From NCBI GenBank assembly GCA_036172245.1, contig JAYWIR010000009.1, positions 4,836,001 through 4,900,000 on the forward strand: 64,000 nt of DNA, in the 5' to 3' direction. Position numbers and translations under genes: made by a program. The notes under the pieces were generated by a model. That model did no database searches. It saw only the letters and a program-made list of their open reading frames with translations, and had not been told where the DNA came from. This document shows positions 1 through 64,000 of the stretch, one piece after another (within the stretch, counting starts at the first letter, position 1; each line of letters begins with the position of its first letter). This stretch comes from Raillietiella orientalis (taxonomy: Eukaryota).

Positions 1-44
1 TCCAGCAGCTGAATCTCAGCACTCAGCGCGTAGTGCTAGGCCAT

Positions 45-71
45 TTCTTCTTCTTCTTCTTCTTCTTCTTC
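45..71. repeat. (TTC)n microsatellite
   Basis: Direct reading of a pure TTC run. Confidence 0.9.
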
Positions 72-1023
72 TCCGTCACCAAGCTGCTGCTAAACTCGTT
101 GCCACGTTAGTCAGCGATATCTACGGCAAACAGACGTGTGTGTCTTTGAAAAGTGTCTGTTCCAGGGAGTACGCGTTTGATTAGGAGCACCTGTTGGGAC
201 GATGGTGCGGATGGCATAACGGGAATGTGAAGACACTGCCAGCAGCCCTACGGGAGGTCCAACGGAAACCTGGCTGCTCTCGTGCACGGTAAGGTGCACG
301 GGAGCCGTGCGTGTGCTCCGGCTGGAAGCTTCGTTTTGGAAGCCACCTGAGAGCAAAAGTTGGGCTTTTCCGAAGATCTCTTCATCCCAGTCAACCTTCT
401 GCCTTCCTTCGTCGTAAGAGCACTGCAGCCGTGGGGCCAACTGGTCGCAGGCAGCGCTCGGGTCCATGCAGGGAGGCTGACCACCAAGTACACGAGATCG
501 CAGTTGCATTCGAACACGGCGACGCATTTTTGTTCTCCCCCCCCCCCCTTTTTTCCTTAGAACAAGGAGAGGAAAAGGAGAGGAGGGGGGGGGGGAGGAA
601 TCTGCAGCACGAGGAGCACGGGAATTTCCATCGCAGACCATGCGTTTCAGCTGCCTTCATTTTCAATTAATGAGCGATCCATCCAAATTTCATCACCGAA
701 AATGCATGGAAACTTTGCTTCCGTTGAAAACAGGGAAAAAGCGTTCCGTTTACCATTCTAAGGTCTCTCTCGTGGTACTTCCATCTCGCTGCATCATCTC
801 GCTGCCTGCGGAAATAAACGGCCGTTTACATGCATTCCTTTTTTCTTTCTTTTTCTTTTTTTAAAAAAGAGGAAACTCCCTACTACATGTATAAATAATC
901 CAGACATAAATTTAAATTGCGTTTTTTTGAAAGCTCAACATTCACTTAGCTTTTCCAATTAAGGGAAGCATATATCTTCGAGTACCCGTAAACTCGTAAC
1001 TGTTTCTGAGCGCCTTGATTACG

Positions 1024-1124
<101 letters not shown>

Positions 1125-1399
1125 GGCTTTCCCCAAATTCACACGTGGAAGTGTTTCTCAGGTACGTCCCGGAGATTTTTCTATGTGTGTTTTCCGGCTT
1201 GATATTTTCAGGGGTAAAAAAAAAAAAAAGGAATAAGCTATTTTTAGTCTTCCCAAAGTCTAACAGTCACGTGATTGCATGCACCCCAGCTGTTAAATCC
1301 AGGGAGTGGCTACTGCATCCGGGAGAACGCTCCGAGCGTTTGTGAGGAACTCATCAATAGGACTCCTCATCTCTGCCTCTCCCCATCTGTTTCCCATCC

Positions 1400-2050
1400 T
1401 TCCTTCACCCTTGGGAACGTATTCCTGCGTTTCCAGGTCTCGAGCCGCGTGCTTCCCAAACTTTCCAGCACGTCTTCCGGGAGCCTGATGCCCGCGCCTG
1501 ATGAGCGGTCGTCAGGACAAAGTTCCCCTGGCGCACGGCTGGATACCACACTGTCTCTGCACGGGGGGACCACTTGCCTGCGCCCCGCTTCGGGTCTGTC
1601 CGGCATCCGTCGTAGGGCGGGTGGACCACGCGCCAAGAGCACTCCGCTCCCTGCAAACCTCAGTTCTTTCGAGGGATCTTTCGCAAGCTCGGTTCGCAGG
1701 CTCCTCTGAAAGCAAAACGCCTACAAACGCCTGAAACCCACCCCAAGTGCTTCTTGGGCTTCCCACGGCGGCAATTCGGGGTTTTGAAAGTTCCCATTCC
1801 TTTTGCGAAGGCTTCATCGGCACGCCGGGCGGCGTCCTCGACGTCCTCCCACCGAAACGATGGGGCTGATTCTCGATGATGCTTTGTCTCAGCAGCCTGC
1901 TCTGTTTGGTCTTTCCACCTGGAACTTTCCGTGTCCCCATCCACGTCGCCTGGACTCGCCTGCATGCCCGAGTCTGAAGCCTTTGGTTCCAAGCACTCCA
2001 CAAAGCCATGTCGGGGTGGAAAAGTTGGTGTCCGAAACGACAACAAAACT
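1400..2050 (-). mobile_element. Highly decayed non-LTR retrotransposon RT remnant
   Basis: Frameshifted look-alikes of RT motifs on the minus strand: ADEAFAK..W..SKPRIAAVGSP (~D.xKAFD.V.W) and CGIQPCARGTLS (~GVRQGCPLS). Boundaries are approximate. Confidence 0.35.
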
Positions 2051-3127
2051 GACGCACGGGTAAGAAAAAAAGAAAAGCGTCCCCGTAGGTCTCTTTGCTC
2101 ACCTTCGAACTTTCCGGTGCCCCATCGCGTAGAAGTCTCTTCAGGAACCTTCAAAGTCACCACGTCACAATTCAGGTGATGGCCTTGCTGACGTATTTCA
2201 GCAGCGCTTTAAATCGTATGCTGCGCTGCCGCAAAAAAGATTCAACTTGCAGCATGAATTCATATTGTGGCGTCCAAAACTCGACCAAGATCGCCCAACG
2301 AGTTCCAACGGCCTCCTCACTTGCTGATGCGACTCCGCTGCTTCCGAATGTGCTCGTCTGCCGCATCAGAGAAGCCGCAACTGTGTCGGATTGCTGGGCG
2401 CCGGGAGGCATGAAATCTCCAGAGGAATATCAGTGCAGATCGTCGCTCTTTCTCGTTTGCGCGACTTTCGCTCCGATCTTCCTCCAGGTCGGTCCTCCCT
2501 GCGTCCCCCTCCCCCCCGTTTTCTCGAGACCAAATCGTTTCGCCTCCAGCCGTTGGGCCCGGTGCTGGCGAGCAGAGGCGCTCGAAGGAACATCGGCTCG
2601 GGAATTTCGTGCGCCATTATTTTGGCAAGAAGACCCGCCGAAGAAATTCCGAAACGGAAGAGCGTCATTCAAGCGGCATCCGATTCACGGGGTCGCCGCC
2701 GTCGTTGGCACGCTCACCCTCAGCCCGTGAGGAAGCTCTGTGGTGGATCCGTAGAAGGGCTGCTGCTGCCCCGCTGGATGCCGGGACGTTCTTCTTCAGC
2801 ACGCTAACGCTGCCGCGAAACGAAACGACGACGAAAACAAACGGAAAGGGACAAACACGTCGATCACCGCCATGCCGTGGTCCGAGCGGTGGTTTTCCAT
2901 CGGCCGTGTATCACGTCTTAAGCTCGAAATAAATCATCGAAAGCTTGATGACTTCGTCCTGGACGGCGGCGGTTTCGTCTTGCGTATGTTTTCACCCGAC
3001 GTCGCCGTGGCACTCATTAGAAGAAAAAATAGCAAATTTACATCTTCGGCCTGCCACTCGAGGTTTGATACAGGAGATAGGGGGGGAGGGGGGAAGCCGA
3101 ACGAAACGAAACGAAAAAAAAAAAGTT

Positions 3128-3158
<31 letters not shown>

Positions 3159-3182
3159 CACACATATATATATATATATATA
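3128..3182. repeat. Compound (CA)n(TA)n microsatellite
   Basis: Direct reading. Confidence 0.95.
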
Positions 3183-4063
3183 AAGGCTCCTCGCGTTTGT
3201 CGGAGAAGATTTTTCGCGGGTTTTTGAAAATCGAGCAGAATCCGATCATGAAACAAATGACCTTCGACCGGATGCTGAGTCCCGAATCCGTAACCCGCTC
3301 GGTACGTGCGTCACCATTCTGAACATCCGAGCGGATTGCTGCGGATCCGCTAACGAACAGTTCGTGACCGCTGCTTTGCTCTTCAGATTCGCATCGGGCG
3401 GGGGTCCACGGGGACGTCATCAGCCTTTGTCGTTCGGCGACAGGGCCTCCCTCCCCTCCCCCACCCCCAATTCTTCCAAACGCGCTTTTAACGCCACTCA
3501 GCGCCACGAGGAGCGCGGCTTCTGACTTCGCAAAAGCCCCGGCAAAGATTCACGCCCTGCGAAGGGAAGTTCATCATTAGAGTGCTCTTTATGCGTGCGA
3601 TGGGAAGGTAATCCGATGACTCCGGGCGACCGGAAAAGTTCCCGTCTTGCGGTACGCGTTTTGCCCGCGCCGACTCCGCGCGCACTCTTTCGGCCGCGGG
3701 TGCTGCGGCCGCACGCTGCGTGGCGGGGGACCGCCTGCGGGTCCCTCCGGGCCCTTCCTGCGCGCCTCCCCGCGGTCCGCCAGGCGCCAGGTCCATACTG
3801 CCGGTCCCAGGACGCGGGGGGGGGGGGGGAGGGAGGGCCAGAAAGCAGCCCTCCGCGGAGAGCGGGAACGGATCGCCCCGACGGAGAGCAAGAAGCGGTG
3901 CTTCGCCGGGATAGCTGGGCGGCGGTGCCCTCAAGCTGGCCCTGCGGCGTCTTTCGGAATCCGGAGGCGGAAGAAATCACCAGAGCATCCCTCCCGAACG
4001 AATTTCCAGGTCGCCTTGCGAGTGCGGCGGATCCTGCCGAGTCTGCGCATGCACGAAGAGTCC

Positions 4064-4099
4064 CTACGCTTTCATCTTAAGCCAAAAGGCCGAGGAACG
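4064..4099 (-). pseudogene. U2 snRNA 5' fragment (nt ~3-37), diverged
   Basis: Reverse complement reads CGTTCCTCGGCCTTTTGGCTTAAGATGAAAGCGTAG versus U2 CGCTTCTCGGCCTTTTGGCTAAGATCAAAGTGTAG. Confidence 0.8.
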
Positions 4100-4722
4100 T
4101 GGGGACGAAAGCCCATGACGCATCCGATCGCGAACACATTCCTACGCACACGCCCGCGCGCAGCTGTCGGTACGCATTTCTTGTTCAAAGTGTCAGATTC
4201 CCATTTTTTGTGTGTGTGTGTGTGCGCGTTTTTTTTTTTTTTTTTTGAAAACAAAACAACAAAAAAAAAGGATGGCGCCAATTTGTGTTTCAGGTGAGTG
4301 AGGCCGAGACGATTCTCAATCATCCGAGCCGTGTGCGTGCGTGCGCGACCGGTTCGAATGTACGCGAAGCAACTCGGCAGCTTCGAGGGTTAACGTGCGT
4401 GAAAACGGTCCTTTTTCTTTGATGTGTCGAACACCGGGGGTGTTCCATCCGTCTTCTGCTCGGCGTATGCGATTTTCCTGCCTCGGAGGCAGCAGCACGC
4501 GCCTCTGGCACCGGTGGAGGGGGGGAACTCGTCCTCGTGGAGACGCGCGCGGTCCTCGACCAACAGCTTCGCGTTCCAGCGGCGTCCGTCCGTCCCCGTG
4601 GGGGCGACCATCGACCAGCGGCTACGGGTGCCAGCGATTCCTTCCTGGCGCCCGGGACAGCTTCACGCGGCAGCGGGAAGAACCGCGCGCCCGCGGACGC
4701 TGCAGGGGACGCCCCCCCCCCC

Positions 4723-4756
4723 ATCGCTTCTCGGTCCTTTGGCTGAGATCAAAGCG
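4723..4756 (+). pseudogene. U2 snRNA 5' fragment (nt 1-~33)
   Basis: ATCGCTTCTCGGTCCTTTGGCTGAGATCAAAGCG. GACGCCCC occurs on both sides (possible target-site duplication, TSD). Confidence 0.88.
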
Positions 4757-7700
4757 ACGCCCCGAGGGAGAGCAAAGGCGGAGACGTCCGGCTTCGTCCT
4801 TTTTTTTGTGCATCTCGAAGTGCACCTACGCGTGGGAGGAGGCAGCGCGCGCGTTGTCCACGCGCTCCAATCCCGATAAGAAGAGACGAGCTTCGTCCGA
4901 TCGGTGGTCCACCTCAGTGTATGGGATCACCGCACGCAGCTGCTGCATGCTTGCGCACTCTCCAGCAAGCGGGTTTGTTTTTTTGTTTGTTTGTCCCCTC
5001 CCCCCTCCCCCATCCTCCCTCACGGAAATCGTGGGAGGTCAGCGAAGATGATCGAGAAGCGACGCTCGAGCCTTCCGTCACCGAGGCAGCAGCAGCATCA
5101 GCATCAGCGCGCCGTCGTCATGCGTGCGCGTGGGGTGACGAGCCGCGGCCCTCGAAGGCGGCGAAACCTCTTTCCCCGCGTGCGCACGTGTTCGTTGCCG
5201 CGCGAGCGGAGCCACAGGAAGTGTGTGTGTGTGTGTGTGGGGGGGGGGGGGACGTCCAGAACGGCACGCCGCCTTCACGCGGAGAAAGAATGGGAAGGGA
5301 GTAACGTGATAATTGGCGAGCAGGAAGTTTCTCTGTTCGCCCGCAATTTTCCCTGGAGGTCGAGGTCAAGAGGATACCCCCCTCCCTTCTTTCCTTCTTT
5401 GCGCGCCCGCCTTGCTCAGGTTACTCCCCAACAATGGATTCCCGTCGTCTTCTGTTGCAGAGGTCATGCGGCCCCTTCCCGAAGAGCGGCGGGAGCGCCG
5501 AGGGCCGCCGCCGTCGCTTGCTGCTCCGCTCCCCGCCAGATGCCCGGCGTGAAGAAGAGGCGAATAGAGCGGCGGCGTGTCGCCGCAGCCGCCATGTCGG
5601 TTCCCTTCAGCCCGGAGGACGGCTGCTGCTCTCGCAAGTGCGCGTGCGGGGGTGGGGTTTCGCAAAAGCGAAGATGCACAAATCGGGGGTGATTCATCCC
5701 CCCGTCGCTTGGAAACAAGTAGTACGTACCTCTGCGGCAGGGGCGTGCCTGCAGGCGAACCGAAGCTGGGGAGGAGGGAAGGAAAAAAAGGTGGAGGGCA
5801 GGGGGGGGACTTGATGACTGGGGCCCGCGAAACGGCAGCAGGCGCGCGAGCTCGCGAACAACAAGGGAGCCGGAGCCGCGAAGGCAGGGGAGCGTCGCGT
5901 CCCCGTGGTTGCACGAGGACAACGAACAGGAAGCACTCAATGGCGCGGAAAGGAGGCTACAGCCACGGGGGGGCTTTGCCCCCCTTCTTATCACAGCGTG
6001 CGGGATGAGCATCGAAATGGCCCCGAGATGACTTCCCTATCCTGCCAAGCTTCCTTCTTCCTTTTCCGGAACGTCCCACGATCCCTCCTGGCTCTTCCTC
6101 CCTCGCCGGCAAAGAGCGGCGGGGTAGATGATGATTATGAAGATGATGAGGAGGAGGAAAATGGGGTCGCTCCCGACTGAGTTTCCGATGATTCGGGATG
6201 CAGTTTTGGGAGCTTCGTGCATCCCGTAGACGAAAGGCAACAACGTCAAGAAGCCCTCCCTCCGCCTTCTTCTCACCCGGTGACCGAAGAAGGGCGACAC
6301 AAGGCGGGATGGGAGGGGGGGGAGGGACGGTGCGACATCGCCGGAGGAAGACCAAAGTCCTTCCCGCTCGAAACTTCCAGGGTGGGCGTCACGCCACCTG
6401 GACGACCTCCTCCTGTGGTGCTCCCAGGGAAAGGAACCGAAAGAAAAAGAGCCGGAAGACGCAGGACTGGCGCGGCGGAACACCCCAGGGCGGAACCCGA
6501 ACTCGACTGGAAGTTTCGAGACGGACGCTCTTCAGAAGACTGGTGGTGGTGATGGGGTGGGGTATGAAACTGGAACGCATGCGCATGCAGTCCTTCCCAG
6601 AGGTCTCCATTTTGTCACTCGTCTTGGGTGGAGTCCTGGCTTTGCAGGTCCGTCTCCAAGAGGAGTTCGTGTTCTTGCGGTGCACCCGGGTGGCCATTCC
6701 GTTCTTCGCGGTCATCAGACCTCTGCGGAAGCCGAAGCGTTTCTCGTGGCGACGGGGCTGCGCCGCCTGCGGGCAGGGAGCAGCAGAAGAGGGAGCGGAA
6801 AACCAGGAATGAGGCAGGCGTCCTCCTGGTTCTCCGCACGGGACGCACGCAGGGAGATCCTCCTTCCGCTTTCTTTCTGAAGGGGGTCGGGGAGTCCGCG
6901 TTTTTGCAGCCTCGCCGGCTGGCACGCCCCCACGAAGGATCGACACAGCCGAATTGGATGCGTCGCGGGTTGCGAGTCCCCCCGCGAGATGACGCGCAAG
7001 GCGGCTCGCGAGCTTCCGCAGCGCATTGTTAGGGAGCGCACGCGTTCGCGGCCGGATGCAACGTCGACCTTTCCCGCAGGGCGGACCCTTCATCCCGTCT
7101 CAGGCGGACCTCGGATGCGTGGCAGCTGAAGAGCCCCCCCTCCCCCAGAAGGGGGCGTCGACCGCCCCCCATCCTCATGGAGTTCTTGAGTACGTGGAGA
7201 AACGAGGAAGGGAAAGGAAGTGGCCCGCCGCCGTCCGCTCCACGATCGTGGTGAGGAATTCCGATAAGGGAGGAGGAGGGGGAAGCGCGAGAGCCACAAA
7301 GGACGCGGAGGGACCGGGGGGGGGGGAGAGTAGGGACGCCTCCAGCTGTGCATCGGAGCATCATGCGAGACGGAGTCCCAGGCCGGCGCACCTGGCCGCG
7401 GTACTGCTGGCGGCAACGCGCGAGGGTTACCAGGCGACCCTGGTTTTAGGGAAGCGACGGGCCGACAGCCCAACGCGGGGATCCAACGAGTTGGGAGGGA
7501 TGGTATCTGGCGACGCCATTGCCGGGATACTCGGAAACCACACAACCCCTATGGGCGGTGGTCGTCTGTTCCGAGGCCGAGAGCCGAGGGGAGACGGGTA
7601 AAGGGAGAAGGGGTCGGAGGCGTGCGAAGAAAGATCGCTCGGTTCCCTGGCAATTCCGACAAGGGGAGGAGATTTGCCGTCGCCTGGAGACAGCCGCGGG

Positions 7701-8399
7701 TGCTCGCCGAATCACGCCGAAGAGAGGGTCGTCCGCGGTCGCAAACGCCGCTCCTAGCGGCGGTGGGAAGACGTCCAGCTGACCAGCTCGTGTTAGCGGC
7801 TGGAGTGCCCGGGAGGTGTCTGAGGAGGGGGGACAGAGGCAGCAACGACCGCGGCAGGGGCGAGAACTTGGCCGCAGGGCAGGAAGGGCGATGTCGCAGC
7901 GGGCACGGGCCGAGGACAGGAGAGCGGACTCTCCCCGAAGCTGAAGGGAGAGGGGAGGGGAAAAAAGAGGGTTTGGCGGACCGCCCGCCCGCTGCGGACG
8001 TGGCCCGCCTGTGGCCCGGGGCGCAGCGATCTTCCCGTTCGCCCACCTCCCCCCGGGGCAACGCGCGTTTCCCTGCTCCCTTGCGCGCACCGGATGCGCT
8101 GGGAGGCTGCGGGGCGGCCTGGAAGGGGAGGCACTGACTACGAAGGAAAGGGCGCACTGTTGGTGACCCCCAGCGCCGGACGCGGGTCGTCCATTCCTGT
8201 GGCTCGGGCGCGCCAGGGGTGTGCGGGACGGGTGGGCGCAAGAGCGTCCCGCAAGAGGCTGCAGGGTCCTCCCGGAGCAACTTGGGGTCGTGCTCTGATC
8301 CCAGTCCCGCGCGGACTTGCACGCCTTCGGGGGTCTCCACCTTCCAACACTCCGGGCAGCGTCCGCAGCAGCGAAACCCGCTCTACAGAAGGCGCCCGG

Positions 8400-9250
8400 G
8401 TCCACGCCCTTGCGAGAAATCCCGAGCTCGCTCCACGGCATTCCTATGGCATTCCCAGCTCGAGAGATGCTCGCCCTCGCGAGGGCATCCCCAACTCCTC
8501 GCTGCGCTCCTGGATCTGCTGGGATCTCGCAGAGGGAAGGGGGGGAAGAGGAGGAGGAGGCGTGCTATCGCAGGGCGATGCCCAGAGAGATGGTGAGGCT
8601 TCTCTGGACTCCGGTGTTACCGGTTTTCCTGCCGACGGATCCGCCCTTGCTTCCAATCCGCGCACGCCGCCAGCTTGCAGCCTCCGGCCACGCTGCTGTT
8701 CCTCCTGCCGGATTGGGCCACGCTAGGGGCACTCCCCTGAAGCGTGTTACCTTGGATCTGACTGCGGTGTTCCCACGGCGAACGCCGTCCCTCTCGCGGG
8801 AAGGCGGCCACGCCCCTGCGGGAAGCTCCTCCGGGGTATGGAGGAGTAGGGGGAGCAGCTGATGACCTCCCTCTTTTCCCTCCTCTTCCCTTCCTGCCCC
8901 GTCCCGAATTCCTTCCTGAGGACCCCGGAGAGAGAGTCCGGTCCGCCTGCCTGCTCGCCCGTTGGCTCCCTCCCGAGTCGCGAACTCCTGGAGGATCGGG
9001 GCGGCGGCCTGCGTTCCACGCCAGCAGAGAGCGGGCGTCGCCGAAAGGGGGGATTCCGCTCGCGTAGTCCGGGACTCCTAGGAGTACGAAGAGAGAGAGA
9101 AGGGTAGGGTGGCCGCGAGGGGCACTGTCCGTTCCACGCGTGGCCCCTTGGTCTGGCTCTGAGGGGCTGCAGATGGCGGACAGCAGACTCCCAGTTTTTC
9201 GGCCCTCCCTTTCTCTTCCCTCCATATTTCCGTCCGGAGCGATTCTGACC
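8400..9250 (+). mobile_element. Decayed L1/Tx1-like RT remnant
   Basis: Ordered degenerate motifs VTLDLTAVF (~LDLxKAFD), GAADDLPLF (~YADDLLL) and LLGV (~YLGV). Confidence 0.45.
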
Positions 9251-9427
9251 GGGCTCGCGACTTGCCAGATACACCCGAAGGACACTCGGGATGTCTCTCC
9301 TGGCGCGCCCCTTCCTCCCTCCTCGGTCGCTTCCGTCCGCGCCGCCCGCGAAGCCTCCCCTTCTTCCTGCCACCGCAGCGCGCGCATCGGACCCATCCGA
9401 ACTGCCCGGCCAATCAGGAGCGTTTGA

Positions 9428-9550
9428 TTTATCACCGGGTGTTCCGGGGCGTTTGTTTGCGTGAAAATAAATACAGATTATGGTTGGACCAGTGGTCCAA
9501 TGACACCTGTCGACCGTCCGTCTGTCACTTCCGTTACAAGTTGCAGCAGT
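9428..9550 (-). mobile_element. Isolated 3' tail of the L1/Tx1-like family
   Basis: Reverse complement ends TTTATTTT..AAACAAACGCCCCGGAACACCCGGTGATAAA, matching the family terminal hairpin. Confidence 0.6.
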
Positions 9551-9554
9551 GCGA

Positions 9555-12500
9555 CGCACCGACGGCTGAAGGGAATCCTGGATTCTCCTGTGACCAGGGA
9601 GGGGAAGGCCAAGGAGGAACGGACGCGTCGGGAGCCCTTGCGGTCGCGGTCGATCTGCACAAAGCTTTCGATTTTCACCCGGATTTCGCCGGGTCGTTTA
9701 TTTAAAAAAATAAACTTTACAAAAGTTGTCAGTGGCTGTAGCAATGCTCCAGCCACGCACGAAGAAACACGGAGCCTGCCGGGTCATCGGTTCGCAGACC
9801 GGTACGGTCCTCCAAGGCAGCAGGGGGACGGGGTAAAACAAAAAACTAAACAAAAAGAAAAAAAAAAGAGTGGGAGGGTACGGGAAGGGATCACTGTTGC
9901 TGCTGGGGCCGTATCATCCTTCTCAGGATGCCGGCAAGCTCTTGCTGCATGCTTGGATCCAGGTGGGGCCATCGCGACGCCCTCCTCAGGAACTGGGAGG
10001 CTGGCTGGATGGCATCCTGGTCGTGTGGTCCTCCCGTAGCCTTGCTCCAGGCGGCGACGATCCCGCGAAGGCAGCACAGGGCTGCTAACCAGGCCGCTGG
10101 CCCAAGGGCGTCGGCAACGAAGACGGCTTTAAGAACGTCCCTGGGGTTGCCGCAGGGGATTCCTATGGCCGCGGCAAAGCGGAACCAAAGGGGCCGAAGG
10201 GCAACACAATCCACTAGCAGGTGGGGGAGGGACTCCCGTTCCCCACACCTGACGCAATTGGGGTCCACCGCTCCCCAGGTCCAGTGGTGTCTGCGGGCGT
10301 TGCAGGGGAGTCCCCAGTGCTCCAACAGGAATGCCGACTCCTGGCATTTTAAGGGGAAAGTGGAGGTGTCCATTAGTACCGGGGGCCACTTCAAACGTTC
10401 AATGAGAACGTCGAGCAGCGCGCTTCAGCGTAGAAGTCCATGGGGAGGCGTACTCGGGGTGGCAGCGTCAGTCAGCTGACCCATCTTCCACTCTCCTATC
10501 TTCTTCTCCTTCCCGGAGATTGTAACTGTAACCTCCCACTTCGGCGCAACATCGCTGTCGGAATCTTCCACTGGGGAGGCCAGCGCAGCAGCGAGGGGGG
10601 TTCTTCCTCGAGGAGGCGAGGGCTCGCTTCTTCGGATCCTCCGGGATCTCTCGGAGCGTGCAACTTCTGTAGCACCGAAACAAGAACCGTAGTTCCTGTT
10701 GGGCGCGTTGCATGCTGCACTGTCCCCACGTTCGAACGGTTTCATGCAACCAGGCACTACCGTTCAAAGGGCGACAGGTGACCAATCCTTGGTTTTTCCG
10801 TGTCAGCGCAGCCACCCTCCGTAGCTGAAGACCGCATCGGTTGACGCGGCGACGCAGTGCAAGAAACGACGTCAGTCCCGTCTTGCCGGTGGCTTGCTGG
10901 AGAAGGAGACGTGCAGGGACGCACCAACAGGTGCACCACAACTCTGGAACAAGTGCCGACATTCGGAACTGGAGCTGAAGCTCCAGCCGCTCCAATGTCA
11001 GGAGGCCGAGACCACCGTCTCGACGAGGAGCGCACAAGTCCTTTAAGCGGACTCGGGCCCTCCTGTTGCCCCAAAGGGCGATACGGAGGAGGTCCTTTGT
11101 CCGCTTTTTTATCCTCTCTGTGGGGGGGGAAACAAAAAGCAGGGGGCGGAGGAGAGGAGCCGCGAACGTGTTCCAAACCGCGGCCCGTTCAGGCAGGAAA
11201 AACCTGCCGCCTCGGAACGGGCCGATCGCCGTCTCTACTTTTTGGAGGCAGCAGGACCACGCTTCCGCAGGGGAGTAGTCCCCCAACGGTACACCAAGGT
11301 ACTTGAAGTACCTCACCGTGGGGATCCCCAAACGAACCCCGTCCTGCTGCCCTGCCCACGCCGCACCAACTGGCATCACGGACGACTTCGCCCTGTTCAC
11401 CGTAAGTCCGGTTCCCCGATGCAGCAGGTCGAAGAACTCCTCGACCGCCGAAGCCGGAATAGACATAGGGAGCAGCAGCAGAAGGTCGTCCGCGTACGCT
11501 GAAACCGCCGGTCTACCAGCGCAGTCGTGCGGGAGGTGAACCAGAGTTACCCTCTACGCTCTGAGCACCAATTTGAAATAGGCGCTGAAGAGCAAGGAGC
11601 TCAGGCTGTCTCCCTGCAGTATGCCACGCTGTCTCCCTGCACAAAGCTTTCGACTGCCTCGACCGGGAACTCCTCCTGGAGCTCCAGAAACGCGTGGGAT
11701 TCCCTTCCGTGTCCCTGGCCAATCTGAGCTCCTGCTGGCGCTTCGTGCTAATTAACATTTTTTGCGGCGGCCGACACGCGTGCGTCGTGCCCGTTCGCCG
11801 CTGCATAAGGTAGGACGACAGCTTCAGTCCCCTGCTCTTCAGCATCTACTTTGAGTTGGTGCTGAGAGCATACAGGAAGACTCTGGCAAGCCTGCTGAGC
11901 TCGTGTCCGGGCACTCCTGCCGTGTCGGCTTACGCGGACGATCTGCTGCTGCTGCTCCCCGGGTCCACCCCGGCATCAGCGCCGGTTTCTTCGAGTTGCT
12001 TAGCCGCGGGACAAGTCTGGAGGTGAACAGGGCGAAGTCGTCCATAGTGCCGACTGGCTCGACGTGGGCCGGACGGTCGGAGCGGATCCGCTTGGGGATC
12101 CCCACGGACCGGTACTTCAGGTACCTTGACTTTCCGTTGTGGACTTCTGAGTTGCAGAGACCCTGGTCCGGCCATCTCCAAAAGGTGAGGATGGCGCTCG
12201 GCTCGTTCCAAAATGGTAGGTTTCACATACCGGAACGGGCGGCGGTGGGGAACACGTTTGCGGTCTCTCTGCTTTGCCCTACTTTTTGTTTGCCGCGCTT
12301 CTGAGGCTATTCAAAAAAGGATCGAGGACCTCCTGAGGAAAGCCTTGTGGGGCAAAGGGAGGTCCCGAGTTCTCTTGAAAAACCTGTGTGCTCCGCGCAA
12401 AGATGGTTGACTGGGCCTCCCTACGCTTGAGCAAATAGCGCGTCAGCTCCAATTCAGAAGACTCGCCCTTGCGACGAAGTTTTGGACAACGCCTTGGTGC

Positions 12501-13765
12501 ACACCTGCACACCTCCTCACCTGAAGAGCGACCGGCTGCGAAGGACTGACCTCGATCCTCGTAGCCAACGATACCAGCCTGAGGCAATGTGGCCATCAGC
12601 TGCGTCGGATGGTTGCCTTGGTTCAGGAGAACACCTGGATCTCTTGCCTGCCCGCGAACTGCACTGCCTGGTTTCAGGAGTCAGTCTTCGCCTGGAGAAA
12701 GATCCATGGCTCGAGCGAGCCGGGGTACGCCTGCCTCCAGAAAGGAAGGTGCACTCGACAGCCCCTGCGGGAGATCGTATGCAACCCACGCAAACTGCTG
12801 TGGGCCTCGTTCACCCCTCTTGTCCCAGTGCTTCCCTCCCTGAAAAATGCAAGGCACAGTAATGAACCGACAAGATAGGAAGTGTCCAGCCCGTATCCAA
12901 GGCAGTAAAAGACTTTTAAGCGCATGGGCTTCTTGTCAGCTAGAGGACGCTGCGACTCCGAGTGTTCCGCCAAAAGGACTTTTACTCTGAAGCGAGGCTG
13001 CTCACGACACCTCTGGAGGAGGTGAAGTGGCCCCCAGCGTGTTGGGACGATGGCACTCTCCCCCTCAAGTGACAAGAGATGGCGTTGCTGTGTTGCATTG
13101 GGAAATCCCATGCAGAGCACGCCTCCATCATTGGATACGGGGAGCATCAATGCCAATTGTGCCAAAGTGCGGCAAGAAGAGACCTTCCCGCACTTATTGG
13201 AAGACTGTTCTGCCCTTCGACCACTTTGAAATCGTCTCTCGACGATCCTAGGAAAACCGGGGCGCCAACCAAGGGACATTTTCCGACGCCTCCTCCGGCG
13301 TACCGATCTGCTGCCAGCCACGTCCTTAGCAGTTCTCTGCTGTGTCCGTGGAACAGCTGCCTGGAACGCGACAAGGAGAGGGCAAATTGGCAGGAATGCC
13401 ATCCACTGGGAACGGATCTTTTTGAAAACCACCTCAAGATGGCCCCACCTGGGAAACTTAAAAACTGCACTTGTCAGCGTCCTGGACAGGATGCAGGGAA
13501 CGTATCCAGGCGAACAGTGATTCCTTCCTTGCCTTCCCCTCCCCAGGAAACTTCCTTCCCCCCCCCTCTTTTTTTTCTCTCTTTTTTGTTTGTTTTTTTG
13601 TTTTTTCCTTCCCTTTCGCCGCTAGGACGGACCTCACCGGTATGCGTACCGGTTTTTGACAAGTCCTTCGGGCGTGGAAGAACCAAGTGTTCTACCACGA
13701 TTTCGTTAATGTTACGACTTTTAATATATTTTTTTATAATAACTTCCCTGGCAATTCTGGGTGAA
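9555..13765 (+). mobile_element. L1/Tx1-like non-LTR retrotransposon (decayed ORF2 RT to 3' end), interrupted by a nested insertion at 9672-11636
   Basis: RLKGILD...AVAVDLHKAFD (9560-9671) resumes as KAFDCLDRELLL at ~11640. It continues with VSAYADDLLLLL (~11925), VNRAKS, FRYL, a CxxC..HL..C zf-RVT-like region (~13150-13210), a pyrimidine-rich 3' UTR and a terminal hairpin ending 13765. Confidence 0.85.
9672..11636 (-). mobile_element. 5'-truncated L1/Tx1-like non-LTR retrotransposon with 17-bp TSD
   Basis: Motifs GILQGDSLS, VSAYADDLLL, VNRAKS, FKYLGV, PRRDGGLG and zf-RVT CVRCGERESLPHLLVDC. Flanked by the exact direct repeat CTGCACAAAGCTTTCGA at 9655-9671 and 11637-11653. Confidence 0.92.
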
Positions 13766-13785
13766 TTCTGGGCAGTTCACGTCCG

Positions 13786-15075
13786 TTTCACCGGGAGCCT
13801 GCCGGGTTACCGGTTCGCAGACCGATGAAGACTTCCGTCACAGCAGCAAGGGGATGGGATAAGCAAAAAAGAAAAAGAAGAAAAAATAAAAATAAATAAA
13901 TAAACTTTGGGGAGAGGAGAGGTGCGTCTAGGGGTCACATTCTGCTGGGGGTGGTCTTGTGCTTTCTTTGGAGGATGTTGTTTTCCTCTTGCTGGATGTT
14001 GTTTTCCAGGTGGGGTCATCTCGTTGCCACCTTCATGAATCGGAAGGCGCAGTAGATGTTTCACACTCCTGTCATTCGGTCCTCCCCTTGAGTTGCTCCA
14101 GGCAGCGACGATCTCGCGTAGGCAGCATAAGGGGCTGCTAGCGAGGCTGCCTGCCGAAGGGCGTCGCGAACGAGGAGAGGATGTAAAGCGTCCCTAGAGT
14201 TGTCTCTGGGGGTTCCCAGGGTCGCGACAAAGCGCTCCTAGAGGGGCCGGCGGGCAACACAGTCCACCAGCAGGTGTAGGAGGGATTCCTGCTCCCCGCA
14301 CCTGCCACAGTTACGGTCCACACACCCCGGGTCTAGTGGTGCCGGCGGGAGTTGCGCCGGAAGTCTCAGCGCAATGGCATCACCACCGCCTCCTGCCACC
14401 TTAAGGGAGGCTGAGCCTGTCCGAAAGCACTGGTGGCCACTGCCGTTCTTCCTCCGGAATACCCAGTAGCTCTCTCCAGCGCAAAAGTCCACGAGGTAAT
14501 CCACGAGTCCACGAGTCTGCTCGGGATGGCAGCGTCCGTAAGCTAGCCTGTCATTCACTCACTAAGTCTTTTAGTCCATGTAGAGATCTCCACGGTGACC
14601 TTCCATCTAGCCGCAAGGCTGCTGCTCATGTGTTCCCTCAGGGAGGGCAGCGCTGTGGCACTGGAGGTTGATCCTGCCCACGTACTCTTTAATGGGTGTT
14701 CCAGTATCTCCCGGAGGTCAGCAGTTATGAGAACAGCCCAGCAAGCGCTGTATCTGTGCCTGGAGTGACTCGTTGTGCTGCCCCCACGTGGGGACGGTTC
14801 CCTGTAACCAGGCACCACCGTTCGCGGGGAGACACTAGATCCAGCTGTTCGTCCTGATGAGCTTGGCCACCCGCCGAATCCGCAGTCTGCAGTGGAGGCG
14901 GCTGCGTGCACGGCGCTCAAGGAACGACGCGAGTCCCGCGCTGCCGGTGGCTTGCTGGACGAGGAGGCATGGAGGGTCGCACCAGGTGGCGCTCCACCTT
15001 CTGACCACAAGGGCAAGCATCTGGAACTGGAACCGCAGCTCCATTCGCTCCAGTTTCAGAGGCCGAGGCTACCTT
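13786..15075 (-). mobile_element. 5'-truncated L1/Tx1-like element (ORF2 C-terminus + 3' UTR)
   Basis: ELRFQFQMLALV..WC.P..LLVQQATG is homologous to the 9672-11636 copy. Also CGRCGEQESLLHLLVDC and a 3' UTR hairpin ATCGGTCTGCGAACCGGT. Confidence 0.85.
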
Positions 15076-15084
15076 TTCCGAGGC

Positions 15085-16595
15085 AATCGTGAGCGTTCGA
15101 GGGTACCACGTACAGGAACTGTTGATCTTCTCCACATTCCTGCCCTGTGCCTGCAGGCCCCATCCTTCGGAGATGCGCCGGCAGCGAAGAACCACCCTGG
15201 TTGCTGCGCAGAGCCCTCTGCAGGATGCAAGGACTCCGCTCCCTCCCGGGGCAACTCACTTCTCTCCTGGAGGCCCAGCCGTGGATCTCCTGCCGCCCGA
15301 TAAACGTCAATGCCGGAGGCAGATTCCTGGACTGCAGCCCGGAGGATCTTTGTCCCCTGCCGTACTTCTGATCGCGACCTCTGGAAGTGGCGATGCAGGA
15401 CGCGGCAAAGTGGTTGATATTGGACGCAGCGCTGTCTATCCTTAGGGGAAGCGGAGAGAGCTGCCCGCCGGCGAGCTGAGTTCTCCTGCGCCATCGCAGG
15501 GAAAAGGACTGGAACCTCCTTGGCGGTGGGGAGATGAGCGAGCTGGCCGACGCTGTTGCTCCGCGCGACCCGGCGACGGGACTCCTTCGGCGATGCCAAC
15601 TTCTGGGTGTCTCTTCCGAGGAACTTGTGGTCCCTGCGCGCACTTCTGTGCTCCCGCTCTCCCAGAAGCAGTGCTCCTTCTGCGCTGGGGATTCCGAGAG
15701 CCGGCTCCCTCGTTGCCCAGGGGGGAAGGGTTGCATTCCCTAACTGTGCCAGGTGCGGGACAGCAGAGTCGATCCCGCCTCACCTGCTCTTGGACTGCGA
15801 TGACCTCCAGGAACCGTGGCGAAGGCTGGCGTCAGTGCTGCTGCACCGGGAGAACATCACCCGCTGGGGTCTGCTGCGGCGGTTCTTCGCGCCGGGAGGA
15901 CTTTCGACGGGATCGCAACATCTGCACCATCGCCACGTGCTCGAGACGATAAAGTGGAGCAAGGAGGTCACCATGGTGGCAGTCGTCTACGTGAGGACGG
16001 CAGCAAGGTGACTATTCATCTGCAAGATGACCTTTCCGCACTTATTGATGGACAATGTCGCCCTTTGAGATTGATTCTCGTTGATCCTCAAAATCCCTGT
16101 AGGCGACCTCAAGAATATTTTCTGGCGCCTCTTCAAGCGTGACGTCCTGCCTCCAGCCTCATCTCCAGCAGTGCTCTGCTGGGTATGCGAAAAAGTGGCA
16201 ACCTGGAACGCCAGAAAAAGGGGTCACAATAGCAGGGATACCATCCACTGGGAGGGAATCTTCCTGAAGACCGCTTCCCGATGGTCCCAACTGCAACCAA
16301 AGAACGCAGAACTTGTCAGCATCCTGAAGAGGATGCAAGGGACGTGTCCAGACGAACAGTGTTCCCTTTCCCACCCCCTTTTCCTCGAGCCCCCCTCCCC
16401 CTTTTTTTGTCTTTTTGTTTGGTTTCCCCTCCCCCTTTGTCACTGGAGCGGACCTCACTGGTCTGCGTACCGACTTTTGGCAAGTCCTTTGCGCGTGGTA
16501 GAACAACTCGTTGGTTCTACCACGATTTTGTGAACATCACGACTTTTATTATAATTTTTTTTAAAATAAATGCCTTGGAAAATTCGGGTGATAAA
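15085..16595 (+). mobile_element. L1/Tx1-like element 3' portion (probably a composite of two fragments)
   Basis: zf-RVT CARCGTAESIPPHLLLDC. 16080-16595 closely resembles 13230-13765, including the 3' UTR hairpins and the GGGTGATAAA end. Confidence 0.8.
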
Positions 16596-16699
16596 CCAGC
16601 AAGAAGACGTGAAGGAGGAGATCGACGGCGTCCAGAGCCGTTGTTGAAAGTAAGGAACGAAGGCCGACAGAGGTGACCTTTATCCCCGGCCTCCGTTGG

Positions 16700-17001
16700 A
16701 ATTCTTTTTTTTCTTTTTGTTTTTTACTGCACACTCCCTTTCGCTCCGTACCTTTCCTGGTTTTCACAGGTCGATCCCGCTGTGTACGGAGCGACACCAA
16801 AGACCCTCACCCCACTCCGCCGGATTCTCTCATTTTTTTTTTTTCTTTGCCTCCCCTTTCCCCTCCCGTTCCGGACTTTCCAATATTCCGACCTGCGTGT
16901 CGGTGGGCCCTCCTCCCTTTGTCCTCGGCTGGGAGCCAGCGTGTTCCCGACTGGTTCAATTTTGCGGAACGAACGTCCCCGGGTGTGACCGGGTGAAAAA
17001 A
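16700..17001 (+). mobile_element. 3'-UTR-only copy of the L1/Tx1-like family
   Basis: Pyrimidine tract, hairpin CCGAC-CTGCGT-GTCGG, and terminal AACGTCCCCGGGTGTGACCGGGTGAAAAAA. Confidence 0.65.
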
Positions 17002-17880
17002 TCTCCACTGCTTTCAGGTCGGGACGGCCCATCACCAGCCTCGCCCCCTTCCTAATTCTAGGACTTGATCCTGGAGCACGGATTCGCCACCCGAACCTCC
17101 GTCTGCTCCGAAAAGCAGCCGCCATATCAACCTGCCGACCATTTTTGCCCTCGGGAGCGCAAACCCTGATCCATTCTCGCGTCCCTCTTGTCTGCCGACG
17201 CGGCGAACGCAACCGCCCGCAGCCTCCAAGGAACAGTGGCGGCACGGAGCGCCTCCGAAAGAGGACAGACAGCACGGCAGGGACGACGACGCCCGTGGCG
17301 TCACGATCGTCTCCTCGAGGAAAACAGCGAGACGGTGGCTCCATCTGGTGGAATTGAGGGAGGAGTTTGTCAGCGTCCTACCGAGGAGAATCGAGAAGAA
17401 TGCTGGCCGCTCTCCCCCTCCCTCTTCTCCCAAGTAGACATCCATATTTTCCTTTTTTTTTATTTCACCTCTCTATCTCTGGCCAGCTGGCCTGTTTTCC
17501 TCTGGCTACTACGGAACCCCTGTACCTGAGACCCAGTGACCTGCTCTGCACCTACTATCCGTCCCACTTATTTTTTGTATGCTCGTTTGCGAGGATTTGC
17601 AGCAGTCACCTCGGCGCGATCAGTAGCAAGCGACCCCCACCCCATTTCATCATACTCCACCTCCCATATCACCCTCGTACGCGCAGACTTTTGCGGAGAC
17701 GAGAATTTCCGGGAGCTGCTTCCTCGGAGATCCTCCCAATAGAAAAGCTCTTAGCACATTCAAACTCGCAGAAAAAAAAAAAAAAGGAAAAATTCTATTC
17801 GTTCTTTCCATTTGTTTTCGCCTCCATGACAGAATCGACCCCAAATTCAGCTTCTCCATACCTCTATCGCGCCGGGGAAG

Positions 17881-18260
17881 TTTTTTACTCGGTCACGCCG
17901 CAGTGTTTGTTTTCTAAAAAAATAAACCAGTTGGGAACAAAGTTTCCAACCGACGGCAACCAGAAACGAAAGGGAGGGTCCACGGGCACGCAGTCCAGGA
18001 CAACAGAGTTCCTACGGGGAAGGGACACGAGGGCAACAAAAATAAACAAACTGGGTGGGAAGGGGCAGGGGTCTTTGGTTTCGCTCCGTGTGCACCGGGA
18101 TAAAAACAAAAAGCACCAAGAAAGTGACGGAGCGAATGGAGGTGGGGAATAAGAGAAAAATTAAAAAATAAAGGGAGGGAAGGGACACGGATCATCGAGT
18201 CCGTGGTTCCAAACCATCCATCAACCGGCGGTGGATGCCGGCGATCTCCTCCTTGGACCT
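17881..18260 (-). mobile_element. 3'-end fragment of the L1/Tx1-like family
   Basis: Reverse complement has a pyrimidine tract, the hairpin CGGTTGGAAAC-TTT-GTTCCCAACTG and terminal AAACAAACACTGCGGCGTGACCGAGTAAAAAA. Confidence 0.65.
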
Positions 18261-18279
18261 CTTCCAGGTGGAAATAACT

Positions 18280-21200
18280 CTTTGAAAATAACGTTCGTAC
18301 CAACATGTTCTACCCACCGACTTTTCTATCGAGTGATGGGCAACTATTCATTGACTACGACCCTCCACGGGAGTGCCCTTGTCCTATTCCAGACTGCGCG
18401 TTCGTGTGCACAGCGGCCCTCACTAAGAACCGCAATAGGAACCTCAAGGGGCACCTAGCCCGCATCCACTGGGTGGTTATCGATGCTCCTCGATACTTTT
18501 GCCCCAAATGCATCGTCTACGACGGCAATCACCGAGTCTTCTCTCCTCATGTCTGCCGGCCTCGTGATCTCCCACGCCCATCCATTCCACCTGCACTACG
18601 TGCCCGTTACTCGCAATGCCGTGCATCATTTGATAGACCTCACCCCTTAAGGCAGCATATCAACTGGCAACATGCAAAAACCGATCCCAAAGGCGGAGCC
18701 TTCGAAGCTCTGCAGGACATTACGGAGGATTCATCAATCGGTACCAGTCCTCAGCCGGTGACCTCCGTCGCCCGCCTCTGCACGACACAGATGGATGTCT
18801 GGAGAGACGTGGATGCCACCAAGGAAGCAGACCAGCCACTGGAGGCGATCCTCTGCACCCCAAGTGCACTGCGACGCTCAGCCAGCATAAGCAGCCCAGC
18901 ACTCCTGGAAGGCTCCCATTGCCGGAAACACCATGTCGGCAGCCCACCAAACGGCCGCCTATACGTTCCCTCGTGGGTGACGACTTTCCCCCGCTGCCAA
19001 GCTCACCCTTGCATGCCACACCGGCGGACTCAAGCTCCTGCCTCCTAGTGCTTCCGTCCATTCCGGCGACATATCTGGATGATCCGCGCCTCAGAGCTGA
19101 GCCTATGGTACGACTATCTCCATTACCCCAGGCTGATATTGAGCGGTTGTTACACGACAGTCCAGAGCCGAGCGGACCGCTAACCCTGTCTTGCCCATGC
19201 GGCCAGCATGATGCAGGCAGCTCCCATGACTCCGTGCTAACCGTGGCGTCTTCCTCTCAGACTGGAATGGAGTTTTCGACCACTTGTGCCCACCCTGCAC
19301 CGCCAGCGCACCCGGCTTAAGTGCGCTCCTTCGAACCAAAAGGACAAAGGAGGAGACGAGTGGCTCTTCAAATCCCCAAGTTGGATCGCGTCCTAGCCAA
19401 CACTAGACATATACGTGCTAATGTACCCAAAATGCGACCTGAGGCCCAACGGGCCATACCAACTGAGCCTGAGCAGGCTGCGCTGCAAACTGGCTGAGTC
19501 CAGCGCACAGAACAGAATGGGGTCACACAACTCCGAGTGCCATCTCACTCGGTGCTGTCGGAGGATGACGTTCTGGCTGTCTACCTCCCGACTGCCACCA
19601 GCATGCCCTGCCCTCTCCCTGAATGCAGATGGTCCTCCTCTGCTATGGTATCCAAAAACGTCCTAGGATTGCTTCGGCGACACATCCAGAGCGCGCACTG
19701 GATTCCGATCAAGGGAACCTACTTGATCTGCAGGCAGTGAGGCAAGAACTTAACTCCTCCTCTGTGGCGGCATCGTTGTGGTCCCAAACCTCTTCGACCC
19801 TTTGAGGTACTTGCTCCACTTGTCTGCTCAGCTCCCAGCTGCGGCCAACTCTTCCATAACCATAAGGCGCTTTCCAGCCACCGTAGGTGGCATGATGCGC
19901 TGGGCAGACAGCAGCGCATGTGCGGCAGCCAGCCAACGTTTCTCCCGCGCGCTGATAGAGGCGCGCGGCCTCGGTCAGACTACCGTGAGGACGGCGCGCG
20001 CAGCCAGCTGCGGCTTCCCACAGGTAGGCCAGCAGACCCACAAAGGGGGCCGCGCGACGTTACAGACTCGGTTCTGCTACCAAGATCGGCGCATACGCAA
20101 CTGTCTGTCCCGTCGGTCCCCTCCCCACCTCTTGAGCAGCAGTGGAAGACAGTGCGAGCGCGTAGCCACCGAATGAGCGATGCGAACCACCCACAGGCCA
20201 CGCGTACTCGGGCCCTCCACCCTCAGAGCGGGGAATCTGAACAGGGGCAAGGACCACCTCCCGTCCCTGGATCCCGATGAGCCCTGCTCGTTGATGCAAG
20301 CGAGCTCGACCCTCTGGAGCATGTAGCTCCTAGTCATCCCCGGACGAGTACGCGTGCGGCCACCGCTTCTCGGCCTTTTGCCTAAGATCAAAGTGCAAGG
20401 GCGCCGCCGAGGACAACGTTGTTCGATAGTCCGCAACGCGCTGAGTCCTCCCTTGCTTTCCTTGACGAGGCTACCGCAACTCTAGAGGACTTAGCTCAGC
20501 GTCTTCTGACCATTGATAATTGGGGGCTATGCGGACTCTCTTCTCCATCTACACGGCCACTCAACACACGCTTCGCCTCCGCCCCTTCTCCCCTCAATCG
20601 AGTGCCATCCTCCCCCAATCGATTACTCCGAAGGCTATTCAGCACCTATATAGGCGGAACGGAGACTTGCGATTAGGTTTATCCTCCACGGGACACCCAT
20701 GCGGTGCAGGGCGGACCCTGAGAGAATCCATACGCACTTCTCCAAGCTTTTCAATCCCTCCTGCCTTCAGGCCGTTCCCTTGGGACTTCGGGATAGCTGC
20801 TGAGCAAGACGGTGTGAGCAGGTCCCCTTTCATCCCGCAGGAGATTGTGAGCTGCCTCAGACTCTGTGAGGACACAACTCCTGGATAGGATGGTCTAACG
20901 TGCTTTGCCTTTCGCAAGGTGGATCCCGAGGCACGCATGTTATGCGCCGTCTTTAACCTCTGCCTGGTACACTGGAGCATCCCTGCCGAATGGAAGAACT
21001 CCAGGACCACACTCACCCCCAAAGGCTCGGTCCAGGATCCTGAAGACCTAGCGCAGTTCCACCCAATTGTGATCAGCAGCACGATTGGCAATATGTTTAT
21101 CAAATTCATGGCCAGGCGCATGCGAGATTCGATTCACTGGAACGCGGTTACAGGTTCGCATCAAAAGGGATTTCTCCCTTTCGATGGGATGCTAGAGCAT

Positions 21201-23200
21201 AACTTCATGCTCGCGTACCTCAAGGAATATAGCCGGAGGCAGCATCACACACTCTGTGCGGCGTGGATAGATCTAAAGGATGCCTACTCCTCGATTCCCC
21301 ACACGCAGCTTGTGCGCTCCAGTGTGCCGGAGCAGGTGACATTTCTGTGGAACTGATCTGCGACATGTATACAGCCAAAAACACCCAGGTTTTGACCTCT
21401 ACCGGGTTCTTTCCGCCCACATACATCTTCCGTGAGGTGAAGCAGGGTTGTGCTCTCTGGGCTATTGTTCGATGCCAGGGCATTAGGACAAAAGTGCCCG
21501 TAGTGACAGTGCTAGCTTATGCGGACGACCTGGTTGTCTTAATACAGGACGCCGAGAGTTTGCAAGTAACCCTTAACTACACATGCTGGATCTCTGAACG
21601 TTTAGAGTTTACGATAAATGCCAGAAAATGTTCCTAATTCCACTACGATCCGTCCACTCCAGAACAGTCAGCCAGATGCCTTTTGAGATCGCTAGCGATC
21701 CCATACCCGCCCTCACCGACACTGGCACATACAACTATCTCGGGAAGCCTGAGGACTTCGATGCCATTCGGAGCGATGCTCTCGACACCGAGATACTGAA
21801 CGATGTGTTCAAAGTGTTAGATGCACCACTGGCACCCTGGCAGAAGAACGATGCCCTGAAGACATTTGTCTTACCCTCCTTTGTCCCTTCGAATGGGCTC
21901 TAAATCCAAGACTTTCTGGAGTGGGATTGACAACATCCTCAGGAACGCGCTCAAAGAGGATATTCTCCCGCTGACGCAAGCCTCCTCGATGGAGTATCTG
22001 TTCGGATCTGTGGCCCGAGGATCCCTGGGCATGCTGATCCTAGCGGAGGAAGCCGATATCATGGCCACCGACTCCGCGTTTAAACTCTTAATTTGCTCTG
22101 ACCCGGTTATTCGTCAGTTCGCCAGAGACTTCCTGAATGAGGCCGTCCGGGAAAAAGTGCGACAACAGCCAGATGCACAACTCGTCTCAGCATATCTAAG
22201 AGGGGACCTCGCTCCACCCCTGCATCGCCCAACAGGGGATCCTGCAAACTTTGGTCCCGTGTCCGGTAAGCCTCGAAGAGACTTGGCATTCAATGGAACT
22301 ACTCCCACAGTGCAGTGACGATCCCCTCACCAATCGGACTCTTTGCGAGAGCGATCGGAAGGTTGTGGCCCACACCATACGTAGGGTTAGGCGCCTCCAC
22401 TAAGTCGGACTCCACGTGCGAAGCCTGATGAAGACCGCACGATCGATTGCGTGATGCTCCGCCCTGCGTCCATATGCTTCCTGGAGCGCAGTGAGCTATT
22501 ACACTTCAGTGACTGGCGGTTCATACACCGCGCCAGACTGAACCAATTGACACTGAATGGCAATGTTAAGCACTCAGACTTTCATGAGGCTGCCAGCATC
22601 CAAAGGAGACATTGGTCCATGTACTTTGCCATTGCCTCCACCGCTAGGATCTGGGTACTAGGATAGCGGACAGACACAATTCGGTAATTCACCACTGGAG
22701 GCTGTTGGTAGTGATCACTGAACCGGAAATGAAACAGAAATGAGTGATGATGATCCTTGAGGTGAACGCCCCTTAATAAATGGCCACAGCTGGCAATCGA
22801 CCGTTCCGATCCCGAAATCAACAGTGCTCTCCGCCCAGACCTGGTGGCTTCCGATGGGCAGCGTGTCCTCATCACCAATGTAACGATCCCGTATGAAAAC
22901 CGAAAGGCGTCCCTCGACGCTGCTAGGACCAGGAAGATCACCAAATACCAACTCGTGAAGCAGGACTACGAGGCACAGGGCTTCCCAGTCAAAATAGATG
23001 CGCTCGTTATTGGGTCGCTGGGAAGTTGGCACCCCAATAACGCTGCGGTCCTGAGCTTTCTCGACCTGAGAAATCGCACAATGAAGGCGGTTCGCCCTGT
23101 CATGATCTCAGTGATCCGAGAGGCCCGCGATATCTACTTCGACCACGTCTCCAGCCGACCCTCTGGACTCTCTAGGGAACCAAATAGTGCCAGCAGACAC
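18280..23200 (+). mobile_element. Decayed RLE-type non-LTR retrotransposon (NeSL/Utopia-like, R2 superfamily)
   Basis: N-terminal Cys/His fingers (CPCPIPDC..HLARIH..CPKC; CPLPEC..RHIQSAH). RT motifs: PG*DG, IPAEWK, HQKGFLPFDGMLEHNF, WIDLKDAYSSIPH, VKQGC, LAYADDLV, YNYLG. Then LAPWQKND, DWRFIHRARLN and the restriction-like endonuclease RPDLV..NVTIPYENR..AR..K..KY..VIGSLGSW. Many stops and frameshifts; 19780-20360 looks like a foreign minus-strand insert. Confidence 0.9.
20362..20395 (+). pseudogene. U2 snRNA 5' fragment (nt 1-34)
   Basis: ACCGCTTCTCGGCCTTTTGCCTAAGATCAAAGTG, 2 mismatches to the U2 5' end. Confidence 0.9.
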
Positions 23201-23239
23201 TCGGATCCTTTCCTCCAACTGCAAGCCTCCTTGTGCGAG

Positions 23240-25526
23240 GACCTTATCTCTTTGTAACTTTCACCTGCAACTGTTGTTCGATACCCTCTCTGAGGATCAT
23301 TTTGTAACAGTGCGTGGAAATAAAAGCCACCTTGCAGCCGTCTTCATGTAGGTGGCTGCCATCCTGGTGACTTCCCTTCACTGTGTGGTCGTTTCGAGCA
23401 CAGGGACGGGCCCTATCGATGGCACAGATGCAACCCATGGTCGCAATAGCAGCGCCCATCGAGAGGCTTCTCAGCGTGCTGAACCGCCACAGCATGTCTC
23501 GGGTGGTGTCCTCCTGGTGCAGGAGCGCTGTTGCCAGCCTCCGCCACAGTTCCCAGAGGGCAATGCAGTCCAAGAGCCGGTGCGAGATCGACTCCGTCGA
23601 CCCGCACCTGGCACAGTGCGGGGATGCAACGGAAAGCGCACCTGGCAGCGAGAAACCTGGCTGGAAGACGCACGCGTTGATGAATGCTGCCACTCCACGT
23701 GCTGAGGCGACAAGACGCTTTCGGTGGGTGAACTTTGGAGTGTTAACCTCGAAGAACTTGTGGTTCCTCTCCATTCCTTATACACTTCGGTGTTTTCGCT
23801 CCCTGGAAACAGGACTTGCTGCTGTTCATCCACTGGGAATTCCAGTGCAACGAGCGGCGACACCGAGTTTCCGCCAGGAGTACGACAGGGGGGCAACACT
23901 CAAGAGTTCGCCCCACCGAAGGAATCCCTTCGCCACTGAACGCGGAGTGGCAGCATCCACCAACTCACTCTTATAGGCACCGAGGAGTTTTGTTTTTCCC
24001 GCTATGGTGCAGGAAAACTCCGACTTCGCTGGTTGGCTACTGTCGTCTCTTGCCCTGAGGGCAGGCAGCGCTGCGGCAACGGTCGAAAACTTCACCGCGT
24101 CCTGCATCACCACTTCCAGAGGTTGTGGCAACAGATGTCGCAGGGAGTGAAGATCTTCAGGGCGCATTCCTAGGAATGCAGTCCAGGATTCAACGGCTTC
24201 CTGCTGCCAGAGCTGAAGTTCGTTGGGAGGCAGAAGATCCACGGATGGACTTCCACTAGAAAGGCGAATTGCCTCAGGGGAAGCCGAACCCCTGCATCCT
24301 GTAAACGAGCTCGGCAGCAATCTTTTGCTGCCGGCCATCTCTGCAGGATGATGCATGCGGGCGCACACAACGGGGGTGTCCACAGCTGTGCCGGGACAGT
24401 CGTACCTCTCCTTACCACACCTTCCTTCTCAGATCACCACAGTTCGTAGGCGCAGGGCGTTGGTCGCAACGCTTGCCTCCCTCAGAGTCTTAGTGGAGGG
24501 CGAGCCACTAGAAAACGACCCTGCCACATTTCGCCACAGAGTCAGACTCGAGACGGGAGCGTTTAAAGTCCCATCCTGTGTTTTTAGGTTGAACTGTTGG
24601 TCGCCATGCCGATCGCATCCGCTGACGTCAGGACGCTCCGTGCCGGTTCCCGGAGCACGCTTTCTCGAAAGCAGTCTTGCCCTGATCGAGGAAAGTTTTG
24701 TTTAGAAATATTCTTGCTGGTGGTGCCCTCCAGGACTTGCTGCTTCGCAGCATTGAGAAGTTTCCCTAAGCTCACGGGTGTTGACTACCATTGCCAGCCC
24801 TCGCATCCTTTGAGCGGCGGAAGCTTGCTGAAGATGGCGAGTGAAGGCGCCATGGAGGAAGCTGCAGCATCCCATCCGAATGGTGTCTTGGCCCGTAGCC
24901 AAGCAGTCGCCTCTTCGACTCGGTCACCCACCCCTGCGAGGCTATGGAGCAAAATGATGGCAGTTTCTGCACCTCCGAAACAGCGGGAGGTGGCGGAATA
25001 TGTGGCTCAGCGCTGCTACAGTCCGCTCCTCCTATACAAGGTAAGTCGCCTGGGATCTCGGGCGTGGCAGCGAATACGGAGCGCAAACTTTCGTGGGAAA
25101 CTTCGGAGTTAAGGGGAAATGAAATGAGGATGCAAGCAAAGCAAGCACGGGACCTCTCCTGCATAGACGCTGCCCTCATGCAGCGTCTCTTGAGGATGCT
25201 TCTGAATATCCTCTGAATATTGAGGCACCAAAACGCCTGGGATCTGCACCTTCAATCGCTGAGGGGGATACCGCCAAATATGTCGGACGGGCAGTTTGCC
25301 ACAGTCTCCAACGTCCACGCTCCGGCCCGGGTTTCGAGGCAGGACTAGCTTCGGTCAGGATGGCGGCTGCAGAAAGAGCAACCACCCTCCACATTCTGTA
25401 TTTCGTAGTGGGGACGACATAGGTCGACGAAATACGCGTCTGCCTACAGGCGCGGTAGAAGGCGCGTAGCAGCTGACCACGGCTTTCTACGCGCCTTCCG
25501 CCAGAGCAATACGGTGGGCACCAACA
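23240..25526 (-). mobile_element. L1/Tx1-like fragments (ORF2 C-terminal region), probably composite
   Basis: CARCGSTESISHRLLDC..LWRRLATALLH is homologous to 15700-16000. RCCWCPP near 25520 is homologous to CTCWCVP of the 9672-11636 copy. Confidence 0.7.
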
Positions 25527-25553
25527 GCACCGTACCAATAAATGCTTCGGGGA

Positions 25554-26240
25554 AAAGAACAGTATCCCCGAAGCATTTATTGGTACGGTGCCATCAGCCC
25601 AAGGCAAAGCAAGACTTCTCATGAACCAGAAAATTAAGCCGTTTCAGACCTTATGCGAGCAGCAAATTAATCCCAATCTTCAAGATAACTTGATTATTAC
25701 ATCAGAAGATTTGATCGGATTTTGGAATTTGGTCCTCATCCAGATTAAAGATATCGATGCCCAGTTTTTTGAACTAGAGCAATTGAAGCAGAATGGATGG
25801 AAAGCCTTTACGAATGATGTCCCTGTGAAGGAAGCTGTCAAGTGTAATGTTTCCAAAAAAGCTGTGAAGGTTCCTAAAGCGAATCACTCTCAATCCAAAA
25901 TGTTATTAGAGGCCAAAAGAAAAATGAAGCAGAAGATGCTTGAAAATCCTGTCAGTGATATACAGATTTTGTGATAGTAGGGTTTCCTGTTTACTCATTC
26001 ATAATTAGTATTGTACTTTCCAAACCTGATTCCATTGAGTCTCTCACAGATGAAATCTCTCTACATGTCTGTGGTTCAGCCTCATTGATATTTTGGATAT
26101 CAGTCGATTTAATATTTGTCAAGAAGCAGAATGCACCTTTGTGTGATAATACTGTGCTGTGGTAGCAGAAGCAGTGAGAACTGTGTGTGTGCATTCATAA
26201 GTGTGCACTAATGTGATCAAAGATTTTATTTCTATTTGTT
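25554..26240 (+). pseudogene. 5'-truncated intronless copy of a GKAP-domain (DLGAP/vulcan/mars-like) gene C-terminus plus putative 3' UTR
   Basis: SAQGKARLLMNQKIKPFQTLCEQ..TSEDLIGFWNLVLIQIKDIDAQFFELEQLKQNGWK matches the GKAP C-terminal homology domain. Stop at 25974, no ATG or splice acceptor, AT-rich patch among GC-rich TEs. Confidence 0.8.
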
Positions 26241-26367
26241 AGTGCGGAATTTGAATGTGAGGGGAGGGGAGAAGGGCGTATTTGCAGTTAGCGGGGCGGA
26301 TAAGGGTACCTACGTGAGTGGTGCCCCCAAATAAAGCGTCCGCTGTAGTGAGTCCTATTGATGTGGG

Positions 26368-27090
26368 TTTATCTCCCGGTCACGCCGGGACGTTTATTAT
26401 GAAAAATAAACATGGATGTGAAGGGCCATCGACCCTACATTGTCCGAAAATGCTCGGAACCTGCCGGGAAACCGGCACGCAGGCCTGCGGGGTTCGCCTC
26501 GGCAGTGGAGGGGGAGGAGACAAACAAAAAATAAAAAAATAAGCAAAAAAAGTATTTGCAAAAATTATGGGGGGGGGGGGGGGTAGGGAAAGGATCACCG
26601 GGTTTGCGAGGGCGTTCTCTGCATCCTTTCTAGGATGCCGGCAAGTTCCCCCCGAGTATGCCCCAAGCGGGGCCATCTAGCTGCCGTCTTCAGGGAGTGC
26701 AGGGCGAAGCAGATGGCGTCCCTATCGCGCCGTCCTCCTCCCCTCGCGTAGCTCCAGGCCTTCACAATCCCACGTAGGCAGCAAAGAGCTGCTAGGGATG
26801 CGGCAGGCGAAAGGGCATCGCGCAAGAAGAGGCGTCCCTGGGATTGTCTGCCGGTGCACCAAGGGCCATTGTGTAATGCAACCACAGGGGCCGGAAGGCA
26901 GCACAGTCTACGAGCAGGTGCAGGAGCTGGAATTCCGCACTTGCAATAGTTGAGGTCCATAGTTTCTACGGTCAGTGGGATCGGAGGGCGGTGCATGGGA
27001 GATCCCAGTGCAACACCAGAAATGCCGACAACTGCTACTTCAGGAGGAGGACCCGGTTGTTCTTCCGCACCGGGGGTCACTAGAGGTATT
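26368..27090 (-). mobile_element. 5'-truncated L1/Tx1-like element (C-terminus + 3' UTR)
   Basis: AASLAALCCLRGIVKAWS is homologous to AAWLAALCCLRGIVAAWS of the 9672 copy. Terminal AATAAACGTCCCGGCGTGACCGGGAGATAAA. Possible decayed TSD: TAGTGAGTCCTATTGATGTGGG (left) versus TAGCGAACCTATTAATGTGAG (right). Confidence 0.85.
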
Positions 27091-27979
27091 TAGCGAACCT
27101 ATTAATGTGAGAGTCCTTTGCATGTCACGTGGGCGGGGAAACCGCAGTCGCGGGAAAGGCATCCTGCGAGCGCCAGCTGCAAGGCGGTCAAGGCAGCAGC
27201 GCTTCCTGCTAGGCCGTCGGCGTCTACCTCTCTACATCCGCCAGAGGTCAGGGTGAGGGGGGTGACCGTGTTGCTCTGGAGCGTAGGAAGCTGCGGTAAG
27301 CTTCTGCGACAAAGGTGAGCACCTAGGCTGCGAGGAAGCGGAGGCTGCCAAGACCAACAACTCTTTCGCCCAGCTCCAGCAGTCAGACCTAAGTCATGGA
27401 CTCGAAAAGCTGGACCGTCGGAGGCGAGCCTGCGGAAGAAGACCGCTGCTCCCGGACTGCATTTCTTAGTCCGACACTTCCGCTACAACGGGCGAATGCA
27501 ACGTGGCGGCAGTACGCCAACTCCAGCCGAAGAGCGCTAGGAGTGACTGGGTAGACGGTTGGTGAGAGCGCAGGCAGCGAAATGTCGTGCGCTTCCCGGG
27601 AGGCCTCAGAGGAAGGGGATGCGAGCCCGGGTCCGCGGACTTGCACGAGGGACATTCCGCTGTTCCCACGCAGATGGATAGCTCCCTGCCCCGACGTAAG
27701 GCAGGGGATTCCCCGGGGTTTTCAACCGCATCAGTAGCAGACTAGTCTCTTTGCCGGCCTGCTGGGATGTCAGAGGGCTGCGGCGAACACAGCGGCCTCC
27801 CAGAGTTTGATTTGACCCTCCTCCAGGAAGGCCACGAGGTTTCTCAAGAGGAGATCTTTACAGGCTGCTCCAGATAACCCTATCCGTGTGGTGCGAGGAG
27901 CACAAGAAGCGTCTCTTTGTCATCCACTCCTGCGTTTAATGAATTTGGCGAGCGGTGCATAGGGTTCGACGAGTTCGGT

Positions 27980-28790
27980 GGAATGGGTCAACTACGGCTG
28001 CACTGAACCAGTCGATCCATCTCGCCGTGAAGATGGTCTAAGCAGCCACCAAAAGCCGTCATTCCGGGGGAAAAACGAGCTCGCCTTTTTGGGGAAGAAC
28101 TTGGTGGGAGCAGTGGCTGAGTGTCTCCAGTTGCAGAACGGCGCACCTAGTGGCAGGGGACTTTGATGTTTTCCTACACCTCTAAGGTGTGTACTGGGGA
28201 GGCTGCTCCGAAAGATTCCCAAGTGTATTGCTGAGACGCTGTTGTACAACCTGCTGTCCTGCGACTCAGGGACAGAGAATGCGAGCCGACTGCGCCTCCC
28301 TCGCTGACTGCTTGCATTCTCGGGTGGGCAGAGGGAGCAAGGGGCACTTGTCACTTTCTCATCACCCCCGTCTCGAATCCGATGTTCTTTCGAGGTCCAA
28401 GGATCCTCCCCGCTCCGATCAGATAGCATAGAAGAAGTGAAGGAGGATGGCGGCGACGCATTGGCTGCAACACTGGAGACAAGAGAGCTCTTCAGCGACC
28501 CGGTGTGTCGGGTCACAGGATCGGTTCTTGATCTGGGCTATTCCTCCTCCTTCTCTTCTTTTATTTCCTTCCTTCCTTCCTCCTCCTCCTTGCTCCTCAC
28601 TTCTTCCCTTCGTCGTCTTTTCTTTTCCTCCTCCTCCCTTCTTCCTGCGTAGGTTTTTACCTCTCCCTGGGTTCCGGAAAGGGGATGGAGAGAAGATGCA
28701 CGTATCTCAAGCCGCTCCAAACCTGTCTGCGTACAGAAAGGCGTACAAGTCACCTCTCCCTCCTGCAAATTTTTCCGGATTAGAGCACCC
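27980..28790 (+). mobile_element. Decayed L1/Tx1-like 3' region with UTR
   Basis: Pyrimidine tract at 28545-28670, followed by the family hairpin CTGT-CTGCGT-ACAG (28723-28736). Confidence 0.45.
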
Positions 28791-28899
28791 TTCTTTGCCG
28801 TGCGCCTAAGGAGGCAAGTCGTCCTCCCAGACTCCCAGAATTGTAGCTCGGCCCGTGTTTGGTACTCCACTCAACTTCATTAGCACGGGGCGTAGACAT

Positions 28900-30200
28900 C
28901 CCTCGAAAATGCTGCTGCTGCTGGAGGCCGCACCCTGAAATCGGGGAGCAAGACCACGTCTGTCTCAATGCTCCCTTCTCCAGAGCGAATATCGCCTCTG
29001 CCATTGGAGAACTCAAAGTGCAGTAAGCGCCAGGGGTGGTCGTTCTCCCTGTGGCGTTTTTCAAGTGCTTTATGGAGGAACTAAAGTCCCCTGGTTCTAA
29101 GACAGGCCGCTCCGATGCGGGAGATCGGCGACATGCCCGTCTCGTTTCACTTAGCCAGGAACCGATGGAGGGAACCGATGCAGCCCAACAGCTGGAGTGC
29201 AATCATTCTGGTGAATAATGATCTTAAGTTCTTCTCAAAACGAGGCCAGCTGTCGATTCTGATAAGATCGGAGCCAACGTATGCCGTCTTCCCTTAGCCA
29301 AAACTGCGCGGCGGACCGACGGATCGTCTTCGCGCGATTTTGGCTTCCGCTGCAACGAAAGGGCGCGATGAAAAGACCGATGATCCAGCTGGAAGCCGTT
29401 GAGTCACAGAAAGACAACATGACGCACGATCCGTCTTCCTTGAGAGGGTGGATACCGCGCCAGTTCCGTTTTCTGGGAAGCAGTTTCTTGCTGTCAGAGC
29501 GAGTCTTTCTCTGGAACACCTTTGCCACTCCTCTGCTTCGCCCACTACTTTTCATCCACACTGAGGTCCATTGGCTCCCCAGAAAAGTCCTGTAAGGTGC
29601 AACCAGACCATAAGTCCACCTTAAAGGTATTCCTGACGCCCGCAGGGACGCCGAGCTAGGTATACTCTTTCACTTAAGGCGATCGAGCGCCAGCTCCTCC
29701 GGAGACTATGATTTCTCACTGACCATTGGAATGGACACCAGAACCATCCAGCTAGGAAGCTGTTAGCTAAGATGGAAGGCAGAAAAAAGTCTCACCTCTC
29801 TGTTGACTAGAAAAAATCTGTCGAAAGCCCAGAGATCTGGAACTGAACTTTTCTCTCAAAGAGCTCTGGGCTCGGCTTCGGACCAATACTGGATGTCTTG
29901 CCTCGCGGAGAATTGGAGACAAGAAAACCTTCAAAGTTGAATGCGCCTAGAAAGCGTTGCCTCTGGAGACCATTGACGATCCTGGAAAAGTAACCTTTGG
30001 AGCAGTTGTGGGGAACCAAAGAAGAAGACCTTCCCTGGCAGATTCCTTGCTCGCCATCCGCGGCAAGAAAGGCTGTGCGAAAGAGACCTACAGTGTGGAG
30101 GTCTCGGTCACCCTGTAAGCTTGGAAAGCCGGAAACCTTCGCAGCCCATGCTCTCCCAAAGAAAGAGGATGGAGCTCTGGGCTAGAGACATCTCCCGAAG
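28900..30200 (+). mobile_element. Decayed L1/Tx1-like ORF2 fragment
   Basis: LKVQ*APGVVVLPVAFFKCFMEEL (~K+PGPDGLP.EFYK). FLLSERVFLWNTFATPLLRPLLF is homologous to FFLPERAAVWNTFAAPLLRPLLF. Confidence 0.75.
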
Positions 30201-30639
30201 TTATCGTAGTTCCCTCACTAGTCGCCTTGAACAGTGAGAGGAATGAAGCGTCCAGGAAGGCAGTTTCCCATCATGCATCCGAGGCAGCGGGTGAGGAATT
30301 CTCAGGAATGACGCGTTGCTGAACCGCGTCAGACCAAACTCCAGGGAGGTCGGGAGTGTCTTCCTAGTGCTCTGTCCCTCCCGGAAGATAGCCCTCGCGG
30401 GATACTGAAGAGAAACGGTTCCAGGAAAAACGGCCGTTCTTCCGCCGCGATTCGTACCGAAGCGTCACCCGTGTAGGCGGGCAGCCGCCATGCTGGCACT
30501 CCCTCAACTTCCAGGAGCAGCCTGTTGGTCCCGCCTGGATCACCGCGAAAGAGAAGGCTACCTCCAGCGCGCAACAGAAGAACGGGAATCGCCAGAACCC
30601 AATGACACTTCCCCACTCTCCACTCTCTATAGAAAACTT

Positions 30640-30792
30640 GATTTTGCTATTTATATCTCCCATCCTCCCTGGGTGTCACTTCCTTGGTTTCTCCCTTGAG
30701 TTGCGCGGCAGCAGCACCCAGTCCTTTCTGCTGCCGTGTTGCACGGATGTTTATTTCTATGTAAACAAACGCTCCGGCGTCACCGGGTGCCA
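30640..30792 (+). mobile_element. Isolated 3' tail of the L1/Tx1-like family
   Basis: CCGTG-TTG-CACGG hairpin, then TTTATTT..AAACAAACGCTCCGGCGTCACCGGGTG. Confidence 0.6.
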
Positions 30793-31299
30793 ACCTTCTT
30801 GGAGAGCAGAGAGGCTCGCTCCCTCCTCCTCACCGGAGAAGGAAGGCGCCGGGAACCCATCCCCACGGAGCGAGAGGATTTCGGGATGAAAGGCGGGAAG
30901 CTGAGGTTTCGTTTCCTAGCGACAACGTTTGATGACCTTGAAACTGACTGTGGCCAGCGCGCTTCCTCGCGCAACTCCTACAGCTTGCTGAAGAGTCACT
31001 TAAAACCGACCCGTGACCAGCCTCGCCGCGCTTCGACGGCTTAAGGCGCACCGCTTTCAATTCCTCGCGGCGTGTTTTTGGACTGCATTGTTGGGCGCCA
31101 TGATGATCGCTCGAATTGACGTCACTTCGCGCAGCCGGACTTCCGGCAGGTCTCCCACGATCCGCTCGCAGTGCACGATGAAAGCAGGTGCGAAACCCAC
31201 TCTCCGTGGGTTTCCCTTCTCGCAAAAAACACATTTTCCTCACTTTGCCCTCCTGCGGGAAACATCCGTCTCCAGGCTCCTTCCCCACACGAGTATTGT

Positions 31300-32600
31300 G
31301 TTTGGGACCCTTCAGGTCACGTCTGCGGGCACGGAAACTCGCGCGTCCTTCTTTTCCTAGAGGGCGTCGCTGCCGCTGCTCCTCTCCGCCTGAAAGAGCG
31401 ACGCTTCCAGAGCGTTCTTCCATTCTGAGTCAGGGGGAGCCCACGAGCAGCGCCAGGGAGGCTGCTGCTCCAGGTGACCTGCAAGGAATGCTGGTCGCCT
31501 CCTCCCGGAAAGACGCCCGGAGGTTCCGGCTGCGCACCTGTTCCGGAGCCCTGGCGAGCGAAGCAGGGGATGCGGAGGCGACCCCCTTGGAGGCGCCCGC
31601 CCTGCAACAACGAAGGGCGTCCTCCGGGAAAGCGCTCGGGGAGGAACCTTGGATTTCCCGAAAGGAGATCTCTCTCCGGTTCGAGATGGCTCCGACATCT
31701 CCAGTGCGGATCTCCTCCCGAGGCGAGGATCTCGAGGCTGACCACGGGGGGTTGCTGCTGGAGCTAAATTTTTCGAATGCCGCGGCTGCACGGGGAGCTT
31801 CGTCATCAGCGGGGCTGCTATGCGCCTGGACACAGCGTGACCACAGCCGGATCCAAGGAGGGGGTCTCGGGTTCGTTGCCCATCCTCGGTACGATCTTAT
31901 CTCGACCCTATTCCCCTTTTCCTCCTCCGCCCTTCCTCTTATTCTTCCTTCCTCCTCCCCTCTTCCTTCTCCACGCTCTCTCCTTTTGTTTTTCCTTCCT
32001 CTCACACCTCTTCCTTCCCTCCTCTTCCCTTCCCCTCCTCTTTGCTCATCGCTGTCGTCATCATCGCCTTAGCAGCACCACCGCCATCTTCCTCCTCCTC
32101 GCTACCATCTGCTCTTTGGAAATCAGTCAAGTCCCCGAAGGTGTCCGGAGCTTCTGAGTCCAGGGGGCGAAGCGCTGTGAGCGGCAACGTCAAGAGGTCG
32201 CGAATGTCTGTGGAGCTCGAGGCCGCGAGATTGCTGGCTTCAGGGGCACGACAGGGATCTCGGGCGCAGCTGGAAGATTCCGCTCTCCCGTGGATGTGCC
32301 CTTCCGGTAAAGAGCTCTCCCTTGAGGCGAGAGACAACCCCCCAGGGGTCCGTGGCGAACCCAGACGCAGGATCGCGCGGGGGAAGAGAGGACGCGCCTT
32401 CCCGGGTTTTCGCGTGATCGTGGCGCGGCCTGCGGCCTCCGCTTGTCCGCAGTCCGGTGGTCTCCTTGGTCGCCGAGTCCTCCCAGGAGGCCACAGAAGG
32501 CGGATCCGCACTGGCCCCACAGTTGGGCGGCTCTCCGCCGAAGCGCCACGGGTCAGCACAGGATCCTCGGAGATATTCCGGTGCATGAGAAAGGGGAGGG
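31300..32600 (-). mobile_element. Highly decayed non-LTR RT remnant
   Basis: Degenerate RT domain 1-2-like text (CLSPQGRALYRKG ~ ISPxQxAFxKGR). Boundaries are approximate. Confidence 0.4.
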
Positions 32601-32827
32601 TCTCCCCTTCTTTACTAGCGCGGCCGTCCTTCTCCGCAAGAAGTATTCAGGAACGCGGGAGGCTTCAGAGAAGGTGGAGGCGCATCCCTCGAGAGCTCCG
32701 GACCAGCGCCCGCAGGAAGACGTTGGCCTCCCTCCTGCCACCTTTCTGCGTGACGGGCTGCACCCCCTTCCTCCCTCCTCCTGTCCATCAGAAGAGCATC
32801 AACCCCCTTCCCCCACCCCAGCACAGC

Positions 32828-32862
32828 ATCGCTTCTCGGCCTTTTGGCTAAGATCAAAGTGT
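32828..32862 (+). pseudogene. U2 snRNA 5' fragment (nt 1-35), perfect match
   Basis: ATCGCTTCTCGGCCTTTTGGCTAAGATCAAAGTGT. Confidence 0.95.
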
Positions 32863-32954
32863 TCACGGCCATACCACGCTGAAAGCACCGCCTCTCGTTA
32901 GACCGGCGAAGTTAAGCAGCGTCGGGCCCGGTCAGAACCCCGGGTGCCGTGAGC
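32861..32954 (+). pseudogene. 5S rRNA copy with ~24-nt internal deletion (box C / helix IV region missing)
   Basis: GTTCACGGCCATACCACGCTGAAAGCACCGCCTCTCGTTAGACCGGCGAAGTTAAGCAGCGTCGGGCCCGGTCAG/AACCCCGGGTGCCGTGAGC. The termini GTTCACGGC and GCCGTGAGC form helix I. Confidence 0.92.
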
Positions 32955-32959
32955 GACCC

Positions 32960-32964
32960 TTTTT
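32960..32964 (+). terminator. Oligo-T RNA polymerase III terminator-like run after the 5S copy
   Basis: TTTTT starts 6 nt after the 5S 3' end. Confidence 0.55.
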
Positions 32965-33849
32965 ACCTGGATGCAATTGTGGTGGGCTCTCTGGGATCCT
33001 GGGACCCCAAAAATGACGAGGCAAACGCCCGCCTTGGCATCCCGGATACGGTGGCGACAACTCTGAGGAAGGCGGCAATCGCCTCCACGATAAGATAGTC
33101 AAGGGATATCTACTCCCACCACATCGAGCGCCCAAACCCCCCCGGACCCTCTAGCCCAACAGAAGCCTCTAGTGAACCTGATGCCTCCCAATCCGGTCTG
33201 CAGCTTTCTGCCCCCAAACTCCCGCAAGATCCCCAGCCTACAAAGCCTGCATTGGAACAACTGGACGCCCTGGGAGCCACTTATGGTCCACCCATCACGT
33301 GAAGAAACCCCGCCGTTACAGCTGAGGGAGCGGAAAACATGCGACTTTATATTCTGCTTCCATGGACCTAACCCACCCACGCATTGATCAGAGCCTCTTT
33401 CAACTGATTGAAGAGATTAAGCCTTAGCGATTCATTTCACGAGCCGCCGCAAATAGCGTAACCCCTATTTATACCTCTAGGAGAGGAAACAATGTAAATC
33501 CCAAAAGCAATAAAGACCTAGTTGGCATCTCGTCGGGACTGCCCTCAGTCGGCCTCAGATGAGCTGGCATGTCTTCCTGGGGCAGTCTGCTTCGCGGGAG
33601 CGGAGCTGGCGACCCCCCTCTCCACCTCCTTCCCTTAGCCTCCCCCTGGACTTGCCAGCGTGAAGTGCGAGGTCAGCGTCGGGTACTCCTGCGCGCACGC
33701 TCATTCAACGTCCCGTGAACGATTCCCCTCAGGCGTGGGCGTGGCGTCTTGCCGGACGCTCGGACTGGTGTACGGCGGCCTCGCCAACACGGTAGGCAGG
33801 GAGCCTGCGTCCGAGGTGGGGAAGCCCCAAAGAGGCGCTTTGGAGTTCG

Positions 33850-34300
33850 CCTCAGGAGCAGCGTCGATGGGTCCCTCTGACGTGGGCCGAGGGGGTTCAT
33901 CGGATCGATGTGCTGCAGAGCAGCCAACAGCCCAACGGCGGTCGCCCAGATGCAGCCATCCACGAAAGCAGCGGCGGCGGCGTAAGGTCGCTGAGACAGG
34001 CTGGAGCTCTCGGAAGGAAGGTCACCTCTGTTCTTGCGCGCGTGCCCGGGACACTCGAGTCTTCTGCCTCCTCTGGCTGCCGCCTACGGGAGAGCATGGC
34101 AGGGGCAGCCTCGAGTGTGCTCGAAGCGAAAACGGAAGCTCCGAGCTCCGGTCCTGCGTCGTACAGGTCGACCTGCACCCTTGGCGCCTGCAGAGACTTC
34201 ATTAGAAAACTTCAACAAAAGGGAAGGGTGGACCTTGCACACTTTGGAGTCCGAGTGGCCCCAGGGCTCCTCTCTCCAGACGCTTCTGCAGATCCGGTTC
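33850..34300 (-). mobile_element. Decayed ORF1 (gag-like) remnant of a Tx1-like element
   Basis: VQVDLYDAGPEL...SGRPPLGCWLLCSTS resembles the Tx1 ORF1 region before a zinc knuckle. Confidence 0.35.
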
Positions 34301-34449
34301 GTCTTCCTTCCTTCCTCCTCCTCGTCTTTCCTTCCTCCTCCTCCCTCCTCATGCAACACTGACCCAGACGAGAAGCCTGCTCTCGTTGTTGCAGGCGGTG
34401 TCGACCATCACGGAGACCCTGAGGTCCAGTCCGTGCTAGGGTCAGTGTC

Positions 34450-35220
34450 CCCTCCCCTGATGGAAAAATCTCGCCAGCGGCAGGAGGTCATGTGGATGCG
34501 GGAGTCGTTCCGCCCGAAGGCCACGCGAATCCCTGCAAGAGCGCTCTGCAGAGAGAGGCACCCTGCTGGATCTCCGCAGGTTGGGGAGAGACAATCGGCC
34601 GCCGGCACGCCCCGGGTGGAGTTCCATTTTCTGCCTCGAGCTCGTCGGCCGCGATCGGGTCAACCGATACGATGGACGCGATCTCCCTGTCGACCCTTCG
34701 TGTGCACCGCATGGCACCGGGACGAACCCTGGGGCGGTTGCGGTCGGCAGATGCTCCGCCAGTGCCGCATCGCCTCGCAGAGTGTCCGCCTTTGCGCCCC
34801 GGGCACTCGCTCGCTCACTCGCTCCCTTGTCGAGGTGGCTCCACGGGTGGTCACTACCGCATGACCTCCCCTGGGAGGGGGCGCGTAGTCTCAACCCCCT
34901 CTGGGAGGTTTGGGAGCCCAACCAAAAGGCGGGTTCCCCAGGCGACTGCGCCAGCTGTGTCTACGCGGTGTCACTCCGCGGCGACACACCGGGGGATCCG
35001 TTGCCGTGGAGATCTCTTTTGTCCTAAGAATGCAGGTTTGCTTCCAGGCAATGAGACGCCAGCGCGACGTGCGGTCTTGGGGAGAGACGCCCTCCTTGCT
35101 TAGGCAGCATCGCGACCTTCAGGGATGCTTCCGGGTAGCTTCGAGAACACGGGGTAGCGGGGGAGGACCCCTGCTCCCGGGGGAGAGGTGCCCCGATCGG
35201 TGGCGCGGGGTGTAGCAAGC
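34450..35220 (+). mobile_element. Decayed L1/Tx1-like ORF2 C-terminal remnant
   Basis: CRIASQSVRLCAPGTRSLTRSLVEV resembles a degenerate zf-RVT (C..C...ES..HLL..C). Confidence 0.35.
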
Positions 35221-37405
35221 AAAGGCGCCACCAGTCAGTGCTGCAGACGGTGCACGCCCTAGTCTGCCGCCACTTTTCCTGCCCCCTCCCCCCTTCCCGT
35301 CCCGCTCCATAACATGCTGCCCCGCGGCAGCAGCCCGACGCAAGCGCAGCCACGCCTTCGTCTTCGGAGCCCTCCCACCCTCTCTGAGGTAGAATCCCCT
35401 TTATGGTTTCCGTGGCGACGGGGAATTGCCGGTATCCTGCCGTCTCCCATTGGAAACCAACCCTCCGGAACCGACCCGGGGTCGTCACGGCTCCGCCACT
35501 CCCATGTGATTGAGTTCTCCCCAGAAGCTCCACGAGAAGCTCCACGACGAGAAGCTCTCCACCGAACTCCCGTGATCCAGGAAGAAATCCAGGAGGCACC
35601 CTCTGAGCGAAGCTCTTCCCGAGGACCAACTGGCGCTAAGAGGGTCCCTTGATCATCCTGGCAGTGGGGAACCCCCAGAGTCGTCACCTCTGGGAACCCC
35701 GAGTGCGAGAAGGTCGCTTGGTGCTAAGCGTGATCGACAGACCTGAAGAAGAGGACATCCGACTCGGGGGTCGGCTGTCTGGGAGAAGGGACGGGGGGGG
35801 GGGGGCGGAGGATGCCCACTGAAGATGGAGTCACATCCAGACCCTTTTCTTCATTGGTGCAAAGAGAGCTGAGAGCAGGAGGAGGGAGAGAAGGGGGGCG
35901 GAGGAGGAGAAAGAAGGGGGAAAGAGGAGGAAGGGAGAGGACGATGGTGATCTCGTAGAGATGAGGATGAGTAGGGGAAGTCCGCCGGTGGATGCTGGAC
36001 AGCGTGATCTGTGACGACCGCCCGTTCGGACACTCCCAGAAGCCTTCATGTCTGTCCGCGGAACTCTTCTTGCTTTCCCCCCACGGGAAGGGGGTTGGGG
36101 AGGGAGTTGGGAGGGCCAGAGAGCTCCTCTCGTCCTCCTCGGTGGGGCGTGGCGCGCGCGCACCCCTTGCGTGAGAGTCGACCCGGCGAGCTCCGCCGCT
36201 TCGCCCGTTCCCGGGAGGCGCTCATCGGCGTCTCTCCCTGGATGCAGCTCCGTCTGCTGTAAGGGAACCTCCGACAGCGCGGGAACGCGCGCCTGACGCC
36301 TCCAAACGACCCATAAATCTCCCTGCCCTCTTCCCGGAGGACCGGCAGCATCCCATCTTGTGGGCCATCCTCGCGCGGAGGGGGGGCGGCGGGGATCGTA
36401 AATCAGTACTCCCCCGCTGCCTCTCCTCCTCCCCCTTTCCCTCCTATTTTTTTTTTTTTCCTTCTTCTTCCCGCTTTTTCTTTTCCGGGAGCAGGATGCA
36501 GGGGAAGCCGGGCGGGAGCCATAAAAAAGCAGAATGGAGGGGTCCCCGCCGCCGCCACCGCCGCATCTGGGGCGACCCCCAGCCCAGAAGACCCTCGCGG
36601 GACGGCGGCATGTGCTGCCCATTAATCGGGTCACGGGAAGGTTGCCGTGCGGGGAATGAAGGGCGGAAGGCGAACTTGAGCGCCGCCCCGCGGCCGCGCT
36701 GCGAGGCTGTTGCGGCGGTCCAGCCTCGCGGATCGAGGTTTCGCCCGGGTCCGCGCAGACCGAAGGACCAGTGGCGTCCTTCCCTCATCCGGGGAACGAG
36801 AGAGCGCCCCCCGGATGAGGAAGCACCTCCCTTCTCCCCCCCCCCCTTCCCGACGGCTGGCGTTGCCGTCCTGCTTTTCGTGCCGGGTCGTCCTCGCGAT
36901 CGCAGCCGTCGACCTCGGAAGGGGACGGGAAGCGATCCCTGCGTCGTGGCGGCGAGGTGGTCACTCATTTCCCTCCGTCCCCCCTCTCCCAAAGCGGCTC
37001 GTGGGTCGCTCCGCCACGTCTTTTTCTTCTGTCCGCCTGAAGGCAGGACAGGCAGGGATGTCTTTTCGCCCGGACCACTCCGCCGGGATGGTCGCGGACG
37101 CCGCGCTACCCGCCTGCGGACATCCCCGGCTCCCTACTTGTCGTCCTGGTACGTTTTTCGGGGCCACTCCCACAGGGAGTTGGATGGGTGGAGAGCACTG
37201 GCATACTCCTCAGGCAGGTGTCAGAGAGCGCGCTCAGCACCTGAAAGGCAACACGCGGTTGCCGGGGCGACAGGAGAGCTCTCGCCTTCCCCGCGTCGGA
37301 CACACGTTTTGCCGGGTGCTTCCGATGCTGGCGCGCATCAACCGGGAAGGCTCCGCCGAATCCGGACGGGTGCGGCACCCGCAGGTCATGACCATCACCG
37401 CCCTT

Positions 37406-37434
37406 CACTTTGATCTTAGCAAAAAGGCCGAGAA
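37406..37434 (-). pseudogene. U2 snRNA 5' fragment (nt ~6-34)
   Basis: Reverse complement TTCTCGGCCTTTTTGCTAAGATCAAAGTG, with a short (G)AAGGG direct repeat on both sides. Confidence 0.88.
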
Positions 37435-38599
37435 ACCCTTCCTTCCTCTTCTGTTCTCTTCCCGCCTCCTGCACCGCTTTATAAATAGATTATTTTTTTT
37501 TGCTTTTTTTAAAAAAGAGCGGGGGTAATCCTGATTCCCTTCCCTCTTGATTCGCTTCTCTAGTGTTTGGAAACGTACCGACGGCACAGCTGCGAAGGCC
37601 TCGCGGGGCTGCGCACCCGCCATCTTTTGTCCCCCTGACTTCGTCGCACCCCTTAAAGCGACCTCAAAGTCCACGCGAGTCACGGCGGTCGCGGGGTAGC
37701 GCGGGGTCGCAGCAGCAGCTGGCTTCCCCGGTCTCTTCCGGGAGCGGTGGAACTCGAGGGCGTCGCCCCGTCTGGAGGTGCACCTGGAGGAAAAGGGGTC
37801 GCTCCTCCGAGGCGAAAGGTCGCCGCTGCGACGCAAGGGCCTCCACTCCCCCGCCTTTCCAAGCAGGCTGGCGGCGGAGCGCCCGGTGGCTCCGCGAAAG
37901 GAACCGCCGAAGCTGCGACGCGCACCATGGGGACTCACGCCGCCTCCTATCGGGCGGATTCCAGGGAGGCAGTGGCGCCGGAAGCAGGATCATCCTGGCT
38001 CGGTAGACCAGCCTAAGGGAGCGGAGCTCGCGCATGCGCTCTCTCCCAGACACGCAACGATCGGAGACTCAGCCTACGCCTGCTCCGCGGCGCCATTTTC
38101 GCGAACCGAAGAGATTCGTGCGACGAACGGCCTCTGCGTGGATGCTCGCGGCAGCTGCGCCGCGAGTGGATCTTCTCTCGGGTGGTGAGCTTTCAGTTCC
38201 TGAACTTCCCCAAGGAGGATCACCCGAAAAACCCACAGGAACATTCGGCCCGGCCTTCTGCTGTCCGCCGTCTTTTCGGCGCGCAGGTAACCGTGGACTC
38301 TGTGGGACGACGGAAGCTTCGAAGATCTCCGCTGTCATCGAAACCAAGTGTAAGGCCCCACCGCCTTCCTGCCGACGAATGAGACCGTCCGTGTCCCGAC
38401 GGTTGCCTCTCCGACTTCCAGGAGCAGCCAAAAATGAGAAGAAGACCCGCGTAAAGTTTACGACGACACTAGAGGTCGTGCCTCACACCCAACATGGCCG
38501 CGACATACACTGGACCCACAGACTGAAGGAAGCGCCCAGAACGCTCAAGGAGAACTGGTGTCTGTTGGTGCAGGTGCAGGAAGGAGATTCTTGCAGACG

Positions 38600-39420
38600 G
38601 GGCGGAAAAAAAAAAAAGGTGGCGGGGCAGAGCGCCGATTCGCGCGCCAGTTTTCCCGGTTTTCGGCAGGAGATCCCGCGGCCGCCACCTCGACAAAACG
38701 GGGCACCCCACGGCGGCCCCAAACATCCAGTCCAAATAGTCCATCCATGGCCCACATTGGCAACCGTGCGGCGGCGATCTCCGCGCGTCGAGGGTGCGGA
38801 TCCCTCCGGGGGAAGTATCGACGGCCAGAGAAATGCGTGCGTCGAGAGTTCGATTCTCGCCGCAAGATGAGGCTGGCTGCCCATAATCGGGTGAGATACT
38901 GGTAGAAGCTGGTGAGAATGGGGACGCCCCCGTTGATTGGCCAGGTTTGGTAGTGGACCCACCCTCCGGGATGCTTCCAGGACTCAAGGAGCACCAGTTC
39001 TCTTAGGAGTTCCCTTATGGCTGTTGTGAGGAAATGGAGCCGCCCTCCATCGCGTGCCATGGTGCTGGTCGATACTCCCCTCGGGGGCTTCCCTCTCCAG
39101 AGTGTCCAAGAATCGTGCGGCGCTGCCTTAGAGGAGTGCCCTTCAGAGAAATGGGAACTCGGCATGGCATCCCTTCGGGGTTCTCTTCCGAGAAGAAATT
39201 CCGGAAGCGGATCCCTTCCACATTCCCTTCGGAGGAGAAGCGAGGAGCGGCCACCTCTGGCGAACCCCTGGGATGAGAACAAGGAAGAGGTGCTCTTCGG
39301 AGACAACCAGGATGGAGGATTCCCTTCGGGGTTCCCTACACCAAGAGTTAGAGAGGAACAGACTCCTTCTTCTGGAGCATTCCTGGGTGGTCCCTTCCGG
39401 GGTGCTCTCCCTTTAACCTG
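38600..39420 (-). mobile_element. Decayed non-LTR RT remnant
   Basis: EFLLGR...TLWRGK..STMARDGGRLHFLTTAIRE (~F.xGR...D..KA.D.V...FL..A). Confidence 0.4.
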
Positions 39421-42400
39421 AAGAGTTGACAAGTACCCTCTGGTGGCGTGGAGGGCTCTTAAAGAGCTTCGTGAGCCCCTCGCAAGTTGGCCAACGGTCC
39501 TTCAGCGCTTTGCGAACCAAAAAAGAGAAATATCCAACATGGACGCCGAGTCACTGCTAAAAAAGAGGAGAAAGTCTTCACAGGGACAGAGCGGGAGGAA
39601 AAGGAAGAGGACAAAAGGAGGAGGCCGTTGCGGTTCCCACGCAGCTCCGATACCAAGAGCAGGCCAGACACGTCTCGAGCAACTGCCCGTCGTCCCGCGA
39701 TAGCCAGAAGCACGCCAGCGACCTCAGTCCGGAAGAGATCGCTCCGCACACAGAGTCTCAAGGAGTTTTTCCGCCCACTGCGCCACCGGGGAACGTCCCG
39801 AACTCGAGATCATGCGTCCACGATGGCGCAACCTCCCTTCCAGATTAAGAGGGAACACCCAGCCCGAGGAAATGCAGTCCTCCGGGAGCCCAGGAGCACA
39901 TCCTCACCCCCGGGAAAAAGTGCGCCATGCCGAGTTCCCAGCTCTCTATCGAGCGCTTCCCGGTCTCGCTGACCTTTCCCGCTCCTTCGCGTCCGTTAAT
40001 TTGCTTCACGCTTCGCGTCGCCCCCTCTCCGCTTGAGGGAGCACCAGCTCTGGGAAGGAACCGAACTGCCGGCTGGGAATTTCACGCAGCCCGCGGAATC
40101 GCAGGAGCTTCTCCTCCTCGAGCTGCGAAGCAAAGTGGACGCGCGATCACACACGTGCGCGCCCGTGTTCGGTTCGCTAGCTATCTGCAGGTCCCCCCAC
40201 GTGCGCGGGATGCGCGCAGCACCGGATCGGGGCCGCCCCCCGCTCGGCATCCCTGGAAGACTCCACAATGGATCCATGGCCGTCTTCTGTCGCCTGCCAC
40301 TCTTCCTAACGGCTGAGGGTCACGTTCGCTTTCAGGCCGTCGTCAACCACGTCCACGCATCCGAATCCGTTCCGCGGATCGAGAGAGAAAAGAAAGCCTG
40401 GTTCTCGAACCAGGGCTTTCTGGGCGGCTCGGTCCTCAATCAGGAACGGGTCTCTGTGGATCGGCGGGGTTCGGTCCGCAGTGGATCCGGGACTGGCAGT
40501 CCATTGCGCAGTCATCTTGACGACCGTTAGCTGGCTGATTGCAAGAGAGCTTCTGCTCGAATTTCCCGACGCTCTTCCCGTTGGATGCGCTTCCTCCCTC
40601 CCCGCCCATCTCTCTCTTCCGCTTCCTGATGATGGAAATTGATGTCTTTTGCGCTTTCATTTTGAAGGATTTCCGGTTTCGTTCTCTCATGCCTTCTTGC
40701 TAAGTGTACAGAACCTTCCTAGCTTTCCGATGTCTCCCCTTCTATTAGTCTGCTCGGTGGCCATTTTTTTGTTGTTGTAAACGCGCACGCATTCGGTTGA
40801 GAAATCGCCCCCTTCGTTTTATCGATGAAACCTCTGTATTTCATGCCCCCCCCATGGCCTGCAGCGCAGTGATGTATGAGTGCCATGCATCGAGAGGACG
40901 TTTTATGTAAGGGAGGTGCTCGTGTGAAATGCTATTTTGCCGCTGCCCTTCCTTCCTCGAATAAAATTGCACGCATCCCTACCGACGCCTTTTCCATTCA
41001 GTTCAGCGTTTCCAATCGAACGTATAGATGTATGGGAATGGCAGGCTTCTCAACCGGTTTTGGATTCCTTTCAGGCTTCCTATCACTTTGTACACCGTAT
41101 TTCTACTCCAGCTTTGATTTGGACATGGAGTGCAGAAAGGATTGCACCTGATCTCTTCCTTTTTCCACTCGGTTCTTCAATCGACAGGTCCTCTATCAGT
41201 CAGTTCTTTGCTTCCGAAAGGGACAATCTGTTTCAAATCGTTTGGGTCGACCGAGCAGCATTTCAAAGCAGCAGCCTCGCGGCCATGAAGGACACTAGAG
41301 AAGAAGGGGGAAAAAAAAATCCTTGAAAGGCAAAATGGTGGAAGGCTGAACACTTCTAAACAAGAGAGGAAACGGTTAAGGAAGAGTCACTTGCTTCAGG
41401 CACTCGTAACTGCAATTAAAAATCACATCCATAGAAACAGCTTGCAAGTACCTACAAGGCTCATGTCAATCAGACAGCCTCGGAAGTTTCCTCAGTTCCA
41501 TTCCTTCCTTCCGATTCCTCCTGCATCTCAGGGTACTTTTTATTGTATCTACTCGACTTCATCATCTTAGGGCTCAGAAGGGACTGAAAGTCAGCATCTG
41601 CACCTAGGTACTCAAAAGAAGACACCAACTAAATAAAGTTCCGATTAATGTTTACTGTTGGATTTTGAACACCATGAAAACAGATCCAAACGTGTGAATT
41701 CCAAATTTGAAAATTTCTCACGTTAACTGATACAATGACTCGAAAAACAAGCTCGAATACCGGAATCCTTCAAATGTTCCTATGTAATAGATTTCATCAT
41801 GCGCACTACGCCACTTAACGACATCTAGACCTCGTTCCCATTTTATGTTTTCCGCCCCAAAATACTCTGTATGAGTCTAATCCTAATCTCAATATCGTCT
41901 TTTACTTGGTTGCTCATCAATAAGCTCAAAGACAAGGTTACATCAATTTTGATCAACGATTCCTTGGTCCCTGTATGTTCCAACTCTATCCTAGTAGCAG
42001 TGCCCCCAAATTTTTCCTGTTGGTGTAATAGAGATTTTCGTTGACAAAAGACCAGGTACTACCCTATTTTCAGCAGCAAGAGGTATGCGATCCATTTCTG
42101 TCTCTTCCGAAAAATGATTTCGTTTTCAATCATCTACGGTCCAATTTTCATAGTTATCAGAGCACTCAAGAATGGAGCAGCGAAGATGTGGCGCGAGTAT
42201 GGGTTCTCTCTTACTGTCTCTCTCTTTGAGCTCTTATTTCCTGGATTCATGTCTCACAGTCTTGGACACTCATCGCTCTTTGTCCTCTAAGAGGTTTCTG
42301 ACTTCCAAGAGAAAACTGAGGCCATAGACAATTTTGAAGTGATAGCTTCCAATTGATCGGAGATCACCACAGGAAATGAAAAATAAATGAAAAAGGGAGA

Positions 42401-43369
42401 GATTCACAGTAGACTGACAGTCTCCAGTTTGCAACTGGAAATGTTCAGACAAACAAAATTAACAGAATAAAAATTCTCGTATTTCAATACAAGCCACATC
42501 TATCAAATGAATGCAGTTTTATTTTTGCCAGAAATCACGACATTAACAGAATTCCTTCATAATCCGTTCTTGCTAAAAGTGAGTAGATGCACAGGAACTT
42601 CGAGGACGTCTCTCGGCCTGATTTAGGTTTTCGAGTGTTAATTCGAGTGTTACGATGCTAAAGGTGTCCTGGAAAGCTGTTTTAGCACTTGCACTGTATC
42701 TCGAGATCTACCTTTCTGGTAAATATATCCAGGACGTGATCTGAATTTCAAAAAATCATTAGATTTTTTTGGACTGTCACATTAAACCCAAATATTTGTA
42801 CGCTTTCTGAGCCACTGCATTACTGAGAGTATTCCAAATATGAAAAATTATGACAAAGTCTGAAAAAAAAAGAAATGGAATTAGTATCCTCATTATGTTT
42901 TTCTAAATGCCAAACTGATTCAAAGTATTATAGAGAATTACTGAATAAGCCTTTTTTTTCTGAATTAGATTTTACACAACCTTAACATGAAAATAAATAG
43001 AGAAAAGAAGAGTAATAGTGTACTCTTTTAAGTTGAGAAAAAGATCCGCATCTAGAGCAATGCCAAACGTTTTACCAAATTTGTGTGTCCGCAATAAAAA
43101 TGACTACTTGGAAGGATGTGGAAATTCCAGAAATGTGTATTGTACTCGTTTTATCTTTTTTTTTGCAATTACTTATCCATAATAAGTAAAGAATAGAATC
43201 GTCGAGGATGTTTCCGGGAATACAATTGAAACTTTTGAACAAACACTTTTTGCGTTTCTTATCGTGCACAAAATAAGCTGGTATCCCTTGTTTGGTGATA
43301 CGTTTGATTTGTTGTGATGAAATGTCCATGATAAGAATTCTTCATTAGATTTTCTCGTTTTCTTCTAAC

Positions 43370-45797
43370 ATGAATACTATCAATGACGTGAAAGAAACGG
43401 TTACTTCGTTTTTTGCAGGGAATCCATTTTCAACAGTTGTTGGGCAGAAAATAGGTAAGCTGTTCGTGTGTAGATTTGCAAAATTTGTTGGAATTTTAGT
43501 GCAAAGCTGTGTGAACACTTCTTGAGTACTGTGAAAAATGTTTTTCAATTAGGTGGCAGCGCCAATAATTTATTGAATTTGTGAATGCAGTCTGTGTGTC
43601 GCTTGCATGGTCATAATTTGGATTTTCTCGGGAGCGTGATGTAGATCATCGGTTTTTTAACTGGATTATGTAAAAGCAGTTGTTTGTGCTATACAAATGA
43701 AAATGTGCGCTGAATGCCTGGTATGATACTCTCTGAGTGCCCGATGAATTTCTGTGCATTTTTAAATTAAGATTATAAAATAATGATTTTGTTTAACAGA
43801 TGAAGCCACCAGTGCAGATTTGGCATCTGAAGATTGGGCTTTAAACATGCAAATATGTGATCTCGTGAACAGTTCAGAAGAGGCAACAAAAGATGCTATT
43901 CGAGCAATTAAAAAGAAGTTGATGCTAAATGTCGGAAAGAATTACAAGACTACGCTTTTCACATTGACTGTATGCTTTGTTTATGAAATATATTGCCCTG
44001 TTGCCTGTCTTATTTTCATTGAGTTTATTTTTATTTAATCTGAAAGTCTGGTATATTGCAATTGAAACGTTACCAATTTTTATTTGTTGTTTACTTGCAT
44101 GTTTCTGTATATATATATCATGGTCAAAAATTCTCAGAAAAATTTGAAAATTGTGCTTATCTTTATGATCCAAGAAAGATTGAGATTGAATTATCTTATG
44201 TTAACACTATTGTCTAATTTGTTGAGAAATTAAGGTGCTCTGTTTGTCGTTACTGATCCCTGATCATTGCACAGTTATGACACTTTGGATCAATTTGTTG
44301 GTTATTTCTCACTTTCTGTTTTAGATTCTTGAAACCTGTGTAAAAAATTGTGGTAAGAGGTTTCATATGCTTGTGTGCAATAAGGATTTTATCCACGACC
44401 TAATCAAAATGATTGGTGAGCAAAGAGTATGTTTTGAAAAGTCAAAAAAGATTGTCTAAAGTAATGCCTGTGTAGGAGGTTAATTGTCTAACAAAAGTCT
44501 CATTCTTTCTACAACTTATTATGGAGAAACTACTAGTGAATTTTGAATATTATTTTTTTCAGGACCTAAAAATGATCCTCCTACTTTTGTTCAAGAGAAA
44601 ATCTTGAATTTGGTGCAGATTTGGTCGGAAACATTCCAAAACGATCCAGATCTTCAAGGTGTTGTTCAAGTTTATAAGGAACTGAAGATGAAAGGCATAG
44701 AATTTCCTGCTTACGATGTGGGTTCAATAGCACCCATTCAGACACCACCTAGAGTAAGTTGTACCCAATGTCAGATTGATTCTACCTTTTTTTTATGAAG
44801 TCTGTTCAAGCCAGAGTCTCAGATGGTTCCTCATGCCCTGTGGAGGCTCCAGTGATCCCTCCGGAGCAAATTGCAAAACTTCACAGCGAACTGGACGTTG
44901 TTAGAAATAACATGAAGGTTTTCAACGAGATGCTTTTGGAATTAAAGCCTGGCCAGGAACATCCAAGTGATATGGAACTTCTTAGAGTAAGTTTTGCTTA
45001 CCCTGTGCCTTCTCAGTCATGTGAATCGGCGAGACAGTGTAGACCTGCATTGTAGGATTTATGCTGTACCTGTCAAGCCATGCAGAAGCGCATCCTGATT
45101 CTGTTAGAAAAAGTCAACAATGCTGAGCTGACTGAAGAGCTGCTTCACATAAATGATGATTTGAATAATTTGTTGCTGCGCTACGAAAGATACCAGCGCA
45201 GCCAGCAAGTCAAGGAGCTTCAGAATGCCACCACCTCGGATTTCATGACTTTCACTGATGCAAATACTGTTGAAGGTATATCACCCTTCTGGTAAACGTA
45301 TGGGATGGGAATGTTGGTATTTGTTACTCAGGTGACAACAAGGAAGCAGGAATCGATTCCCAGATCCCGAGTGAGAGCAAAAAAACGGAGAGGTTGTACC
45401 AAGTTTGGTTTTTCAGAGCGTGCATAATACATTTCATGTTTGCAGCAATGTGGATGCATCCAAGGATGGCCTGAAAAATTCCTCGTACCCCATTTTAGAA
45501 CAAGTGAGTATTTTTTCTTTCTTTCCTTTTTTTTTTTCCTCTCAAGAAAGGTGACAGTCATTAATAATGATTGCACAGAATAATGATTTCGAGGAAATGG
45601 AAGCCTGGTTAAAAAATAAGGTTAGAGTTAATCGAAAATCTCATTTGTGACCATTTGTGAAATTCTAGAATTTTGAGGAAGGGGTGACCAGTAGCGAATT
45701 CGATCGATTCTTGGAAGAAAGAGCTGCACAAATGGGACCAACCAATGCGCCGTCGAGAAGTGTTCCAAAAGATAACCCAGCCTCTGAGGGAAACTGA
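43370..45797 (+). CDS. TOM1: TOM1-family VHS-GAT endosomal adaptor (TOM1/TOM1L2-like), 10 exons, 410 aa
   Basis: Exons 43370-43454, 43800-43969, 44325-44415, 44563-44753, 44801-44986, 45056-45275, 45332-45392, 45446-45503, 45579-45620, 45669-45797. All introns are GT-AG and phase-consistent. VHS (GNPFST..SEDWALNMQICD..LETCVKNCG), GAT (KLHSELDVV..EELLHINDDLNN) and C-terminal EEMEAWL..GVTSSEFDRFLEERA. The low-complexity exons 7-8 are the least certain. Confidence 0.93.
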
Positions 45798-46260
45798 TAC
45801 ATTTCGCTTCACCGCATCGGTCATCGTCGAAAGACTGGGAGCACACGCTGCATTTTTTAAGTGATTGCATTACCGATCGAGACTAACTTTTACGCAGGTG
45901 TTAGTGCTTGCTTAGTTATGTGACGGATCTAGGATCTTTGTGAATCAGCCATTACTTGTTTTCAAAAATATTTTCATGTCAGGGTTTTCGCGGTTTGAAT
46001 CGTGATGTTATCGAGGGCTTTGGAGTCAGATCACACGTGAATCACGTCTACCAGCGTACTAGCACGTGTCACTTCGGTCAAAGTATATATGTACGCGTAT
46101 TTCAGCACCTTTGTGTCTTCTCTCTGTACCTATGTCGAGTTTTGTCCTCTTCTTTTTTTATTATTATTATTATAAATAAGGGCAGCATATTTTGAGGGAT
46201 GTCTTGATTCGGGTTATTCCTGGTTGCTGAAGCGAGTAGGGCATTCAGTCAGTGAGCACG

Positions 46261-46325
46261 AATAAATACGTGTGTGTGTCACCAAACGTGGGTACTTTTT
46301 GTATGGCTGTGAGAAGTACAATAAA
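46261..46325 (+). promoter_or_regulatory. Candidate polyadenylation signals for TOM1 (AATAAA at 46261 and 46320)
   Basis: Canonical hexamers downstream of the TOM1 stop codon. Confidence 0.45.
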
Positions 46326-46459
46326 GCTCGTATGCTAAAAAGGCTGTACCTTTTCGATCCGTGGGCAGGCTCATCCAGGGGCAATCTCCGGGAGGAGTCC
46401 CATTGATCAAACCGTGCTTAACGGGAGCTCATTTTGCCCCTACCCGGCAACGGTGCAGC

Positions 46460-48232
46460 ATGGGTAACACGGAAAGCAACGTTACCACCGGCATCAAGAA
46501 GCAGACGGATGCTTCGTCGGTTCCCATCTACAAGCTGCTTAACCTTCAGGGGGAGGGGGAGCTGGTGGACCTCATGCGGGAGGCGAACAGGACGAAGAAC
46601 ATGAGTTTCCTCGATGATAAAATCCGGGCTTCCATACCGGAGTATTTGTACGGCGGAGGCAGTGGGAAGTGGATCCACCTCAACGAGCTGGTCCTCCAGA
46701 GGAATAAGGAAAGGCCGAAAAACAAACAGGTACACGCGGGCCCTCTTGTTAACTTGAAAGGCCTCTGCCGTCGCCGGGGGTCGGGTCTTTCGAAAGAGAT
46801 GAAAAATTCTCCAGCTGCAGGCGCGGGTTCTCGGCGGTGTTGCTGCGTCCGTGTTGTGTTGGTGCGCCACGAGAAACGTACGCGAGTGGCTCCTTGCGTG
46901 TCTTCGCGACTGGCAAACAGTCGGTGCCACAGTTTGCGCAGATTGTATCGAGTTCCCGGTGCATGGCGATGCACATGATTTGCGGGATTTGCCAGGGCCG
47001 ATAAGCCCCTGGTTTTTTTCCCGCACGTTGACTCGGGAGGAAACGTCCCTGCTTGCGCAAGACGAGAGTTTCTTCTTCTTCTTCTCCTGTGGAACGTTTT
47101 AGGAGAGCAATTCACTTTGGCCGTGAAGATCGACTCCAAGCAGTCACTTCGGTTTCCTTCGGAATGCACTGCAATGCGGTGGGGGTGGGGGTGGCTCGCC
47201 GAGCAAACCACGAATCGGATCGCCGTATCTAGGAAACGCCGTGCAGCATCCACCAGCGACCCATGAATCGACATTCGCGGTCAACCGACTTGGACGTTAC
47301 CCCTCTTAATGGTTTTGGTGGTGGTGGTGGTGGTGGCGGCGTTCCACAAAAAAAGAAAGGAAAAGAACGAACTCTGCCCAGAGGAAACAATTTTTCACAA
47401 TTTCAAATCAACAGACCTAAATCTTCGGGAACGTCTTGTAAATCGGAAATTCCAAATACCAAAGGGCATGTAAACACTCCTGCGCAACTCCTGCCGTGCT
47501 GTTGGCGTGGCTGCGTATTGGCAGGGCACACTTCATCATATTTCACGTACCTGCGTGTAAATATTTTCGGTTTCTCAGGAAGGAGACCGTTATTCCGCCC
47601 TAGCTAATCAACACTGGTTGCTACTTAATTGACTCGGCGTGCGAGTCTGTTGGTTTGCTCTGCGCTCCGTGACCTTCGGCGATTTTCAAACAGGCAAACA
47701 GATTGAGGATGCGCCGTTCGTCATCCAGGCAAAAAAAAAAAAAAATCTGCAAGCTCGTGCTGCAAAGTCCGCTGCTGTCGAGTGTGCAGCCGCTTCGGTG
47801 CAGCCGGCACGCGTGCCGTTAATCGCCCCCTCCCCCCTATCGTTAGCACGGTGCCGCGGATGGCGAAGGAACAGACTTTGGTCCTTGCGCGGGAGCTGCG
47901 AGACGGACCGAGCAAAAATCACCTCCTCTCTGCCAGCCAAGTTTGACGGGGACTCGCGGCGCGTTTCCAGCCCCCCGGGGGGGGGGCAACGAAGACTACC
48001 GACCGCGGATGCGGGGCGAAACTCGGGTCGCCGGTCTGAAGTCATCATCATCTCGAGAGGGGATCACGAAGAGCGCATGCGGACGAAACGATGATGGAGC
48101 GCAGCATCCTCGAGCCGAAGCAGAGCAGCATCGCGCCTGCGCAAATCGTACGTGGGGGGCACACGCAACCGGCAACCGTTGAATCGCTCCCGCCTTTCGT
48201 TGCCCTTCGAATTACGTGGGAAAAATCAATGG

Positions 48233-48266
<34 letters not shown>

Positions 48267-51200
48267 AGTACCCCACGTTTGCCTCCACTTCAGAGCTGCA
48301 AGGTGACGCAAAGCGGATGGAGTTGGAAGGGGGGGGGGGGCTCCCGCAGTTCTCCGGTCCGGAGTGCCGGGACTGCTCCTTTTAAGCGAGCAGGCGGCGG
48401 CGCTCTGGTTGGCGTCCAGCAGGAAGGTCGAAGAATCGGAGCGGCGCGCGCGCGCTCTTTGTCGCGCTTCGAGGAGCTCGGAAGAAAAGTTTTCCTCTTC
48501 GCGGTCTTCCCTGCGGGGAAAACGGAAAATTGCGAGAAGGCGAGGCGTTGGAGCGGGGGGGGGGGGGGGGAAGTCGAGTCACCCCCCATCCTCACCCGGC
48601 GAGGTCTCGAGTGGAAAGGAGGAACGGTTTCAGGAAAGTCGAGTGCGAGCGTTGCCAGGCGGAGGGGATCCGTCGGGACGAATGCAGAGCGTGCCCGGAG
48701 CGTCCGGAAGCTGGCCGTGTCGATTCGCGGACCCGAGCCTCACAGGCAGAGAGTGAGAGAGACTCGGTCACCGGTCGCGCCCTTGCCGAAGGATGGGAAC
48801 GGCAAAGTCGAACGCCTCGAGAATCAGCAGCTGTTGCCGGTCGTACTTCTCCCGCAAGCCTAAGCAGCACCCGCTGGAACCTGAGCTCATCCCGGCGAAG
48901 ACTTGGGCCCAAGTCGTGCTTCGGGACGTCGGACCACTGGCTCGGAAGACATTGCTGCTGGCGACGGAGCCACTTCATTGCTTCTGAGGGGCAGAAGGGG
49001 CCCCCCTGACGTTTGTCCTTAGGACGAGCACGATGTGAGGGTGATTGCCATCGGACGTCATCCGCGACAGCGACCTCGTCGGCAGCGGCGACTTTTTCCC
49101 TTGGCAGCGACCTCGTCCTCGGCGGCGAAAGTCTCCTTGGCAACGACCTCTTCCGCAGGGGCAGCCTCTTCTGCGGGAAGAGCCTTTTCCCGTCGCAAGG
49201 ATGATGGACGCGTCGGAAGCGTGCAGAAGGTGCCATGTCCTTACGGAGAACCTCCTCAGCGGCCGCGAGCGGCATCCCCTTCCGTTCCTTGATGCAGGTG
49301 GGGCCACCTAGAGGCATTCTTGGGCAAGAGGAAGGAGGAGGGAGAAGCAGGAGGATTCCTCGGCCTCTCCCCAGGCGGGTCTTTGCCCCTCCTCGCTGAT
49401 CTGCGCCACTGGCCCGGCACCGTGCTGCGTCTGTGCAGCCGCGTCCTCCGAGCTGCTTACCGGGGTTGAGCTGCCACCTAGTGGTGCCGCCCGCATCCCG
49501 GTGTCCGAACACCCCCGGGAAAGAGGAGGGCGCCATCTGGAACCATGGAACACTCCCGGGAGCGCAGGTATCCCTTTCTCCAGAGTTCCGCCTCGTCACA
49601 GGCGCCCGGTGGGCCGGTGGCGCTACACCCACCGCCCCAGCCAGCGGTCGATCACGACGTGCGCCAGGTGCTGGCTGCGGGTCGAGCAGCGCCTCGGGCG
49701 ACCTTGGTGGGTCTTCCTTGCCTCCCCGCTCCACCGCCGGCAGGGAGGAGCCGAATCGGCGGAGTCCCATCGAGCAACGAGCGAGGGCGCCGCCTGCCCG
49801 GACGGGCAGAGGGAGAACCACCGATGTTGCCCCAGGGGGCGGCGCCGCGCCGGTGCTGTTTGCCGACTACTGCCCGAGAGACGCGCGTGGACGTCCCTCG
49901 CACCTCTGTTGCCCGGTAACGGTGCAGTGGCGAAACCTGGAGGGAATGGGGCAGAATCGCCAAGGCGAGGGGCGTCGCAGCTTCGGTGACCTGGGCGAGG
50001 CATCAGTCGAGGCCGCCGTTGCGAGGGAACGCTCTGCGGACCTGCACCCGTGGGGATCGGGGGGAATCACGCTTGGCTCCTCGGCAGGTTCGACGGCCGA
50101 CCCGCCAGCCCCTTCAGCGCGCGAAAGGCGTCCGCGTCGGTGCGGTTGGCAGGGGCGGGGGGGGGGCGACCCACCAGCTTGGCTGCCGGACCGCAGGAGA
50201 GGGGTGCAGAGGAGCCCGCCGCTCCGAGGCCTCAAGGGCGTCTCCGAAGAGCGGAACGGCCGCGAGAGCGTTCCTAGGGTGAGTCCTGGAGAGAGAGGGA
50301 ACGCAGTCTCCCCCCTGAAGACTTCCCTATCGCCGGGAGCCCCATTGGGCCGAAGGGCCGCGAGCAGGCGCACCCTCTCTCGGCGAACCGAGCAACCCGC
50401 TCTTCGAGTGTCCTGCGCTCCGGGGGTCGTCGTCGTTCCTCCTCTGGCAACAGCCGCGCGCGACGAGCCTCCTTCCCTTTCGCATCCTCCTCCTCCCTTC
50501 CCCTCCCCCGGCTGCGGGGGAGCGCCCGAGCACCCCGCCGACGCGTGCGCTCCCCTCCAATTGGGTGGCGGTGTGCGGTGCCGGAGGGTCGTGGTCTCCA
50601 TGCCGGCGACGCCGCGTGACGGCGACCCTCGGTGCGTGACCCTGTAACGGCCCTTCCACTGCCCTTCCTCTCGGTAGCGGTGCGAGAAGGACGAGCAACC
50701 GGCGCCTTCCTTTGCTCGAGGCGGTGTGGCGCTCTGGAGCCTCGTGCTTGCTGGTGGACCTCCCCACCCCCCTCCCTTCCCTTCGCCTGACCTTCCGGGA
50801 ACGTGCCGTCAAGGGAGGGCTACGACGCCTCCGGTGTGGGAGGGGGGGAGCGGAACCCGCAGAGGGCGGGACGCGCCTCCCTCGTCCCACCGCAGGAAGA
50901 GCCCTCTCTCTTCGTAGGGAGTGTGCGGTCTTCCCACGCGCTCTCGCTAGAGAGAGACGCTACTCACGCGAACAAGTGGGCCCACACCTCCGCAAGGGCG
51001 TGCGACTCTCCTCCCCGCCTTTGTGTGTTGTGGCGACGGTGGGATTTCCGCGTTGCTGACGATGATTCATGGATCTGTTGTTATCCTGCTTCCACTCATC
51101 AGCAACAGCGCTAGATGTTGTTGCGAATTCCATTGGGAACGCGGAGCGTAGAAAGGGAGGCATTTTTTATTTTATTTTTTTACGTTTCCGAGAGAGGAAA

Positions 51201-54200
51201 AAAGAAGGAAAGCTCCTGCCTTTCCCCTCTATAAAGCTGTGACTGTTGCTGGGTCTACGAAGGCGTAATGCGAAGACACTGTGGTAACACCTGGGGTGGT
51301 GGTCAGCACAGGATTGTCGCAGAGCGCGACGCGAGAGTACGCCGCGTGGGGTGCGTTGCCGAGCAGCAGGGTACGATGACCACCACCACCACCGCCACCA
51401 CTCCCTTTCGAAGTCAGCGGTCCTCGAGAGCGGAAAATTTTTTCCTCGCTCTCCCCCACTACTCCTTCAGCGGGTCGCTCTCGCTGGCGGAGATGACTCC
51501 GTCTTCCTTCTTGCCGAGCGCCATCCAGAGCGTTCCTGAAACCCAAAGACGTCCGTCTAAGAGCCGGGATCTATGAACAGCGAGAGGCAATGTAAAAATG
51601 ACGACGACGGCGAAGACGACGACGAGGATGAATTATCTCATGAGCACCTTCGCTGCCGCCTTTCCAAGAAGTAGCGGGAGAGAGAAAATTCCTCGCGACC
51701 GTCAGTACTGCCAACCCTGCAACCTACTCCGCAGCCTCAGACTGCCAGAGGTCAGCAGAAGACTTGCGGAAGACTCTGCTGAAGCTAGTGGCGGTCGCCG
51801 CACCGAAGCTGTTCTTCAGGTCCGAGGCGACTCTTGGCTACGCTGTCGGTCGGCAGCTCCAGAGAAACTGCGGGCGATTTCCCCCTTCGCCTGAGGACCC
51901 TAGGAGGTGGAGGTGCGGCGACCCTGGGTAGAGAGGAGGTGGGAGGCGGGAGGGCATCGGGGAGCGATGCCTTTGCCCTGGGTTCAGCAGGGTCATTCCG
52001 TGCCAAAGACTTCTTTCCGCAGGGCGCGCGCGAGGTTCGGCGCCAGGGAGACGGCAAGCGTCTGCCTTCCTCGCATGGACCTCCGACTGACCACCTCCTC
52101 CGAACCCGCGACCCGGGGGGGGAGGGGGATGGTGAGACTCGTCCGGCGCCGGAAAGCGGCGATCTGACGCCGGCACCGCGAGTCCCTGCAATGGACGTCT
52201 CCCGATCCAACCCTGAACGGTTCCTCCGGACCCGCCAAGAAGGTGTCCACGGCCGCTTCGGAGAGCGCGCGCCAGGTACTGGCTGCGAGGCAGGTGTCCG
52301 CCACCCCTTTCGGGGGGGAGGGTCTGCCTGATGAGTTTTCCCAGCATGCAACGTGTCTGTGGAGGGCTAGGTCCCGGCGACTAAATCTACTAGATGATGA
52401 TGGCACGTCAATCGGTGAATGAACACAGCTCATTCGAGTGAGCCCGTGGTAGGCCTCCGCACTCTTCGTCCATGCATCTCTGTCTTTCCTCCTACAGACC
52501 AAATGGGATTGCTAGCACGTGGTTTCACGGCCTTTTGGCTAAGATCGAAGTGAGTTGCAGAGTGGGAAGGGAGAAAGTAGGCACAGCGGTTCCTTGCGGT
52601 GGGACGCTTGGATTTATGGGTGTTGTGAAAGCGCACAGCGCTGCTGTGGGGTGCGGGACGTTCTGGGAAGGATTGAGGGAAAAATAAGATAAAACTCATC
52701 TGCGAAAGTCAATTTTAATTAATGAAAAGAGGAAAACCAACAATGGGAAACTGCGAGCCTGAGGAGCCATGCATCACTTAAATCAAATTTGGAGTTTTTT
52801 TGTCTCCTTTTGTTTGGAAATGCGAAAACAGAATGTTTCCATGGGAACCTTCTTTGTTTTCGGAGAGAGGGAAAGAAGGATGAGTCATTCCGTCTAAATA
52901 TATATACATACATACATATATTTAGACGAAATTTGCGTTTATATGTATAGGAAACATTTGTTTGTTTGTTTATAAACAGAATCCCACGAATATTCGTGGG
53001 ATCGGGAGAGGCTGCCGCGGCAGAAATTCAGGCGTCGGATTGAAGGATTTGAGGCAGTCGCTCTGGAGCAGCAGGCAGCGAATTTTCGCATACGGCGGCG
53101 GCCCATTTTGTGCGCTGACCATGGGAGCCCTTGTAGTTCGCGGCTGAGTCGGTTGCAAGGGTTCCTGGCCAGTAGCCGGCACACTTCGCGAGCGCGTGCC
53201 AGCCGTCGGCCCTCCCGGAGAGTCGCCTCGGGGAAGAGCCGTTCTTTCGCCGCGGGGGGCGCCGCGTGGCGGCAGGCAGGAACGCTCGTTCGCGAGCCAG
53301 CCACTCTCGAAGGACTCGCTCCCTCCCTGCCCCCTCCCGCTTCTTCCCCAAAGGCGCCCTTGGACCCCGATGCCTGCGCAACTGCCCGGCTCCTCTCCCT
53401 TTCCCTTTTTGCAGCCTGTCAAGGGCTCCGCGCGGCCGCCCGGAGGTGCCGGTCTGCCGGGGGCACGGGTCGACTCGGAGAGGAATCCGCCGCGTCCGCT
53501 TCCTGGGCTCGGAGGCTCCAGCACGCTGCCCGAGCTCGCCGCGGTGGGCGCCCGTCCCATCTTGGTGTCCTCCTCCTCCCCCCCCTTCACCCGCCTGCTG
53601 TCGTTGCAGATCCAGATCCCCAAGCAGCCCGACGGATGCTGCCTGCTGTACCCTTCCTACGACAGCCTGGAGGAGCTGCAGAAGGACAAGAAAGGTCAGT
53701 TGCCCCCATCCCCATCCCGACGCAGTGCGGGATCCGGGAGGCGACGGACGGGTAGCAGGGGCAGGGAGGAAGACGTCCATCCCGGTCCTGCAGCCCGCGG
53801 CGAGGCGGAAGCAGCGGAGCGTGCTGTTCCTTCCTGCGCCGCCAGGGGCGCTGCGGACGCTTCCGCTTTCCTCCTTCCAGACCCCAGCAAGTACCGCTTC
53901 GTGTGCTGGGACATTGCCAAGAGGGGCACCGTCGGCGAGAACATCCTCCACCTCTGCATGCTCAATTCCTCGTCCGTCCATGAGGACCTCGCCCGCAGAA
54001 TCATCCGGCACTTCCCCAAAATGATCAACGACATCTACATCTGTGACGAGTACTACGGTGAGGACGGTAGGGCTACGCCTCCCCCCGCGGGGAGAGGCGC
54101 CTCCGTGGGAGAAACCCTCCCCTCTTCCACGCCTCCGGGCAAAGCGACGCCTGGAGGCGGGTGCTGTTGAGGAAGAGGGCGACACCCGCCCTCGGTTTAG

Positions 54201-57200
54201 CCGACGTCCTCCTTCCCACGCAGGAGAGAACTGCCTTCACATGGCCATCGTCAACGAGGACGTCTCTATGGTGAAGTTCCTCCTCAACCACGACATCGAC
54301 TACCACCAGAGGTTCTGTGGGCGGTTCGTGAGTCCCGAGGACCAGAAGACCAGCCGGTGGGACGTGCTGGACCAGGAGCAGATCGAAGTCCCCGTTCACA
54401 CGAACTACGAAGGGTGAGTCGCCTGCCAGGGGCGGCGGATCTCCACCCACGTTCCCATAGAGGCGTCCCCTAGCAGGGGTTGAATTCGTGGTCGGACGGG
54501 ATGGCTCCCCGGGGACAGGTCCCACCAGTCGGACCCCCCTGCCGACAATGTGCCCATGCAGAGACGCGACGACGTCAGCGCTCCGCGCCTGCAGCGGGCG
54601 GCGGACCCGCGCGGTTCCGCGGCTTGGACGGATGCTCTGCCCGCTCATACGCGACCAACAAGTCCGCTGCTCGTTCGCGCGGGGTCCGGTCGAACCGCCC
54701 GGCGGCGCTGCGACCGTCCGCGGGAAAGGGAGGTCGTGGGCGAAGTGCTGAGGATGCGAGGCCCATGGAGGCTGTTTGAGGCCCGCGCGACTCCGCGCAG
54801 GGGCGGGGCGTTCCGCAGCCTACGCGTCTCGCGTCCGTCCGTCCGTGGAGGAAGGTGCGCCCGCTGCCGGAGCCACCCGTCCTTGGGTCCTTCTGCCGAC
54901 GGACGCCTGGGGAGATGGAGGGGGGGAGGGAGCCAAGGACGCCGAGGGAGCGGAGGAAGACAAGCGCTCCTCCTTCTCATTCCGCCGCCCCGTCCGCAGG
55001 TACCTGTACTGGGGCGAGTACCCCCTGGCGTTCGCCTCCTGCCTGGAGCAAGAGGAGTGCTACCGGCTGATCCTGTCGCGGGGCGCCGACCCTGACCTCC
55101 AGGACAGCAACGGCAACATGGTGTTGCACATGCTGGTCATCCGCCGGAAGAGGGTGGGTGGAGCGGGGGTGGTGAGGAGGAGTGGGGGCTCCTCCAGGAC
55201 GCCTTCAACATGGCGTACGAGCTGGGGGCGTCGCTGCACATCAAGAATCGGCAGAACCTGACTCCGCTGACCCTGGCGGCCAAGCTGGCCTTCACCGACA
55301 TGTTCCGCAACATCTTCGCCCTGGAGAGGGAGATCTGCTGGAGCATCGGTTCGTCCAGCGCCCCAGCCCCCTCCGGCACGCTCACACCCGCTCCTCCCGT
55401 CTCCCAGGCAACGTCGTGTGCGCGGCCTACCCGCTGGACCAGCTAGACACCATCGACCAGAAGACCGGCAACATCAACCGGGACTCCGCCCTGAACCTCA
55501 TCGTCTACGGGGTGGGTACGATTCTTCTCCCCCTTCCCCCTTCCGTGAGGTGCGCTAACGCCTCCGCTGCAGGACAAGGACGAGCACCTGTTGCTCCTGA
55601 ACGGCATCCTAGAGGACCTGCTCAATGCCAAGTGGAACGCCTTCGTCAAGTTCAGGTGCGCCCGCATGGGCGGATGCGCCTTGCGAGTGATTCCCCCACC
55701 CCCCTTCGCACCCTAACCAGCGCCCACCTCGCAGCCCCGCTGCTACCAACGGCAACCGCCCTCCCCCGCTCACCAGCAACTGGGGTCGCGCGCGCGGGGA
55801 AGGGAGGTTCCGGTGGGCAGGACCCAGGCGGCAGAGGCGACAGCGACCCGCTCGAGCCTTTCCGTTGGTCGCACGGTCCGGCCGGGTCCGCTTTAGTAGG
55901 GATGCTGAGAGGACGGCCGGATACCCTTGTCTCCATGGGCACGGTACCACAGTCGCCGCAGTCGCAGCCAACGGTTTAAGGTGGACCGAGGAGAGGACGG
56001 ACTCATCGTCACCAGCAGCGACGAGGGCTGCCGGGCGAGGGGCTTTCAACTTGGAGCGTCCTTTCCAGCGGAGGAGGAGGAGGAGGAGGAGAGAGGAAGG
56101 AGGAATAGGAGAAGAAGAGGAAGAGAGGGGGCAAGAGGGAGCAAGAGGAAGGAGGAGGATGAAGAAGGGGGGAGGGGAGAGAGGAAGAGGAAGTGGAAGG
56201 GAGGAAAAAAAGTTCATGGGTTTGGGGGGTCCCGCGCCTGGACAAGAGTGGTCCAAGCGGGGCCTCTGCGGCCGCTAAGGTCCACGCTGGAGGTTCGCCG
56301 CGGCAGCAAGGCGATCGCCGCGGCGGTGGCAGGGGTGAGATGCGAAGGAGAGGGGGGGGGCAGGTGCGCCTCCTCCTTCTTGGAACCGCCCCCTTCCCTG
56401 CCCGCAGCTTTTTCAGGAAGCTGTCAGCGTTCTCGACATACTTCTTGCTGACTCTGGTGTGCTTCACGACACGTCCCGGTCCCGGGGGCCTCGCGGGTTT
56501 CCCCGTCCCCCCCGCTTCCTTCTCCCCCGAGTTGGGATCGGGGAATGCCTCCGAGGTGGGGCAGGACGGCGTCCCTGACTACGCGGACTGGCGGACTGAG
56601 GACTTCCTCAGCGTGGATGGGGGTGGACGGGTCACTGTGGCGTCCCCTCCGGGGGCCGCGTCGATAGAAGCCGGGCCGTCCGCGGCGGCCTTCGTGGCCT
56701 CCTGCGAGGAGCCTCTCCAGTCCCAGACAGGCCAGTGGGCGCTTCAGGCGCTGCTGGTCTGCGGCGCCCTGCTGTACCTCGCGGGCGCGGTCCGGGAGGC
56801 GTGCCGCCTAGGGCGGAACACCTTCCTGGAGAACATGGTGAGCGTGGAGGCCTCCATCTGCCCGGGAGGGGGCACTGAGGCATCCCCTTCCAGGCAACCG
56901 TCCCCTCGCGGGTGCTCTTCCTGCTCTCCTGCTGCCTCCTGCTGCTTTTGGCCGTCCTGGAGGTCGGCTGCTACAAGAGTGCGGCGGACTACTGCGCGGT
57001 GCTGGTCATGCTGACCACCCCTTCCTATTTCCTGTTCTTCTGCAGGTGAGCCTGCTTCCAGGGAGAGGCCAGGGAAGGGCATCCCCTCTCCGGGGGGGGG
57101 GAAGTGCGCGCCCTCTCTTCGGTCGGCGGGGCAACGGAAGGGCCTGCTGCTTTTCTCCGGAAGGAGGATGCTCGCTCCCCCCCGGGTAGGCAGCGCTCGG

Positions 57201-60200
57201 CCTCTGGTTCCCTGGATCGGTCTGGATCCCAATGCGCCCTCCATCTCGCCTGCAGGGGCTTTAAGATGCTGGGCCCCTTCGTGGTCATCCTGTACAAGAT
57301 GATCGTCGGTGACCTGCTCCGGTTTGTGACCATCTACATGGTCTTCGTCATGGGTTTCTCGCAAGGTGAGCCCCTGCCCCCTTACCGCAGGACCTTTTCC
57401 TTCCCCGCGACCTCCCTGCAGCCTTTTACGTCATCTTCCTGACGTACCGTTGCCAGCCGGACGGCAACGGCACCTTCCGGTCCAGCCCCATGGACAATCC
57501 CGCCGAGTCCATCATGGGCATCTTCATCATGTCGATGAACAACTTCGGTGACACCTACAGAGCCTTCTCGTGCACAGACCACGAGTTCCTGGCCAAGGTG
57601 AGCTCCGAGGCGGGTCGACTCGGAGGGCTGCCTGCCCCCAACCGGTCCGTTGCCACCAGGCGCTGTTCGTCATCTTCATGCTGACGGTGGCAATCCTCAT
57701 GGTCAACATGCTGATCGCCATGATGGGCAACACGTACCAGCGCATTTCCGAGAAGCGCGAAGAGTGCCTAAGGCAGGTGCGTTGCGGGGGCGGCAGCGAG
57801 GGACCAGACGCGCCTCCCCTTCCCTTCCCCTCTTCGGAGGACCACCCCCGCTGGATCCGTCGCGTGTGGCTCGAAGCCTCCCCTCTCGGCTACGTCGCGA
57901 TGCGGTTCCCACGGGAAACGGATGCGGTTTCCGAAAGGGTGGAGTCCCGTCCGCCCGCATTCCAGCGAGTTCCGTCCGCCCCGGAGGCGTCCTCCCTGCT
58001 GCGACGCCGACCGAAGGGTCTTGCGGTGTGGTATTCTCGCAGAGCCCTCCTCGAGGGCGCAGGACGCTGACGTCTGCATCCCTCCCCTGGATGGCAGGGA
58101 GGAGGAAGTGAGCGCGCGGAGGACCATTCGAGACCCCTCTTGGAAGAGCGCCGGTTGCCACGCAGCTCGCCCTGCGCTCCTCGACCCGTTGGATTCGAAG
58201 CCACCTCACCTTCGAGGTTCTCCGACAAGGCGTTTACTCGTCTCCGTTGCTACGGAGATCATCAAGGAGGCATCTCGCGGTGGAGGACCAGGGATTTCCA
58301 GGGGGAAAATGTCCAGCAGAAGCGGGTTGCGCCGTCAGCGACGCTCCCTGCAGGAGCAGCTCACGGGAACGAGGATGAATCAGTAGGCAGGAAAGAAAGG
58401 CTTCATAAGAAACCTCCAGTGCGCGCTCTCAGTCCGTGCGCCTTTGAATGACAGCAGGGGGTCATTTTCGGTCAGCAATAGCTGAAACACGTTTCTCCAG
58501 AAAGATGTTTGCCTTTTTCGGAGAAAAGGGCGGCCAGCTTCGGACCCGCTCGGATTTCGTTCTCTTGCCGTAAGGAATTTCGACGGCCTCAGGAGGGATT
58601 CTTGAGCAGTTTTCGCGCTGGAATTTTGCTTCCAACCTTCTTCCGCATGATAGGGAAAGAGAGCGTTTGGCAATTAATTTCCACTGCACTGCAACCACTC
58701 ATGGCACCCCTGATGCAACAATGGCGTTACGGAAAATCCAACCGGAAGTGACGCACTGTTCAGACGCTGGGTTTACGTGTTGTCGGCCGTGGTGTTTTTC
58801 CTGCGGCAGCCAAGGTAGCGATGCTCTCGAGAAGGGGGGCCATCGGAGAAAAACGAAAGCATTGTCTCCTTGGAACAGTGATCGGTCTCTCCGGAGTGTT
58901 TTCAAAGCAAAGGATGGCAACGGAAAATCTCCACGCGGCAGTAAAAAGAAAAAAGAGTCCGTATCGGCGTTCCTTAGCTGTCATCCTGGAGACCCTCTCC
59001 TGGGCCACTGGTGTGGGCACATCAGGGGAGCCAGTCACGTCAAGCTGTTCCAGATTTTCACGTTTCCGAAGCCGCAGCCGCACTCCGTCAAGTCCTTCCT
59101 GTTCAAGAGATCGCAGCGGAAACTCTAGCCAGACGGCGCTGCTAGGGTTGGTCACAAGGCGGACGTTCCGGAACCGAAGAGCTCATCTGGTGAGGTGAAG
59201 CACGTTCGTTGGCAAGGCGAATCACGACCTGGTCGATGGTCATCCTGGCGGATTTCCGTGGTGACGCGTCTCCGGCACTGTCCACTCGAACGGCCTGCAA
59301 CGCACCGCAATGTTGAAACGATTGCCAAGGTGACGCATGCCGTGATTTTTGCAGTGGGGCAGAATCGTCCTGGTCCTGGAAAGGGGCGCCACATCTCAGC
59401 AACGTTTGCAGCATTTGCTTCTGTATTCCCAACCGATGGCTGACGGGCGAAGAGCATTTGTCGTCAGGCATCGCTGCACGGTGAGATCATTTCTCCATCA
59501 TTTGGTGCGAGCAAGGATCGTGAGAGAGGGGTGCGCGCGCGTGAGGTAAAAAAAGAAGAAAAGCCCCGGGACCGCGTCCGCGGAAGCCATTTTGCCCGAC
59601 GCGTTCGTTGGGCGACGGCGCACCGGAAGTAGCGATCGGTGCGCCGTGACGGAGCGCCACAAGGGAACGGCAGGACGGGTGGGTGGGTCACCTGGTCCTC
59701 GGTTGGCTCCGAGGTGATCGGCGTGTGCGACCTCTTTTCCTTGCCTCCGGACGAGTTTCACGAGGGTGGTGGGGAGCAAGCGAGACGGGTCGCATCATCT
59801 GCTGCTGCAGCGCAAGCCCACCCCGCCCAGGGCCCCTCCCCCTCCCCGTTCGGGCACGCGAGGAAAGGCTGCGAGGGTTGGTCAGACCAACCGGCGGCGC
59901 TTTTCCGCCCATCTCGGTGCGAATCGGTGTCGGCGAGAAGGGGCGGGGAGAAGGGGAGCAGGGTAATTTTCCGCGTCAAGATATCAAGGTGGACGTCAGG
60001 TACAAAGAGCCCTCGAGCAAAGGACAGAAAAGAGGCAAAAATTTGCGTAGCGGGTTGCGAGGCAACCTGCGCTGCAAGCTCGAATTACCGAGGTACAAGT
60101 TGCAGAAAACTCGGTTCGCTCGTCTTCCACGTCGCCGCGCCTCAGGGGAGGGAGAAGGAGGGGGGGGAATGCTCCATCAGCGATCTTTCATTCGAAACGT

Positions 60201-61351
60201 CCCCGTTGAAAGCCGCTGTGCTGGCAGGCATCGCCGAGAGCTTTGGGAGCGCAGGGAGTCCTTGCCGTTTCGACAGCTCGTTGCACTTGGCAGCAGGGAA
60301 AGTCTTGGTCCCACGACCTACACATCTTCGCGACCTCGCAGGCGTTCGCCGCTAGCGTGGTCTGCCGCGTTTTTTTCCGGTATACCAACCCGCCGAGCAC
60401 GTGTGACGAGGCGCGATGCTGCGAGCGTCCCCGCATCGGCCGTGGGCGTGGTCGGCAGCCGAGGGATGGTCGCCAGGGCAAAACGGCGGTGATGACACTC
60501 CGTTTCCGGACGCCGCTCCCGGTCGTCCTAAGCGATCGATGGGTAATTCATCCGTCCATTTATGAGCGGAGGATGCAGGATTTTTTATCGTCGTTGTTGG
60601 TTTTCCTTGCTCGGACCCGGGATTTCCGGGAGTGACGGCAGCACCCGCCACCTTGCCGTGAAAGGGATGCAAGGAGGAGGCTCGCGATCACCGGAAACGA
60701 ACGAGAAATGCGTCACTGCGTGACGCGCGGAACACATCCGCACTGGTGGGTCTCTTCCGTGCTTTTGCTTTGGTTTCTTCACCGGAGGCATCGTCAGCTT
60801 TCATCTTCGCATTCTACGCAGCTGCCCATGCGTGGGGGTCGTTACCACCCCTGGATTTGATCTTCCTCAGCACCACCGTAATTCGTCCACCGTTCGCACG
60901 GCACCTCTGCGCGGTTGCGTCCACTTTAGAATCACGGACGATTCTGCATCCCAGCTGAGATCACCGGAATGGCTCTCCGTGGCGAATCGCTCGGAATGTG
61001 CGAAGGCGCAACGGGGGCGAAAGAAGAAAGAAAGAAAAAAAAAAAAGGAACGCGCTCTAATGGCAACTGGGTAGGGGTGACCATGAGATAAGTCACCGCG
61101 CGAAAGTATCGGAGCGTGCGGGCGGCGCGGTGGCGGACGTCACGTCACGTGACGCCGGAGAACGGTCGCGGAACCGCGGTGTGCGCGTGCGCGTCAAAGA
61201 CGGCGTCGGACGCGCGCCTGACAAACCCTCCCGCTTTCAGGAGAAGGACCTGGAAGAAATGGAGCAGATTTCCAGACTCAGGAGCTCGCACGAGAAGGAA
61301 GTTGCCGCCAAGAACAGCAGGAAGGGAAAGGGTGCCGCCGCTGCTCCCTGA
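46460..61351 (+). CDS. nan: TRPV cation channel Nanchung (ankyrin repeats + 6 TM), 15 exons, 811 aa
   Basis: Exons 46460-46729, 53610-53694, 53881-54057, 54224-54413, 55000-55153, 55198-55348, 55408-55511, 55573-55655, 56408-56837, 56894-57045, 57256-57365, 57422-57597, 57660-57776, 59355-59480, 61241-61351. All introns are GT-AG and phase-consistent. The N-terminus [15 protein letters not shown] is characteristic of Nanchung. Motifs [63 protein letters not shown]. Confidence 0.94.
49060..49160. repeat. Short imperfect tandem repeat (three CAGCGACCTC-like units, ~36-bp period)
   Basis: CAGCGACCTCGTC / CCTTGGCAGCGACCTCGTC / CCTTGGCAACGACCTCTTC. Confidence 0.5.
52524..52552 (+). pseudogene. 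U2 snRNA 5' fragment (nt ~6-34) in nan intron 1
   Basis: TTCACGGCCTTTTGGCTAAGATCGAAGTG. Confidence 0.85.
52835..52848 (+). promoter_or_regulatory. Candidate RFX X-box in nan intron 1
   Basis: GTTTCCATGGGAAC fits GTYNCY-AT-RGNAAC, with forkhead-like TGTTTATAAACA at 52967-52978. Confidence 0.5.
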
Positions 61352-61456
61352 GATCTACAGGGAAAAGTTCCGGCTTCCCAGGGTGGCTCGCCACCGGCCC
61401 TTTGCCCCCCGTGAAGGATCAGCCCTCTCCCTGCCTTCTCCTCCAGCAAACCAGGG

Positions 61457-61462
61457 AATAAA
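61457..61462 (+). promoter_or_regulatory. Candidate polyadenylation signal of nan
   Basis: AATAAA ~105 nt after the stop codon, followed by a T-rich tract. Confidence 0.5.
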
Positions 61463-61769
61463 CGGCCTTCGATTGCTTTTTCCCACTTTTTCTTTCCTTT
61501 TTTTTTTTTTTTCCTGTTCCCCCCCCCCCCATTCCCCCGATCCTTGATAGAACTGGAGGATGCAGCGAACGGCTGGTGGTCACTCCTGAACGCCCTGTTC
61601 GGCCCAGACGCGAACGCGCCCACTCGCGGCTGCGGAAGGACGCCTCCCGCTGTCAGGCGGCATGGAAGAAAAGCAGCCCAAGCTCTCGTGGCTGTTAGGG
61701 AGAGCATCCGCAGCTCCGCCTTTCTGCGAGCTCCCTGCCTCCCGGCGGCTGCTAGGCGGCGGCAGCGCA

Positions 61770-61792
61770 TGCTGCTGCTGCTGCTGCTGCTG
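61770..61792. repeat. (CTG)n microsatellite
   Basis: Direct reading. Confidence 0.85.
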
Positions 61793-62986
61793 TAGCCCGG
61801 GCGCAGCTACTGAAGGAGACGACGCCGTTGCAAGGGACTCGCTGCCCAGGATGTCCCCCCCACTCTTTCCTCGAGGCCAGCCAGCATCTTCCATCCCCAT
61901 CGTCTCCCCAGCGACCAGTCCTACGCGTCCTCCCGGCAGCAGCTCGCTGAATGGCCTTTTCTTTCTCTTCCTGGCCTACCGAGCAATGTGTGGCTCGTTT
62001 CCATCCCAATTGAGGATGCGGGCGCAGCTGTCCTCCTCTGGGGCGTCTTCTCAAGGTGGAAACGACCTGCAAGGCTTCCCCGGATGGGCACGCCCGCTCC
62101 CGGGATGCGGAGGACTGTGGCGGAGCGGGAGTGGGTGGGTGGGAAGGCCCGCCTATCCGTCGCCTCCGCAGCGAAGCGGCCACCCGCACTCACCGGAAGA
62201 CGAGCTCAGGAAAGCCTTTGGAAAAGAAAACCCAGGCTTTGTGCTTCCGAGCAGGCCAGCGCGGTGCCTGGAACGGGGGTCAACTTGCTCTTCCCGCTCC
62301 CCCTCCTCCCTCGGTGTGCAGAAAGGCAGGACACGCCAGCCTGCCGGCTCCGAATGTCTGCAGGCGCATGTCGTCGCCGTCGCCGTCGCCGCCGCCGGCT
62401 CTCTCCCGCGCCCTATCCGTGGATTTGAAGGAGGCCACGCCGGGGAAGGAGGAACCCTCCCCGGAAGCACGTGCTCCGGACCCGAAGACACACCGCGAAC
62501 ACGCCCTGCATGCTTATCCGCGTTTCGACAACTGCCGTCCTGCGGAGAGTGGCCCCTCCGGGAGGTTCCTCCTCGACTGCGCCGGAGGCATCCCCATGCT
62601 TGTCACGTGTGCTCCTGAGAGCGCACGTGCAGCCGGACCGGGCATGCGTTGCCCTCTTGCGTTCCCTCTGCCTCCTGCGTCCGTTCCTCAAGGACCTCTG
62701 GGCCGCCGTGCGATGCTGAACTCCGACGAGCCCTCCCCTCCCCCTCCTTGCTCGATGGTTCCGGCGTTTCCAGGTGCTTTGCAGCAAGCAGAGTGGGGGA
62801 GGGTAGAGGAGCAGGCGGGAGCTGGGGGATGAGGTCTCCGGGACCGTCTTCCCCGATCGCGGGAGCTGTCGAAGCAGCCCGAGGCTGACGAAGCGCCCCC
62901 GGGAGAGAGCGGAGGGTCACCGTTTTCTCAAGAGGTCAGCTCCCGTGATCCGGGACCGCGAGCTAGGAGGGGGAGGGGAGCCCAGC

Positions 62987-63000
62987 GTCGCCATGGGAAC
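62987..63000 (+). promoter_or_regulatory. Second candidate RFX X-box downstream of nan
   Basis: GTCGCCATGGGAAC fits GTYNCY-AT-RGNAAC. Confidence 0.35.
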
Positions 63001-64000
63001 GCGCTTCCGCGCGTCTCAGCTCCGCGGAACCGTTGCGGAAACCGGTCAGATATGCGGGAAGGGGCGGAACCCCCGCCCCAAGTCCACGGCGACGTGAACA
63101 TCCGGACCGCTTCCTCCTCTCCTGCGCCTCTCGCCTTCTCGTCTTTGTCTGGCGGTGCTTCTCAGCTGCGAGCCGAACCCCTCTCGGCTTCTTCCTGAAA
63201 GGCACGTTCTGCAGGGCGCGGGACCGCCGCGCAGATCGCATGGGTTCGCGGCGTCCACTTTTTTTCTGCCCGCCCACGGGAATTCTGGCAGAATCTTGAA
63301 GGTGGGCTGCTTTGCCCCAAGTCTTTACCACGCCGTGGAGTATCATGCAAAGTGTTTGTTTATGCACCCGGACACTTGCGATGTTCCAAAATGAAAGCTC
63401 CCCTCAATTTCTCTTCCCGACATTTTCCTCCCAAGCTTTATTAAATAAAGTTTCAAATGAGTAAACTCCATTGATTCAAGTAGCAATCAGCCAAATAAAT
63501 GTGTGAACGAATGCGATTCAAGACGTGTTGCCAGCTGTAATCTTTAAATTTACTTAAATTGTAGGCTTACATGGTTACCAAACACTGCAGAATAGAATTC
63601 CAGTTGCGTTCCGTCCTATCAGCTCACTTTTTAATCGCTTATTTAATTCACTAATATTTTAGTGATTTTTTTTTTTTTTTTGGGGGGGGGGGGGGGTCAA
63701 TTCTTCAAATGAGGTCAGTGGAGATTGCCCACGTTTGCAGTTCTACACATGGTCACAAAATAAATATAAAACAAAAGATGAAGGCATAAATAAAATTGAG
63801 GTAAATTATTGGCTTATTTTTCAGCTTTGCGATTATTTAACAATAAATTATTCTGATATTTGCTCTGCGTTATCATTATATTCTAGTATAATGTTTTGAT
63901 ACTTTTTTTTGTTTTTAAAAAAAAAGACGCATTTTATAGTCGGTTGAATATTTAACAAAAACATGACAGCAAGAAAACTTTTCATCCTTAGCATCCTTAG

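What the first reader, a model, noticed from the sequence alone, without database searches (positions are those of the whole stretch)
4064..52552. Six dispersed U2 snRNA 5'-end fragments that all stop at the branch-point-recognition sequence
Seen: U2 5' ends at 4064-4099(-), 4723-4756(+), 20362-20395(+), 32828-32862(+), 37406-37434(-) and 52524-52552(+), about one per 10 kb, on both strands and of differing divergence. Five end at ...AAAGTG (U2 nt ~33-35) and one at nt 37. No matching U2 3' part is present, and each copy is followed by a different sequence. Two have short flanking direct repeats (GACGCCCC; GAAGGG). Known: Utopia (RLE) and Keno (Tx1) retrotransposons target this part of U2; tailless U2 retrocopies exist in mammals; U2-headed SINEU elements exist in crocodilians. 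Inference: a long-running process here repeatedly reverse-transcribes a fixed U2 5' fragment, either alone or as a cap joined by template switching to other RNAs. This may be an undescribed high-copy U2-head retro-system in an arthropod.
Basis: partly seen in the sequence, partly recalled or inferred. Interest (0 to 1): 0.78.

Follow-up and report, generated by a model that had tools for sequence, protein, structure and literature searches.

The report
Retrocopied U2 snRNA heads, LINE-linked
Six copies of the first 34 bases of the U2 spliceosomal RNA are scattered through this stretch, most likely pasted in by the reverse transcriptase of a jumping gene; this is an unusual variant of a known process, not a new kind of system.

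Summary
Exactly six U2 5' heads lie in the window (nhmmer E 4e-9 to 7e-12, next hit E about 1). Five end at ...AAAGTG (nt 34) and one at nt 37. No U2 3' part is present and the flanks share nothing.

New here:
- Head c4 is a three-part chimera. U2 1-34 joins nt 1 of a 5S rRNA copy, and the 5S 3' end joins the last ~60 codons of an R2-superfamily (restriction-like endonuclease) LINE.
- Head c3 sits inside another copy of that kind of LINE.
- Heads c2 and c5 are flanked by 8- and 6-nt direct repeats, as if the head went in alone.
- In two other organisms, full-length APE-type LINEs inserted at U2 sequences begin exactly after ...GTG, the same boundary.

Best reading (about 0.7): a LINE reverse transcriptase repeatedly copied a U2 1-34 RNA, either alone or as the last template of a template-jump series. 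Why the end is fixed is inferred, not shown. It could be the leader of U2-LINE co-transcripts, or entry at the exposed branch-point-recognition sequence.

Closest known: the recurrent 5' additions of U2 pieces in crocodilian SINEU, and Utopia/Keno. I rate it a new variant of a known kind. Genome-wide copy number could not be tested.

The parts
4064..4100 (-). U2 head c1, diverged; U2 similarity runs to ...AAAGCGTAG (nt 37)
   Evidence: nhmmer E 3.9e-09; sequence read
4723..4756 (+). U2 head c2, nt 1-34 (ATCGC...AAAGCG), preceded by a run of 11 C
   Evidence: nhmmer E 5.2e-10
4708..4715 (.). Upstream copy of the 8-nt direct repeat GACGCCCC flanking c2. The second copy is at 4756-4763 and shares the last G of the head.
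   Evidence: a flanking repeat of at least 8 nt occurs at 0.8% of 20,000 random mock sites
20362..20395 (+). U2 head c3, nt 1-34 (ACCGC...AAAGTG). It lies inside a LINE copy, between the N-terminal region and the RT.
   Evidence: nhmmer E 6.2e-11; LINE profile hits on both sides
19552..23327 (+). Decayed R2-superfamily (RLE-type) LINE copy: N-terminal region 19552-20142, pre-RT and RT 20657-22249, C-terminal RLE domain 22415-23158. The 3' end is at about 23321-23327. The 5' end is undetermined, somewhere in 18265-19550. It is nested in another LINE-like repeat.
   Evidence: Pfam RVT_1 on 2 ORFs; 2358 RT relatives; profile hits E 5.8e-43, 1.1e-35 and others; R2 C-terminal domain match 1.1e-06; empty-site paralogue
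32828..32861 (+). U2 head c4, nt 1-34, identical to the consensus of the six. G32861 is shared with the 5S start.
   Evidence: nhmmer E 6.7e-12; Rfam U2 33.1 bits
32861..32955 (+). 5S rRNA retro-pseudogene, model positions 1-120 with about 23 internal positions missing
   Evidence: Rfam RF00001, 72.1 bits, E 2.8e-13, alignment shown
32958..33212 (+). Last ~60 codons and downstream frame of an R2-superfamily LINE, joined 2 nt after the 5S 3' end. The 3' limit of the element is not determined (possibly near 33516).
   Evidence: 59 tblastn hits to C-termini of RT relatives, best 1.3e-13; profile positions 1174-1216, E 1.9e-11; 37% identity to the c3 LINE C-terminus, E 1e-10, starting at 32958
37406..37439 (-). 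U2 head c5. It is clear from nt 6 (TTCTCGG, 37434). GAAGGG direct repeats lie at 37436-37441 and 37401-37406.
   Evidence: nhmmer E 1.5e-10; repeat test, at least 6 nt at 8% of random sites
52519..52552 (+). U2 head c6. It is clear from nt 6 (TTCACGG, 52524) and ends ...ATCGAAGTG.
   Evidence: nhmmer E 3.3e-10

Best explanation
The six heads are DNA copies of a short RNA made of U2 snRNA nt 1-34. A non-LTR retrotransposon (LINE) reverse transcriptase made and inserted them at different times.

The fragment served in two ways. It was the sole template, giving solo heads with short target-site duplications (c2, c5, perhaps c3). In c4 the order of copying was LINE 3' end, then the whole 5S rRNA, then U2 34 to 1.

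The most likely enzyme is the R2-superfamily LINE with a restriction-like endonuclease whose decayed copies lie in the window.

Shown:
- the anatomy of the copies;
- the three-part chimera;
- the LINE type;
- the fixed end point;
- the same ...GTG| boundary at full-length LINE 5' junctions with U2 sequence in two other organisms.

Inferred:
- that this RT did it;
- that the template was a free 34-nt RNA. I favour the leader released from, or carried by, U2-promoter-driven transcripts of LINEs that sit in U2 genes with their 5' junction at nt 34 (about 0.35). The alternative is entry of the RT at the single-stranded branch-point-recognition sequence of U2 snRNA (about 0.35).
For: 1. RNA origin. 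c2, c3 and c4 begin at the U2 +1 position (A[T/C]CGC). No promoter-like or any other upstream similarity exists. No U2 3' part exists.

2. The chimera. c4 joins U2 nt 34 to nt 1 of 5S with a 1-nt overlap. The 5S 3' end (model position 120) lies 2 nt before LINE codons PFYLDAIVVGSLGSW, which align to the c3 LINE C-terminus. No LINE similarity lies upstream of c4.

3. The LINE type. RVT_1 was found in 12 of 12 long relatives scanned, Exo_endo_phos in 0 of 12, and N-terminal zinc fingers in 3 of 12. Relative P0027 matches solved R2 proteins at 1.8e-62, against about 1e-13 for L1 ORF2p. Window 22775-23158 matches the R2 C-terminal domain at 1.1e-06. R2 RT is known for serial template jumping (PMC8594491, search listing and start of the abstract only; Bibillo and Eickbush 2004, as cited in PMC4494074 section 17).

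4. Solo insertion. An 8-nt repeat flanks c2 (p about 0.008 per site) and a 6-nt repeat flanks c5 (p about 0.08). A 9-nt repeat flanks the head in metagenome locus L002.

5. The boundary recurs.
- In L015, U2 1-34 is followed by a LINE ORF1 with a CCHC knuckle.
- In G001:C68, a U2 array unit is cut at ...AAGTG| by a full-length ORF1 + APE + RT LINE.
- A scan that did not constrain the end point gave 51 matches. Four were truncated heads, all ending in or just after the branch-point-recognition region: GTG|, GTGTAG|, GTAGTATCT| and about nt 50.
- SINEU-3 in crocodilians has a 32-bp U2 5' piece (PMC4494074, section 12).
Against: - Only 2 of 6 heads (c3, c4) touch recognisable LINE sequence. For c1, c2, c5 and c6 nothing downstream was identified.
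- c3 lies inside a LINE, not at its 5' end, so its link to the LINE may be a coincidence of insertion.
- Three other 5'-truncated LINE-like copies in the window (3' ends at 9771, 13794, 26455) carry no head.
- No target-site duplication flanks c3, c4, c1 or c6.
- End-to-end jumping predicts entry at an RNA 3' end. No free U2 1-34 RNA has been shown, and no ribozyme was found after the head in L015 or G001:C68.
- The LINEs with a ...GTG| junction in other organisms are APE-type, not the RLE-type seen here.
- The metagenome scan required ...GTG followed by a non-T base, so it cannot measure how common this end point is.
- G001 has no dispersed heads: 16 of 16 matches lie in U2 arrays.
Confidence: 0.7

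Rival explanations
1. The heads are the upstream halves of U2 genes or U2 pseudogenes that were split by target-specific Utopia- or Keno-type LINE insertions. They would be 5' junction relics, and the U2 3' halves were lost later.
For: The boundary is within 5 nt of the Utopia/Keno site; U2 resumes at nt 39 after these elements (PMC4640811, section 6). Real examples of this anatomy were found elsewhere (L015, G001:C68). In G001:C68 one such unit has also lost its U2 3' half.
Against: In the window, none of six heads has a U2 3' part anywhere downstream. None shares upstream sequence with another, as array units or promoters would. c4 has a 5S copy between the head and the LINE. c2 and c5 have direct repeats around the head alone. 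The copies are dispersed on both strands within introns or spacers of ordinary genes.
Confidence: 0.1
2. The heads cap retrocopies of transcripts that started at U2 promoters and read through 5'-truncated LINE insertions resident in U2 genes. No free fragment and no jump to U2 is needed. The junction at nt 34 is inherited from the master copy.
For: This explains a fixed nt-34 end joined to different LINE positions. Full-length LINEs start directly after the head with almost no 5' UTR in G001:C68 and L015, which suggests dependence on the U2 promoter. c4 fits as head + 5S + LINE tail.
Against: It does not explain heads with direct repeats and no LINE tail (c2, c5, L002). It does not explain c3, which lies inside a colinear LINE. 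No LINE tail was recognisable after c1, c2, c5 or c6.
Confidence: 0.15
3. The heads belong to one SINE-like family with a U2-derived head (SINEU-like) whose body has diverged beyond recognition.
For: SINEs with a U2 head exist in crocodilians (PMC4494074, abstract and sections 10-12).
Against: The heads themselves are 80-100% alike, while 400 nt downstream shows no similarity in any of 15 pairs. No A-rich tail or shared 3' end was found. c4's body is a 5S copy plus LINE coding sequence.
Confidence: 0.04
4. The 34-nt unit is a U2-derived spliced leader, and the copies are retroposed trans-spliced mRNAs.
For: A fixed-length 5' unit on varied sequences, at a density near one per gene.
Against: The unit ends ...GTG. 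The following U2 base is T, so there is no GU donor after it. A donor at AAA|GTG would not leave GTG on all six copies. The partner in c4 is a Pol III transcript starting at its own nt 1. No downstream poly(A) was seen.
Confidence: 0.02

Closest known systems
Recurrent 5' addition of U1/U2 pieces in crocodilian SINEU and Tx1-Mar elements (Kojima 2015, PMC4494074)
   Same: Short U2 5' pieces sit at the 5' end of retrocopies, including LINEs themselves. They were added repeatedly and ascribed to template switch. SINEU-3 has a 32-bp U2 5' piece.
   Different: There, the pieces became heads of amplifying families with shared bodies and poly(A) tails, mobilised by APE-type Tx1 LINEs, and the truncation points of the studied U1 additions spread over up to 22 nt. 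Here, every copy has a different partner or none, there are no poly(A) tails, the associated LINE is RLE-type, and the end point is almost invariant.
Utopia (RLE, NeSL clade) and Keno (APE, Tx1 clade) U2-gene-targeting LINEs (Kojima and Jurka 2015, PMC4640811)
   Same: The same part of U2 is involved. The window's LINE has RT plus a C-terminal RLE domain. The A-rich ...AATAAA(A)G ends of the c3 and c4 LINE pieces resemble the insect Utopia 3' termini printed in S1 Fig.
   Different: Utopia and Keno leave the U2 3' part (from nt 39) after the element, and here none is present. The head ends 5 nt before that site. Clade membership of the window's LINE was not tested.
LINE-mediated template-switch chimeric retrocopies (U6-L1, 5S-L1 and similar in mammals), as summarised in PMC4494074 section 19
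   Same: c4 has the classic layout: a LINE 3' part, then small RNAs in sense orientation, with abrupt junctions, and the 5S copied in full from its own 3' end.
   Different: In the mammalian cases the small RNA is copied from its own 3' end. Here U2 is entered at nt 34. The enzyme here is R2-like, not L1.
Tailless retropseudogenes of snRNAs, as summarised in PMC4494074 section 19
   Same: 3'-truncated snRNA copies without a poly(A) tail, flanked by short duplications.
   Different: Those are truncated at different positions. Here 5 of 6 end at the same base.

Membership tests
U2 snRNA gene (Rfam RF00004) | Full-length RNA of about 190 nt with the branch-point-recognition sequence, stem-loops II-IV and an Sm site | tested here: not met
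   Best Rfam score is 33.1 bits against a gathering score of 46. The full-length profile matches positions 1-39 only.
SINEU (snRNA-headed SINEs) | U1- or U2-derived sequence at the 5' end | tested here: met
SINEU (snRNA-headed SINEs) | Family-specific body and 3' region shared among copies, with a poly(A) tail | tested here: not met
   No downstream similarity in 15 of 15 pairs. No A-run follows any head.
Template-switch chimeric retrocopy | LINE 3' part downstream, small RNA(s) upstream, all in the same orientation, with abrupt junctions at RNA ends | tested here: met
   Met for c4 only: U2 | 5S nt 1-120 | LINE C-terminus. Not shown for the other five.
Template-switch chimeric retrocopy | Target-site duplication around the whole chimera | tested here: not met
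   The longest repeat around c4 is 4 nt. The 3' limit of the unit is uncertain, and arthropod Utopia make no TSD (PMC4640811, section 6).
Tailless snRNA retropseudogene | 3' truncation at variable positions, flanked by a TSD | tested here: inconclusive
   TSD-like repeats flank c2 and c5, but the truncation point is fixed (5 of 6 at nt 34).
R2 superfamily / RLE-bearing LINE | Single large ORF with RT in the middle, a C-terminal restriction-like endonuclease domain and no APE domain | tested here: met
   (0 of 12 relatives with APE). A ...RPDLV...ITNVTIPYEN...KITKY stretch is seen in the translation. That this is the PD-(D/E)xK motif is my reading, not a tool result.
Utopia (NeSL clade) | 3' junction with U2 nt 39 onward (TCTGTTC...) | tested here: not met
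   The c3 LINE ends against another repeat. There is no U2 3' part in the window.
Utopia (NeSL clade) | RT phylogeny within Utopia/NeSL | not testable with these tools
   No reference Utopia proteins could be brought into the tools. Only a resemblance of the 3' termini to S1 Fig was seen.

The most novel reading that the evidence does not exclude
A discrete U2 1-34 RNA, ending one base into the GUAGUA branch-point-recognition sequence, is a regular by-product of LINEs that live in U2 genes. It would be the leader of U2-promoter-driven LINE transcripts, perhaps cut off at the junction as R2 cuts off its 28S leader. It would be the preferred last template of their reverse transcriptases. That would explain a ...GTG| boundary shared by RLE-type and APE-type elements in distant animals. 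It would also define a class of 34-nt solo retro-insertions and U2-capped chimeras that repeat annotation misses.
Probability: 0.3. Interest if true: 0.7.

Novelty: new variant of a known kind. Interest (0 to 1): 0.55.

Why it matters
- It would give in-vivo genomic evidence of serial template jumping by an R2-type reverse transcriptase (LINE, then 5S, then U2). This property is now exploited in RNA-seq library methods and known mainly from the test tube.
- It would tie the scattered reports of short U2 heads on retroelements (crocodilian SINEU and Tx1) to the biology of U2-targeting LINEs through a shared, base-precise boundary.
- It flags 34-nt snRNA pieces as a marker of past LINE activity that standard repeat masking and Rfam thresholds do not report.
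- It does not point to a new cellular system.

Tried and rejected
- **Whole genome.** None is held.
- **Sequencing runs.** None was listed for 30000-39999, so no read evidence could be sought.
- **Earlier notes of this scan.** None found.
- **Shared body after the heads.** Rejected.
- **The 14-mer TCCTGCCTTCAGGC.** It lies at nearly the same distance after c3 and c5. The window has 4 matches at up to 2 mismatches against 1.24 expected, and 2 of 100 shuffles reach 4. The global alignment shows nothing else. I treat it as chance.
- **Spliced-leader reading.** Rejected on the junction sequence.
- **Known small RNA after c1, c2, c5 or c6.** None at E up to 5 in small searches. No tRNA in the window.
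- **LINE protein remnants after c1, c2, c5 or c6.** Only chance-level tblastn hits, best E 0.09. No profile hits.
- **LINE tail after c6** (an A-rich ...AAAAATAAG about 140 nt downstream). Alignment with the c3 and c4 LINE ends shows no similarity. The three 3' regions fold no better than shuffles (z -1.6, -0.7, -1.0). AATAAAG occurs 7 times in the window. Not supported.
- **R2-like LINE after the heads of the metagenome loci.** None within 600 nt. No Pfam RT there either.
- **Ribozyme after the head in L015/L001 or G001:C68.** No HDV-like hit. A weak hammerhead hit in L076 is on the other strand.
- **Word-based protein search with the RT fragment.** Found nothing. The exhaustive search found 2358.
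- **Source names for the relatives.** The database was switched off.
- **Records behind the metagenome loci.** Not held, so I could not read further downstream.
- **Viral contigs.** 0 matches.
Full report
**Observation**

The window (57% G+C) holds exactly six copies of the 5' end of U2 snRNA.
- A 25-nt head pattern gave 4 matches at up to 3 mismatches, with none expected.
- A 15-nt core gave 5 matches against 0.09 expected.
- A profile of the six copies found them at E 6.7e-12 to 3.9e-09, and the next hit had E about 1.

All six carry GATCAAAGTG. This has one A more than the Rfam consensus, as in fruit fly and C. elegans U2 printed in the Utopia paper's supplement.

Five copies end at AAAG[T/C]G, which is nt 34. 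c1 continues to ...GTAG, nt 37.

No U2 3' part exists in the window.
- A 20-nt motif of nt 33-52 has no match at up to 3 mismatches.
- A full-length U2 profile built from three metagenomic U2 genes hits only the heads, and the next hit has E 4.8.

The flanks share nothing. Segmental duplication and a common SINE body are therefore excluded.

**What follows the heads**

*c4.* This is the informative copy.
- Rfam places a 5S rRNA at 32861-32955 (72.1 bits, model positions 1-120, about 23 internal positions missing).
- 5S nt 1 shares its G with U2 nt 34.
- Two bases after the 5S 3' end an open frame begins (PFYLDAIVVGSLGSW...). It is 37% identical (E 1e-10) to the C-terminus of the LINE downstream of c3.
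- The same region drew 59 tblastn hits from the C-termini of RT relatives, best 1.3e-13. It also matched positions 1174-1216 of a 1236-position LINE profile at E 1.9e-11.
- Nothing LINE-like lies upstream of c4.

So c4 reads U2 1-34 | 5S 1-120 | last ~60 codons and 3' region of a LINE, all in one orientation with abrupt joints. This is the anatomy expected if a reverse transcriptase started on the LINE RNA 3' end, then jumped to the 3' end of 5S rRNA and copied all of it, then moved to U2 and copied nt 34 to 1.

*c3.* The LINE around it was characterised as follows.
- ORFs at 20889-21353 and 21233-21634 carry RVT_1.
- The first ORF has 2358 relatives among 1.84 billion representatives, best 2.0e-36.
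- I scanned 12 of the 150 listed relatives. All 12 have RVT_1, none has an APE domain, and 3 have N-terminal zinc fingers.
- Relative P0027 matches solved R2 proteins at 1.8e-62 to 1.5e-43, against about 1e-13 for L1 ORF2p.
- Window 22775-23158 itself matches the C-terminal domain of R2 proteins at 1.1e-06.

It is therefore an R2-superfamily LINE of the restriction-like-endonuclease type.

Profile and tblastn hits run colinearly: an N-terminal region at 19552-20142, a break, then 20657-23158. The head at 20362-20395 sits in the break.

A diverged paralogous repeat on the other strand supplies an empty site. 16806-16603 matches 18069-18264, and 16016-15730 matches 23322-23630. So 4.5 to 5.1 kb has been inserted here, ending at about 23321-23327.

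c3 thus lies inside a LINE copy, not at its 5' end. Two readings fit. The head was inserted alone into the LINE later, or the RT left a broken LINE RNA, copied the U2 piece and returned. I cannot tell which.

*c1, c2, c5, c6.* No LINE protein remnant was found downstream, no Rfam family and no similarity to the LINE 3' ends.
- c2 is flanked by GACGCCCC on both sides. A flanking repeat of at least 8 nt occurs at 0.8% of 20,000 random mock sites.
- c5 is flanked by GAAGGG. A flanking repeat of at least 6 nt occurs at 8% of such sites.

These repeats hug the head alone, as for a solo insertion with a target-site duplication. The evidence is moderate for c2 and weak for c5.

**Elsewhere**

*Metagenome scan.* I scanned metagenome contigs for the head followed by a base other than T. 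This design can only find ends at nt 34. It gave 17 loci.
- Four loci are U2 genes with an altered nt 35 (Rfam 49-173 bits).
- Thirteen loci collapse to 8 distinct places where U2 1-34 is followed by unrelated sequence.
- In L015 the sequence after the head runs into an ORF whose only relative is a 364-aa protein with a CCHC knuckle, as in LINE ORF1 proteins.
- In L002 the head plus 4 nt is flanked by a 9-nt direct repeat.

*Genome-contig scan.* A scan of prokaryotic genome contigs with nt 9-30 only did not constrain the end point. It gave 51 matches in 48 loci, evidently eukaryotic DNA binned with MAGs.
- 39 continue as normal U2.
- 7 belong to an odd U2-like repeat.
- 1 is cut by a contig end.
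- 4 are truncated heads, ending at GTG|, GTGTAG|, GTAGTATCT| and about nt 50.

*G001:C68.* The GTG| case was read in full on locus L076.
- A U2 array unit, with 98% identical upstream sequence, is interrupted exactly after ...AAGTG.
- The interrupting element is a full-length LINE with a CCHC ORF1, an APE domain and an RT.
- The next unit is interrupted at ...GTAGTATCT| by a related LINE. That LINE ends in poly(A) followed by TCTGTTCTTATC..., the Keno/Utopia 3' junction (PMC4640811, section 6).
- G001 has no dispersed heads: 16 of 16 matches lie in arrays.

So the ...GTG| boundary recurs as the 5' junction of full-length U2-targeting LINEs in two other organisms. Dispersal of heads is not universal.

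**Mechanism**

Shown:
- The heads start at the U2 transcription start and end at a fixed base.
- They lack U2 flanks and occur alone or on top of other RNA copies.
- One is the outermost member of a three-template chimera whose innermost member is an R2-type LINE tail.

From established knowledge: R2 reverse transcriptase makes continuous cDNA on discontinuous templates by end-to-end jumps. Sources are Bibillo and Eickbush 2004, as cited in PMC4494074 section 17, and PMC8594491, where I saw the search listing and the start of the abstract only.

Inferred: a LINE RT, probably of the R2-type family present here, repeatedly used a U2 1-34 template.

Entering U2 at nt 34 rather than at its 3' end needs a reason. 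I see two.
- **(a) A free 34-nt RNA.** The natural source is the U2 leader of transcripts of LINEs resident in U2 genes, whose 5' junction is at this base in L015 and G001:C68. It could be released by processing at the junction, as R2 processes its 28S leader (recalled, not from a call).
- **(b) Entry at the exposed branch-point-recognition sequence.** nt 34 is the first G of GUAGUA in fly numbering, so RT entry or target priming would fall at the start of this single-stranded stretch. That it is exposed is textbook knowledge, not a call.

I cannot separate (a) from (b). No ribozyme was detected. The Utopia paper does not use the words promoter, ribozyme or co-transcription.

A third reading also fits c4: retrocopies of read-through transcripts from U2 genes that hold truncated LINEs. 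It does not explain the solo heads or c3.

**Comparison with the known**

The closest description is Kojima's SINEU work.
- U1 and U2 5' pieces were added at least five times onto crocodilian SINEU-1.
- Such pieces are also present on some Tx1 LINEs.
- The additions are ascribed to template switch.
- SINEU-3 has a 32-bp U2 5' piece.
(PMC4494074: abstract and sections 10-12, 16, 17 and 19-21 read.)

The present case differs in four ways. There is no amplifying family. There are no poly(A) tails. The LINE is RLE-type, in an invertebrate-like genome. The end point is nearly invariant.

The host gene pieces found are a GKAP exon (its nearest Atlas cluster is commonest in Arthropoda, a weak lead), ankyrin repeats and an ion-transport domain.

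Membership of the window's LINE in Utopia is not established.
- It has the RLE architecture.
- Its 3' ends resemble the insect Utopia termini printed in S1 Fig.
- It is not followed by U2 nt 39 onward.
- No phylogeny could be made.

**Verdict**

This is a new variant of a known kind of event: RT-mediated 5' capping and solo insertion of a small-RNA piece. The recurring base-precise boundary is the one feature that remains unexplained and may prove interesting.

Genome-wide abundance, the enzyme and the origin of the 34-nt template remain open.

I read supplementary file 1 of PMC4640811 only in part (term hits and part 3). Figure 1 of that paper, which shows the 5' junctions of Utopia, is not held and could bear on the nt-34 boundary.

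Noticed in passing
window 9771-11631(-), 13794-16016(-), 26455-27029(-), 18069-18264 + 23322-24365(+): At least four diverged (65-70%) copies of another LINE-like repeat. Three share a sharp 3' end (reverse complement of GGAGCCTGCCGGG...). A zf-RVT hit and weak R2-profile hits lie at 9894-10424 and 10203-10310. None carries a U2 head. One copy is the host of the c3 LINE insertion.
   Followed up: partly
window 10867-11624 vs 11803-12554: Inverted duplication of about 750 bp (69% identity) inside the LINE-like copy.
   Followed up: no
window 25477-25971(+); 54025-55258(+) and 57552-58067(+): Host gene pieces. A GKAP/DLGAP-like exon (Pfam E 2.4e-23), and ankyrin repeats plus the end of an ion-transport domain, which looks like a TRP-like channel gene. 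c6 lies about 1.5 kb upstream of the first ankyrin hit on the same strand.
   Followed up: no
window 1013-1125 and 3112-3198: Two compound (CA)n(TA)n microsatellites of the same layout about 2 kb apart. They draw spurious miRNA and snoRNA hits in Rfam below threshold.
   Followed up: no
L005, L017, L011, L009 (metagenome loci): Otherwise full-length U2 genes (Rfam 49-173 bits) whose branch-point-recognition sequence is altered (GTGAAAGTATC, GTGAGGTTTC, GTGCAGTATC instead of GTGTAGTATC). They may be variant U2 genes or pseudogenes.
   Followed up: no
L076 = G001:C68:23500-35655: A record filed as a bacterial MAG holds eukaryotic DNA: tandem units of about 2.08 kb with a U2 gene and a 5S rRNA gene on opposite strands, several interrupted by ORF1 + APE + RT LINEs. 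The genome has 50 RVT_1 matches.
   Followed up: partly
L021, L043, L046, L056 (genome contigs): A tandem U2-like repeat in which the head is followed by GTAGAAATAACTGTTC... instead of GTGTAGTATCTGTTC, with partial head duplications. It may be a U2-derived satellite or a very unusual U2.
   Followed up: no
window -1 positions of c2, c3, c4 (4722, 20361, 32827): The base before U2 nt 1 is C in all three heads that start at nt 1 (and before the aligned start of c6). It could be an untemplated or cap-related addition, or chance (about 3%).
   Followed up: no
L001 vs L015: Two contigs share at least 120 nt upstream, the head and 59 nt after it, then diverge. One runs into a LINE ORF1. The other runs about 210 nt to a poly(A) run at the contig end. 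It may be an internally deleted, non-autonomous derivative.
   Followed up: partly

What the first reader, a model, noticed from the sequence alone, without database searches (positions are those of the whole stretch)
32828..32964. Seamless U2-5S rRNA chimera with a precise internal deletion and Pol III terminator
Seen: a perfect U2 nt 1-34/35 overlaps by G(T) the very first base of a 5S rRNA. The 5S keeps both termini (helix I intact) and box A, lacks ~24 nt covering box C and helix IV, and is followed by GACCC-TTTTT. Known: snRNA-headed chimeric retrogenes (e.g. U6-L1) arise by template switching or RNA ligation; 5S-derived SINE3 elements exist; box C is needed for TFIIIA-dependent transcription. 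Inference: either RT jumped from the exact 5' end of a 5S-type RNA to the 3' end of a U2 fragment, or this is the head of a new composite U2/5S SINE or small RNA. I do not recall a described U2-5S fusion of this kind.
Basis: partly seen in the sequence, partly recalled or inferred. Interest (0 to 1): 0.75.

Follow-up and report, generated by a model that had tools for sequence, protein, structure and literature searches.

The report
U2–5S–retrotransposon three-part dead retrocopy
This is a one-off genomic fossil in which a retrotransposon's copying enzyme most likely hopped from its own RNA onto a 5S rRNA and then onto U2 snRNA, so it is not a new mobile-element family or working RNA, though it exposes a genome with hundreds of short U2 stubs, some of which cap related retrotransposons.

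Summary
The junction is real, but the unit is longer than reported. It has three parts: U2 nt 1-35 (32828-32862), a 5S copy lacking 24 nt with its own terminator (32861-32964), and the last 553 nt of an R2-group, Utopia-related non-LTR retrotransposon (32965-33517).

The 5S part matches one gene on contig C11, trailer included (2 substitutions plus the deletion). Both joints have short overlaps (GT; TTT). The U2-5S joint and the deletion joint each occur once in the assembly, and both flanks are unique. No U2 promoter flank, box C or target-site duplication is present.

Best reading (0.75): a dead retrocopy made by two template switches during reverse transcription (element to pre-5S to U2). 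It is not a SINE.

The U2 head is a genome-wide habit: 520 near-exact U2 5' stubs, mostly free-standing. At least 7 of the 30 closest relatives of the element carry one at or near their 5' end, including the nearest sister copy. Tripartite chimeric retrocopies are known; I did not find this combination in print. Expression and raw-read support were not testable.

The parts
32828..32862 (+). U2 snRNA nt 1-35 (stem-loop I and the start of the branch-point-pairing stretch); its last 2 nt (GT) are shared with 5S nt 1-2
   Evidence: Rfam U2; identical for 35 nt to promoter-linked U2 5' end L146
32861..32935 (+). 5S rRNA nt 1-75 (5' strand of helix I, domain beta, box A and intermediate element by recalled Xenopus numbering); 2 substitutions vs L002
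32935..32936 (+). Joint of a 24-nt deletion (5S nt 76-99: the distal hairpin, helix IV/loop D, and all of box C by recalled numbering); 1-nt G overlap; found once in the assembly
32936..32955 (+). 5S rRNA nt 100-119 (3' strands of the proximal helix and helix I)
32956..32964 (+). 5S gene trailer and T5 terminator, same as at L002; its last Ts overlap the TTT at the element's truncation point
32965..33517 (+). 3' 553 nt of a restriction-like-endonuclease non-LTR retrotransposon (end of the ORF with one stop, 3' UTR, AATAAA end); 93% identical to the C31 copy, 88% to two C9 copies; no target-site duplication, not followed by U2

Best explanation
A single dead retrocopy made in one target-primed reverse transcription. 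An R2-group, Utopia-related element primed at this site and copied 553 nt of its own 3' end. The new cDNA then switched, through a TTT/UUU overlap, onto the U-tailed 3' end of a pre-5S transcript of the C11-type gene and copied it to nt 1. It skipped the 24-nt distal hairpin on the way, or lost it later. It then switched again through a 2-nt overlap into the single-stranded stretch of U2 at nt 34-35 and ran to the U2 5' end before joining the genome. The U2 donor was either U2 snRNA or the U2 nt 1-38 leader of an element transcript. Shown: the three parts, their order and sense orientation, the source-gene trailer, the overlaps, the single copy and the U2-headed sister copies. Inferred: one event, template switching rather than ligation, the timing of the deletion, and that the copy is inert.
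For: The 5S starts at nt 1 and ends in the source gene's own trailer with no gene flanks. All three parts are in sense. Overlaps are present at both joints. The body is the 3' end of elements with an RT domain (PF00078, E 2.6e-11), a CCHC knuckle and an endonuclease-type motif. The nearest sister copy (C31, 93%) is also 5'-truncated, starts with U2 nt 14-37 and has an imperfect ~16-nt flanking repeat. At least 7 of the 30 best endonuclease-domain matches have a sense U2 stub at or near their 5' end (5; C31; window ~20362), against about 0.3% per locus by chance for 500 stubs. The joints are single-copy and the flanks unique. Precedent: double template jumps (PMC2104539) and non-coding-RNA fusions at R2 5' junctions (PMC11371274).
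Against: No target-site duplication flanks this insertion, so one event is not proven. Overlaps of 2-3 nt can arise by chance. No second 5S-retrotransposon fusion was seen in 39 other 5S loci (0 of 39). Most U2 stubs are free-standing: only 4 of 130 inspected have sense element protein similarity directly behind them, so another enzyme may make the stubs. In human L1 chimeras the 5S piece is usually truncated and antisense (bioRxiv 2025.02.02.635956), unlike here.
Confidence: 0.75

Rival explanations
1. The RNAs were ligated first (RtcB-type joining of a U2 fragment to 5S and of pre-5S to broken element RNA) and the chimeric RNA was then copied once, as proposed for U6/L1.
For: Whole 5S from nt 1 to its terminator in sense orientation resembles full-length sense U6 in U6/L1 chimeras (passages of bioRxiv 2025.02.02.635956; PMC6789731 seen as a search listing only). 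PMC11371274 leaves jumping versus ligation open for R2.
Against: Ligation needs no overlap, yet both joints have one. Two ligations are needed. Pol III 5' triphosphate and 3'-OH ends are poor RtcB substrates (recalled).
Confidence: 0.12
2. Sequential events: a 5S-element chimera inserted first, and a free U2 stub later landed exactly at its 5' edge or was captured during repair of that edge.
For: U2 stubs are abundant (520 matches with at most 2 mismatches; 4 in this window) and join targets by short overlaps. The whole insert has no target duplication.
Against: Landing exactly at 5S nt 1 among 210 Mb is very unlikely by chance (inference). No copy of the 5S start lies upstream of the stub, as a duplication would leave. 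U2 stubs are enriched at element 5' ends.
Confidence: 0.08
3. Head of a new U2/5S SINE, or a functional chimeric small RNA.
For: The shortened 5S still folds as a closed three-way junction (-46 kcal/mol, z -4.65). The layout (RNA head plus LINE tail) is how SINEs begin, and U2-headed SINEs exist (PMC4494074).
Against: One copy of each joint; 1 of 130 U2 stubs is followed by 5S. Box C is deleted, the U2 promoter flank is absent, and T5 precedes the tail. Two substitutions in 138 nt against 4.2 expected (P 0.21) give no sign of constraint. The fold is inherited from 5S.
Confidence: 0.03
4. Assembly artefact joining reads from U2, 5S and a retrotransposon.
For: No raw reads could be checked here.
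Against: The site lies inside a 5.1-Mb contig with unique flanks. The 5S and element parts differ from every other copy seen. U2-element joints of the same type recur on other contigs.
Confidence: 0.02

Closest known systems
Tripartite chimeric retrogenes (Magnaporthe WEIRD/Mg-SINE/MGL; mouse B2/U6/L1; PMC2104539, abstract and section 8 read)
   Same: Three sense-oriented RNA copies fused end to end with a LINE 3' part last, explained by two template switches
   Different: Parts here are U2/5S/R2-group element; no flanking direct repeat (theirs are 14-16 bp); the middle part has an internal deletion
snRNA/L1 and 5S/L1 chimeras (bioRxiv 10.1101/2025.02.02.635956, passages read)
   Same: Small RNA copy fused to a 5'-truncated LINE; one-off, does not propagate
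   Different: There 5S pieces are mostly truncated and antisense; here 5S runs from nt 1 to its terminator in sense. The carrier is an R2-group element, not L1, and there is an extra U2 head
Utopia U2-targeting non-LTR retrotransposons (PMC4640811, parts 1-3 of 5 read)
   Same: RT, CCHC knuckle and restriction-like endonuclease; related to elements of this genome that are followed by U2 nt 39 onward; weakly specific families are known
   Different: None of the 4 copies of this family is followed by U2. U2 5' sequence appears as a short head at ectopic sites. The text I read does not describe this; its supplementary junction figure was not seen
Tailless U2/5S retropseudogenes (PMC5322556, passages and section 16 read)
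   Same: 3'-truncated U2 copies ending in a single-stranded region, many with flanking repeats (26 of 90 here)
   Different: Described as L1 products in therian mammals; the enzyme here is untested, and some stubs head retrotransposon pieces
SINEU and SINE3 (PMC4494074, passages and section 19 read)
   Same: U2- or 5S-derived head added by template switch to a LINE-type tail
   Different: Those are multi-copy families from master elements; this is one copy without box C
R2 5' junctions with 28S leader or U6 'extra template' (PMC3774820 abstract; PMC11371274 passages)
   Same: An R2-group RT carries target-derived or non-coding RNA sequence into the 5' junction
   Different: Here the added RNA is U2 and 5S, in endogenous copies

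Membership tests
Chimeric retrogene (template-switch type) | Copies of different transcripts fused directly, same orientation, LINE 3' end last | tested here: met
Chimeric retrogene (template-switch type) | Target-site duplication around the whole unit | tested here: not met
   Longest repeat 2 nt. The C31 sister has an imperfect one. PMC4640811 reports that arthropod Utopia families make none, so absence is not decisive
Chimeric retrogene (template-switch type) | Unique joints, not propagated | tested here: met
   1 match each; assembly may be incomplete
SINE (SINE3 / SINEU) | Many dispersed copies sharing head and joints | tested here: not met
   1 of 130 stubs followed by 5S
SINE (SINE3 / SINEU) | Intact internal Pol III promoter (boxes A and C) with no terminator before the tail | tested here: not met
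   nt 76-99 deleted (box numbering recalled); T5 at 32960-32964
Utopia | RT plus C-terminal CCHC knuckle and restriction-like endonuclease | tested here: met
   Sister copies: PF00078; motifs read from translations; named hits include arthropod proteins labelled R2-type, 33-42% identity among the top hits
Utopia | 3' end joined to U2 nt 39 | tested here: not met
   0 of 4 copies of this family; 5 of the 30 best related loci are so joined
Utopia | RT tree position among reference Utopia/NeSL families | not tested
   No named reference set in hand. Indirect only: 50-61% identity in the best tblastx stretches to the U2(1-38)-headed element L149, whose 5' UTR is 78% like that of promoter-linked L146
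Functional 5S or U2 gene | Full length with own promoter context | tested here: not met
   U2 ends at nt 35; upstream differs from the flank shared by 4 promoter-linked U2 5' ends; 5S lacks 24 nt
Expressed chimeric small RNA | RNA reads across the joint | not testable with these tools
   No run was listed

The most novel reading that the evidence does not exclude
In this genome Utopia-lineage reverse transcriptases routinely finish by jumping onto the 5' ~35 nt of U2, the upstream half of their ancestral target. They carry it as a leader on transcripts made from the U2 promoter, or take it from U2 snRNA. The same reaction would cap truncated copies and captured RNAs such as this 5S, and would seed the hundreds of free U2 stubs. 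The window's chimera would then be a snapshot of serial in vivo template jumping by an R2-group enzyme, and a ready-made U2/5S SINE precursor.
Probability: 0.3. Interest if true: 0.55.

Novelty: new variant of a known kind. Interest (0 to 1): 0.33.

Why it matters
The locus itself is almost certainly inert. It is useful as a natural record of two successive template switches by an R2-group retrotransposon, a class now used for gene insertion, where unwanted non-coding RNA at 5' junctions is a reported by-product (PMC11371274). The larger point is the setting: 520 U2 5' stubs, U2-headed truncated and full-length Utopia-like elements, and no intact U2 gene found in the assembly. That makes the open question of how Utopia elements are transcribed and form their 5' junction directly testable in this organism.

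Tried and rejected
SINE family: no second copy of the unit or of either joint. A C83 hit that looked like a second deleted copy is a decayed 5S with a different 3' part.

Other 5S-element fusions: 0 of 39 5S loci (the search scored only 40 of 286 candidates).

Other small RNAs behind U2 stubs: no Rfam match at gathering score in 40 of 40 loci scanned. The 90 other loci were checked only with 5S, U2 and element queries. Low-threshold ARAGORN hits include the 5S itself and were not trusted.

Ribozyme at the 5' end of U2-headed elements: no Rfam match other than U2 in 4 of 4 loci; no custom search was done.

Target duplication around the window insert: none. My first duplication test (5 of 30) missed overlaps and was replaced.

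Twister-P5 and lncRNA hits are below cut-off and were ignored. tblastn against phages found nothing and is uninformative. Sequencing runs: none was listed. mis-parsed L188; its junction was read. PMC2912911 gave no useful passage. The coral 'U2-5S' probe (PMC9005458) is an 824-bp amplicon with U2-like and partial 5S sequence, not this structure.

Full report
Observation. Rfam places 5S at 32861-32955 (72.1 bits) and a U2 5' match from 32828. Of 39 other 5S loci compared, the best match is L002 (G000:C11:1429494). The window copy differs from it by 2 substitutions and one 24-nt deletion (nt 76-99, or 75-98 because of a shared G), and shares its GACCC-T5 trailer. The deleted stretch is the distal hairpin and holds box C; box A and the intermediate element remain (Xenopus numbering recalled). 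The shortened 5S still folds well (z -4.65), but that fold is inherited. The U2 part has one A more than the Rfam consensus. This looks native: 213 exact AAA 21-mers against 0 AA 20-mers, and AAA in 4 of 4 U2 5' ends behind a shared promoter-like flank. The window's 35 nt are identical to one of these, and the last two (GT) are also 5S nt 1-2.

The missed third part. Bases 32965-33517 match 3 other places (93% on C31; 88% twice on C9). There they are the 3' end of longer elements with a reverse transcriptase (PF00078, E 2.6e-11), a CCHC knuckle and a restriction-like endonuclease motif (read from translations). Named hits include tick, spider and insect proteins labelled R2-type, at 33-42% identity near the top of the list. 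At the joint the element reads CTGTTT|ACGTGG and the window CTTTTT|ACCTGG, so the 5S terminator overlaps the truncation point by an exact TTT. The insert is therefore U2 head, 5S, element tail: 690 nt, all in sense, with unique flanks and no target duplication.

Copy number. The 137-nt unit matches in full only itself (40 of 286 candidates scored). The deletion joint (up to 2 mismatches) and the U2-5S joint (gap of 0-12 nt allowed) each give 1 match. No element similarity was found at 39 of 39 other 5S loci. Two substitutions in 138 nt against 4.2 expected from half the body divergence give P 0.21: no sign of constraint.

The U2 head in context. The assembly has 90 exact 31-mers of the U2 5' end and 520 matches to a 23-mer with up to 2 mismatches. 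The 90 stop at U2 nt 34-38, and 26 of 90 have a flanking repeat of at least 7 nt against 40 of 8006 shuffled pairs. They look like tailless retrocopies. I inspected 130 stubs: the 90, plus 40 of the 123 further 21-mer matches, taken from contigs C1-C9 and leaving out C1:9997733, which was already known to head an element (L169). One of 130 is followed by 5S. Four of 130 are followed directly by sense element protein similarity and one by antisense. Three more lead into element UTR (L074, L143, L146). Most stubs are thus free-standing, which counts against tying all of them to this element.

From the element side the link is strong. Among the 30 best endonuclease-domain matches (of 150 listed), 5 have a sense U2 stub in the fetched flank (the window, L169, L174, L188, and L173 in a native U2 gene). 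Two more have one just beyond it: the C31 sister, with U2 nt 14-37 fused to its truncation point and an imperfect ~16-nt flanking repeat, and an element in this window at about 20362-23324 (joint not resolved to the base). Chance is about 0.3% per locus. Upstream flanks of the other 23 were seen only to 1.5 kb. Many U2 3' halves begin at nt 39 behind an AATAAA end, the Utopia signature (PMC4640811). One element with a long 5' UTR carries U2 nt 1-38 both behind the promoter flank (L146) and at an unrelated site (L143/L149). The best tblastx stretches between L149 and the window's family are 50-61% identical. None of the 4 copies of the window's family is followed by U2, so I call it Utopia-related, not a shown Utopia member.

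Mechanism. Most likely (0.75) one target-primed reverse transcription with two template switches: element 3' end, then U-tailed pre-5S copied to nt 1, then U2 entered at nt 34-35. The trailer shows the template was a terminator-length 5S transcript. The deletion removes one hairpin, as skipping by the enzyme would, but later DNA loss is not excluded. Rivals are ligation before copying (0.12), sequential insertion (0.08), SINE or functional RNA (0.03) and artefact (0.02). A Pol III transcript is unlikely: box C is gone and T5 precedes the tail. The U2 promoter flank is absent.

Comparison with print. Double-switch tripartite retrogenes are described in Magnaporthe and mouse (PMC2104539; abstract and section 8). 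U1-U6 and 5S chimeras with L1 are catalogued, with 5S mostly truncated and antisense (bioRxiv 2025.02.02.635956; passages; supplements closed). U2 heads are added to crocodilian SINEs (PMC4494074; passages and section 19). Tailless U2 and 5S copies are known (PMC5322556; passages and section 16). R2 proteins jump templates and fuse U6 at 5' junctions (PMC11371274; passages), and some R2 RNAs keep a 28S leader (PMC3774820; abstract). Searches showed no U2/5S/R2-group tripartite copy; the one 'U2-5S' paper concerns a coral amplicon. The library lacks most subscription journals and Repbase, and I did not see the Utopia paper's supplementary junction figure, which may already show U2-headed copies.

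Verdict. Real, single-copy and probably inert: a new combination of a known kind of chimeric retrocopy. Interest 0.33, mostly for the U2-stub and Utopia setting that it reveals. Expression and raw-read support remain open.

Noticed in passing
G000 whole assembly: No intact U2 gene was found. All 4 promoter-linked U2 5' ends seen break off at nt 33-38, and the 20 best Rfam U2 loci lack the 5' part. Probably an unassembled array, but heavy Utopia load is evident.
   Followed up: partly
window 32856-32858 and genome-wide: U2 here has an extra A just before the branch-point-pairing stretch relative to the Rfam consensus (213 AAA vs 0 AA).
   Followed up: partly
G000 whole assembly: 520 near-exact U2 5' stubs, ending at nt 34-38, many with flanking repeats (26 of 90). 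Several repeat the last U2 bases at the joint (L034, L074, L080, L090).
   Followed up: partly
window ~20362-23324 (+): A second, more distant RLE non-LTR element with a U2 5' stub just upstream of its first protein match and an AATAAA at 23319; another RT fragment at 19564-19893.
   Followed up: partly
window ~4723-4754 and ~52519-52552 (+): Two more diverged, apparently free-standing U2 5' stubs, making 4 in this window.
   Followed up: partly
L146 (G000:C482) and L149 (G000:C57:797860 downward): U2 nt 1-38 followed by a related long 5' UTR, once behind the U2 promoter flank and once at an unrelated site; suggests elements travel with a U2 leader. No Rfam ribozyme match.
   Followed up: partly
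L074, L144, L188: Ectopic units of U2 head, truncated element and a short piece of U2 from nt 39, i.e. both target halves carried to a new site.
   Followed up: partly
L005-L017, L025, L027, L029 (G000:C24, C40, C109, C12): 5S gene clusters in mixed orientation with interspersed, about 75% identical 5S variants; several 5S sequence types coexist.
   Followed up: no
window 9771-16564, 11281-12142, 15730-23630: Diverged direct repeats about 2.8 and 4 kb apart and long inverted repeats; probably other decayed mobile elements.
   Followed up: no
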